Shown: in pieces, positions 1-64,000 of the stretch
How positions within the stretch are numbered: position 1 is the first letter of the stretch
How the letters are laid out: each line of letters opens with the position of its first letter
Source of the DNA: Torpedo marmorata
Taxonomy: Eukaryota
Length of the DNA stretch: 64,000 bases
Assembly: GCA_977017645.1 (NCBI GenBank)
Contig: OZ360252.1
Location: 18,414,001 to 18,478,000 of the forward strand
Direction: 5' to 3'
The notes under the pieces: generated by a model
What the model was told of the DNA's origin: nothing
The model's database searches: none
What the model saw: only the letters and a program-made list of their open reading frames with translations
Program-made: the position numbers and the translations under genes

Positions 1-149
1 CGGCCAACATGATATCAATGTTATATGGCAATGAATTGTATTGATGCACTTTATGAGCACTTCATAACAGGGAATTATCGATGACCGTTTCCTGTTTTCT
101 ATGGACAATGAAAGTCAAATACAGCTTTGTTCAGAAATCAGGTACTCAC

Positions 150-455
150 CAGAACAGATCATATCGACGCCATTTCTTTGGCTGCAATGATGGGTTGCCG
201 AAGAAAGTGGACAGTCCAACAAGGATGGCTCTTCGCCCTTACATTCCAAGCTCCGGTCAGACGCAGTTCCCTCTTCAAAATAAGCTCCGCGCTGTACGGA
301 TACGGCGACTCCGCATTGAAGCTCACGACACACCACATTGGCATCATCCATATCCCAGTGAAGGTCACATATGTTTTTCCAGTTTTCACCAAACATCACC
401 TCCAGCCTTCCCGAGCAGTGGTCATCTCCGGAAACCAAGCTTGGTACTCTATGGT
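150..455 (-). CDS. Internal exon encoding one group-B SRCR domain (8 Cys) of a CD163/WC1/DMBT1-like receptor (left gene)
   Basis: Acceptor ctttctcag and donor gtgagt flank a 306-bp phase-1/1 exon. It translates as HRVPSLVSGDDHCSGRLEV...ICDLHWD...VVCRELQCG...LECKGEEPSLLDC...HCS...MICS, with all 8 group-B cysteines. Confidence 0.92.
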
Positions 456-1914
456 CTGAGAAAGATATGAACCACAGTTATGATAATGAAAATTGTATAG
501 TAGATTTTCAGACGATTCCTATGGAGATCAGTACATAGCTGTGCTGAAATAAGTTGTGCTCCAGTCTGGACTGCTGCCGATGAGATTTCTCATCCTTCAT
601 CTTCCATCACATTAATTTGATGCAGGTGGAATATTTTTGACAACACAGAACACAGTTTCCGCTCCGTTGTTTCAAACGGAGATTAGATTCAAAAAAATAT
701 ACAGCAAAGTCTCAATAAATGAATATTGTAATCTCATTCCAACAACCTCTGACAGAAGGACACCTTTCCCACTTTATGCATTTTCATCAGGATATCAGAG
801 CTGAGCAAAACGAACCCTCTCTCTTCCTCATACATTAAAGTCTGATCTAATGATGTTGTCGAACACTTCCCATTGTTTCATGCCATAACCTCTATTATAA
901 CCCTCTAGGCGTGGCTGCAAGAATGAACTTTACGTCGGGTTTCACTCTGGAAGGAGAGACTCCATTTTTCTGAACAACCCTCCGCTGGAGTCCAGTCCCA
1001 TACAAACACACCCTCTCTGATAATATGCTGAGAACAGTCGTTCCCTCAGAGTCATTTTTCTCCAGATTCATTATCTCTCTTCCTTCTTTCCAATCTCCGC
1101 CAGCTCACATTTTCGGCGACAACGCTCGTGAATCCACACATCACCTACAAAAATTGCCTCCCAACCACATTTGGGTTTTAATTAGTGGCTCAGGGAGTAT
1201 CCGATGAGAGGTTGCCTCCATGAATGTTTTGCTTTTTGTGTCCAGGAAATACAGGGGAAAGTTATTAAATCAGGGGGCCTTATACTGTGCTGCGGTGATC
1301 TATGTTCTATGTTCTAAGCAAGCATCAATTGAATTCCACCGATCAGTTGATTTGACATGATCGCTTTAAACACCCCGCAGCAGAAATTTGAATAAATATT
1401 AAATGTTGACACTTCTTACGGGAATGTAACAGAAATAATCTTGCAATAGCATATGTCTGAGGAAGTTAAAAATAAAGTCTGCAGGAGGTGTGATTGTAGT
1501 GCAATACACAAAAATGCTGGAGAAAATGAGATTCTGCGTGACCTGCTGAACTTCTCCAGCAATTCCACGTCTGGGGAAGGTATGTTCACAATATCTACGG
1601 ACAGATATGGGCGCAGTAAACAAAAGTACATTTTCAAAATGTAAGTATAACACCTCCTCTGTGTAACAATTAATACCGAGAAACATTGCCTGTGATTTCT
1701 CTCAGCACCGCTTTTCAGTGTTAACAGCATAACCATTGATTCCAGTTGCATTCTCTGAAATTTCACAAAAATATTTGGTTGCAGATAATCGCTCAACTTT
1801 TAGTAAAGGGGCAGGTTAATTATGTCATAAAATACAAACTCCATCCTATTGAAATATAGAGGCGCAGACGTGACGTGCATCAAATAGTAATGTTGGGAAA
1901 TTTGACCTCTCCAC

Positions 1915-2210
1915 AGAGTAAAATACAAAAATGCTGGAGGAACTCAGCACGTGACGCAGCATTCAGAAGAGGTAAATATATAGAACAAACGTTCGGGCCT
2001 GAGCCCTTTTTTAAAGGAAAGAGCAAAAAGCAGGCAGGCGCCTGAATAGAACACCTGGGAGAGAGGGCAGAAAGTGTAACGGGGGAGCACAGGACAACTG
2101 GCAAAATGCGATAATTGGACATGGATGGGAGAGGAGAGCTGAGAATTGATCGGGGAAGGGGTACCTCTGAGAATGTAAAGCTGGAGGAAAGGAGACAGAG
2201 GGAATCTAAA
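1915..2210 (-). mobile_element. Penelope-like element pLTR/3' remnant
   Basis: caaaaatgctggaggaactcagca...cgttcgggcctgagccc matches the pLTR tails at 29227 and 30950. Confidence 0.7.
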
Positions 2211-2211
2211 A

Positions 2212-2299
2212 GTCAGTGAGAGTGAGAGAGTGAGTGAGTGAGTGATAGACAGAGAGAGAGAGAGAGGGGGGAGGGAGAGAGAGAGAGAGAGAGAGAGAG
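2212..2299. repeat. (GA)n/(GAGT)n microsatellite
   Basis: Direct reading of the sequence. Confidence 0.95.
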
Positions 2300-3439
2300 C
2301 TGGAGGAAATGATTTCTGCTGGAATATACAGCCTTTACATTATTGCTTATTCATTGAAAAATCTCCAAACTTGATTGATATTATTTCATACATAGCACGC
2401 TTCTCCCAATCTACGTTAACCAGGTCTTGTGTTATGCCCATGAAATGAACCTTCCCCAAATTAAGAGCTGAAGTTCAGGACCCTTTCCACAACTGCCTTG
2501 AAACTAACAGGATTATTGGCCCTGCTTCTAGAGTCTATACCCAGACATTTCCTCCCCTGCTGCTTATTACTTTGTTTCTTCAGATAACATCTTCTGTAGG
2601 ATTATGCATTTATTGTCTCAGAACCTTGGCCGCACTTAATAAATTATATGCCCTCTATTTCTCTTGCATTAAGAAAATGCCTGTAAACACTGGGGAAGTT
2701 GAAGCACTCACTACTGTAACATTATTGTCCGTAAATCTTCCTGTCATTTGATTGTAGATCTGTTTTTCGAACTTCCACTGATTGAGAGGGTTCTGTTAAA
2801 ACCCCATCGCAGTGACCGTCCCTTAGTATGTTCGGGCGATCTAACCATGGTATCCTCTCCACGTACTGTCGGTTGACTCGGCTATCCTCATATTCCATCG
2901 CCCATCACGTTGAAACGTCGATATTCTGGTCTGGTCTGCCTAATCTATGGCTGCCCTATGCAAAAAAGGAACACTCCCTTCACTTGTGATCTCAAGGAAT
3001 CACAGGTAAACACACTGCCCTGTTGAACTGAATATGAATCGATATCTGGCAGCTCGCACTCGGGAATCCCGACTTGCTAACGTGGGAAAGGCTGAATTGA
3101 GGTCGCACCGCTGAAAACGCTTGGCGTCGGCCAATAGGTTTCGACCCGATAACTTCTCACAAGATCGTTTTCATCTTCAGAAACCTATCGACGTTAACGC
3201 TGAACACTTTGGTAGCGCCAAATGAGTAGTCTAGGTGCAGATTCCCAAAGACGGATAAGCCATTTATCAGCCAGACAGCCCTCTCAATCTCTTTCCTCCC
3301 TTCTTGTACCTTGTCTGACAAGTCTTTGCTCAGGAAGTCCTGATACAGGCTCTCTAGCCGGAAAGCAAACTCAAAACATATGCTTCCACAGCTGCTGTTT
3401 TTAACGTTGAGTATTTTCATAGGAGATCCGATCTTAGAA

Positions 3440-3660
3440 CCATAGAATAATGGAAGACTACAGCTCGGACACATGCCCCGCGGCCCATCTAGTCCGTGCG
3501 CAATATTATCCTGCCTGGTTACATTGACCTGTACCCGGTCCATGGCCCTCCATGCACATCCCATCCATGCACCTATCCATTTTTAATTCAATGTTGAAAT
3601 TGAGCCCCCATTCACCACTTCAGCTGGTACCTCGTACCACACTCTCACCACTCTCTGCGT
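3440..3660 (-). mobile_element. CR1 LINE 3' fragment
   Basis: Typical CR1 3' end in reverse (tagaaccatagaa tail; ccacttcagctgg...accactctctg), similar to 47640-47860. Confidence 0.6.
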
Positions 3661-3716
3661 CATCTGGATCCCAGCACCTGCAGTTACTTCTGCCTTCAAC
3701 CCACCAAAATAACATT

Positions 3717-4659
3717 TGTTACTAATTCAAACCAGCAACGACAGAAGACGCAATGCAAAAGGGGTAAAATTGAAATTTATATTTATTAAAGACAATTAAA
3801 CCTATAATTTCACAACAATTAACCCCACTATAAACGTCTATAAACACTATTCTTATCTAAAAGGTGTGTGTGTGTGAGTAAAGCCCAGACCATTACAGTC
3901 TGTGCCCAACCCTCATGTAAAAATGGAAAAAGCTTTCCCCAAAAACCCCAGGTCAGTCATAAAAACTAATCAGTCCCAAAAATACAGTCCACAAAAATTC
4001 ACTCTCTACGTTCAGGGTTCAAATTCAGCTCTGTGTGCTGACAATCAGGACTTCTTAATGAACGTTGGAGAGAGAGAGAGACAATGACTGTTTATGCTTA
4101 CGAATGCTTGGCTTCCTTTTCTTCTCTGATGACTTTCCCTTCTGGTGTTTTCACAAGGATTGCGAATCCAGATCCCTTTTGGATTGAGGCGTATACTTGG
4201 ATCTTACAGCCTGTTCTTCACAAAAGCTGCTCTCAACTCAGGATTTTGCTGAATCACCAAGGCCTTGCCTCTGGTCCCAACCATATCCTCTGGCATGCAC
4301 AAGCCTGGATTTTCTGATTCAAAAGGCTCTGTTTTCTTCTCCCAACTTCTTATCTGGGATGCACAAGCCTGGATCCTGCTGATTTCTCCAGCCATTGCAA
4401 CTCCAAAATTGCCAATGATTAAATTTTCCACGACTGAACGTTTAATCCTTCCTGCAGGGAGTCTCCAGCTCCCTTCTTAAAAGTTCAACAACCAAGTATC
4501 TTTCTACAGTTTGTCTCGCCTTGGTGCCTCTCTCTGGTAAATACAAGAAGTCCTGGCCAAGTTAACTCCTTCAGTACCAGGTCCCAGTGTGTACTCCAAA
4601 AGACTTCATCCTTCCTGCTGAGCGTCCGCAGTCCAAATGATCAGTCATGGTCCATAACA
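3717..4659 (-). mobile_element. Solo LTR (TG...CA, 4-bp TSD)
   Basis: Termini TGTTA...TAACA are flanked on both sides by CATT (3713-3716, 4660-4663). There is a minus-strand AATAAA near 3783 and an internal duplicated atgcacaagcctggat motif. Confidence 0.75.
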
Positions 4660-5322
4660 CATTTCAAAACCTTCTAATATTCCATGAAACAGACATGGCA
4701 TATTTCACTTAATTCTAATTTTTGTTCAAATATTTTACCCTTGCAACGTCAAATGATATTCGGCTAAATCCAAAGTTTTATTTGATAGGACTTGAAATTG
4801 AAAGCAAAGCTCTGCAGATAACTGTATAATGAAAGTGCTGGGAAATCTCAGAATGTCGGATTGCATCTGTGAAAAGAGAACCAGTGTTAAGGTTTCAGTT
4901 GGAAGATTCATCCTCAGGACGGAAAACGAGAAATCACTTTAGTTTTTAAATGGCAACATTGAGGGTGAGAGAGGGGTGGGTTTAAAGCAAATGCTGCTGG
5001 AGTGTTTGTGGAAACTAATGTCGGAGTGACGTTGTGCAGCACTAGCAGTGGTTTGTAGGAACCAGGGATAAGCAGATGTTATTTGCGTCTTGTTTGAAAT
5101 GTCCGGAGAAGAGCTCGCCACAGTGAGATAAGTGAACATCCAAAGGTTGCAAATGCCTTTTCTATTTAACTGCATCAAGGGCCCCGTTTCTATGACATTA
5201 CATGTGTATCTGAACATTGAAGATTTCTGCAATGCTCTTTGTTTCATAAATTACCAGAAACTGATCTTGTCCAGACACATCAATACAGTGTCGATACAGA
5301 AGTCAATAGAGAACCCTCTGCT

Positions 5323-7458
5323 TAAGTGGTCACAAATGGACAAATTTCTTCAAAATGTTCTTTGACTAGGTCAACTAGACAAGGTTGTCCTTTGTCGCCA
5401 GCATTGTTTATTTTAGCAATAGAACCTTTAGCAGAATTAATCAGACAGGATATTACGATTGTACGTATTAAAGTTGGTAATGAAGAACATAAAATTAGTT
5501 TATTTGCAGATGACGTATTGATTTATATGACAAAACCTATTAATTCTTTAATGCAATTGACTGTTTTATTGAGAGAATATGGGGAAATATCTGGTTATAA
5601 GATTAATTCTGATAAAAGTGAAATTATGGCATTAACATAAGGGGATTATAGTAAATGTAAAGAAATTACACAATTTAAATGGTCAAAGGAAGGAATTAAA
5701 TATTTGAGAATAAAGATTGATACAAAATTAACTAATCTATATAAATTAAATTATTTACCATTATTTGTGAATATAAAAAAGGATCTGGAGAGTTGGAAGG
5801 ATTTACCTATAACTTTAATGGGAAGGGTAAATTGTATTAAAATGAATGTTTTTCCGAGAATTCAATATCTTTTTCAATCAATTCCTTATGAAATTCCTCA
5901 AAATTTTTTGAAAGATTTAAATTTAATTATTAGGAAATTCTTGTGGAAAGGAAAGTTGGCTAGAGAAGGTATGGATAAATTAACTTGGAATTATGAAATG
6001 GGTGGTTTACAACTTCCTAATTTTCAATATTATTATAAAGCAGCCCAATTAAAATTTATTAATGAAATATTTTATTTAGGAAAATTTTCTGCTTGGATTA
6101 GAATAGAATTAAATAATATTGGAGAAGATTTGAAAGAAGAAGTTATTTATAAATGGAATTCTAAATTATTATTAGCAAGGGGGAAACACTCTCCTATTTT
6201 TAAACATTTGTTAGAAATATGGAATAGAGTGGATAGACAGATAGGAGTGAAAGGGCTAATTTCTCGAAAAAATGCCTCAGTATCAAAATAAACTTATTCC
6301 ATTTACTGTTGATAATCAATTATTTAAAATTTGGTTCCAAAAGGGAATTAAGAAAATAAATGATTGTTTTGAAGCCAGTAAATTTATTACTTTTCAAAGA
6401 ATGAAAGATAAGTTTAATGTATCAAATAATAAACTCTTTGCTTATTATCAAATCAGAGCATTTTTAGTTGAAAGATTGGGCTATAGTTTGACTTTACCAA
6501 GACAGAGTGAATTGGAATTATTAGTTACTAATGGAGGTGTTAATAAATTTATTTCTCAAATTTATAGATTGTTACAGAGGAAAATGCCTAAACTAGGAAT
6601 TCATTAATCAAGATTAAATTGGGAATCAGATTTGAATGTAACAATAAATGAAGAACATTGGAATGAATTATGTAAACAAAGTATGACGAAGATTATTAAT
6701 GTTAGATATAGATTAGTGCAATGTAATTTTTTTCATCAATTATATTTAACACCTAAAAAAATAAAGAAATTTAATCCGACATTATCCGTCTTATGTTTTA
6801 GATGTAATAGAGAGGAAGGTTCTTTTGTACATTCTACATGGTTTTGTCCAAAGATATATGATTTTTGGTTGAAGATTAAAAAGTTTCTCGATCAACTATT
6901 AAGAATTACACTCCCAATGGATCCTATGATATTTTTGTTTTGGAGATATCAAAAGAATTATTGTTAAGTTGAAATTAAATATGTATCAAACAGAATTTTT
7001 ACGTATTGCTTTAGCTGTTGCTAAGGAATGCATTGCTATTACATGGAAATCTGATGTAGATTTAGCGTTAGAAAGATGGCATGCAGAACTGCTTTCATGT
7101 ATACCACTTCAAAAAATTACTTATAATTTACGTAATAAATATAATTTCTTTTTGAAAATATGGAGCCCATATATAAAAGCTGTCGGTTTAAGGATTTGAA
7201 GATCTCCGGATATTGGATCTGACTGGCGAACCTGTGTTCCACAATAAAATTAGTTTATAGTTGTTTTGTTTAGAGTGACATTCACATTACTTTATCCTTT
7301 TCTTCTTTCTTTCTTTTTTTTCGGGAGGGTTAGGGAGGGGAGGGAGGGAGGGAGGGAGGGAGGGGTGGTGAAAATGTATCACATGTAATTTGATAATTTT
7401 GCATTTTAAACTGTGTAATGTGTGATTTAAAAATTTTAAATAAAATATATTTTTTTTA
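5323..7458 (+). mobile_element. 5'-truncated L1/Tx1-clade LINE (ORF2 RT to C-terminal Cys motif, 3'UTR), decayed
   Basis: Contains [13 protein letters not shown] and CFRC...H...C motifs split over ORFs 5326-7199 by stops and frameshifts, then a G-rich 3'UTR and aataaa. Confidence 0.93.
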
Positions 7459-7991
7459 AATACAGAAGATCATCAAAACGCCCGAGAAGATCACTGGGGT
7501 CACCCTTTCGCCTATTCACGACATTTACCGGGATCATTTAATAGGGCTCGGAAATTCGATAAAAACATTTCCATCTTTGACCCACTACCATCAGGGAGGA
7601 TGTACAGGAGCATCAAAATCAGGACTGCCAGACTGGCAAATAGTTCATTCCCGCAAGCTGTGAGATTGATAAACAGAATCCTGTAATGGAGTAAATTATC
7701 CCAAAATAGTCACACATATTTATATTAAATTATATCTGTATGTATATGTGCGATTATTANNNNNNNNNNNNNNNNNNNNNNNNNNNNNNNNNNNNNNNNN
7801 NNNNNNNNNNNNNNNNNNNNNNNNNNNNNNNNNNNNNNNNNNNNNNNNNNNNNNNNNNNNNNNNNNNNNNNNNNNNNNNNNNNNNNNNNNNNNNNNNNNN
7901 NNNNNNNNNNNNNNNNNNNNNNNNNNNNNCGCTGTTTTATCTCTTCACATATATATCGTCAGATGATAATAAACGTGAACATGACTTGATC
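7459..7991 (+). mobile_element. Rex1/Babar LINE 3' fragment spanning the assembly gap
   Basis: LPSGRMYRSIKIRTARLANSSFPQAVRL resembles the C-terminus of the ORF at 34050. An aataaa plus short-repeat tail follows the gap. Confidence 0.7.
7760..7929. other. Assembly gap (N run)
   Basis: 170 N characters. Confidence 0.99.
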
Positions 7992-8861
7992 TTTAACATA
8001 ATGGCTCCTTGATATATTTCCATCAACTCTGAAATGTCCTCACTGATCACATGGGTCACTTCTGATCACACGCAAGACGATTGAAATCTCTAACGACAAA
8101 GCAGCTCATTTCAACCATTCAATTCCAACGCTCTATCCATTCCTTCCACGGTCCGATACCGACGTTCGCTCCATGGCCGCGAAACCTGACTGCAGTATGG
8201 AGCCTGTACTAATTATATTGCACCAACTCTGCCGGGTGCTAACAATAAAGTCCTTATTGGAGCAGAAAGAACCCCAAGCGGATTGGATCAAAGGTACCAG
8301 CCGATGCCCCTCAGTCACATCACCCTGATATGCAGATACGTCCTTGTTACTTTATCATAACTGCATAAATCCTGGAAATCTCCCAGTAAAGGCCACCCAA
8401 CAGTGGAGATCCAAGAGGATTTTGTTTTATCATTTTGTGGACACGCGAGACTGCAGATGCTGGAATCTGAAGCAAACCACAAACGGTTGAACGAGCCCGA
8501 ACTGTCAAGCAGCATCTGGTGGACGGGGGGGGGGGGGGGCGGGGGAGGGGTTGTCAAATTTCCGAGTCGGACGGTGCATCAGATTAGAAGCTGCTCGACG
8601 CCCTGAAATCTTCCAGCAGTTGGTTTGTGCTTTGCTCCGTACGAACACGGTGCAGATTATTTAATGCCACCGGTTATGGACGACAGATTAAAACGGGTGT
8701 GAGTTCTGTAACACAAATTGTGATCCCAATATAACAGAAATAATACCGCCAGAAACTGGATGTAATTTCACATCAGTCGCGGGCAGTCGGATGGTTTTAC
8801 ACCCGGGCGTCCCGGAACAATTCAAGCGGTGGGACCGAAGTAAGAAAAGGTGGATCATTAC

Positions 8862-9176
8862 CTGAGCAGATAACGCCGGCATCGTTGAAGTGGAAAAGTT
8901 CATATAAACTCCACGGTAGCGATGGACAGTCCCGCAGAGCGTTCTCATTCCCGGTGCACTTAACATTCCACGTCACGACGGGTCCAGTCCCCGGTCCAAA
9001 GTGAGAATTGCCCGGGGCTTGCAGCGCGGCGCCGCAGCCCGTCTCCCGACACACCACAGCCGCATCGTCCAGGTCCCAGCCGGTACCTTCCACAGTTCCC
9101 CAGACTCCCTGCTGGTAAACCTCCACTCTCCCTGCGCACGGACTGCCCCCATTCACCAGCCTCAACACGACGCTCT
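8862..9176 (-). CDS. SRCR-domain exon (6 Cys; lacks C2 and C7), probably the first domain of the left gene
   Basis: ttttgtttcag acceptor, gtaatg donor, 315 bp, phase 1/1. Translates as ESVVLRLVNGGSPCAGRVEVYQQGVWGTVEGTGWDLDDAAVVCRETGCG...VKCTGNENALRDC...DAGVICS. Confidence 0.93.
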
Positions 9177-9793
9177 CTGAAACAAAACAGAAACATCAGC
9201 ACCGGGATCGCCAGCGTCTCGTTCCGCGTCTCGGCGCACCGCGCTCCCAGCTCACCGCCGCTCACCCATTCAACGTCCACACATCTTCAACGGAAGGACC
9301 AGTCTGTGGTTACCCCGAATAAACTGCCTAAAGTGGCGAATACATGCAGTCATTTGGTGAACGTCCCAAGTACCGGGAGTAACCCGTTGTTCCAGGGAAC
9401 AAGGCGGCTCCCAGGAAGAGAGGGGCGTGCCCGTTTACACTCCCCGGAGAGCGGCTGATGGGAGAGTCGTGTCGGAGGCCGGTTGTAGCCAGTTCCCATC
9501 GCCATGTAGTGGACCCAACACGTGGTAGTGGTATGAACCTATTCTGGGAACTGAACATCAAAGGACAAAGCGTCGGAGTGGGTCTTCAGCACGGCAAAGG
9601 TGGGGTAAACTGTGGGAGCTCATTTGCAACCCGGAACAAAGTCAACGTGGTCAGTGCACGACACCGCGCCGTTCAGAAACCTGTTTGATTGTCGCCCGCG
9701 TGAATTTAGCGGTCATCTCTCAGCTGCAAATCTTTAGTAACAACCAGTCTCAACAGCCCCACACTAATTACAGTGAAAATTAAATGCCATTAC

Positions 9794-9826
9794 CTGATCG
9801 GTCAGCCAGACAATTCCTGAGGAGGT
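9794..9826 (-). CDS. 33-bp mini-exon, probably the end of the signal peptide of the left SRCR gene
   Basis: ctaat branch site, ttctcattccag acceptor and CAG|gtaatg donor. Phase 1/1 reading xLLRNCLADRS joins in frame to the SRCR exon and is conserved in the other arm. Confidence 0.7.
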
Positions 9827-10759
9827 CTGGAATGAGAAATTCAGAATTAGATTTGGCTCTAGGCCTGTGGGATTTGAATGTGCGAGGGAGGGCTTCATGG
9901 GGAGGCCGGACAACAAACTAATAAACTCAAAGGAAAAAGAACCGACAGCAAACTGAGGGGTCTGTTTGAACACATCGACGGAGAGTCTGTTACAGCAAAT
10001 AATTTAAGATTCACACCTGATTTTCTTTATTAATGAAACTATAATCAATCCTCGGCAACTATTAATTCGCATTGTGCCTTCAATAAGAACGAAAATAGAT
10101 TTGAGATCTGCTGACATCAGGGTAGGACTTTTCCCCGTGAGCTGGATGCCACGACTGATTAGTTTTCTATCTCCAGGAGACACGAGGGTTGCTGATAATG
10201 AATCTTCTGTTGCCACCGTCATGGGACAATTTGCTGCGGCAGCGGGATTTCGGCCCGTGGAGACTATACCAGCCCATTTCGTGGCCGATCAGATGAGGGC
10301 ATCTTCATTCGCTTTTCCCCGTTGATCTGGAAATTTGTTGTAATGCCATTCTATTTATTCCAGTAGAAAGTGCCTTATGCAATCCATGGAGAAGAACTAT
10401 ATCTTTGCTCCCTGCACTGCTTAAGATTGTGGCGCTCATTCTGTCTCGAGCTGCGATTCTCATTTGAATTTTAAATTGCACAGGCAAAGTTCCATATGCC
10501 ACACACGTTCATTTTAATTTGTCAGCTTCCTGCTGTTGAAATCTCCGATATCATGAGCAAGATTATTTCATGGAGAGGTACAGATCGTTCAGCTCAACAC
10601 GCCGATGCGGAACAAGTTGGCAATCTTGGTTGGTGACTTTTGCTGGCAATTCGTAAGCCGTTCCCGTGCATATATCTGTCCAAATGTCTTTTGCACGTGT
10701 AAACTTTGCCCGCTTCTACAGACTATTCAGTCCAGGCACGTCGTTCCAGATAAGGACCA

Positions 10760-11310
10760 TCGTCCGAGTGCAAAGTGTTACCCCTCGGGTCCCTTTTAAA
10801 TCTCAGACTGAACCTCTGCCTCCAGTTGTAGATTCGTCTATCCAGGAATAAAAAGACTGTGAGCATTCACTTTATTCATGCTCGTCATGAACGTGTGAAC
10901 ATCGGTCAGGTCACATCAAGCCTCATATGCTCTGTGAAACAATGCCACAGCGTATTTACCCTCTTACTCTGCCCCTTGCCCTCTTGTCCCGCCACCTTCC
11001 TCGCGACCCTCCTTTGCACCACTTCCAACTTTTTGATGTCCTTCCTGCAAATAAACGACCAGAATTCTCAAATATCACAAACATCTTGTGCAGATGAATC
11101 ATGTGGGCACAACCTTTGTACGTGGACACAGCACCGATGCCTGCCTAACTTCTCTAGCCGCGGCCCTCCAATCAAATCTACTTCCGAACACCAATCTCGA
11201 CTGTCCCATTCCTCCAAACCAATCTTGAATCCAAAGGGCCAGCTCCTCTGGTCTCACGAAATCTAGCCTTCCGGACGAAACTGCAATGCAGGACCTTGTC
11301 AAAGTTCATA
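10760..11310 (-). mobile_element. Old degenerate CR1 LINE fragment (mirrored at ~61520-62070)
   Basis: Remnants of CR1 RT and 3' region (WIQDW...VREVRQASVL resembling VTSGVPQGSVL; gggacccgagggg). Confidence 0.55.
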
Positions 11311-12109
11311 TATACAACAGTACCATCGACAAAATTAACTCCTGATTATTTTTCCAGGTCGGATTAATTCAATGTGGAAACTGTGACGTTAAATTGTATT
11401 TTTAAATTTGCTTGTGCTGAATCCGTGAATAATATTCAAGGATTTGGTCAAATCCTATATTTCTGCAGCGCGGGCTCGTGGGCAGGAAGGGCCTGTTACC
11501 GTGTTGTATCTCTAAATTAATATTCCAACGTTCACACATTGGTTTATTTCTGCCCCGGGTTATCCGGCAACAGTTGGGCATAATTTACTCGCACTCCTGA
11601 GTGCTCTTTCAGACTTTGCTCAGGTAATAGGTGCTCATCGCGAATTGTCATTTTCTTTTATTTGATGAAGTGGGAAATTTTAGTTTTATTTTACAACTTA
11701 AAGGCCTTTGTTCACCTGTTTCCTCCTGTCATGTATACTGATTATATTAGCTCAGAGCGAGTGAACAATAAAATGAGTGAGCACCACACTCTTTATTTTA
11801 GTGTCATATCTCGCTCCAGAATGATATTTACAGGTCAAGCCCATCCCGACATTGGAGAATATATTTTGTCAGGCATGCCTCACGATTCTTCAAATATGTC
11901 AAGCAAGTTAAATCAATATTATTTCACCGCTGCGATTGTTTAACTTTATAATGTTCTATTTCTTTGCTTGTAAAGATTAAAATTAAACCCATCAGCCCCT
12001 TTGCGTCCAGGAAGAGCATGGAGATTTCTTTAATTTTATGGAGATTTTGTTTTATAAAACCATTTGTTTTGCCTCTCAATTATATCCCTTCATTAAACCA
12101 ATCCTCACG

Positions 12110-12400
12110 CATCAACTCCCCCTTGACACTATTCGTGATTCAAATAATCAGTCATTTATGGCAGCCAATTAACCTACCGACGCGAAAGCTATTGGATGTG
12201 GGAGGAATCCACGGTACCCGGAGAAACCCACGGGAATAGCGGGAAAACATTCGAGGTTCACGCAGACAGCGCCGGAGGTTAGAATTGGACCAGGGTCACC
12301 ATAGATTAACTGAGGTCTCAAGCCCGACATAGTGGTTACCCTTCGCTTGTCATGGATGCTGCGTGACCTGCTGAGTTCCTCCAGCACTGTTGTGTATTAC
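12110..12400 (-). mobile_element. tRNA-derived SINE remnant plus Penelope pLTR tail (mirrored at ~58425-58710)
   Basis: gtgggaggaatccacggtacccggagaaacccacg SINE core, followed by gctgcgtgacctgctgagttcctccagcac. Confidence 0.6.
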
Positions 12401-13524
12401 ATTTTCTCCGATAGCTTTACCGGGGCAGCACTAATATAATTGAATGGATGTTTAATATAAGAGGAATGTTCGTCACAGAGAGCTGCAGCCTCACAGGACC
12501 AGAGACCCAGGTGTAATCCTGTGGTCAGTTGCTGCTGTCCGGAGTTTGCACGCGCTCTCTTTGACAGCGCTGGTTCCCCCTCACATCACAAGGACGAGCG
12601 TGATTCCAGGATAATTGGCCAATGTAAATTGTCCTTCCTGAGTGAGTGTGTGGCAAAAACAGTTGACCTGTATGATATTGGGATTAATCGTGAATATGTG
12701 TGACTGCTGTTGGGAGCGGATTCGGTGGGACGACGGTCCTCTTTCCATGCGCTTTGGTTCCACGACTCTCCACATCATTCCCCTGCACTCGGTTTTAGTC
12801 ACTGATGTTTTCATTAAGAAATATCACGTAGTAAACCTGTCATTTAAGGAGCCGCATGATATAATGGCAAATTGCACAAACGAGATCTACATTCAATTCA
12901 AATGATGTAAACTTACAAAAATAATAAAATTTAAATTTGCATGGGAATGTTAGTCTGGGCCTCATTTTGTAAATTGTTCACGGAGATATGTTTTTGTTAC
13001 TGTTTTCGCATTTGAAAAGCTACTTTCATTAAATAGCTATGAAAACACGGTTTTACGATCTAACCGCTTTTAGCATCCAGAGGAAGAAATATACACGGAC
13101 ATAAACAGAGTCAAACACTTTACGTATCACACTGACCCGTCATCTTGACAACAAAATCTTTGCATTTGACAGTGATTGACAAGCCAGAGAACAGCTGAGA
13201 GTTGTCACCAGTGCTTAACAAGGGCACGGAGCAAGTGGAAATACAGTGAAGAAACTCCTGGTAATTTATCAAATCCGGCCGCACATATTACGGAAAACGT
13301 TGGGAAACGGCGAATCGTGTTTGGACAAACGAGCATGCAGCAGGAAATGGCAGAATCGTTCCCTTTCAGACGGTGAGCATTTGCTCTTGATGGAGATTAA
13401 CATATATAACTAGATACTAACTGTCCACGTTGTGAAACTATGCCATGGACCGAGAAGCGCACTCAATATTCATGTCAAGGAAGTGGACGGAGATTAAGAA
13501 ACAAGGTCTCATGTGTGCCTTTAT

Positions 13525-13900
13525 TTAAGATACCAATTGATAAGATGATGAGAGACATTGACCGTGTGGATGGCCAGAGACATATTCACAGGGGTGAAAT
13601 GGCCAATAAGAGGGGGCACAAATTAAAGCTTGGGATAAGTCCAGGGGAGATTCAAGAGGTAGATTTTGTCACGCAGAAACTTCTGGGTGCATTGAATGCG
13701 CAATCGGCAAAGTGCGACGGGACGTACAATAAGATATTTTAGGAAGCTATTAGATAGGTCCATGGAACAGTGAAAAATGAAGGGTGATTCAGTCGGTACC
13801 TTCTCCGCAGCTATTAGATTAGGTTATTAAGTCGGCACAGCACTGTGCATTGAGGTGCTTGTACTGTGCTGTAGATTTCTATGATCTATGTTCTATGATA
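13525..13900 (+). mobile_element. CR1 LINE 3' fragment (mirrored at ~56920-57290)
   Basis: KMMRDIDRVD...RGHKLK coding end, with a ttctatgatctatgttctatg tail. Confidence 0.75.
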
Positions 13901-13982
13901 GAAATCTTCACAAAAGAGAAAAACAAGATCTAAAAACGTAACAGATTAGGCAGCACTTGAGGAAAGAGACACGAAAAAATTA

Positions 13983-14729
13983 GTGGCGCTGCCAGAGCTG
14001 CTGTAACGGCAGCGATGCCGCTGGTGCGGAGCCACGGAGAGCGGTAGCGGAGATACAGCGTTCCCTGTGGGGTCCAACCGCCCAGTCGTACTATTCCGCT
14101 CCGTACAAGCTTTAAACGACGATGGTTTTATATGAAAATCCCGCGACCGCGGGGTCTGGCACAAGATGACGGCGCCTGTGATCGGCAGCAGCCACGAGGG
14201 GTTGCAGACTCCAGGGAAGCGGACACCAGAAAACGGGGAAACCAACCCACGTTTGAGAAGATGAAACAGAGGAGACCACCCATGGGACAGTGACCACGGC
14301 AGCAAACCAGTGAGGAGATCTGAAGCTGAAGAACACACAGGCGGCGGGCTGTTGATGACTCGGGGCGAGGGACATATGCAGGCTGCGGGCTGCTGGTGAC
14401 TGCGGTCGAGGGATTTACACGAGGCAGCGGACTGCTTCAGACTGGCTCGAGACTGGCTGAAGGGGTACCAGGTATCGGAAACGGTGTGCGAGAGTGTGAC
14501 GAGGGCGCCGAAGGTTTCCTCAACGGTCGGACGTTCCGATCTGGAGCTCGGGCTGCGGATGGTTTGGACTGGACTCTGTGTGGCTGCGGGAGCCCTGGAA
14601 GAGAATTCACGGACACTCGGTGTACTGGGGAGACCCATTTGTTTCTCTTTCTCTGAATGTAAGAGGCAGTCTAAAGCAAATTGCATGTAATATTGCACGG
14701 TTTTATAACATGGCATAAAGGAATCTTGA
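13983..14729 (+). mobile_element. GC-rich non-autonomous retroelement, family copy 1
   Basis: Aligns with 45617-46454 and 24662-25269. Head gtggcgctgc, internal aagatgacggcgcc, tail ending gaatcttga. Confidence 0.8.
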
Positions 14730-17700
14730 GTTATCTTTTGTTCTGTTTTTATTTACACAAATGCTGCCCATTCTGTTTAATATTCACTCTGTTTCCCCGT
14801 ACTCAGTTGCCGCTGTCCTGACGAGGGTTTCACTCAAATGTCTGTCCAACGTTTTGCGTTTCAGGTGAAGTTTATGAAAGACACAAAGAATCCAGCCACC
14901 ATTTTTCACTAAATTGACAGAAAACTTCCACCTGAATGCAGCACGTGGAAAGACATTTGGAGCAAAGATCAAAACAACTCTTTTCCACAAAAACACGGGA
15001 AAATGCATTTAGATTAAATAAAACATTTGTCGCTTTTCTCCGGGCACATTAAAGGGAAAACTGAACATTTAATTTGAATCATAATGTCACACGTTTGAGG
15101 AAAACTATTTACAAATTAAACTCCGCCACTCCTTGGAAATGTAATTTCCACCATCCTCCCATATGTGTGTTTAAGATTAATAACGAATTAATGTGAATGT
15201 TAAGTGTTCATTCTCAATCAGGGTCACATTTAATGATGAAATATATAAATCCTTCCCAATAACATGATAGTAAATACAGTTTTTGAACTCCTTCAGTTCA
15301 CTGCATCACACGGTGTGTAGAAAGAGATGTGACCGATAATCATCAGCGTCAGGAATGTGTTCGCCGATTCAGTCAGCAGCAGCTGCAGGTTCGGCTCTCT
15401 TCTCACACGCTGAGTTTACACACTCCGGCCTCTGAATATACTCTTTCCCAGCAATGACTGCCCCTCTTTTTCTTATGAAACAAGGCTAATAATCTTATTC
15501 GAAGATGAGTTCACAAGAGCCGCGGCGTTAATGTGCAGGCGATTTGAAATGACGGAATATATCAGCGTCACCTCTGCAAAATTCCACTCTTCCCAGAAAT
15601 ATTGACGGGAAATTACAATATCACCATCAATGTAATGTAATCCAAATATTTATACTGTCGCCGGCTGAACTGAACACGCGTATAATAACAAACACAACAG
15701 TGTTACCATGGATTGCAAAATAAGCAATACATTTCACTGTCCATTCTCGGTGTCAGGAATTTGAATTAGCTTAACGTTCTCATTATTTCTGCCCTTTTGC
15801 TCTACATATAAGACAACTTAAAGCAACAATTGGATGGCTGAAAAATTCACCGCTGGAGGATCTATTTACCGTGTTAATATACTGAAGAAATTTCACCACA
15901 ATGAAAACACTCAGAGAACAAACAAACGTTTGCTTCCTCTGCTCCTCAATATTCAGTAATTTAACAGTCGATTTAAGCGAAGCTAAATTTTCATTATGAT
16001 CAACATGGCAAATATAAACCGGATTCTATCAATATTCTTAATAAACTCACAGTTCCAGATGAGCACTATCATCAGTATCAAGAGGGACCGAATCATTCTC
16101 CAGGTGGTCAGTTACATTGACGGCGAGAACACTGATCACTTAAGCAGTCTCTCCAAGACTTCTGACATTCCAGTTCATCTGAGACTTAATTCTTTGATAA
16201 CTGCCTTACTTCTTTCTCATGTATTACTCCAACCAATAACCTTTGACTGAAATAATGCGTGAAGTGCAGTCTGCTTGCATGAACCAATGGGAAACAACCT
16301 GGCCATTAATGGAGATAACAGGGTCATCTTTTTTCTTTCCCTTCTCTTGATAAACAAATGACTGGAGTGAGTCTGAACAGAGACACGGACCGAAAACCTG
16401 CATCCAAGAAGCAAACAGTCATCGAGGCGTAGCGAAGTGGCGACGATTATTCGTTCTATTGCAATGAGTGCATTACAGGTTTTCTGCATATTTTGTGTGT
16501 CACCATTTCCCCGTATTACCTCCCTCCCTTACCTACTGCACTTAATAGCAAAGAATCCCCATCGCCCTATTCTCAGCAGCCTCTTTCCAACATCTCACAG
16601 TGCTGAACGTCGCACTTTGTTACAGATTCAAGGGGTTTAAAGAAGAAAACAGCAAAACTCTCTCGTCTATGCTTATCCATCTGAATATCTCGATGGTCCA
16701 TCCATTACCTACTGACTTTCCCATACAGCGTGGCGAATAAAAATAGATGTGAAGTCCCAGGATAAACACAAATACTTCCGCAAAGTTTCTCATTCTTTCG
16801 AGATGGACGGATAATCTCCAGCCCCAGTGATCCTTCCCAGATAAAATATAAATAATTTCCAGAAGGTGGACTTTCTCTCCACCACCGCCCCCCCCCTTTC
16901 ATTTTACCGGCATTGCTATTCCTAATCTGCGCAATGTATTTACTTCATTTACATTCTCCCTGCCTCAATACAGGAAGGTGGTGATAAACTCAGCAGGTCA
17001 CACAGCACCCATAGGAACCAAAGTGTAACCAACCTTTCAGGACTGGGCGCTTCGTCAAGAATGATGATGGATTGCTGTAGATGCTGCGTGACCAGCCGAG
17101 TTTCTCCTGCACATTTGTGTCTTGCACTTGACTCCAGGTTCTGCAGATATTATTTTTCTTTAATTCTGTCAGGCTCACCCTCTCGCTGTCACCCCGGGTT
17201 AGAATTTTTCATGTGCTCAACTTCACTTTTTCCTCATTCTTCTTCCTCGTTTTGATTGAGTGGTGAATTTCTAATGTAATTTCATACATATGATATGGAT
17301 AGGGTCACGGACAAGCGCGGTCAGGAGGTACCTTTTTGCCGGCATACTCAAGTTGGGCCGAATGGCCTGTTTCCACGCTGTCTGACTCTATGACTCTCTT
17401 TGACTCTGAGAAAATATTGCAACATTTCCTGCATTGCTGATAACTGTATCCGGCTGCCAGGATGCAAATTGTCTCCAGTGTGAATGAAGAGTTCAGTGGT
17501 TAGACATTCATGGCACATACAGGTGCTGCTCCTTTTTGCATGCCGTCTATATTTCCTCTTTCTCCATCTTTGAGTTCTGGTCATGGCACGTGGCCCACAC
17601 CATGTTGCCAAGATTACTTCATTTCTCTTTCTGTTTTTTCCACTCCACCATGGTTAGCAAGCTTCCCGACTGTACCTGCACCATTTCCCAATTTTTGGAT

Positions 17701-19230
17701 AAGTCCGGAAGATGCAATTATTTCACTGGAAGCTGTTTGACCATCACTTTCTACAATAAATTAGGGCTGTGTACTGCCTAGTCACTGTGTCAAAGCCACT
17801 CTCTAATTTGCTAATTGCTTTAAAATCAATTCAAAAGGGGATGGGTAGAACTTAACTGAAAATCATTCCAATGAACAAAGATATCAAATTAACATGAAGT
17901 ACATCTGGAATGGTGGAACACACACAGCAGGCCAGGAAGTACTTGATGAGTAAGAAGTGTTGAGGCTTTGCCTTTGGCTTTCCTACTCCGCCACAAAATG
18001 TGATCACTGTGAGTGAATACGAGCTAGTGCTGTGGTAAATGAAAGGGTAACGGGAGCAGAGAACAGAAGTAAGGAAAGTTCACAGATTGTCTAAGCTATA
18101 GAATGGATAGATGAACCATTCTCTGAATATGGGAGCTGTGTTTAGAAGATGAAAGTTATTAATTCACGGTTTCATCACACAACATGTGATCACCCGTCAC
18201 GAAAATAAATGAGAATGATCCGCAGATTATATTGATTTTCTTATAACGGTATAGACTCTCAGGGAAAGAGGGAATAAAACGAGAATGAAAGGGGTATGTT
18301 CTGTAGCTGAACAATATTTGGAAAGAAAAGAAGAGAAGTCATGAAGTTTTGAGAAGGAAATGTAAGAAGGTGCAAACATTTCTGGGAAATATCTCAGCCT
18401 GTTTCCAAGCCATAGTCAACGATAACTCTTCCAAATATAATACCCGTTTCTCCAGTTTAATCAGCAACACTCTTCACCTTTCCACTTTCTAGTCTGATTC
18501 TATTCCATATTTCAGTATAGCAATGGTTTTGTTTTCTCCACACGATGCCAGTAGCCTCAATCAAATCTCTGGATGCTTTTCCCATGGCAATTATGAACAC
18601 AAATTTCAAGTGATGCCTCACCTCCTCTAATCAAAACTTCCATTGCATCAATGATACTTAAGTTGAAACAGAATTGTTGTATTAATTGCATGTAAGAATT
18701 AAAACTATAATTAAATTTCAGTATTACAAGGAGCTAGGTCATAGTAATTAGTTATATACATAGTGTATTGATAAGGATACAAAATCTGATTTATAGCATC
18801 AGAGGTTAACTCAATAAATCTCATCACCTTGGGAAGGCAGGATAATGTTGAATCCTTGCACAGTAGATAAATGTAGAAAGAGAACTAAAAATCATGAAGA
18901 TAATGTTAAATCTAAATGGAATAATGTTTAAGACACACGATTCATCATTTTCTTTTCTGAATTCCACTTTACTGAAGACTGAGATAGGACTGTTAATGTT
19001 TACAATAATGGTACACATGTTGTAGTGATTCAGATATTGGAAACTCTGTCCTCTTGAGGCTGACTCAGAGATTCATTTTTAAAATAATTTTTCATAACTA
19101 CCTCATTTATATTCACCAAGAACAATTTTGTTGAGGTGTGTTTTATTTGATTAACTCCTCATCCGTCCTCAAGCTGCTACGGTCCGAGTATTATTGTGAC
19201 CACACAGATACTGTTTTCAGACACTATTTC

Positions 19231-19697
19231 TTTTCTTTTTAAAATATTTTTATTGACTTTAGCATATAACCATACATACAGAAGAAAAAACAATATTGAC
19301 AAAAAGACTTAAAAAGTCATCTCATATTCATACATATGCAAAGAAAAAAAACGAATGGAACTGCACTAACCAGATATTAAATTCAATTGAAAAATAAGTT
19401 ATGAATATACTATAAATTCATGTTAAAACTCATATTTTACATTTTTAAAATAAAAAGGGTAATACAATATAAAAGAAAAAAAATGAAAACAAAAATAACC
19501 TAAAAACTAAAACTAATCTTCCTCCTCCCTCTATCAAGTTTGCCTTCATACAATAAAATTGAAAGAAAATAGATCGGATAGCGACCTCCAGACATCGGAC
19601 AGAGACTCCTCGGGACATTCCGCGTTATTAATTCTTCCAATAATGATAGTATTCTATGAATGGGCCCCATATATTTAAAAATTGAAAATATCTATCC
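19231..19697 (-). mobile_element. Short 5'-truncated L1 3' end, present only in the left arm
   Basis: Minus strand encodes DRYFQFLNIWGPFIEYYHYWKN* (L1 ORF2 end), then a 3'UTR, aataaa and an A-rich tail. Confidence 0.75.
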
Positions 19698-19959
19698 ACA
19701 GTGGTGGATTGTGGCTGAACAAGCAGACTCAGAATTGCTTCGGAATAGCAATGCACCCCTTGCCACAGATTATAGGAAAGGTGTTGGAATCACTCACACT
19801 CTTGTAGAAATCATACTTGTTCAAAATCAATGAACTGTAACTTGTCTTCTATTCAAGCAACTGGAGAGGTGCTTCGGAAATGGTGAACGTGTTGCATTGC
19901 ACCTAATATTTGAAAACCTGCATCTATAAAGTACCGGTTGCAATATTTTGTGGCACATA

Positions 19960-21521
19960 CATTGGTATCCATTAATGTTTGTGACAAAGTCACATTTTTC
20001 TCCTCTATTTGACCCTGTGCTCCACTGTTTTAAATCTGTAATAAAACAATTCACAAGTGATTAAAATGCACATTCCAGATTTTATTAAAGGTTATTTGTT
20101 TACATTTTGGTTTGAGCATGTAGAATTGCAGAAATTTGTATACATAATTCCCCATTTCAGGGCACAATCATATTTGGGATATATGGCTTCACAAGTGTTT
20201 TTGAATTCTCATGTATGTTTAATTGCTTCATTGGTGCAGGTATAAAAGATACTGAACATTTGATCACCTTTGGAGTCTGTAGTCGCCATTTCCAACATGA
20301 GGACCAGAGTTATGCCACTGAACGTCAAGTAAGCCATCATGAGTGAAAAATAAATATAAAACAACAAGGAACATATCCCAAAGATTAGGATACCAAAATA
20401 ATCTGTTGGAACATCATTAAGAAGTAAGAGCATCCTGGTGGCTTAGTAATCGCAAAGGGACGGGGAGGCCAAGAAAGACCTCCCCTGCTGATGACAGAAG
20501 TATTCTCAGAATAATGATGAAAAATATCCAAACGCCTGTCCGACAGATCAGAAGCACACTTCAGGAGGCAGGTGTGGATATGTAAATGACTACTGTCCGC
20601 ACAAGGCTTCATGAACATAAATGCAGAGGCAACACTGCAAGATACAAGTACTAGTCAGCCACAGAAACAGGATGGCCGGATTACAGTTTACCAAGAAGTA
20701 TTTAAAAGAGCCCGCACAATTCTGTAAAAAGGTCTTCTGGACCGAGGAGACCAAGATTAAGTGCAAACTGTGGAGGCGTAAAGAAACTGCCCAAGATCCA
20801 AAGCATACCACCTAATCTGTGAAAAGGTGTGATGTGGGCGTTATGGCACTGGCGCACTTACCTTCATTGATCATCTGATTGCAGTAGCAAAATCAATTCT
20901 GAGGTGTTTACAAACATATTACCTGCTCAGGTTCGAGCAAATGCCTCCAAACTCATTGGATAGTCCTACAGCAATGCAATGATCCCAAACATATTGCAAA
21001 AGCAACAAAGGAGTTTTTCAAAGCTAAGACCTGGAAAATTCTTACATGGCCAAGTCAGTCACTCATCTAAACGCAATTGAGCAAGCTTTCCCGATGCTGA
21101 AGAGAAAACATCAGGGGACATGCCCCGAAACAATTAGGAGCTGGAGGTGGCTACAGTAGAGGCCGGTCAGAGCATCACCAGAGAAGATACAGAGCACCTG
21201 GTGATGTCTCTGAATCACAGACATCAAGCAGTCATTGCATGCAAGGGATATGTAACAAGATACTAAACATGACTACATTCACATACATAACATTGCAATG
21301 TCCTAAATGTTATCGTGCCCTGAAATGAGGGGACGATGAATAAAAATGCTGTAATTGCGACATATTCAAAACAAATTTTACACAAATACTCTTTAATAAA
21401 ATCGGGAATGATCACTTTAATCACATGTGAATTGTTTGATTACAAATTTAAAACTTTGGAGCACATGAGCAAATAAACAAATAAAATTGTTTCTTTCTCC
21501 CAAACATTATGGAGTGCACTT
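19960..21521 (+). mobile_element. Degenerate Tc1-like DNA transposon
   Basis: Long TIRs (end: ccaaacattatggagtgcact) with TA flanks; transposase remnants LQFTKKYLKEPAQFCKKVFWTEETKI. Confidence 0.88.
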
Positions 21522-22620
21522 TAAAAGTCTCAGTAAAATTTGTTTTGCAGTTGAGCTGGCAGGAAACACCTGGCATTGTGGTATGAGATGTGTTTCTCTT
21601 TTATTTATGTTCTCCCCTGAAACAGTGATATGTTGATAGATTTTTTCATTGCATGCTGGTCTCTGAATCAGAAGGTTAAGGGTCCATGTTCTACTCCTGA
21701 ATTTCAATCCAAAATGCCAATGTCGGAATTTCCATTCAGTGCCGAAGGAATGGAATGATGTAAAGGAAAGAATCCTTCAAATGAGATGCTTTTCACAATC
21801 TTACATACATCGATTCTTTCACATCTGATGCTCCATAAAGAATAATAAATATATGTCCAACATCTCCTCACAGCTAATACTGGATTATATAGACAACATC
21901 CCGCTGGACCTCTCGTGAGTCTTTTCCAAAGCTTACACATCCTTGTTCCAATGAGTGAACCAGAAATGCTTGCAATACTCCCAATGCGGACGAACCACAT
22001 TTTTCTACAGCTGCAACATGACTTGCCGATATTTACACTCAAAGGCTCCACTGATGAAGGAATGATTGGCACCCAATTTTATGACCACATTATCCACACG
22101 TATTGCCTTTAAAACCACACTTGCCACTCAAAGTCTCAGGAATAAAACATGAGCACTGCAGCCCCACAAACAGGAATTACAAGTGTTCATGTACTGTCCA
22201 CGCGAGTATATTAATGGTAAATGTCTCTCAGAAGAAAAGGAAAATGTTTTCTGAAACCGGTTACCCCTGCTTAACATACAATGCCGCGAATGTATTAAGA
22301 AGAGCATAGTTATTGTTTCTAGAACAGGTCCTGCTTTTTCGTCAGTTTAGTTATTGATCTCTGGCAACAAGCAGCAACAACCTTTTTGCGGTGCAGTAAA
22401 TTTGAACCGGACAGAACAGCATAATGTGGGATAGCGTGTATATTGCACAAGGGTATTCAATACATGAAATCTAAATGTTGCTCGGATCAGAGCGGAATAT
22501 ACCTTAATATTAAGTAATGGCCAGTTCATCTGCCACTCCCACAGAAACCAATAAGTGGGACAAATTTCAGACAAATCAGATCAGAGACTATTTATTATCA
22601 TGTAATAAAACAGAAATGTA

Positions 22621-24661
22621 CAGTGCCCTCCATAATGTTGGGGACATAGACAATATTTTCCTTCATTTTCCCCTGTGCTCCACGTTTTAAAATATATAAA
22701 CAAACAATTCACATCTGATTAAAGTGCACATGCCCGATTTTATTAAAGGGTATTTGTGTACATTTTGGTTTGACTGTTTATAAATTACAGCACTTTTTAT
22801 GCATAGTCCCCTCATTTCTGGACAACATAATATTTGGGACAGAGCAATAATATGTATATTATAGTAGTAATGTACAGTACTTTGTTGCATATCTCTTGCA
22901 TGCAATGACTGCTTGAAGTCTGTGATTCAAAGACATCAACAGGTACTGAGTATATTCTCTGCTGATGTTCTGCCAGGCCTCGACTCAGCCCTCTTCAGCT
23001 ACTAGGGGTAAAACACGAAAATATGTAGACACCGTGGTTGAAGTGAAGAACACAAATTCTGGAAAAGCTCAGCAGGTCAAACAGTGTATGAAGCAAAGGT
23101 AGAAATATATAACCGACGTTTCGGGCTTGAGCATTTCTGCTTTCCACTAAACCTGCTTGTCTTTTCCTTCCCCTCCCCCCTCACCTGTCCTTCCAGTTTT
23201 TTCCACCCATCCAACCATCCCTCATCCCCCTCTTTGCTGCTGTCCCCTTCCTCCTTTCTCCACCTATCATCTCCTGCCTTTGCCACCACCCCTCCCCCTC
23301 CCCTTCACTCTTTTGTTCGGACGCCTGCCGGCATTTTCTCATACTTTGATGAAGGGCTCATGCCCCAAACGTCGGTTATGTATTTCTAACTTTGCTACAT
23401 ATAGGACACTGTTTGACCTGCTGAGTTTCTCCAGCATTTGTGTTTTTTACCTCTTCAGCTCCTGCTTGTTTCGGGGGCTTGTACACTTAAGGATTCTCTT
23501 CAGCATCAGGAAGGCATACTCAATTATGTTTAGATCAGTGATTGACGTGGCAATTCAAGACATTAGTTTTGAAATAATTCTTTGTTGCTTTCAAAATATG
23601 TTTGGGACCACTGTCTTGTTGTAGGATGAAGCGCCGTCTAATGAGTTTGGAGGAATTTGCGCGAACCTGAGCAGATAAGATATTTCTTTACACCTCAGAA
23701 TTAATATTGCTCCTGCAATCAGCCGTTGCAACATCAATGAAGAAAAGTGCGTCAGTACCTGTGGCAGCCATACCCTCACCGCCATGTTTCACAGATGAGG
23801 CGGTATGCTTTGGATCTTTGCTGTCCTATTATGGTTGCACAATTTGCTCGTGCCATCACTCTGATAGAGGTTAATCTTGGAATCATCTGTACACAAAACT
23901 TTTTTCCAGATTTCTGCAGGCTCTTTTAAATACTTCTTGCCAAATTGTTAGCTGGCCATCCTGTTTCTGTGGCAAACTAATGGTTTGGATATTGCAGTGC
24001 AGCCTCCGTATCACTGCGGACAGTAGTTATTGACACATCCACACCTCCCTTCTGAAGAGTGTTTCTGATCTGTCGGACAGGCGTTTGGGGAGTTTTCTTA
24101 CGATAAGAGTTCTTCTGTCATCAGCAGTGGAGGTCTTCCTTGGCCTACCAGTCGCGTTGTGATTACTGAGCTGTACACTATGCTCTTTCTTCTTAACGAT
24201 GTTCCAAACTATTGCTTTTGGTCATCCTAATGTTTGGGCGATGTCTCTTACTGTTTTGTTCTTGTTTTTCAGACTCATAAGGCTTCTTTGACTTTCATTG
24301 GCACAACTCTAGTCCCCGAGTTTAAAAATGGCAACAACAGACTACAAAGGTTATAAGAAGTTTAGAAGCAAGCCTATTCTCTTATACCTGCACCAATGAA
24401 GCAATTAAACATACCCGATTAATTACATACCCCTGTGAAGCCAAATGTCCATTATGGTGCCCTGAAATGAGGGACTCTGTATAAAATTGTGCTGAAATGT
24501 CTACACGTTCAAACCAAAATCTACACAAATAACCATTAATATAAGATGAAATGTGCACTTTAATCACATGTGAATTGTTTGAATAAAGATTTCAAACTTT
24601 GGAGCACATGAGAAAATAAAGGGAAAAAGTGTCTTTGTCCCAAACATTGTGGAGGGCACTG
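22621..24661 (-). mobile_element. Tc1-like DNA transposon, same family, interrupted by a Penelope insertion
   Basis: TA|cagtgccctccataatgtt...aacattgtggagggcactg|TA; internal sequence is the reverse complement of the 19960-21521 copy. Confidence 0.92.
23001..23449. mobile_element. Penelope pLTR-only insertion with inverted head
   Basis: TSD cctcttcagct at 22990-23000 and 23450-23460. 23009-23130 is an inverted copy of the pLTR tail, and the forward part matches 36270-36585. Confidence 0.88.
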
Positions 24662-25269
24662 TAATATTACACGAAAGAGCCATTCATCTGCCAGAAGGCA
24701 GACAAAGATTCGCCATTAGCATTGTCCGACGCCCCGCATAGACAGAAAAACAGAAGCAAAACAGAGTCCACCCAGGGTCACTGAGTGTCCTCGAATACAC
24801 GTCCCGCGCTCCCGTAGCCTCTGCAGCCGTACCACACTCCGGTTCCGTTCAAACCGTTCAGCAACCCGATCCATTTTCGAAATCTCCGACATCATGAGGA
24901 ACCCTTCGAGACTCCTTCTTGCCCCGAGCACCCCTTTTGACTCCCGCTTCCGAGACCTCGTTCTCATCAGCCAGTCTCCAGCAGCCCGCAGGCTGGTGCC
25001 AGTACTTTGACCACAAGTCGCCAGCAGCCCGCAGCGTGTGTGGGTTCCTCGCCCCCAGGCGCCATAATCTTGGGACCGGATACCGCGGCCGCACGATTAT
25101 AAATAAAACACTGTCGACTCCTTTAACAGGCCATTTAAATGCGGTAGGGAACAGTGTTGTACGATTGGGCGGTAGGACCCTGCGGTGGAGTGCTGCGTCT
25201 CCGTTCCCTGCTGTCAGCGGATGCGCATCAGCGGCAGTGGTGCCAATACAGCAGCTCCGGCAGCGAAAC
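24662..25269 (-). mobile_element. GC-rich non-autonomous retroelement copy, split by the Tc1 (3' tail at 22576-22620)
   Basis: Homologous to 13983-14729. The sequence tttattatcatgtaataaaacagaaatgta continues as atattacacgaaa across the Tc1. Confidence 0.75.
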
Positions 25270-27834
25270 CATTTTTTAAAAAGATGTTGCATTTTCCCAT
25301 TTGCAGGATCAGATTTACAAGCAGGTTTGCTGCAAAGAAAATTAAATGGGGCATTACTTCATCAGGCTGCAAGGTAAAAAATAAAATATTTCTTAGATGG
25401 AGTTCAAGAAAACATTTGCAGCTGCAGTATGTTTAATGACGGGTGCATTGACCTGATTATCCGTCTTGGTAACACAAAGGGACGAAAATAATGCAGCATT
25501 GATTTGTTGAAATAGTACTGGTGGTGAAACAGACTGCGTCAAAAATATTGTGCGCCCGATGCATAAAAAGTTAAATGCTCATCGCTTTCAGATATTGAGG
25601 AGTATCCCAGTCTGCTGAGGAGCGGTGTAATTTCAGAGCAGTGTAATTATACCAAGGCATTTATGATGAAAAACTTCATAACTTCTGTCTCTATTAAACT
25701 GTTACAATAAATGGGAACTAAAACACAGGCTGGCATATCCCTGAACGAGTCTGTATGGCACAATAACTGCAAATGGCTGAGTACCAAATCGGGTAAAGGG
25801 TGGTTGGACCTCTCCACCAGACATAGATTTGACACCAAATGTATTTTGTTACATTTTTCCCACGACCACATACTATGCTGTCAGACCAAGCGGTAAATCC
25901 AGGAAATTCTCTAATTGACATGGAACATACGTGCACAGACAAACAAGTTATACCAATTGCAGTGCCATGTATAACGATGGCGATAAGAATAAAATGGAAT
26001 ATCTATGTTCGGATGGAAACCAGCGATGAATACTCGACTAAAGAGAAGGTGGAAGCTGAACAGCAGTGTACATGTCAGTTTGGTCTATCTAAAAATTGCA
26101 ACAACGTTCTCATTCTCATTAATCTGCATACAATCTGCACAAAAGGTACAGTGTTTTTAATCTGCATGTTTTAACCTCAGTTGTCTGCTTACATATGTCA
26201 ATGAGCTAATGAGGCTGTGGATCCCTTCATTGTGATCCCATTCAGCTTCTGTGGATGAGGGTATAAAGCTGAGGAGAGGCAGGTCACAGAGACACGTGGC
26301 CTAATCTGAGTATTGGCAAGCAAGGCTCAAGCATTTAATATCCTGGTCTTGTTCACAAGCTGCCCTGTAGCTTCCTGCATTCTGCAAAGAGTCCAAATAT
26401 ATGCAGTGCATTTTGCTTTCTCCTCCAATTCCCACAGTAACCAGACAGACAGATGCATTCAGCCCAATTTCTGGGAAGGTCCAGAGAAAAAAAAGCACTG
26501 GGGATTCCTGTACCATAAGACTGAAGCTGGGCGGGACGGTTTCAAAGTAGAAACTCAAGGACAGTTCGATGTGGACAGCGAATACTGGTCTTCAAAGTGA
26601 CACCATTATCTTGTTAATGATTTAAGTATAAGAAATCTGCTGAGCCTCCAACATACAGGACCTGTCTACTGTCAGCATATTGTGAATATTTTAAATTTCG
26701 CAGACTCATGTAAATGCTGCAATAGTTTGGGGACTCTCTCACATGTGCGGTCCCTGCTATTTATCTTCAAAGTTACTTCCCGACAGATATCTGTAAATAA
26801 CACAAACACCGATACCTCCGGAAGTACTCACCTAGTATTTGGTTTGGTTACAGCTGTGATTATGCCTGAAGTTCTGGGCATAACACCACAGAAAGAATGC
26901 AATGGCACCGGACAGGATGCAGAGAATAAACACCCGGGGGTAAGATGGGTACGAATGTTTCCGTGACGAGGAGAGTGGGCACAGACTGTTTGTACATCCT
27001 TGGAGCAGAGGAGCTGGGCAGGAACAATATAGGTTTCTACAACATTACCGATGGTAGATCATAACAAGCCTGTTCTCCATAGCAAAGGTGTCTGTGAACA
27101 GTCAGTGTACCATGAACATGTGGTCCATGTTAATCACCTCGAGAAGCATTGCAACATGAAAGGCATGGCCTGGGCAGAGTGAACGGCGAAGGTTGCGTCG
27201 CCACAACACTTTACATGTATCGGATGGAGTACGTGAATTACCAATGAGTGGTCGGCAATGCGCCAAGTGCTGGTAAATGGGATAAGTTGAGATGTGTTCT
27301 TGATGGTCGACATTGACGTGTTGGGGGCATAGGACCTGCTTCTGGGTTGTAGCACCCCATTACTAGATAATTGCTTTATCGGTGACTTTGAATTTATATC
27401 AACATCTGACCATTGGGCAGTGAACATGGTTTTTCCCAGTCCAGATCTTCACATTTGTTCTACTTTAATGTCCTTTCAGCGTTCATGCCAGGCTTTAAAA
27501 TAGGAGGGCCTGAGGGGAGATTTGAACAAGCCAGTTTGCTACGTAATCTACTGGACAACGGGGGTTGGTAACAATAGAATGTAAAAGGAACGGAGAAGGC
27601 ACTTTCCAGATTGAATGGGATCACATGAACACATACCAACACTCAACTCGGAAAGCGCTCGTTGCTTTCTACCGGAATAAGGATTCGGTCGGTCAAAGGA
27701 ATTCCCTCATCTGCATTTATTACGCATAATTGTTCAGATTTGCATGGAATTTTAGCTTCTTTCAAATTCAAATCAAGGAAGTTATTATTTAATGCCATGT
27801 ATCTTCAACAATGATAAATCATTCTCGAGACCTC

Positions 27835-28245
27835 ACATCTTCACTGCCCCCCTCTGCCCTTCGACGCAACAAGGACAGGATTCCTCTTCTCCTCACCTAC
27901 CACCCGCCAATCTCCGACACCTACATCTACATCCCTTCCCCAGTCACATCTTACTCTCTTCTCCTCTCTCCGACTCCCGCTGGGACCTCTCCCTCCGGGA
28001 CCCCTTCGTCCACGCATCCCTTCCCACTAATCGCAAACCCCAAGTTACCAACCCCTGTACCCGGAGGAACTGCTATACTTGCGTCCACATTTCGTCCGTC
28101 ACCAACATTTGGGACCCCAAACAGTCCTTCCAAGTGAAATAACATTTCACTAGTGAGTCGGCAGGGGTCACCGATTGCATCCGGTGCCCCCGTTGTGGAC
28201 TCTTCCGCATCACAGAGACTGGACGCAAATTAGGAGATCATTTCG
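27835..28245 (+). mobile_element. Penelope-like ORF fragment (linker to GIY-YIG)
   Basis: NKDRIPLLLTYHP, then a CxxxxCxxC motif and GPKQSFQVK; decayed. Confidence 0.8.
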
Positions 28246-29224
28246 TCCAGAGGGCTTTAATATTTAATTCTCCATTTTCCATTAGGTCCCATGAGACATA
28301 CAGAACAGAAAGAGGCTGTACGTCCCGACGAATATCCACAAACCAGCAACACACAATAAGGTAATTAATCCTATTGTTGTTTCTCCATCATTCTCATCGA
28401 CTCCACACATATTCTGCAACTCAACCACACAAAATAGAAAATTTATAGTGTCAGCTAACCTACCATAACGCTCGTCTTTGGGACGTGGGGAGAAAGCTGG
28501 GCACCCAGAAAAAAAACACAGGGCCACACGGAGAGCGTGCAAAATCCGCACAGATAATAGCTGAGGGCAAGACTGAACCCTGCTCTCTAGGAAATTAAAA
28601 AGGCGACTCTGCATGTTGACCAAAATTTTTATCAGCGTCCTTTGTTTAGTTATTTGTTGAACGAAGGTGATATTCGCTCCTCATATTATGGACATAATGA
28701 CGGTGAAAGGGAGTCTCGAGTGGATGTAAACACTCCCAATCAATAGTCCCTTTTCCATTTTAGAGGCCTCAGTAAATATTGTAATGATTACCCAGATTAG
28801 CTTCATTAGGGAAACCGATGCGTATTAGTGTCAAAATCCAACAGTTGGTCTCACCCGTCGGGAATCCACATACTGTTGCATTGTTGGCAGGTTAAGGGCA
28901 CATGTGATAGAAATTGAATGGAAAACAGGGAGTATCCCTGTGCAATTAATATTTTGCACAATGACTTGGCATGATAAACCGAGTCCTCTCAGATGGATGT
29001 AAATAATACCATACAATATTCCTTTTACCCCTTTTTGTAGGCAGGGCAGCTGGAGATTTTACAATCATCACACAAATTGGCTGTTTTGGGGAATTAATGG
29101 CATTTCGTGTTAAAAATCCTGCAACTGATTTCAGCCTTGGTAACCCAGATGCTGTTCAATGGTTGGCCACGAGAGGGCAATGTAGAGCGTCAGTGCCGAA
29201 TTCGAAAGGCAGTCGTTTCCGAGT

Positions 29225-30903
29225 TAAAAACACCAAAATGCTGGAAGAACTCAGCCGGTCTTTCCAGCATCTATAGCGGACAAAGGTTTATTGCCGACGT
29301 TTCGGGACTGAGCCCTTCTTCAAGTAAAAATCAGGATAAGGAAGAGGAAGGAAGTCTCAGAAAGTCTCAGAATTCAAACAATGGGGGAGGAACCTATACC
29401 AACAAAAGGTGTTAATTGGATGAGATAAGGGTCTAGGTAAGAATTTATTCAAGTCTGTGCGAAAGGAGACAGGGAATTGAGACACGACGGGGAAAGAAGG
29501 GCGTGGGGGTTTTTTAACGAAAGCCAGAGAAGTCCATATTAATGCCATCAGGGTGGAGGGTTCCTGATCAGAAGATGAGGCGTTGTTCCTCCAATTTAGG
29601 GGTGGTCTCAGTCTGGCAGTGCATGAGACCATGGACAGACATGTCGGCAAGGCAATGGGATGGAGAATTGAAATGGGTGGCCACTGGGAGACCCACGCTA
29701 TTGCGGTGGACAGAGCTGAGCAGCTCAAAAAAGCGATCTCCCAGTCCGCATCCAGTCTCTTCGATGTAGAGGAGACCACAACGGGAGCACTGGATGAAGT
29801 AGATGACCCCTGCAGATACACAAGTGAAATGTTGCATCACTTTGAAGGACTGTTTGGGGCCCCGAATGGTGGTGATGGAGGAAGTGTGGGCGCAAGTGGA
29901 GCATCTCCTGCAGACACAGGGGTAGGTCCCAAGGGCACGATTGGTGGGAAGGGAGGAGTGGAAATGGGAGTAACGGAGGGAGCGGCCCTGCGGAAGGCAG
30001 AGAGGTGAGGAGAATATGTGTCCAGCGGTCGGATCATGTAGTAGGTGACGGAAATGGCGGAGAATGATGTGTTGGATGCGGAGGCTGGTGTGGTGGTTGG
30101 TGAGGACAAGGGGAATCCTGTCCTTACTGCGCGTGGGGACGGAGGGGGCCAGGGCAGATTGCGGGTAATGGAGCATATGCGTGTGAGTGCCGCGTTGATG
30201 GTAGTAGAGGGAAAGCCACGTTGTTTGAAGAAAGAGGACATCTCTAATGATATGGCACCGAAATCCTCATTCTGGAGGCAGATGCGACTGAGACGGAGGA
30301 ATTGAGAGAATGGACTCCTCTACATCGGAGAGACTGGACGCAGACTGGGAGAACTCTTTATTGAGCACCTCCACTCTGTCCGCCGCAAAAGCGTGGATAT
30401 CCCAGTAGCCACCCATTTCAATTCTCCATCCCATTCCCTTGCTGACATGTCTGTCCATGGTCTCATGCACTGCCAGACTGAAACCACCCGTAAATTGGAG
30501 GAACAACACCTCATCTTCCGACTGGGCACCCTCCAACTGAATGGCATTAATATCGACTTCTCTGACATTCGTTAGAAAAACCCAACTCCTTCTTCCCCCG
30601 ACGTCTCTCCATCCCCTGTCTCCTTTCGCACAGAAATGATAAATTCTAACCTAGACATTTATCAAATCCAATTAACACCTTTTGTTGGTCTGAATTCCTC
30701 CCCCATTGTTTGAATTCTGAGATTTTCTGAGACTTCCTTCTTCTGCCTTATTCTGATTTTTCCTTGAAGAATGGCTCAGGCCCGAAACGTCGGCAATATA
30801 TCTTTTTCTCCTGCAGATGCTGAAAAGACCGGCTGAGTTCCTCCAGCATTTCGGTGTGTTTATTACAATCACAGCGTCCGGAGCCTTTCGTGTTTCACTC
30901 TCA
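29225..30903. mobile_element. Penelope-like element with inverted structure (minus 29225-30306, plus 30310-30903)
   Basis: ORF 29568-30176 (KDRIPLVLT, GVIYFIQCSRCGLLYIEETG as the GIY-YIG region, LEEQRLIF). Both ends carry pLTRs, and the near-perfect TSD reads tcgtttccgagt / tcgtttacgagt. Confidence 0.9.
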
Positions 30904-30949
30904 TCGTTTACGAGTCAACCAGGAAAGTCTGTGGACGATTTGATTGTAC

Positions 30950-31770
30950 TGCAATGCACAAAGGTGCTGCAGAAACTCAGCAGGTCACGCGTCATCTGTA
31001 GGAAGTAAAGGGCAACCAACGTTTCGGGCCTGAGTCCTTCGTCAAGGAATAAGCAAAAGCAGGTAGGCGCCTGGATACAGAAAAAATATCGGGGCAGCAG
31101 AGGAGAGGAGGGAAGACGCGGCAGGGGAGGTGCTCAGGCTAACAGGCAAGAGGACGGAGGTGGTTATGGTTTGGAGGGCTGAAGAGAATACAGAGAAGTG
31201 ATGGAAGAAGTGGGGGACTCTCTGAATGGAGAGGGAAGGGGTGAGGAGCTGAAGGAAAGGAGACAGAGGGATATGGAAATAGAGAAGAGAGACTGGGGAA
31301 GGGACATAAAGCAAAACACAGACGTCAATATTGATGCCATCGGGTTGAAATGATCTCCTAATTTGCGTCCAGTCTCTCCGATGTGGAGGTCAGGATGTAG
31401 TCGATTACCCCTGCCGACTCACTAGTGAAGAGTTCTTTCACTTGGAAGGACTTCTTAGGGTCCCGAACGGTTGTGACAGACGAAGTGCTAACGCAAGGGT
31501 AGTATATCCTGCGGTCACAGGGGTAGGTACCTTGGGTTTTCGGATTAGTGGGAAAGGATGAGTGGACGAAGGGGTCTCGGAGGGAGAGGTCCCAGCTGAA
31601 GGTGGAGAGGGAAGAAGAGGGGATGATGTGTCTGTTGAAGGGGTCTAGTTGGAAGTGTCGGAAATTGCAGAGGATAATATGTTGGATGCGGAAGATCGTG
31701 GGTGGTAGGTGAGGAAAAGGGAAATCCACTGCTTGTTGCGTCTTAGGGCAGAGGGGGCCAGGGCAGATGT
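30950..31770 (-). mobile_element. Penelope-like fragment with pLTR
   Basis: ORF 31358-31729 (RIQHIILCNFRHFQLDP...SAGVI); pLTR with cgtttcgggcctgag. Confidence 0.8.
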
Positions 31771-32737
31771 GAGGCTTCGAGGATGATAAACCATTGTTGA
31801 AGATACAAAGCGTTAAATCATATCCTCTTCAATATGAAGTTAAAAGAAGCTAAAATTCAATATAAATCTGAATAATTATACTGAATAAATGCAGATGAGG
31901 GAATTCTTTTGACCGACCGATTTCCTTACACTACAGAAAGCATCGAGTGCATTCCCAATCCAGTGTTCATCCGTAGTGAATATGCAGCTGGTATCTGAGC
32001 TATCCTTCCCTGCTCCGCATTGCATGAGAGAGCGAATCGTTTGTCTACATAACCACAGTGCAGCGGTGATAGGTGAAGACCCAAGGTTGTGCCTGATGCC
32101 TCATTTTCTTCACTTGAAACAAATCCCAGGCCGTGTCTTACGTGAATATAATGCTATCCAGTCGCGTCATTGATCAGTGGGAATTCTTGTGCTGGTGGCA
32201 GACCCTGCCGCTTGCTGGTATTACGGATATTTCCACAATTACGGGAACAGTTACATTCCCAAAGACAGGTGCTTGAGGTGGAATTCAAGAACAAATTAAT
32301 TCCGGCATGATTATTTTGGTGGAACACGTTACCATGCGTCCTGGACACAATGCTAACCATTCCAACGGATGTTTCTCAACAATGAGGCCTGTTCGGATAA
32401 CAGTCTCGGAATTAGTATCGGTTCAGTGATTCATCTGGTGCAATGCAGACAAACGTTATTTGGAAAATCGTGGAGTGCAATGCACAAACGTGCTGGAGAA
32501 ACTCAGCAGGTCACACCTGACAAAGGACAGGGGCTCGAAACGTTGGTATCTTTTTAATATGTATGGATGTTGCGTGATCTGCTGAGTTGCTCCAGCACGT
32601 TTATGCATTGTAAACATCGTTAAGGATCAAGATGCACAATCAGTGCTCAACCTTCATAAACATTGGCTGCAAATGTGTAAAGAGGCGCATTGTGAATCCT
32701 TCTGTTAATTTATGGTCTACTTCAAGTACATTTTAAG

Positions 32738-32853
32738 GTGAGGATACAAGACACCCTCAATCATGGTTGCCGTATTCATCACCCTTGGGGCCATCCTCCT
32801 CGCTGAGCTAATGGCGCTGATGACGATAGTGCAGAGAAGGTCGGGGAGATGAG
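32738..32853 (+). pseudogene. Transmembrane exon of an SRCR-receptor pseudogene
   Basis: YKTPSIMVAVFITLGAILLAELMALMTIVQRRSGR* is hydrophobic followed by basic residues. It has an in-frame TGA, a broken donor (ttgagt) and a frame mismatch at the acceptor. Confidence 0.7.
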
Positions 32854-32982
32854 TTGAGTTTCAAAGTTCACGCTGCATTCTGATACTTAATTGTTCTTAA
32901 TTTATTCAAACTGATGTTTGTGGCACATTCGTAAAAAGTTTATCTGCGTTACAGTGAATAAGCGTCTCCCTCTCTTCCACAG

Positions 32983-33049
32983 GTGCAGTGATGCTCATCC
33001 GGTGCTTTTTACGAAGCAATTTATGAAGACATTGAGAACACCCTACCTG
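32983..33049 (+). pseudogene. Cytoplasmic exon with YEAIYEDI tyrosine motif, frameshifted
   Basis: Acceptor ctcttccacag and donor gtaag. FYEAIYEDIENTLP resembles the WC1/CD163-family YEE motif; the 67-bp length breaks phase. Confidence 0.75.
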
Positions 33050-33684
33050 GTAAGAATTTCAGTCATCCACAGGGTTCAGGTGTGTATTTGCATTTGACAT
33101 CTACTCTTCAACTGACAAGTATCGCACATACTTCTATAATCCACAAGTAGGAAGAAATAAAATTTGTAAACAAACATTGTGCTGGCTGGAAACAGGAGGC
33201 CCTCTCGCGTTTGAAGAGAGAAAATATTTATAAACCTTCACAATTCAATCTCATATTTGTATTATCACTCTAACCTTTCACCCCATTGAAGACAACCGCT
33301 CTATCTACTTATCCACCCACTTCCCTTATTCCCCGAATGTTTAAACTGCATTTAACACGCATTAATCCACTTCTGATGGAAGGATTCCGAACAGTTTTAA
33401 ACTCTGCCACTTCTTCCCGAATTATTTGTGATGACAATATCGAGCAGATGCGAACAAATATCAGGAATATTCCCACATCAAGGATGATCATGATAGTAAG
33501 ATTATTTCTGCATCCATCTTTGTGATCACACGTGCCATGTGGTACTTCTCCATAAATCAGCGGTCCTTTAAAATTGAGATTAAATCGATATTTAAGAATT
33601 TTCTCTTTTGCTCCAACCGCCCTGCCCTAATTGTCTGAGGACATCAATAGCATTAACATTCGAATGGATGTAATTCATATGCAC

Positions 33685-33880
33685 AATTGGCACGGTTGGC
33701 GTCGCGACCAATTGTGGAATCCGGCGATGTCTGTCGGAGTTTGTAATTTCTCGCCGTAACTTGCGTGGGTTTTCCCCGCGTGCTCCGGTTTACTCCCACC
33801 CTCCAAAACGTACGGGATGGGTCGGTTAATAAGGTGTAATTGGGGTGAAAGGGATGAAATGGCCGGAAAGAGCTTCTGCC
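33685..33880 (+). mobile_element. tRNA-derived SINE
   Basis: ggagtttgta...gcgtgggtttcccc...gctccggtttactcccaccctccaaa core; related copies at ~28350, ~37900, ~41030, ~43680 and ~50920. Confidence 0.7.
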
Positions 33881-33895
33881 CTAAAATAAAATCAC

Positions 33896-34885
33896 CAGAA
33901 TCAGAATCAGAATCAGAATTTATTGTCATGAACAAGTCATGAAATTCGGTGCTTTGCGGCAGCATCATAGTGCAATTAACATTCATATTAACCATTCTAA
34001 CGACATTACTATATAAAATTATAAACAATAGTGCACTAGTGTCTTTGGTTCATTGATTGTTCAGGAATCTGATGGCAGCGGGGAAGAAGCTGACCTTGTG
34101 CCGTTGAGTGCTCGTCTTTAGGCTCCTGTACCTTTTCCCCGATGGAAGCAGCGTGAAGAGGGCATGGCCTGGGTGGTGGGGGTCCTTGAGGATAGAGGCT
34201 GCTTTATTAAGACATCGCCTCATGTAGATGTCCTCGATGGAGTGAAGTTTGGTGCCCGTGATGTCACAAGCCGAGGTAACAACCTTCTGGAGTTTGCACT
34301 TGTCCTGGGAGTTGGCACCACCATACCAGGCAGTGATGCAACCAGCTAGAATGCTCTCCACGGTACACCTGTAGAAGTTCACAAGAGTCTTTGGCGACAT
34401 ACCGAATCTCCGCAATCGCCTCACAAAGTATAGCCGCTGACGAGCCTTCTTTGTGATTGAATCCACGTGGATGCTCCAGGACAGATCCTCGGAGATGTTG
34501 ACACCCAGGAATTTGAAGTTCTTGACCCTCTCCACGACTGAGCCCTCGATGAGGACTGGGTTGTGTTCCCCTGACTTCCTCCTGAAGTCCACAATCATCT
34601 CCTTGGTTTTACTGACGTTGAGCTCGAGGTTGTTGTCATTACACCATTCAATGAGCTGATCTATCTCCCTCCTGTACGCTTCCTCATTGCCGTTTGTGAT
34701 TCTGCCGACAACTGTGGTGTCATCGGCAAACTTGTATATGGCATTGGAATTGTGCCTGGCCTCACAGTCATGAGTGTATAGCGAGTAGAGCAGTGGGCTA
34801 AGCACACATCCTTGGGGTGCGCCTGTGTTGATAATCAGTGAGGAGGAGACGTTGTTTCCAATTCGTACTGACTGTGGTCTTCCCA
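33896..34885 (-). mobile_element. 5'-truncated Rex1/Babar LINE with an uninterrupted RT C-terminal frame
   Basis: NTGAPQGCVLSPLLYSLYTHDC, KFADDTT and LLPSGKRYRS motifs; tail aataaa(ttctga)n. Confidence 0.93.
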
Positions 34886-35041
34886 TTTTCATAAGCAAAC
34901 TGGGTTGTTGCATTGAATGGTATTCTGCAACTGTGTCGTGTGGCATTCCACGATCCTCATTGTTATAATAAAGCATTTGTGAATTCTGCCTCAATGCCCA
35001 AAATAATCTCCACATTACCTGTCAATTGCATTGACTTCTAG

Positions 35042-35133
35042 CCTCTGATTCCATTGATTTCATCAATCAAATTAAATATGACAGGAGCGACCCTTCGGAT
35101 GGTGCTTTTCTGGAGCTCATGGAAACAGTTCCC
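35042..35133 (+). pseudogene. Probable further cytoplasmic exon of the SRCR pseudogene (3' end uncertain)
   Basis: Acceptor ttgacttctag; phase-1 SDSIDFINQIKYDRSD, acidic and Ser-rich; lies between two other tail exons. Confidence 0.45.
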
Positions 35134-35594
35134 GTCTTAATGTTTTGACACTTATTCGGGGGAGGGGGGTTCCACTTTATATTATTTTACTTTATTCTGT
35201 TTGTTATCAACGTCTATTCCCGCACGTACGACGTGAAATAACAGAGAATAGAACGATTTTAAACATGGGTTTGTGTGAAGCCTGTGAACAGATTTGAACA
35301 TGAAACAAATGTCCGGAGTGTAGCCAGGTGTACAATGAAACGATGCAATGGCCATTATTTGTTTGATCAGAGTGCTTTGTAGGCATTGCAATATGAAATG
35401 AGCGTGCATTCTAAGTGCGCTGTTCATTCGTTATTATCCAGGAATCTGATCAACATATTTCCTCCGACAAACAGCGCATCACAAGAGAAAAGAAACAAAA
35501 AACGTTGCATCCTGCGAACAAAAGCTCGCTACTGAACAATGATTTACAGGAATGTCACTCTGTCTTGTCATTGACAATCTTTACGTCCTCCTAG

Positions 35595-35726
35595 ATCTGG
35601 ATCCTGCAGATTATGACCGCGCTGGCAGCAAAACCATTGATTCCCAAGACTGTCTGTTTCGGGTGGGCGATGGTGCTGATGATCCGCACATGCTCACGGT
35701 TGTCCACGGTGCCACCAACAACATTG
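35595..35726 (+). pseudogene. 132-bp cytoplasmic exon with DYD motif
   Basis: cctcctag acceptor, gtgcgt donor, phase 1/1 LDPADYDRAGSKTIDSQD...NNI; paralogous exon at 50093-50224. Confidence 0.7.
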
Positions 35727-35964
35727 GTGCGTTCAGTCTCCGTTAGACCCGCATTAGACAGTTCTCTGTGGGGGTCACGTGTTGCAGCAGAGCTGAGAAG
35801 ACGCGGGCCCGAGGGCTCCCCAGAAGAATCCAAACTAAAGCCTTTAAAAACGCCCAGACTCCCCTTCAAACTAGCTCAATAGCTATAATATGACCAGAAA
35901 ACGGAAAAATAAGCAAGGTAATTTAATCAACGACCATAACTCAGCGTCTGCAGCAGAAACCAGA

Positions 35965-37100
35965 CACCTGCCTTCCAAGTGAATCTACACTTCACTTGTA
36001 CATCAAGACAACTTATTTACTCCTTTTGTGGCTTTCTCTACATCGGTGAGACCGGTCGTAGATTGGGATATCGCTTCGCTGAGCACCTCCTCTCCGTCCG
36101 CAACAACAGCGACCTCCCAGTAGCCAACCATTTCAATTCCGGGTCACACTCCCACACTCACATGTCTGTCCATGGCCTTATGTACTATCCCACCCAGACT
36201 ACCCGCAAATTGGAGGAACAACATCTCATTTTCCGTCTGGGCACTCTCCAGCCAGATGGCATTAACATTGACTTTTCTGCTTTCCACTAAACCTGCTTGT
36301 CGTTTCCTTCCCCTCCCCCCTCACCTGTCCTTCCTGTTTTTTTCCACCCACCCAGCAATCCCTCCTCCCCTTCTTTGCTGCTGTCCCCTCCCTCATTTCT
36401 CCACCTATCATCTCCTGCCTTTGCCACCCCCCTTACCCCCTCACTCTTGTTCGAACGCCTGCCGGCATTTTCTCATAATTTGATGAAGGACTCAAGCCCG
36501 AAACGTCGGTTATGTATTTCTACCTTTGCTACATAAAATACACTGTTTGACCTGTTGAGTTTCTCCAGCATTTGTGTTTTTTACAATATCCATGCCGACA
36601 TGTCTGTCCATGGTGCCATGCACTGCCAGACTGAGAACTACCGCAAATTGAAGGAACATCGCCTGATATTCCGTCTGGGCACACTCCAACCAGATGGCAT
36701 TAACATCGATTTCTCCGGTTTCCGTTCGTCGCCCCGCCCCCACCAGTTTCCTCTTCCCCTTCCGTATGTCCCCTTACCTCCAGCGGTGTCTCTCCCTCTC
36801 TCTTTCCCTCTCCCTCTGATCTCCTTTCCTGCAGCTCTGCATTCACATGGTCACCCCCCTCGTCCGATCAGTTCTTCTCTTTCCTCTCCTGCCCTCCAAG
36901 TCCAATTATCGCCTTTTGCCTGTTGGCCTGTGCTCCTCCCCCTGCTATTTATTCTCTCCTCCACCAGCCTTTTTGTTCTGGCGCCTGCCTGCTTTTTGCT
37001 CTTGAAGGAGGGCTCAGTTCCGAAATGTTGGTTATATACCTTTATCTCCTATGGACGCTGCGTGACCTGTTGAGTACCTCCAGCATTTTTATGTTTTTAC
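35965..37100 (+). mobile_element. Two adjacent Penelope 3' ends (GIY-YIG C-terminus plus pLTR each)
   Basis: LYIGETGRRLGYRFAEH...KLEEQHLIFRLGTLQPDGINIDFS; a second unit starts at ~36590 with a different pLTR. Confidence 0.88.
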
Positions 37101-37309
37101 TTTGGATTGTACAATCCTCTTTTCATCGATATTTTTGAAATAGTTCTTCAAATCAAAAAAGAAATGCATTTAAATTCTTCCATGGATTATCATCTGAATT
37201 AAACGCTTACACTCTCATGCAAACTGAATTTGTGTTCATATTTTGTCATTGTTAAAAACAGAGGAAATTGATAGACGTTCTGCAATTTTCAATAAGCCTT
37301 CGCAATGAG

Positions 37310-37720
37310 ACAATAGATAATAGGAGCTGGAGTAGGCCCTTCGGCCCGTCGAGCCAGCACCGCCATTTTACAGATCATGGCTGATCACTACTATCAGTAC
37401 CCCTTTCCAGCCTTATCCCCATAACCCTTAACTCCCCTGCCCACTAGAGTCTTATCTAACTCTACTTTGAACATAATCAGCGAATCCGCCTCGACCAACC
37501 TCTGTGGCAAAGCATTCCACAGATTCACACTTCTCTGGGTAAAAATTTTATTCCTCATCTCCGTCCTAAAGGGTCTTCCCTGTATTCTTAAACTATGCCC
37601 TCTAGTCCTAGTCTCTCCCATCATTGGGAACAAGTAATCCGACTTCACCCTGTCTATCCCCTTGATAATCTTGTATACCTCAATCATGTCCCCCCTCATC
37701 CTTCTAAACTCTATCGGATA
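37310..37720 (-). mobile_element. CR1 LINE 3' end
   Basis: RGDMIEVYKIIKGIDRV...TRGHSLRI...LWNALP. Confidence 0.9.
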
Positions 37721-38233
37721 TTGCCGTCCGCAACTTTCTAAATGAAAGCATTTTTGTCCGTGGTACTTCTCATTGGAAATGTTGATGAATCATATACAGT
37801 GTCGCGAAATTAGACTTCTGAGAAATACCACGTGAAGAGTCCATTCGGCCCTCCAAATATGCACGGATCAATAACCACCCAACTATAAATTAATGCTATT
37901 GTTATTTCCCACAATTCTCAGCGTCTCCCTGCAGATTCTGCCACAAAAACACATACGACAGAGACCTTAGAGTGGTCAGTTAATCTATTATAACATGTCT
38001 TTCGGTTGAGGAACAAAACGCATCGCACAGAGCAAAAACACAGGGCCACACGGAGAGCGTGTAAAATCCACACAGATAGTAACTGAGGGCAAGACTGACC
38101 CTATAGTCTCCGGGACACTGAGGAAGCGACACGAATTGTTGAAAAAAATTATTATAAGCATCCTTTTTTCAGTTATTTTGTGACGAAGGATAATATTCGC
38201 TTATATATTATGACATAAAGACTGTGAACGAGA

Positions 38234-38633
38234 GATTGCACAAGTCAAAAATCTGCACAATTGCTTTGCTGGAAAATTTGAGGGGGATAGATAGAGTTGA
38301 TGTGGATAGACCTTTTCCATTGAGAGTAGGAGAGATGAATACCAGAGGTCATGTGTTGAGGTTTGACGGGAAAAGGTTCAGGAGTAACATGAGGGGGTAT
38401 CTCTTTACTCAGAGAGTGGTTGATGTGTGGAATGGGCTTCTGGGAGAGGTGGTGGAGGCAGGATCAATTCTGTCATTTAAGCAAAAATTGGATAGGTATA
38501 TGGATGGGAGGGGAATTGAGGGATATGGGAAGGGTACTCGTAGGATGGATTAGAGGAGGGTACTTGGATCGGTGCGGACTAGAAGGGCCGAACTGACTTG
38601 TTTCCATGCTGTAGTTGTTATATGGTTATATGG
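38234..38633 (+). mobile_element. CR1 LINE 3' end inserted into a duplicated segment
   Basis: RGIDRVDV...TRGH...VWNGL with an (atatggtt)n tail; absent from the paralogous segment at ~28710. Confidence 0.85.
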
Positions 38634-39409
38634 TCTCGGGAGGATGTAAACACTCCCACTCAAAATTCCCTTTGCCGTTTCAGAGGCATCAGGAAATATG
38701 TTAATCATTACCAGATTGGCTTCCTTGGGGAAACAGATGGTAATTAGCCTGAAAACACAACAGCTGGTCTCACCGGTCGGGAATCCAAGTACTGCTCCAT
38801 TTTTGGCTGGTTGAGGGCACATGTGAACTTTCAGCATAGAACGCAAGAGGGCGCTGTGAATGAGGTTTCTCAGAACGATGTATCCTTGTTGAAGATGTTT
38901 TATTGATTGAGTGATAAACCATTACACCAAGCTTAAAAAGTAAAACTATGCAAAATAGAATAATGATATAAAAATGCCGCTGAAGGTAATCTGACATGCC
39001 AGTTTCCTCACTCTACAGAAAGTAACAGGAACTTTCTCAGGCACAGTGTATTCCTGTTTGTGGGATTGTGTTGAGTCCACAGGAAATCGGTCTTTCTGAC
39101 GTTAGTTCAGAACCGGCCACATTAGGTTCCGTGTTGTTAACAATCTCCCTTCCACCAGTAGCTTCAAAGACTAGTAAGCTTTGCTCAGCTCTCCACTCTT
39201 GGAAAACACGGGGTGTGATGCTGCACATTTATAGCCAGTGATTCCCAGAACATTGCATTAATACATAATCAGTAATGCAGAGGGTTTAAAGTAGAATACT
39301 TGGAAACATAGAGGCCGGATAAAGGCTCTTCACCGCCTTTGGAAAGGTTTTTGTGTGTAGAAGATGTTTATCTAAATTGAAAATCACTGATAAGTCCTTA
39401 GAGGCATTA

Positions 39410-40270
39410 ATTCATGCAGCACAGGAACAATCTCTTTGTGCGACATCTCGATGTTGACCATCAAGCACCAATCTATAATTATCTCCATCACCAGCACTTG
39501 CTCTTATGTAAATCTACTCCATCAATTGATTCTGAATTGTTATAAGAGTACATGCATCCAGCACACCTGCACTTATCCAAATGTGTTCCAGGTTGCAATT
39601 ACAGTCCAGGCGAAAACAAATCTTCATCCGATCTCTACCAAACTGCATCCACCTTACGTCAATCCCATGCCGTCTGGTCTGTGAATCCTCTGGCACTCGG
39701 ACATTTTGTTGCTATCTACCTTGTCTGTGTCTGACATCATTTTTTGCACCTCCATCAGGTCCCCACATTGCCTCCTCTGCTCCATGGATAACACACCAAG
39801 ACTCTCCAGTCTTTCCTCATAATGAATAAATTGCATCTCGAGGCACCATGCTGATGAATCTTTTTTGCACCCTCTGCAGCGCCATCACATTCTTTCTATC
39901 GCGTGCCAACTGTACCTGCATGCCACAGTCTAGCTGTGGCCCAGAAGATGCTTTATAAAGTTCATCTCACTTCTCGCCTCATCTGTGTCCCTACCAATGA
40001 ATGCCAGCGATTTTGCGTGCTTTCTTTACCACTATTTATCTGTGCTTCCACCTGCAGGATATTTGGGCTTGTACACCAAGTCCGCTTATTCCCATCTGTA
40101 CGCTCGACATCTCTGCCATTTATGATATATGTTCGGGCTCTCATCATGTATCCTGCTCACTTGATCGGCTTAACTCAATTCTAACGTTTCCCTGCCCAAT
40201 CTTTGAGCTGGTTAATTTAGCTCTGTGGTCAAAGACCACCCTCCTCACTATTAAAGCCACCAACAATTGA
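39410..40270 (-). mobile_element. Old degenerate CR1 fragment
   Basis: YEERLESLGVLSMEQRR..GDLMEV.K remnants. Confidence 0.65.
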
Positions 40271-41911
40271 CTTGCCATCTACGTTTACGCACAATATCTC
40301 AAAATATAACTCATTTCCACTGCATGTACAGATATCAGACGACGATGAGAGGGAGCGAAGCGAGTTGGGGGAACAAGGGATTGACATTGTGCAGGAAATG
40401 TTAAAATTGCATGATCTAAAATAGGGCAAGCAAGGAACATTCAGAACATTCCTCGTTTCCCAAGTCTCACCACTTCTTCTCGCACTAAATAATCAAAGTA
40501 CCAGAATAAATCAATCAAATTACAGAAGACTAATTTAAATGATTTAGAAAACGAATAATACAATCACAAATCATTAATATAACCAACTCACCTTAAGTCT
40601 TAACCTTCTTATTTGGTGGTCAAATGTCTGTCAGTCATAAGAATGGGCTTGTCCAAACTGGTGCAGGTTCGGGGAGTGGATTCCAATGTGGGACTGCTGG
40701 GAAGTTTCTGCAAGCTGCTGTTTCACCAGGCTTCAGCCTTCCCGATTATATCACTGCAGGGAAAGGGGACAAGGTGGTTGGGGAATCATTCATCCATCAT
40801 GGTCTGACCATCATAGGCTTTGTTGAAGATCACGTAGCGTCTGCAGATTGCCCTTATTGTAGTTGCGTGGTTGGGAATTAAAGGTAATTGATGGACAAGT
40901 GAGAAATACGTTGGTGGAAAATATGTTAGAGGAAAATAAGTGGGAGATTGCAACTGATTAGAATACACTGCATGAACACATATTGTTCATAGTCACAGAG
41001 AAATATTGCAACATAAATCCCACTCTCATTGTCCCAAATACTTACAATCTGCCCACAGATTCTACCACACTACAAAGATGCTCGTCTTTGAATTGTTGGC
41101 AGAAGCAGGAACACCTGTAGAAACGTCACGATGTCCCAAGGAGAAAGGACAAACTGCCCACAGACAGCAGACGAAGGTCAGGATTGACCCTGTGTCTCCT
41201 GGTAGTGTGGGGAATTTGAATGATGAAACTACGAAGTGCACCACTGGGCCATTCATAATTCGACTGAATAATACCTCATTTTCTCCAAAGAAAATACGGG
41301 ACTATAATTGTGTTCCCATGTTGCTGCTTGCTTGTGTTCATTTTCAATGGTTGTGTTCCTTCCAGTGATCAATTAGCTGTATAGGTTTTGGTTCTTCAAG
41401 CACTAACGTTGTGTAATAGGCGCTAAGCAATTCATTCTGAGTAAATGTAAGTAACTCCAAGCAATACCCTATTCATACACTTTGATGTTATTTACAGAAC
41501 ATGCAGAAATGATGCCTGTCCTAACCAAGGTGCACAGGTATAACCAGTTGGGTGGTTCAGATCCCAGGTTTGTTTATATTTCTTGACCTGCAATATTCCA
41601 TAAAATATGTGTGCTCATCAAATATTTTATTTTTTACAAATATTAGTGAACTGATTTTGGCATCTGTGTCATAATTGGCATTGTCTAATATAGTTAAACA
41701 TGATTTATGATATCGAACATGTGGTGAAAGTGTTAACTCTACTTGTTTATTCATTGACCGTGATGAATTCCATTCCTAGAGACTTCAAATACACGTTATA
41801 TAGAGGGTTTTGTTCAATTCATTATCGACAAGTGCCTATGAGAACACCATCTCTGTCACACAGGGATCGGAACTCTTCAGAAAGGGAAGCAAAACTCGGT
41901 CTAATAACAAG

Positions 41912-42035
41912 ATGGTGGTGTCCAGTTTTACAATAGACCGCAGTCATCCAATTCCAATTGTCATTCAGATATTGTTAACACTTTGGGATATACAGATGGT
42001 TTACTATCCTCTCCTTGCTGCTGTTGGTATCCCAG
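41912..42035 (+). CDS. GPR139/GPR142-like class A GPCR, exon 1
   Basis: ATG at 41912; MVVSSFTIDR...IQMVYYPLLAAVGIP|gtaag, phase 1, matching the family YYP...GIP/VN junction. Confidence 0.8.
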
Positions 42036-42665
42036 GTAAGTACGTTTATACAGTTATGAATTTTCAAACAATGTTTAAATATCAATCCATTGTTAGAATT
42101 TAGTTCTGGCAGATCACTTAATTTAAATTGAGGGTACCTTCTAATAAGTACGGTACATTTCATTGTTACTGAAGTAGAGGTATGCCAAAGATACTGATCC
42201 CCATGTAAGCTGCATTGGCAATGCGAAGACTTGTAGATATCTACAGGCAGGAATAATGCGGAGAATATAACATAAGGTCTTGATTGTGTTCAAGAACTTG
42301 CTTTGAAGCAGTCATTTGTGAATTAAATTAAGACCAGAATTCAGTCTCATGGACCCACTCTTGCACACACTTGTGACAGCTGGTTAGTTTGTGTTGCTTG
42401 TCGTGTATTAGTCTTACTGAATATGTAGTGAATTCGTCTATTCCCTACTGATTCAATAAGGAATCGACGAATACAGTGCACATATATATTTCCCTATTTG
42501 TTCCCGATTCAAATTTAAAATCCAGCCTCGTGCAGAAAATGTAGTGCCATGTAGAAGAACAATGTCTTTCTTTTGTGCAGACAATCAGAGTTGTAAATCA
42601 CTCAACATCAAATTGTTGCCTTTAACTGCCTGATCTCTAATCACAGTCTCCTCTCTTCTTTACAG

Positions 42666-43504
42666 TTAACTTGGTGACTATTTTTATCTTTTCACGGAAA
42701 AGATGTGGTCTTTCCAAGTGTGTCACTTTCTACCTGCTGACCATGGCAACCGCAGATCTACTGACCATTATCATCGATCTTGTATTGAGGCATATTCTAA
42801 TTATTTATCAGCTTCAATTTGTATTGCACATCCCTCTGTGCAATATTCATGCTGTCTTGCTTTATGCAGTCACAGATTGTTTTGTCTGGTTCACTGTAAT
42901 GTTTACCATTGGTCGATTTGTGGCCATTTGTTGTGAGAAAATGAAAGCTAAATATTGTACCGAAAAGGCAGCAGTGACGATTTTAGCAACGGTTGCTGTT
43001 TTATCTCTTTTAAAAAAGGTAATTTGGTATTTTGTGTATACAGGTATGTATTGGCTTTTAAATGATCCTTGGTTTTGTGTCGTAAGAGATGGCAATCTGA
43101 ATTCACGTATCTGGGGAGCGATTGGATTCCTTCATTTTATTCTAACACCTGGGCTTCCATTTATTCTTATTCTGCTTCTCAATGCATTGACCGTCAGGCA
43201 CATTTTAGCGGCCAGCAAAGCCCGCAGGAGAATAAGAAATCTAGGCACCGGGGAACCCCGAAAGGACACAGAGATGGATAACCGAAGGAAATCAATCGTT
43301 TTATTATTTGTTATCTCGGGGAACTTTATAATATTATGGGTGGTATTTATGACGTACTTTATTTGGCGACGAATGAGATATTTAGGCTTGACGTCTGAAA
43401 ATGTACCTTTCTTTGTGCGGGAAATGGGGTTCATGCTCCAACTCCTGTCGTGCTGCACAAACAGTTGTATTTATGCCGTGACCCAAAATAAATTTAGGAA
43501 CTAA
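42666..43504 (+). CDS. GPR139/GPR142-like GPCR, exon 2 (possibly an incipient pseudogene)
   Basis: ttctttacag acceptor; VNLVTIFIFSRKRCGLSKC...MATADL...GRFVAICC...KYCTEK...ENRRKS-like DNRRKSI...LLSCCTNSCIY. The stop at 43502 precedes 17 more family-like codons ending at 43558. Confidence 0.88.
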
Positions 43505-45429
43505 TTCATGGACGTTGTCAAATACCCTTTTACACTAATTGTCAAAATCGCTAAATGATAGAATTAATGCAAATTCTTCCAGCATCAATCTGAAGGCCAC
43601 TACGTCCCCTCGTCCATTGCCTGAAATGAGCCGTGCACGCAGGAGATACAAAGTGTCATTTTAATGTGGTCATAAAGACCAACCGCCTCTTCCTGGGTCT
43701 CCAGTTTCCTCCCACGTGAGTAATTTAATAGTAAATTGTCTGTGAGTGGTAGAATCTATGGGTACGAATGCGAACTTTTGGAGAATAATGAGTGTGTGAT
43801 CAGTGTAAATTAATATTTTATTGGCCGCGCAGACAATAGACAATCAATCTATGTCTATTCTGCATGACTCGTTTCTGTGTGTTTTTATGTAGAATCGCAG
43901 AAAGCCTGTCAATTCATATCTAATTAACAATTGCAAAGTATGGAAACAATTCCGTTTGGATGAAAGTAGTTCTCCTTTCGGATTTCGCTACCAGCGTTTA
44001 ATTCTGTTGATAATCTACTTTAATAATTCATGTTTTTGTTTTCTGATTTGATTAACTATTTACAAATATATCGATGGAAACCGAATTGTAGAATCCACAC
44101 GCTTTTGGCATTGCAATGTAGATTATTAATGGAAACGTACACCCAAACATTTTACATATCTGAATGATGGATGTACCTTTTTTATAACAATAAAGTAATA
44201 TTATAGATTAACACCAACAAATGCAAATAGAAAGAACGAAAGTAAAGATAGGCATTAATGGTTGACCAGAATACGGAGCAAGTGGAAGCGTGCTGGACAG
44301 ACTCTTCTTATATCATTGGACACTACAAAATATTTTACAGAAAACCTTGGGAAATAGTTTTCCAACCACCTTATTTTTTCTGAATTTGGTAGTGTTGGCA
44401 AGATCAGTTTTTATTCATCACACCTACTTATCTTTGAGAATGAGGTGGCGTGTTTTCTTTCTGCGTCTTCGATGCGGTATTTGAATAAGTTATATTTTGT
44501 TTCGATTTCGAGAAAAGGTTTAGGAGTTATATGCACTTAATGTATTTCCGAAACTAAAACACTTTATTTTATAAAGCAGCAGAATTAATTGAATTGAACC
44601 TTTTTTTATCTCAGTGTTGAAGAGAAAAAGGCATCTTCCTCTGAAGCAAAACATTTCTACTGTCCATCCAAAGTTATTTCTGAACTTCGGGATCCTATGT
44701 TTATTGTAGTGGCAACCTGAAAGTGTGCGTCCACTGTGTAATCTGAAATTTTATATTATTTCAATCCTTGGAATACGGGAATTTCCGTCTATTGTTATCT
44801 AAATAGCAACTTCTCCAACAAGATGCAGGGGACAACAATTCTCAAGGCAGGACTGGAGTTACACTGAGGGCAGACAGTTTATTGAAGCTATTAATGTGCT
44901 CGGTGCGACATTGTTGGAAACGTGTTTTTTTTACAATCAGTTGAATCATACACTTTATTTGAAGGTTACAACGACAGACATGAATCAGCTCATTATTTTA
45001 AAACCTTGCATCAGCTGTCATATTCTACAGATTATACTTAACTACCCTGAATGTGCAAAATTATTTTATGATTTTAAAAAATCAGAACGATAACAGTGCT
45101 CATGAAAGTTCTAGTCCATATATATTGTTCTCGCATTGAGCTCCCGAGTAATCGAAGTGGTTGCTGTTTTCGTATATCGTGGATTTTCATGTATTTTTTT
45201 ATTTAGGACAAATTATGAGCAAATCAATTGCACAATTCTATCTGAAACATAAATAACGTTACTTCAATTTTTACATATACAAGTTGAGTGTTCAATGGCT
45301 ACTGAACATCACGCACACTTATTGCATGGCTGTAAAGAAAGGCGTCACATTATCGAGAGCCCGTTATCTAGTCACCCCCGGGTGCCTTAAGCATCTACAT
45401 ATCAAAAACATTTACAAAGGGTAAATTAG

Positions 45430-47863
45430 ATGCGACAGAGCGGGAGGGGTGAAAGGGGGAGCAGTGGCATTGCTCGTCAGGCAAAATATCATAGCTGTGC
45501 TCAGACAGGACACACCAGAGGACTCGTCTACTGAGGCGATAGGGGTGGAACTGAGGAACGGGAAAAGTATGACCAAATTCATGGGTTTTGGCATGAATTC
45601 ATGGCAATGTGAAATTGTGGCGCTGCAGCGGTAGCGTTGCCGCTGGTGCGGTCCCGCGGGGAGCGTGTGAGCGGAGATACAGCGCTCCCACGGGGTCCAG
45701 CCGCCCAGTCGACTACCGTCGGTTCCGCACGGGCTTTGAACGGTCCGTTAAAGGAGCCGACGGTGGTTTTATTTAAGATCCCGCGACCACGGGGTCTGCG
45801 CCCAAGATGGCAGCGCCTTTTACCTGGCAGCAACCACGAGGGGCTGAAGATTCCGGGGAAGCGGAGGACTGGAGCAGGGCACCAAAGGACGGGAAGATCA
45901 CCCCCGTCTGAGAAGGAGAAGCGGAGGAGACGACCCACGGGACGGTGACCAAGGCGGCGGATCGGTGAGGGGATCTGAGGCTGAAGGACCAGTGCATGCG
46001 GCGGGCTGCAGGTGACTCGAGGCGAGGAACCCACGGAGGCTGTGGGCTGCAGGACACTGCTGTCGGGGGACTCACGACGGGCTGCGGACTGCTGGAGGCT
46101 GGCTCAAACTGGCTGGAGGAGTACCAGGTATCGGAGCCGGGATGCGAGGGGGTGCCGAGGGCGACCTTACCGTGTTGGACGTTCGGATCTGGAGCTCGGG
46201 ATGCCGATGGTTTGGACTGGACTCTGTGAAGCTGCGGAGGCTGCGGAATCGCTGGAGGCAAATATATGGACACTTGGCGACTCTGGGGGGACTCACTTTT
46301 GTTTCTTTTTCTCTGACTGTAAGGAATGGTAGAGGAGCTACGGCAATTTATGCCGGTGGCGAATGTTTGCCTTGCAGCAGGCAAAAAGTAATTTCCTGGA
46401 ATATGACACTATCTTATTACTATGACAATAAATTGAATCTTGAATCTTGAATCTTTATTATAGACAGCCCAATAGTCAGCGAGATTTGGCGGAGCAAGTC
46501 TCTTGAGATATAGCAGACAGGTGCAGGAAATTTAAAGTTGTGATTGTTCGAGATTCTAACTTTCCACATATTGACTGAGATTCCCATACTGTAAAAGGAC
46601 TGAATGGCTTAGGTCTCATCAAAATTGTTCAGTAAAGATACTTAAATCAAAATATAGTTGTACCAACTGGAGAGAGTGCAATATTGGATCTCCAATAAGC
46701 GAAGGAGACAGGATAGGTGACAGAAGTATGTATAGGGGAACATTTTGGGTCCAACGATCATAATGCCATTAGTTTCAAGTTACGTATGGATAAGGATAGA
46801 ACGTATCCTCGGGTTTAGATTCGAAAGTGGAGTAAGGACAATTTTGAGGAAATGAGGAAGGATCTAGAAAGCGTGTATTGGGATAAGTTGTTTTCTGGCA
46901 AGGATGTGTTTGATCAGTGGAAGGCCTTCAAAGGTGAAATTTTGAGAGTACAGAGTTTGTATGTTGCTGTCAAGATTAAAGAAATAATGTTAACAGGCAT
47001 AGGGAACCTTGGTTTTCGAGTGATCTGGTTAAGAAAAAGTGAGAGGTTCAGAGAAGGTATGGGCAACAAGGAGAAAATGAGCTACTTTTGGAGTATACAA
47101 AATGCAAGAAAAATCTTAAAGAAATCAGGACGGCAAAAAGAAGACATAAGTGTCTTTGGCAGATAATGTGAAGGAAAATCCTAAGGGTTTACACAGGTAT
47201 ATTAAAAGCAAAATGATAGTGAGGCACAAAATTAGTCCCCTTGAAGATCAGAGTTAAGTATTGAGTTTCGGTGTTGCGATGTTAAAGTTGTACAAGGCAT
47301 TGGTGAGGCCATGTTTGGAGTATTGTGTGCAGTTTTGGTCACCTGGCTACAGGAAAGATATGAATAAGATTGAAAGTGTGCAGGGACGATTTACTAGGAT
47401 GTTGCCTGGACTTCAGGAACTATGTTACAGGGAAAGTTTAAACAGGTTGGGATTTTATTCCCTGGAGCGATGAAACATGGGGGAGATATGATAGAGGTGC
47501 ACAAAATTATGAGGGGCATAGACAGAGAAAATTCAGGTAGGCTTTTTTCCACTGATGTTAGGTGAGATACAAACGAGAGCACATGGCTTAAGGGTGAAAG
47601 GAGAAAAGTTGAGGTAGAACAATAGGGGGAACTTTTTTCAGACAGAGAGCAGTGGGACTATGGAACGAACTGCCAGCTGACGTGGTGAATGAGGGCTCGA
47701 TTTTCACATTTAAGAAACATTTGGACAGGTGCATGAATGGGAGATGTATGGAGGTATCAGGACTGGGTGCAGGTCAGTGGACTTGGCAGGATAGTAGTTC
47801 GGCACAGACTAGAAGGGCCGAACGGCCTGTTTTCTGAGCTATAATATTCTCTGGTTCTGTGGT
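45430..47863 (+). mobile_element. CR1 LINE (endonuclease region joined to 3' end by internal deletion), interrupted at 45590-46454
   Basis: GGAVALLVR, VELRN, YYRQPNS and GDSNFPHID remnants; jumps at ~47255 to LYKALVRPCLEYCVQFWSP; tail ttctctggttctgtgg. Confidence 0.9.
45617..46454 (+). mobile_element. GC-rich non-autonomous retroelement, best-preserved copy
   Basis: Head gtggcgctgc, ccaagatggcagcgcc motif, tail atgacaataaa(ttgaatc)3; sits inside the CR1 coding sequence. Confidence 0.85.
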
Positions 47864-50092
47864 AAATTCTAATAAATTGTTACTGCATACAATTCGATTT
47901 CAATCGTTCGTCAACTTCACCAGCACTTCACATGACCATTACAAAGACAAGTTGCATTCAACTCATAGGGGAAAATATCAAAACAAATCAGTCGCCCCGG
48001 TTGTGATAATATGACGTGTAGAAAACTGTATGTTCATCTTGATAGAAAGCTGCAAGCAATGTTCAATCCTGTATTCCGTTCTCCTTTCTTTAAGACTGTT
48101 GTTAGAAGAAGGTATCCGGAACTTTATGCTGGAGTTACCTGCAAAATAATGCAAAGACAACACACTCACCCCGGGAGAATGTAGACTTGCATGACATACC
48201 TGCTTGCAGTGTTGAGAATATTTCCCTGCAATTCACTTTATCTTTAATTGCGAAACCATGGTGCAATATCTCTGAATATATCAGAGTAATTAAATGTTAC
48301 AAATAAGGCGGGCCATGAAAACAAATGTAAAGATAATGTGGAACTGTGCTTTCTTTCAATTACAAATTAGTTGGATTTTCTCCCTGATGAGATTGTTTTG
48401 TAATTAATCATCTCTGAAATGTTAACACAATGTGAATAATACAGAATAGAAATTATTGTTTCGCTCCAATTCATCTAAATGTTCCGACAGGCTCATCATT
48501 TCACCCATATCCTTCCATTCTTTTCCATTCCGTTTAAACATCTTTATCGCTTAAATTATGCCTGCCTCTTCCACCTCCCCTGTCAATTCGTTCCGCTCGC
48601 CAACAACCCAAGAGCTTTCCACTCAGGACTCCATTAAACACGTAACATGGAATTAAATTAGTGGCATCTTAATTGGACCCCATGACACTCGGAAAATGAG
48701 TGTGACAATCTAACATATCTCTTTGCTCTATAAATGGATGATTCTCCTTAAAGTCACCCCTCACCCTCCTGCGCCCCACTGACATCAATGACTGCCGATC
48801 AGAGCCCCACCATTCTCACCATGTGACAGAATTCATCCGGCTCCGTGGAAGCTTCCAGCTGATTGTGCGTTAATATATCTGAAACTACCACTTTCCTGAT
48901 ACACACATGTTTCAGATCAGGAGCGTACACCTACATTGGACACCCATCTCCCAATCACGACCCATGCTGAATACTGGTGCCAATTTGTCATTCAGGACAC
49001 CATACCTGCGTTACTACACAGACTTCCATTTGGGTCACGAAGGGGACCTGGCTATCCTTTTCATTTAAACATATTTATCAGTAAGTTTCGGAATCATTTA
49101 TTAATTTAGCTGACCTGAGGACTATTGTGCCCTCTTTTGGCTTTCATATGCACGTTCTGAAGACCTCTTCTCATCCACTAGAAACTTCAAATAACTCGTT
49201 TGATAACAATTTTCTGCACCTGTCTGACGTTCCCTTCCTTCCCTGAAAACAAGAATTTCTTTTTTTATTTCCCTGAATCTTACTATTCTAGCTTCTTACC
49301 CTTACTTGCTCTTTGCTTTGTGTTTCTTCCGGAACTGGCGTATCCGCAATCACTCACCTTGCCCTACCGCAGGGAAAGGACACAGGCAATGGAAGCGTTT
49401 TGCTTACCGTCCTCCAAGAGAAGCTGTGAAGTATGGAACCGGACCGTCATCTCTTGTAGGCGCTGCCAAGGCGGGATGTGTGAACGTCTCACTGTGAGGA
49501 TTATCAATGACGTTTGCCGACAACGAAACAGGGAAATCGGGATCTATGAGAGAGAATTCTGAAATATACTGTAAATAAAGTTGAATGTTGCCCCCAGGGC
49601 AAAAATAATCAAGGTCGAGGGAGAGAAAACAGGAAAGGGGCTTGAAGCCATATCATCAGAAATGATAGGTTTGAATGTTGGCAGAGGATTGAGGGGCTGA
49701 ATGGCCGAAAGCAGCGCGTTCTTTCCATGATGTCAATGATTGTGAAAGCACATTTGACACCATTACACAACGAGTATGATCAAATTTCTGACTTAGGAGG
49801 GCATTGCAACAATCGCCAGTAGGGATTTAATGCATCTCAGTGAAGCGAAAGTGCCTTTTGTTGGGAGCCGGGGGCAAGACAGAGTTTATGGTCCCCACTG
49901 CCGTTCCTGTGCAGGTTTAACTTGCAGATTGACAGCCCAGGAGGAACACAAAATATTAATTAGACACGTGGATCATACTGTACTATCAAATGTGTCCGAG
50001 TAAGTCATGAAACCGCACCTTAATCAAAAAAATGGTAATGCTTTGCTTCACAGACAACTGTTTAATGCGAGTCTAACTGAGACAGAACTCAC

Positions 50093-50224
50093 CAATGGTG
50101 TTGGTATCACCGTTGACAACCGTCAGCATGAGCGGATCATCAGCACCACTACCCACGCGGAACTGATAGTCTTGGGAATCAATGGTTTTGTTCTCAGCGC
50201 GGTCATAGTCGGCAGGATCCCTAT
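50093..50224 (-). pseudogene. Orphan 132-bp cytoplasmic DYD exon, paralog of 35595-35726
   Basis: ctccaag acceptor, gtgagt donor; RDPADYDRAENKTIDSQDYQFRVGSGADDPLMLTVVNGDTNTI. Confidence 0.7.
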
Positions 50225-50281
50225 CTTGGAGTAGCAAGCTATATTACGCCTGATGCAAGGATTTGTTCCTCGCGTGATGCA

Positions 50282-50812
50282 CAGTTTCACCTCACACTTA
50301 TCAGCATTAAACTCCATCTGCCATTTTTCAGCCCACTTTTCTAAGCAGCCCAAATCCCTCTGTAATCCTTGAAAACCTTCTTCATTATCCACTATTCCAC
50401 CTATCTTAGTATCATCTGCATATTTACTAATCCAGTTTACCACCCCATCATCTAGATCATTGATATATATAACGAACAACAATGGGCCCAATACAGATCC
50501 CTGAGGCACACCGCTGGTCACCGGCCTCCAACCTGACAGACAATTATCCACTACCACTCTCTGGCCTCTCCCTTCCAGCCAATGTTCAATCCATTTGACT
50601 ATCTCAGAATTTATACCTAAAGACTGCACCTTCCTAACTAACCTTCCATGCGGAACTTATCGAAGACCTTACTGAAGTCCATATAGACAACATCCACTGC
50701 GCTACCCTCATCCACATTCCTAGTCACCTCTTCAAAATATTCAATCAGATTGGTCAAACAGGACGTTCCGCTCACAAATCCGTGTTGAGAGTTCCCGATC
50801 AGACCCTGTCTA
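50282..50812 (-). mobile_element. CR1 RT core fragment
   Basis: SQHGFVSGTSCLTNL, YMDFSK, VTSGVPQGSVLGP and YADD motifs; one frameshift near 50635. Confidence 0.92.
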
Positions 50813-53800
50813 TGAAAATGATGGTATCGTGATATGCCACAGACACCTTTGCGGAATACCATTCAATGCAACAACACGGCTTACTCATGAAGTGGATGAT
50901 ACTATTTTAGGGAAGAAGCTCTTTCCGGGCATTTAAACCCGTTAAGCACAATTACACTCAATTAAGCAACAACCACATGCGTTTTGGAGTGTGAGACGAA
51001 ACCGGATCACCGGGGAAAACCCACACAAAGTACGGGGAGAACCTGCAAACTCCTACACACAGCTCCGGATGCGAATCCCGGTCGCGAAGCTAAACGTGCC
51101 AATTTGCAGATAATTTTCATCCATTTGATTGTTACGACAGGCCGGCTGAGCAGAAGAAAACATTCGGAAATGCCGGCCATCTCATTTTTTTGAAGAAAAC
51201 CACGTCTAATAATGGAGAAGTGTACACAACCACGTTGCACGTGTGATCACAGACAGAGATGCAAAGATAGTCTGATTATCATGGTCATCCTTCTATCACC
51301 TCTCCAGTTGCTTGAATAGAAGATAAGTTGCAGTTCATTGATGTTGAACAAGTATGATTTGTACAAGAGTGTGAGTGATTCCAACACCTTTCTTAAAATC
51401 TGTGGAAAGACGTGGATTGTTATTTCCAAGCAATTCTGAGTGTGCATGTTCAGACAAAATCCACCACGGTGGCAAAATACAGAATGTCTGAAACAGTGAG
51501 GACAGAATAAACCCGTGTATACTGTAACATCTGACAATGGACAAAGAGCTCAGTCAAAATAGGTGAATGCAGCAATATTATCCAAAATGAAATCGTGTCT
51601 GCAAGCAGTGTCTGTGTGGTCACAATAATACTCGGACCATGGCATCTTGAGGACGAATGAGGAGTTAATGAAATAAACAACACACCAACAAAAGTGTTCT
51701 TAGTGAATATTAATCAGGTAGGTATGAAAAATTATTTTAAAATTAATTTCTGAGTCTGCCTCAAGAGGACAGAGTCTCCAATCTCTCTATTACTACAACA
51801 TGTGTAGCATTATTGTAAACCTTAACTGTTCTATCTCACTCTTCTATAATTTGGAATTCCGAAAAGGCAAATGATGAATCGTGTGTCTTAAAGATTATTC
51901 TATTTAAATTTAACGTTATCTTCATGATTGGGTGATCTCTTTCTAAATTTATCCACTGTGCAAGGATTGAACATTATTCGGCATTCCCAAGGTGATTAGA
52001 TTTAATGAGTTAACCACTGAAGCTATAAATCGGCTTTTGTTTCCTTATAAATACTCTATGTGCTCAATTAATTACTATAACCTAGCTCCAGTTAATACTG
52101 ACATTGAATTATAGTGTTATGTTTTACATGAAATTAATACAACAATTCTGTTTCCGTTTAAGTATCATTGATGCAATGGAATTTGTGGTTAGAGGAGGTG
52201 TGGTATCACTTGAAATTTGTGTTCATAATTGCTGAATTGCTGTGGGAAAAAGCATCCAGAGATTTGATTGAGGCTACTGGCATAGTGTGGAGAAAATAAA
52301 ACCATTGCTATTCTGAAAATTGGAATAGAATCAGACTGGAAAGGGGGAAGATGAAGAGTGGAGCTGATTAAACTGGAGAAATGCGTATTATATTTGGAAG
52401 ATTATCGTTGACAATGGCTTAAAAACAGGCTGAGATATTTCCCAGAAATGTTTGTACCTTCTTACATTTCCCTTCTCAAAACTTCATGACTTCTCCTCTT
52501 TTCTTTCCAAATATTGTTCAGCTGCAGAACATACCCCTTTCATTCTCATTTCATTCCCTCTTTATTTGAGAGGCTATACCGTTCCAAGAAAATCAATATA
52601 ATCTGCGAATCATTCTTATTTATTTTCCTGACGGCTGATCACATGTTGTGTGATGCAACCGTGAATTCAGAACTTTCAGCTTCTAAACACAGCTCCCATA
52701 TTCAGAGAATGGTTCATCTATCCATTCCATAGCTGACACAATCTGTCCTTCTATGAACATTCCTTAACTTCTGTTCTCTGCTCCCGTTACCCTTTCATTT
52801 ACCTCAGCACGAGCTCGTATTCACTCACAGTGATCACATTTCTTGGCGGAGGCAGAACGTCAAAGGCAAAGCCTCAACACTTCTTACTCACCAAGTACTT
52901 CCTGGCCTGCTGTGTGTTTCCACCATTCCAGATGTACTTCATGTTAATTTGTTCTATTCGTACATTGGAATGATTTTCAGTTAAGTTCTATCCATCTCCC
53001 TTTGAATTGATTTTAAAGCAATTAACCAATTAGAGATTGGCGTTGACACAGTGACTAGGCAGGACACAGCCCTAATTTATTTGTGGAAAGTGATGGTCAA
53101 ACAGCTTCCAGTGAAATAATTGCATCTTCGGGACTTATCCAGGCATGTGGAAATGGTGCAGGTACAGTCGGGAAGCCTGTTAATCATGGTGGAGAGTAAA
53201 AAAATCAGAAAGAGAATGGATGTAATCTTGGCAACATGGTGTGGGCCACGTGCCATGACCAGAACTCAAAGATGGAGAAAGAGGAAATATAGACGGCATG
53301 CAAAAAGGAGCAGCACCTGTATGTGCCATGCATGTCTAACCACTGAACTCTTCATTCATTCTGGAGACAATTTGAATCCTGGAAGCCGGATACAGTTATC
53401 AGCAATGCAGGAAATTTTGCAATATTTTCTCCGAGTCAAAGAGAGTCATAGAGTCAGACTGCGTGGAAACAGGCACTTCAGGCCAACTTGAGTATGCCGA
53501 CCAAAACATACCTCCTGACCGCGCTTGGCCCGTGTCCCCATCCATATCACTCACTCAAAACGAGGAGGAAGAATGAAGAAAAAAGTGAGTTTGAGCACAT
53601 GCAAAATTCTAACCGGGGGTGACAGCGAGAGGGTGAGCCTGACAGAATTAAACAAAAATAATATCTGCAGATCCTGCAGTCAAGTGCAAGACATAAATGT
53701 GCAGGAGAAACTCGGCTGGTCACGCAGCATCTACAGCAATCCATCATCATTCTTGACCAAGCGCCCAGTGCGGAAAGGTTGGTTACACTTTGGTTCCTAT

Positions 53801-56074
53801 GGATGCTGGGTGACCTGCTGATCTTCTCGGCACGTTCCTATATTGAGACAGGGAGAATGTAAATAAAGTAAATGCATTGTGCAGGTTCGGAATAGCAATG
53901 CCGGTAAAATAAAAGGGGGGGGGGGTAGAGAAAGTCCACCATCTGGAAATTATTTATATTTTATCACAAATGGGAAGGATCACTGGCGCTGGAATTTATC
54001 CGTCCATCTTGAAAGAATGAGAATTTGCGAAAGTATTTGTGTTTATCCTGGGACTTGACATCTATTTTTATTCGCCACGCTGTATGGTAAAGCCAATAGG
54101 TAATGAATGGGCCATCGAGATATTCAGATGGATAAGCAAAGACGACAGAGTTTTGCTGTTTTCTTCTTTAAACCCCTTGAATCTGTAACAACGTGCGACG
54201 TTCAGAACTGTGAGATGTTGGAAAGAGGCTGAGTAGAACAGGGAGATGGGGATTCTTTGCTATTAAGTGTAATAGGTAAGGGCGGAAGGTAATACGGGGA
54301 AATGGGGTCACAGAATACCCAGAAAACCTGGAATACACTCTTTGCGATAGAACGATTAATCTTCGCCACTACGGTACCTTCGATGACTGTGTGCTTCTTG
54401 GACGCAGGTTTTCGGTCCGTTTCTCTGTTCAGACGCACTTGAGTCATTTGTTACTCAGGAGACGGAGAAGAAAAAAGATGACCCTGTTATCTCCATTAAT
54501 GGGCAGGTTGTTTCTCATTGGTTCATTCAAGCAGACTGCAATTCACGCCTGATTTCAGTCAAAGGTTATTGGTTATTTGTTGGAGTAAGACATGAGATAG
54601 AGGTAAGGCAGTTATCAAAGAATTAAGTTTCAGATGAACTGGAATGTCAGAAGTCTTGGAGAGACTGCTTCAGTGATCAGTGTTCTAGCCGTCACTATAA
54701 CTGACCACCGGGAGAATGCTGCGGTCCCTCTTGATACTGATGATAGTGCTCATCTGGAACTGTGAGTTTATTAAGAATATTGGTAGAATCCGGTTTATAT
54801 TTGCTATGATGATCATAATTATAATTTAGCTTCGTTTCAATCGACTATTGAATTACTGAACATTGAGGAGCAGAGGAAGCAAACGTTTTTTTTTGTCTCT
54901 GAATGTTTTCATTGTGGTGAAATTTCTTCAGTTTATTAACACTGTAAATATATCCTCCAGCGGAGAATATTTCACGCATCCAATTGTTGCTTTAAGTTGT
55001 CTTATACTTAGAGCACAAGGGCAGAAAGAATGAGAAGGTTAAGCTAATTCAAATTCCTGACACCTAGAATGGACAGTGAAATGTATTGCTTATTTTGCAG
55101 TCCATAGTAACACTTACTGTTGTGTTTGTTATTATACGCGTGTTCAGTTCAGTCGGCGACAGTATAAATATTTGGATTACTTTACATTATTGGTGATATT
55201 GTAGTTTCCCGTCAATATTTCTGGGAAGAGTAGAATTTTGCAGAGGTGACGCTGATATATTCCGTCGTTTCAAATCACATTAACCCCGCGGCTCTTGTGA
55301 GCTCATCTTTGAATAAGATTAGCCTTGGGTCATAAGAAATAGAGGGGCAGTCATTGCTGGGAAAGAGTATATTCAGAGGTCGGAGTGTGTAAACTCAGCG
55401 TGTGAGAAGAAATCCGAACCTGCAGCTGCTGCTGACTGAATCGGCGAAAACATTCCTGACGCTGATGATTATCGGTCACATCTGTTTCTACACACCCTGC
55501 GATGCAGTGAAATGAAGGAGTTCAAAAACTGTATTTACTATCATGTTATTGGGAAGGATTTATATATTTCATCATTAAATGTGAGCCTGATTGAGAATGA
55601 AAACTTAACATTCACATTAATTCGTTATTAATCTTAAACACACATATGGGAGGATGGTGGAACTGAAATTTCCAAAGAATGGCGGAGTTTAATTTGTCAT
55701 CATTTTCCTCAAACGTGTGACATTATGATTCAAATTAAATGTTCAGTGTCCCTTTATTGTGCCCGGAGAAAGCGACAATTTTTAAAAATCTATATGCACT
55801 TTCCCGTGTTTGTGCGGAAAAGAGTTGTTTTGAAGCTTTGCTCCAAATGTCTTTCCACGTGCTGCATTCAGGTGGAAGGTTTTCTGTCAATTTAGTGATA
55901 AATGGTGGCTGGATACTTTGTGTCTTTCATAAACTTCACCTGAAACGCAAAACGTTGGATAGACATTTGAGTGAAACCCTCGTCAGGACAGCGGCAACTG
56001 AGGACGGAGAAACAGAGTGAATATTAAACAGAATGGGCAGCATTTGTGTTAATAAAAACAGAACGAAAGATAAC

Positions 56075-56838
56075 TCAAGATTCCTTTATGCCATGTTATA
56101 AAACCGTGCAATATTACATGCAATTTGCTTTAGACTGCCTCTTACAGACAGAGAAAGAGAAGCAAAAGTGTCTCCCCAGATCACCGAGTGTCCGTGGATT
56201 CTCTTCCAGCGCTCCCGCAGCCACACAGAGTCCAGTCCAAACCATCCGCAGCCCGAGCTCCAGATCGGAACGTCCGACCGATCAGGAAACCTTCAGCGGC
56301 CTCGTCACCCTCTCGCATACCGTTTCCGATACCTGGTACCCCTTCAGCCAGTCTCGAGCCAGTCTGCAGCAGTCCGCAGCCTGGTGTGAATCCCTCGACC
56401 GCAGTCACCAGCTGCCCGCAGCCTGCATATGTCCCTCGCCGCGAGTCATCAACAGCCCGCCGTCTGTGTGTTCTTCAGCTTCAGATCTCCTCACTGGTTT
56501 GCCGCCGTGGTCACCGTCCCGTGGGTGGTCTCCTCTACTTCATCTTCTCAAACGTGGGTTGGTCTCCCCCTTTTCTGGTGTCCGCTTCCCTGGAGACTGA
56601 AACCCCTCGTGGCTGCTGCCGATCACAGGCGCCGTCATCTTGGGCCAGACCCCGCGGTCGCGGGATGTTCAAATAAAACCACCGTCGGCTCCATTTACAG
56701 GACGTTTAAAGCTTGTACAGAGCGGAATAGTCAGACTGGGCGCTTGGACCCCACAGGGAACGCTGTATCCCCGCTACCGCTCTCCGCGGCTCCGCACCAG
56801 CGGCAGCGCTGCCGTTACAGCAGCTCTGGCAGCGCCAC
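56075..56838 (-). mobile_element. GC-rich retroelement, duplication mirror of 13983-14729
   Basis: Same flanks as the left-arm copy. Confidence 0.85.
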
Positions 56839-59488
56839 TAATTTTTTCGTGTCTCTTTCCTCAAGTGCTGCCTAATTCGTTGCGTTTTTAGATCTTGTGT
56901 TTCTCTTTTTTGAAGATTTCTATCATAGAACATAGATCATAGAAATCTACAGCACAGTACAAGCACTTCAACTCACAGTGCTGTGCCGACTTAATAACCT
57001 AATGTAATAGCTGCGGAGAATGTTCCGACTGCATCACCCTTCATTTTTCACCGTTCCATGGACCTATCTAATAGATTCCTAAAATATCTTATTGAACGTC
57101 CCTCCCGCACTTTTGCCGATTTCGCATTCAATGCACCCAGAAGTTTCTGCGTGACAAAACCTACATCATGAATCCCCCCTGGACTTATCCCAAGCTTTAA
57201 TTTGTGCCCTCTCTTATTGGCCAATTCACCCCTGCGAATATGTCTGTGACCATCCACACGGTCAATGTCTCTCATCATCTTATCAATTGGTATCTAAGAT
57301 GAAGGAATACATGAGACCTTGTTTCTTAATCTCCGTCCCCTTCCTTAACATGAATATTGAGTGCGCTTCTCGGTCGATGGCACAGTTTCTCAAAGTGGGC
57401 AGTAAATATCTAAATATATATGTTAATCCCCGTCAAGAGCAAATGCTCACCGTCTGAAAGGGTAGGATTCTGCCATTTCCTGCTGCATGCTCGTTTGTCC
57501 AAACACGATTTGCCGTTTCCCAAAGTTTTCCGTAATATGTTCGGCCGCATTTGATGACTTACCAGGAGCTTCTTCACTTTATTTCCACTGGCTCCGTGCC
57601 CAGTGTTTAGCACTGGGGACAATTCTCAGCTGTTCTCTGGCTTGTCAATCGCTGTCAATCGCAAAGATTTTGCTGTCAAGATGACGGGTCAGTCTGATGC
57701 GTAAAGTGTTTGACTCTGTTTATGTCCGTGTATATTTCTTCCTCTGGATGCTAAAAGCGGTTAGATCGTAAAACCGTGTTTTCATAGCTATTTAATGAAA
57801 ATAGCTTTGCAAATGCGAAAACAGTAACACAATCATATCTTCGTGAACAATTTACAAATTGAGGCCCAGACTAACATTCCCATGCAAATTGAAATTATAT
57901 TATTTTTGTAAGTTTACATCATTTGAATTGAATGTAGATCTCGTTTGTGCAATTTGCCATTATATCATGCGGCTCCTTAAATGACGGATTTACTCCGTGA
58001 TATTTCTTAATGAAAACATCAGTGACTAAAACCGAGTGCAGGGGAATGACGTGGAGAGTCGTGGAACCAAAGCGCATGGAAAGAGGACCGTCGTCCCACC
58101 GAATCCGCTCCCAGCAGCAGTCACACATATTCACGATTAATTCCAATATCATACAGGTCAACTGTTTCTGCCGCACACTCACTCAGGAAGGACAATTTAC
58201 ATTGGCCAATTATCCTGGAATCACGCTCGTCCTTGTGATGTGAGGGGGAACCAGCGCTGTCAAAGAGAGCACGTGCAAACTCCGGACAGCAGCAACTGAC
58301 CACAGGATTACACCTGGGTCTCTTGTCCTGTGAGGCTGCAGCTCTCTGTGACGAACATTCCTCTTACATTAAACCTCCATTCAATTATATTAGTGCTGCC
58401 CCGGTAAAGCTATCGGAGAAAATGTAATACACAACAGTGCTGGAGGAACTCAGCAGATCACGCAGCATCCACGGCAAGCGAAGGTTAACCACTGTGTAGG
58501 GCCTGAGACCTCAGTTAAGCTATGGTGACCCTGGTCCAATGCTAACCTCCGGAGCGGTCTGCGCGAACCTCGAAAGTTATACCGCCATTCCCGTGGGTTT
58601 CTCCGGGTACCGTGGATTCCTCCCACATCCAATAGTTTACGCGTCGGTAGGTTAATTGGCTGCCATAAATGACTGATTAGTGAATCACGAAAAGTATCAA
58701 GGGGGAGTTGATGCGTGACGATTTGTTTAATGAAGGGATATAACGTGAGGCAAAATAAATGGTTTTATAAAACAAAATCTCCGTAAAATAAAAGAAATCT
58801 TCATGCTCTGCCTGGACGCAAAGGGGCTGATGGGTTTAATTTTAATCGCTACAAGCAAAGAAATGGAATATTATACAGTTAAACAATCGCAGCGGTGGAA
58901 TAATATTGATTTAACTTGCTTGAAATATTTGAAGAACCGTGAGGCACGCCTGACAAAATATATACTCTAATGTCGGGGTGGGCTTGACCTGTAAATATCA
59001 TTCTGGAGCGAGATATGACTCTAAAATAAAGAGTGTGTTGCTCACTCATTTTATAGTTCACTCGCTCTGAGCTAATATAATCAGTATACATGACAGGAGG
59101 AAAAAGGTGAACAAAGGCCTTTAAGTTGCAAAATAAAATTAAAATTTCCCACTTAATCAAATAAAAGAAAATGACAATTCGCGAGTGAGCACCTATTACC
59201 TGAGCAAAGTCTGAAAGAGTACTCAGGAGTGCGAGCAAATTATGCCCTACTGTTGCCGGATAACCCGGGGCAGAAATAAACCAATGTGTGAACGTTGGAA
59301 TATTAATTTAGAGATACAACACGGTAACAGGCCCTTCCTACCCACGAGCCCGCGCTGCAGAAATACACCCATTTGACCAAATGCTTGAATATTATTCACG
59401 GATTCAGCACAAGCAAAGTTATAAATACAATTTAACGTCACAGTTTCCACATTGAGATAATCCGACGTGGAAAAATAATCAGGAGTTA

Positions 59489-61410
59489 ATTTTTATTTTT
59501 ATTTATATTTTTAAAAAATTATATTTTATTTTAAATTATAAGTCACGAAGTACATAAATTAAAATATAAAATTATCAAAATACATGTGATACATTTTCAC
59601 CCCCCTCCCTCCCTTCTTTCCCTAACACTCCCACCCCACTGTCTCACACCGACTCACCGATGAGGTGCAGCTGAGTCGCACAGTACACTGTACGGCCCAG
59701 CCGACATCCACGCCGAAAGCAAGGGGAGCCCATACTAATCTACTAAAATAATAAAAAAAGAAAGGAAAAGATAAAGTACAGAGAATGTCAATCTAAAAAG
59801 TACATCTATAAACTGATTTTATTGTGGAGGAGAGGTTCGCCAGTCAGATCCGATGTCTAGAGATTCAAATCCTTAAACCAACAGCTTTTATATGTGGGCT
59901 CCATATTTTCAAAAATAAATGGTATTTATTACGTAAATTATAGGTATTTTTATCAAGTGGTATACATGAACGAAGTTCTGCATGCATCTCTCTTACCCAA
60001 ATTCTACATCAGATTTCCAAGTAATAGCAATGCATTTGTAAGAAACAGCTAAAGAAATTCGCAAAAATTCTATTTGATACATATTTAATTTCATATTAAT
60101 ACTAATTATTTTAATATCTCCAAACAAAAATATCATAGGGTCCAATGGAAGTGTAATATTCAATATTTTATCTAAAAAGTTTTTACGTTCAACCAAAACT
60201 CATATATCTTTGGACAAAACCATGTAGAATGTACAAAAGAACCTTCCTCTCTATTACATCTAAAACATAAACCTGATAATGTCGAATTAAATTTCTTTAA
60301 TTTTTTAGGCGTTAAATATAATTGATGAAAAAATTTATAATGAACTAATCTATATCTCACGTTAATAATCTTCGTCATACTTAATTTACATAATTCTTTC
60401 CAATGTTCTTCATCTATTGTTACATTCAAATCTGATTCCCATTTTAATCTTGATTTAGTAATTCCTACTTTAGGGATTTTTCTCTGAAACAATCTATACA
60501 TTTGAGAAATAAAATTATTTACGCCTCCATTAGTAACTAATAATTCTAGTTCACTCTGTCTTGGTAGAATCAAACTATAACCCAACTTCCCAACTAAAAA
60601 TGCTCTAATTTGATAATAAACAAAAAGTGTATTATTCGATACATTAAACATCTTTCATTCTTTGAAAAGTAATTAATTTACTCGCTTCAAAACAATCATT
60701 TATTTTCTTAATTCCCTTTTGGAACCAAATTTTAAATAATTGATTATCAACAGTAAATGGAATAAGTTTATTTTGATATAGAGGCATTTTTAGAGAAATT
60801 GAGCCTTTCCCTCCTATCTCACTATTCACCCTATTCCATATTTCTAACAAATGTTTAAAAATAGGAGAATACTTCCCTTTTATTAGAAGTAATTTAGAAT
60901 TTAATTTATAAATAACTTCTTCTTTCAAATCTTCTCATATATTATTTAATTCTATTCTAATCCAAGCAGAAGACTTAACTAAATCAAACATTCCAATAAC
61001 ATATTTTAATTGAGCTGCTTTACAGTAATTTTGAAAATTATGAAGTTGTAAACCACCTATTTCACAGTTCCAAGTTAATTTCTCTATACTTAATCTTGCC
61101 AACTTTCCTTTCCACAAAAAAAATTCCTAATAATTAAATTTAAATCCTTAAAGAATTTCAAAGGAATTTCGTGAGGAATTGACTGGAAACGATATTGAAT
61201 TCTTGGAAAGATATTCATTTTAATACAGTTTACCCTTCCTATTAAAGTTATAGGTATATCCTTCCAAATTTCTAATTTTTTTTAAATTTTCGTAAATAAT
61301 GGTAGATAATTTAATTTATATAAATTAGCTAATTTTGTATCAATATTTATTCAAAGATATTTAATTCCTTCCTTTGATCATTTGAATCGTGTAATTTTTT
61401 TACATTTACT
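59489..61410 (-). mobile_element. 5'-truncated L1/Tx1 LINE, right-arm specific; same family as 5323-7458
   Basis: ORF fragments 59993-61117 are closely similar to 5704-7199. TSD aaataatcaggagtta at 59473-59488 and 61411-61426; empty site at ~11335. Confidence 0.93.
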
Positions 61411-62999
61411 AAATAATCAGGAGTTAGTTTTGTCGATGGTACTGTTGAGCAAAGAAGTTTTCTTTGGAAAAAGTGACGAAGACTTACAAGTGCAGGGCAG
61501 TGGAAACTGAAAATATGAACTTTGACAAGGTCCTGCATTGCAGTTTCGTCCGGAAGGCTAGATTTCGTGGGATCAGAGGAGTTGGACCTTTGGATTCAAG
61601 ATTGGTTTGGAGGAATGGGACAGTCGAGATTGGTGTTCGGAAGTAGTTTTGATTGGAGGGCCGCGGCTGGAGAAGTTAGACAGGCATCGGTGCTGTGTCC
61701 ACGTTCAAAAGTTGTGTCCACATGATTCAGCTGCACAAGATGTTTGTAAGATTTGAGAATTCTGTTCGTTTATTTGCAGGAAGGACATGAAAATGTTGGA
61801 AGTGGTGCAAAGGAGGGTCGCGAGGAAGATGGCGGGACAAGAGGGAAAGAGGCAGAGTAAGAGGGCAAATACGCTGTGGCATTGTTTCACAGAGCATATG
61901 AGGCTTGATGTGACCTGACCGATGTTCATACGTTCATGACGAGCATGAAAAAAGTGAATGCTCACAGTCTTTTTATCCCTGGATAGACGAATCTACAACT
62001 GGAGGGAGAGGATCAGTCTGATATTTAAAGGGGACCCGAGGGGTAACTCTTTTCACTCGGAAGAAGGTCCTTATCTGCAATGACGTGCCCGGCCTGAATA
62101 GTCTGCAGAAGCGGGCAACGTTTACACATGAAAAAGACAATTGGACAGATATATGCACGGGAACGGCTTAATAATTGCCAGCAAAAGTCACCAACCAAGA
62201 TTGCCAACTTGTTCCACATCGGTGTGTTGAGCTGAACGACCTGTACCTCTCCATGAAATAATCTTGCTCATTATCCCGGAGATTTCAACAGCAGGAAGCT
62301 GACAAATTAACATGAACGTGTGTGGCATATGGAACTTTGCCTGTGCAATTTCAAATTCAAATGAGAATCGCAGCTCGAGACAGAATGAGCGCCACAATCA
62401 TGAGCAGTGTAGGGGGCAAAGAGAACGTTATTCTCCATGGATTGCATCAGTCACTTTCCACTGGAATAAATAGAATGACATTACAAGAGATTTCCAGATC
62501 AACGGGGAAAGGCGATGAAGATGCCCTCATCTGATCGACCACGAAATGGGCTGGTATTGTCTCCACGGGTCGAAAACCCGCAAACGCAGCAAATTGTCCC
62601 ATGACGGTGGCAGCAGCAGATTCATTATCAGCAATCGTCGTGTCTCCTGGAGATAGAATACTAATCAGTCGTGACATTCAGCTCACGGGGAAAAATCCTA
62701 CCCTAATGTCAGCAGATCTGAAATCTATTTTCGTTCTTAATGAAGGCACAATGCGAATTAATAGTTGCCGAGGATTGATCGCAGTTTCATTAATAAAGAA
62801 AAACAGGTGTGAATCTTATATTTTTTGCTGTAACAAATTCTCCGTCGATGTGTTCAAACAGACCCCTCAGTTTGCTATCGATTCTTTTTCCTTTAAGTTT
62901 ATTAATTTGTTGTCCGGCCTCCCCATGAAACCCTCCCTCACACATCCGAATCCCACAAGCCGCCTAGAGCCAAATCTAATTCTGAATTTCTCATTCCAG

Positions 63000-63032
63000 A
63001 CCGCCTCAGGAATTGTCTGGCTGACCGATCAG
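63000..63032 (+). CDS. 33-bp leader-type mini-exon of the right SRCR gene
   Basis: ttctcattccag|ACCGCCTC...GATCAG|gtaatg; reads xRLRNCLADRS. Confidence 0.7.
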
Positions 63033-63651
63033 GTAATGGCATTTAATTATCACTGTGTTTAGTGTGGGGCTGTTGAGACTGGTTGTTACTAAAGATTTGC
63101 AGCTGAGGGATGACCGCTAAATTCACGTGGGCGACAATCAAACAGGTTTCTGAACGGCGCGGTGTCGTGCACTGACCACGTTGACATTGTTCTGGGGTGC
63201 AAATGTGCTCCCACAGTTTACCCCACCTTTGTCGTGCTGAAGACCCACTCCGACGCTTTCTCCTTTGATGTTCAGTTCCCAGAAGAAGTTCATACCACCA
63301 CCACGTGTTGGGTCCACTACATGGCGATGGGAACTCACTACAACCGGCCTCCGACAAGACTCTCCCATCAGCCGCTCTCTGGAGAGTGTAAACGGGCACG
63401 CCCCTCTCGTCCTGGGAGCGGCCTTGTTCCCTGGAAGCACCGGGTGCCTCCCGGTACTTTGGACGTTTACCAAATGACTGCATGTATTCGCCACTTAAGG
63501 CAGTTTATTCGGGGTATACCACAGACTGGCCCTTCGGTTGAAGATGTGTGGACGTTGAATGGGTGAACGGCGGTGAGCTGGGAGCGCGGTGCGCCGAGAC
63601 GCGGAACGAGCCGCTGGCGATCCCGGTGCTGATGTTTCTGTTTTGTTTCAG

Positions 63652-63966
63652 AGAGCGTCGTGTTGAGGCTGGTGAATGGGGGCAGTCCGTGCGCAGGGAG
63701 AGTGGAGGTTTACCACCTGGGAGTCTGGGGAATTGTGGATTCTTACGGCTGGGACCTAGACGATGCGGCTGTGGTGTGTCGGGAGACGGGCTGCGGCGCC
63801 GCGCTGCAAGCCCCGGGCAATTCTCACTTTGGACCGGGGACCGGACCCGACATGACGTGGAGTGTTAAGTGCACCGGGAATGAGACCGCTCTGCGGGACT
63901 GTCCATCGGAACCATGGGATTTTTATAGATCTTACCACGTCTCCGCTGCCGGCGTTATCTGCTCAG
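63652..63966 (+). CDS. SRCR-domain exon (6 Cys) of the right gene; gene continues beyond the window
   Basis: 315 bp, open frame, intact splice sites. Translates as ESVVLRLVNGGSPCAGRVEVYHLGVWGIVDSYGWDLDD...GPDMTWSVKCTGNETALRDCPSEPWDFYRSYHVSAAGVICS. Confidence 0.93.
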
Positions 63967-64000
63967 GTAATGATCCGCCTTTTCTTACTTCGGTCCCACC

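Follow-up and report, generated by a model that had tools for sequence, protein, structure and literature searches.

The WC1 molecules of artiodactyls are gamma-delta T-cell co-receptors, encoded in cattle by 13 genes and characterised by the domain order a-b-c-d-e-d-b-c-d-e-d'. DMBT1 combines near-identical SRCR repeats, whose cation sites are intact, with CUB and ZP domains. WC1 is able to bind bacteria (PMC8356672). The CD163c-alpha proteins SCART1 and SCART2 have the domain order m-l-b-c-n-d-e-d', and the tail motif of WC1 and CD163c-alpha is defined as Y-(Q/E)-(D/C/E)-(I/L) (PMC2906472). WC1-type arrays are known from artiodactyls, chicken and platypus, with at least 18 WC1/CD163c-alpha hybrid genes in chicken and 10 in platypus, and have been dated to about 315 million years (PMC2906472).

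The window analysed here is a stretch of 64,000 nt from Torpedo marmorata (assembly GCA_977017645.1, contig OZ360252.1, positions 18,414,001-18,478,000, forward strand). An earlier note had singled out two of its exons as a hypervariable pair from a WC1-like multigene receptor family, in what it rightly took to be a cartilaginous fish. Genome-wide collection of this exon, which encodes the membrane-distal SRCR domain d1, revealed 75 copies, all on one contig between 14.2 and 19.1 Mb, forming a 4.9-Mb tandem array; 74 of them are intact, and 68 distinct d1 proteins are encoded. The supposed multigene family therefore exists, as about 54 tandem genes: leaders define 54 units, 51 of which have a matched tail exon. 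Since broken exons occur in some units (d3 1/30, d4 1/29, d7 2/39, stalk 4/42 and transmembrane 2/42), the number of functional genes is below 54. Because a-b-c-n is repeated in the array, a unit can have as many as four variable domains; one unit carries six leader-plus-d1 cassettes, and five pairs of exons are nucleotide-identical with differing flanks. A genome search for EMG1, a synteny marker of WC1/CD163, found no match, so that no marker was placed, and a search for the MHC II beta family found none either, nor did its controls. This is a real and unusually large WC1/SCART-type expansion in a cartilaginous fish, and one that has apparently not been described before.

The window includes the 5' part of one unit, gene A, which lies on the reverse strand and extends about 26 kb past the left edge, with d3-d7 and the interdomain, stalk, transmembrane and four tail exons. 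The gene model comprises 16 exons, with AG/GT at every internal junction, and a 993-aa open reading frame, whose product shares 78% identity with Narcine P0115 across 972 aa. This product has seven SRCR domains, ordered a-like, b/c, b/c, n-like, d, e, d', then a transmembrane helix and a tail with YEEI. The first part of the signal peptide is encoded by leader exon L1 (16051-16096, -), located by tblastn with the N-terminus of Narcine P0115 and a donor scan and intact at 30/30 family loci, and its end by the 33-nt leader exon L2 (9794-9826, -; AG/GT, phase 1-1). Further along the exon chain are the hypervariable d1 (8862-9176, -), which has six cysteines and lacks Cys2 and Cys7, and d2 of the b/c class (150-455, -). 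The stretch at 16709-16793 (-) was rejected as exon 1 of gene A, being upstream of the leader placed by the Narcine comparison. A 2-nt deletion in the corresponding stretch of copy 2, found in 1 of 45 matches, was likewise rejected as a frameshift, the true leader of that copy being intact.

Copy 2 is an inverted duplicate of the 5' part of the gene, comprising the promoter region, L1, L2 and d1 (51585-64000, +); self-BLAST gave 91-93% identity to 8828-19234, and the homology stops about 365 bases beyond the right edge of the window. Its leader exons L1 (54716-54761, +) and L2 (63000-63032, +) are intact, as is its orphan d1 (63652-63966, +), the sole plus-strand d1 among the 75, which differs from its two nearest paralogs by 6 nt, every one a replacement. 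No d2-d7 exons were found in the 70 kb read downstream, and copy 2 therefore cannot encode a full receptor. It is an inverted 5' fragment, likely a non-functional one or pseudogene, and at most would act as a sequence donor or yield a one-domain secreted form. The earlier note had counted a lack of splicing in either copy against its own reading; this probably applies to copy 2 and does not apply to the family. A disrupted gene has left its last two tail exons as orphans beside the inversion (50093-50224 and 49404-49543, -; span 49404-50224), and an older inverted copy of the transmembrane and tail exons (32743-35726, +), degenerate through a stop, a TT donor and frameshifts, is of a kind also seen again between other units.

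Single-exon SRCR domains with 6-8 cysteines, and with e and d' beside the membrane, place the receptor in SRCR group B and the CD163 family. On the domain tree, d1 falls within the N-terminal class beside WC1 a and CD163 h-k (99/99), d6 groups with e (95) and d7 with d' (93). The d4 domain, which sits between c and d, forms a clade of its own (99) and, like domain n, is devoid of Cys2 and Cys7; it is labelled n from its position, its cysteine pattern and its clade with turtle, bird and fish domains, in trees having no named mammalian SCART row. A single domain stands before b/c, and a tree without m or l reference sequences assigns it to the a/h-k class. A joint clade of d1 and WC1 a is absent from the best tree and is not rejected (p-AU 0.167), and by BLAST d1 is closer to WC1 d domains (56-58%) than to WC1 a (48%). 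The YEEI motif is present in 40/42 tail exons and fits the WC1/CD163c-alpha definition. A glutamate occurs within the membrane segment in 42/42 transmembrane exons of the array, and an acid is found at this position in 11/13 chondrichthyan relatives versus 0/5 relatives from bony vertebrates. The six-cysteine d1 class is also found in sharks, skates and a chimaera. Databases label chondrichthyan relatives as DMBT1-like or M130-like, and proteins named DMBT1-like made up most of the matches of a third homologue search.

The two d1 exons of the window are each 315 nt long, with phase 1/1, AG..GT boundaries and a Pfam SRCR match. Codon comparison gave exactly the counts reported earlier, 19 replaced codons (26 nt) against three silent changes (CTG/CTA, ACT/ACC and CCG/CCA), and reproduced all four patches in which changes had been seen to cluster (YQQ/YHL, TVEGT/IVDSY, VVTWN/DMTWS and one more). 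The identity described for about the first 60 nt agrees with a first difference at nt 65, and the scattered intron substitutions amount to 132 of 2123 aligned columns (6.2%) in the upstream intron. For this pair NG86 gave a dN of 0.120 and a dS of 0.040; the excess of nonsynonymous over synonymous change was marginal (one-sided Fisher p 0.042), nonsynonymous change differed from the intron (p 0.006), and synonymous change did not (p 0.63). The single pair is marginal evidence for selection, whereas the family-wide signal far exceeds chance. With more paralogs dN/dS remained above 1, as the claim of positive selection required: the M7/M8 comparison proposed in the earlier note gave a 2dlnL of 529, M1a/M2a gave 515, with omega about 7.7 at 25% of d1 codons, and M8a/M8 gave 499 (omega 7.6-7.8 at 25% of codons over the models), and 24 sites were selected at above 0.99. 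Branch lengths for the codon models were fitted separately, the IQ-TREE codon run having left them unchanged. Subsamples of 27 d1 sequences gave 2dlnL values of 247 and 269, against 0.7-17.8 for control exons. The piN/piS ratio of d1 was 1.52 (bootstrap P 0.0035), compared with 0.25-0.59 for d2, d3, d4, d6 and d7, and its piN was 0.116 versus a pi of 0.06-0.07 in flanking introns; the transmembrane, interdomain and first tail exons had ratios of 1.0-1.5 with wide intervals. Selection is limited mainly to d1, the other SRCR exons being under purifying selection apart from a weaker signal in d6 (2dlnL 17.8).

Most selected sites lie in three patches of d1. Patch 1 (codons 22-31; 9082-9111, -) has seven and includes the Cys2 position and both site-2 cation-ligand positions, patch 2 (codons 65-72; 8959-8982, -) has four and includes the site-3 ligand positions 69-70, and patch 3 (codons 84-97; 8884-8925, -) has nine and includes the Cys7 position 93 and ligand positions 92 and 97. 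By alignment to the published structure, the 24 selected sites take in five of the six site-2/site-3 ligand positions of DMBT1 (p 0.002), in agreement with the predicted clustering on one face, which is the ligand face. The d1 domain has lost Cys2-Cys7, the canonical cation-binding acids are lost in nearly all d1, and structural site 1 is conserved among the 68 proteins (D34 66/68, D37 68/68, V71 67/68). The d1 fold model, built from a diverse alignment, has a pLDDT of 92.5 and a TM of 0.94 to DMBT1 SRCR8; an earlier model from 43 close paralogs reached a pLDDT of only 38. Per-site variability of ray d1 correlates with that of eight skate domains (rho 0.59) and of 11 WC1 a-type domains (rho 0.41), one of the latter rows being a divergent sequence that passed the motif filter; the Scyliorhinus P0042 set was empty after filtering and was left out. 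The term CDR-like, used in the earlier note, holds in the sense of germline hypervariability, but nothing points to somatic diversification.

With WC1 the ray receptor shares a tandem multigene organisation, variation focused on an N-terminal SRCR domain that is encoded by one exon and has six cysteines (P0050), correlated variable positions, e-d' beside the membrane, an interdomain exon, and a tail in which AIYEEI aligns to bovine AVYEEL. It differs in a gene number about four times that of cattle, in having seven domains including an n-like one, which the WC1 order lacks, and in its a-b-c-n repeats with their stacked variable domains and its transmembrane glutamate. The b-c-n-d-e-d' cassette, the Cys2/Cys7-less domain at the n position and the Y-E-E/D-I tail motif are common to SCART (PMC2906472), but eutherians have only one or two such genes, and no m or l domain was identified in the ray receptor. 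The nearest described architecture, an N-terminal a plus c-n-d-e-d', is that of chicken CD163_1 and CD163_8, and chicken CD163_3 repeats a-b-c, like the ray cassettes (PMC2906472); compared with chicken and platypus, the ray array is larger, its lineage split far earlier, and its selection has been quantified at site level. CD163A (M130) and DMBT1/SALSA share the SRCR group B fold (TM 0.94-0.95), whereas the ray receptor lacks the h-i-j-k arm, CUB and ZP, and its d1 lacks the cation-binding acids that those proteins need. Identity with CD163A was rejected, domain k and the YREM tail being absent, and identity with DMBT1 was rejected because a transmembrane segment and tail are present, the gene model has no CUB or ZP, and the cation ligands are lost. 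The designation WC1-like is apt for the tail motif, the multigene array and the diversity of domain 1, but the architecture is that of a WC1/CD163c-alpha hybrid.

The array probably represents about 54 CD163c-alpha(SCART)/WC1-type genes, in which d1 was diversified by selection on the face that binds ligand in other SRCR domains, likely for differing microbial surfaces, with YEEI signalling, likely in lymphocytes. By analogy with cattle gamma-delta T cells, it would likely form an inherited repertoire of microbe sensors on immune cells, and its genes may act in pattern recognition and show gamma-delta T-cell expression. Loss of the disulfide and calcium bridge would leave three d1 segments, which share one face, free to make direct contacts of a sequence-specific kind, and unequal crossing-over may have multiplied genes and a-b-c-n cassettes. 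Gene conversion may reshuffle the d1 patches, as suggested by a patch-to-patch correlation that is low relative to simulation; a PHI-type test for recombination was not significant in exon or introns (p 0.81-0.95), and among d1 pairs differing by more than 15% in one end patch, none matched fully in the other. Src-family phosphorylation of YEEI would boost the antigen-receptor signal, as in bovine WC1.

Escape would also yield high omega on the ligand face: a protein from a pathogen or parasite would use d1 as an entry receptor or block it, and d1 would diversify to avoid that protein while the receptor kept a fixed host job such as that of a myeloid scavenger. On macrophages CD163A, which belongs to the same family, binds a host ligand that is fixed (PMC2906472). 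Such escape predicts serial replacement, however, whereas here diversity is held among dozens of coexisting paralogs; the near-complete loss of cation ligands and a tail of WC1/SCART rather than YREM type also make it unlikely. The invariant transmembrane glutamate and its chondrichthyan distribution would suit a polymorphic self/non-self or cell-contact family akin to NK receptors, reading diverse host ligands and possibly pairing with a membrane chain. CD6 contacts a host protein through the same SRCR face without calcium (PMC7043408), and in the chicken, WC1/CD163-like genes show linkage to MHC-Y (PMC4988538); against this, WC1, the nearest characterised family, binds bacteria (PMC8356672), and the idea appears improbable.

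Alternatively, the replacement excess could be artefactual, produced by gene conversion, hot spots of mutation or duplication during assembly in a repeat array that is decaying; identical exon pairs and some broken units do occur. Recombination does inflate site tests: neutral simulations with free recombination gave 2dlnL values of 17-88 and omega of 2-2.8, but the observed 515 and 7.8 are far higher. A tree-free comparison found pi above 0.3 at 36/208 first and second positions of d1 versus 29/868 intron sites (p 2e-11). Silent diversity was about 2.4-fold higher at selected codons than elsewhere (0.113 vs 0.047, with overlapping intervals), so some rate variation is possible, yet it is low (0.03) in the codons adjoining them. 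With nearly all d1 exons intact, identical exons set in differing flanks, and the same sites variable in skates and bovids, this explanation is largely refuted and has very little probability left.

If the array is indeed a selected WC1/SCART-type repertoire, its shared plan, tail motif and variable positions, together with the d1 class of sharks, skates and a chimaera, point to a WC1-type system at the base of jawed vertebrates, or to two origins on the same surface. It can be proposed only tentatively, as a rather doubtful extension, that a germline-diversified SRCR co-receptor repertoire has stood beside the T-cell receptor since jawed vertebrates arose; in the ray array, the largest known to us, patches would be reshuffled by gene conversion, several variable domains stacked per receptor, leader-plus-d1 cassettes chosen by splicing, and the receptor coupled directly to an antigen-receptor or adaptor chain through its transmembrane glutamate. 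The database name DMBT1-like conceals a WC1/SCART-type family, whose 68 natural d1 variants and 24 mapped sites constitute a resource, and the array receptor may serve to mark subsets of T cells at their surface in cartilaginous fish. The array illustrates a route by which a calcium-bridge scavenger fold may become a variable receptor with putatively sequence-specific contacts.

Every match from one DNA search and two pattern searches fell on a single contig, C75, at 14.2-19.1 Mb. All 75 exons found for d1, the membrane-distal of seven successive SRCR domains (d1-d7), were retrieved; 74 of them are intact, with 68 distinct proteins, and only the exon at 63652-63966(+) of the window (copy 2) lies on the plus strand. 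For five pairs of identical exons the flanking sequence differs, so these are real recent duplicates. Searches for leaders, d4 and tails defined 54 minus-strand units with a median spacing of 79 kb (two of the 54 leaders being implied by an upstream marker), which bears out the multigene family proposed in the earlier note. Broken exons among those retrieved number 1/30 for d3, 1/29 for d4, 2/39 for d7, 4/42 for the stalk and 2/42 for the transmembrane (TM) exon.

With a for d1-like and n for d4-like domains, 36 of the 54 units read leader-a-n-tail and two read a-n-a-a-n, while four have no matched n, two no matched tail and one has two tails. One unit (C75:17486706-17604473) carries four a-n repeats between a single leader and a single tail, which predicts a receptor whose four variable domains all differ; a-n occurs twice in seven further units. 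Another unit (C75:17189895-17237562; L114-L120) has six d1 exons ahead of one n: a single leader is followed by six tandem cassettes of the second leader exon (L2) and d1, about 6.6 kb apart, then by a single d2-d3-d4. Its last cassette is frameshifted and its d2 is divergent (82%), and it could be either a decayed gene or one in which the variable exons are alternatively spliced. The Narcine protein P0011 has six d1-like domains in tandem. A second cluster (C42:63.27-64.58 Mb) comprises some seven genes of the CD163 family whose n-like domain shares 55-56% identity with d4, and a further n-like exon of that kind lies at C75:2934117-2934371.

The complete exon chain was checked in one gene, gene A, which includes the d1 exon at 8862-9176(-) (copy 1), leader exons at 16051-16096 (L1) and 9794-9826 (L2), and d2 at 150-455; the remaining exons, for d3-d7, the interdomain region, stalk, TM and tail (four exons), lie outside the window. 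Every internal junction has AG/GT, and its 993-aa ORF is 78% identical over 972 aa to the Narcine bancroftii protein P0115. Among named relatives, those nearest to d1 come from Narcine (75-78%), followed by skates and sharks, which points to a torpediniform ray as the likely host. The TM exon of gene A (L032:3931-4041(-)) encodes a glutamate in the middle of the membrane helix; this residue occurs in 42/42 TM exons of the array, and an acid occupies its place in 11/13 chondrichthyan and 0/5 bony-vertebrate relatives, which suggests a membrane partner. In gene A, an LTR-retrotransposon-like element with stops (L032:1-3300) has inserted between the first two tail exons; it is absent from the matching place in the neighbouring gene, and LINE-like intronic fragments at 5400-7460 and 59500-61420 of the window recur across units. 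A conserved stretch about 700 bases upstream of the leader (16709-16793(-) and 54017-54099(+)), present in 45 units, resembles an exon encoding a signal peptide, complete with donor site; it is probably promoter sequence and possibly an alternative first exon.

Copies 1 and 2 of d1 are both 315-nt, phase 1/1 SRCR exons with AG and GT ends; they lie in duplicated segments of about 12 kb, inverted relative to each other and 91-93% identical. The count of 19 replaced codons (26 nt) against 3 silent changes, first made by hand, was reproduced (dN 0.120, dS 0.040), with 132/2123 columns differing in the upstream intron; the pair alone is marginal evidence (N vs S p 0.042). L1, L2 and d1 are all intact in copy 2, whose homology ends about 400 bases beyond the d1 exon, and no plus-strand SRCR exon was found within 70 kb downstream. 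Orphan last tail exons of a minus-strand gene adjoin it. Copy 2 is an inverted 5' fragment. Reading through past d1 would make one secreted domain bearing a short extension, and splicing to a degenerate remnant of the TM exon 10 kb further on would make a form lacking the tail; a pseudogene is likelier than either.

Across the distinct intact exons of the family, d1 has a piN/piS of 1.52 (65 sequences, bootstrap P 0.0035), compared with 0.54, 0.25 and 0.31 for d2, d3 and d4 (best 30 of 65 candidates, biased low) and 0.59 and 0.26 for d6 and d7. The piN of d1 (0.116) is higher than pi in its flanking introns (0.071 and 0.055). Protein identity is 94-100% for all 63 d4 exons of a later search versus 78-87% for 42 d1 exons. 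Site models (our own GY94 fit, 68 sequences, fixed topology, fitted branch lengths) gave 2ΔlnL of 515 for M1a/M2a, 529 for M7/M8 and 499 for M8a/M8, with omega 7.6-7.8 at 25% of codons, so that positive selection, suggested earlier from two exons, holds for the family. By naive empirical Bayes, 24 sites lie above 0.99 (22-24, 27, 29-31, 55, 56, 65, 66, 70, 72, 76, 78, 84, 86, 89, 90, 92-94, 96 and 97), and 16 of the 19 replacements in the window pair coincide with selected sites. Within the more diverse d6 (piN 0.072, piS 0.123, above the remaining inner domains; L121-L160), three sites are possibly selected (2ΔlnL 17.8).

An artefact is a very unlikely source of the replacement excess. Distance correlations between the three variable patches of d1 (codons 22-31, 65-72 and 84-97) are 0.19, 0.05 and 0.17, all below the minima of 0.24-0.28 in 30 simulations without recombination, suggesting that paralogs have exchanged sequence; the PHI-type test gave no significant recombination signal. 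Gene conversion among paralogs is likely. Neutral simulations with free recombination (n=5) reached 2ΔlnL of only 17-88 (omega 2.0-2.8); recombination therefore inflates the site test but cannot account for the d1 signal. Control exons gave 0.7-17.8 against 247 and 269 in 27-sequence d1 subsamples, and on a tree built from the introns 21 sites pass, of which 20 belong to the main set. Independently of any tree, pi exceeds 0.3 at 36/208 first and second positions versus 29/868 intron sites. Selected codons have a silent diversity of 0.113, against 0.047 at the other codons and 0.03 at those directly adjacent, a pattern without a regional hot spot; some rate variation is possible.

The predicted d1 model (pLDDT 92.5) superimposes on DMBT1 SRCR8 with TM 0.94 over 104 columns, and the sequences match at 104 versus 104 residues. 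In DMBT1, the cations that bridge to ligand are coordinated by D1019, D1020, E1086, D1058, D1059 and N1081, and a structural cation by D1023, D1026 and two backbone groups; the same surface is described as contacting ligand in CD6, CD163 and MARCO (PMC7043408). By offset, the six bridging residues correspond to d1 positions 30, 31, 97, 69, 70 and 92, where the canonical residue is kept in 26, 0, 2, 0, 1 and 0 of the 68 sequences; D34, D37 and V71 are kept in 66, 68 and 67. Five of the six positions are under selection (p 0.002), in keeping with the clustering on one face that had been expected, here mapped by alignment rather than measured distances; so placed, the variable surface corresponds to the known ligand face. 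Cys2 and Cys7, which form a disulfide in canonical domains (PMC2906472), correspond to positions 29 and 93, so patches 1 and 3 are expected to adjoin; cysteine occurs at 29 in 1/68 sequences and at 93 in 0/68.

In domain trees, d1 groups with shark, ray and chimaera N-terminal domains (98/95), nested in a class containing WC1 a and CD163 h-k (99/99); a joint clade of d1 and WC1 a is absent from the tree and is not rejected by the AU test (p-AU 0.167). Domains d2 and d3 fall with b/c, d6 with e and d7 with d', and the d4 clade (99) takes in turtle, bird, lungfish and ray-finned fish domains. Domain n, the YEEI-type tail motif of WC1 and CD163c-alpha, and chicken hybrid genes (a + c-n-d-e-d') are described in PMC2906472, these hybrids being nearest in architecture to the array genes. 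YEEI, aligned with bovine AVYEEL, occurs in 40/42 tail exons. Site variability of ray d1 correlates with that of skate domains (n=8, rho 0.59) and of WC1 a-type domains (n=11, rho 0.41); cattle are reported to possess 13 WC1 genes whose domain 1 contains two variable regions (PMC3511184). Chimaera d1-type domains (Callorhinchus P0123-P0129) have length-variable insertions in patch 1, and three ray d1 exons a one-codon insertion there. Automated annotations of relatives read DMBT1-like, M130-like and WC1.1-like. A literature search at the level of listings, covering few subscription journals, found no prior description in cartilaginous fish or of selection on WC1. This kind of receptor system is already known; what is new is how large the array is, the lineage that carries it, selection resolved to single sites, the stacking of cassettes and the acid in the TM.

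Bovine WC1 is reported to bind Leptospira, to require its tyrosines and to work with the gamma-delta TCR (PMC8356672), and in cod a CD163-like gene marks the TCR gamma/delta cluster (PMC9276791); a lymphocyte role for the ray receptors is plausible by analogy with these. The diversification could alternatively represent escape from a pathogen ligand, or the array could serve as a receptor for host ligands. The most likely reading is that d1 would bind microbial surfaces without a calcium bridge and the receptor would signal via YEEI, with a ligand face that would differ from gene to gene, borne at the tip of a conserved stalk.
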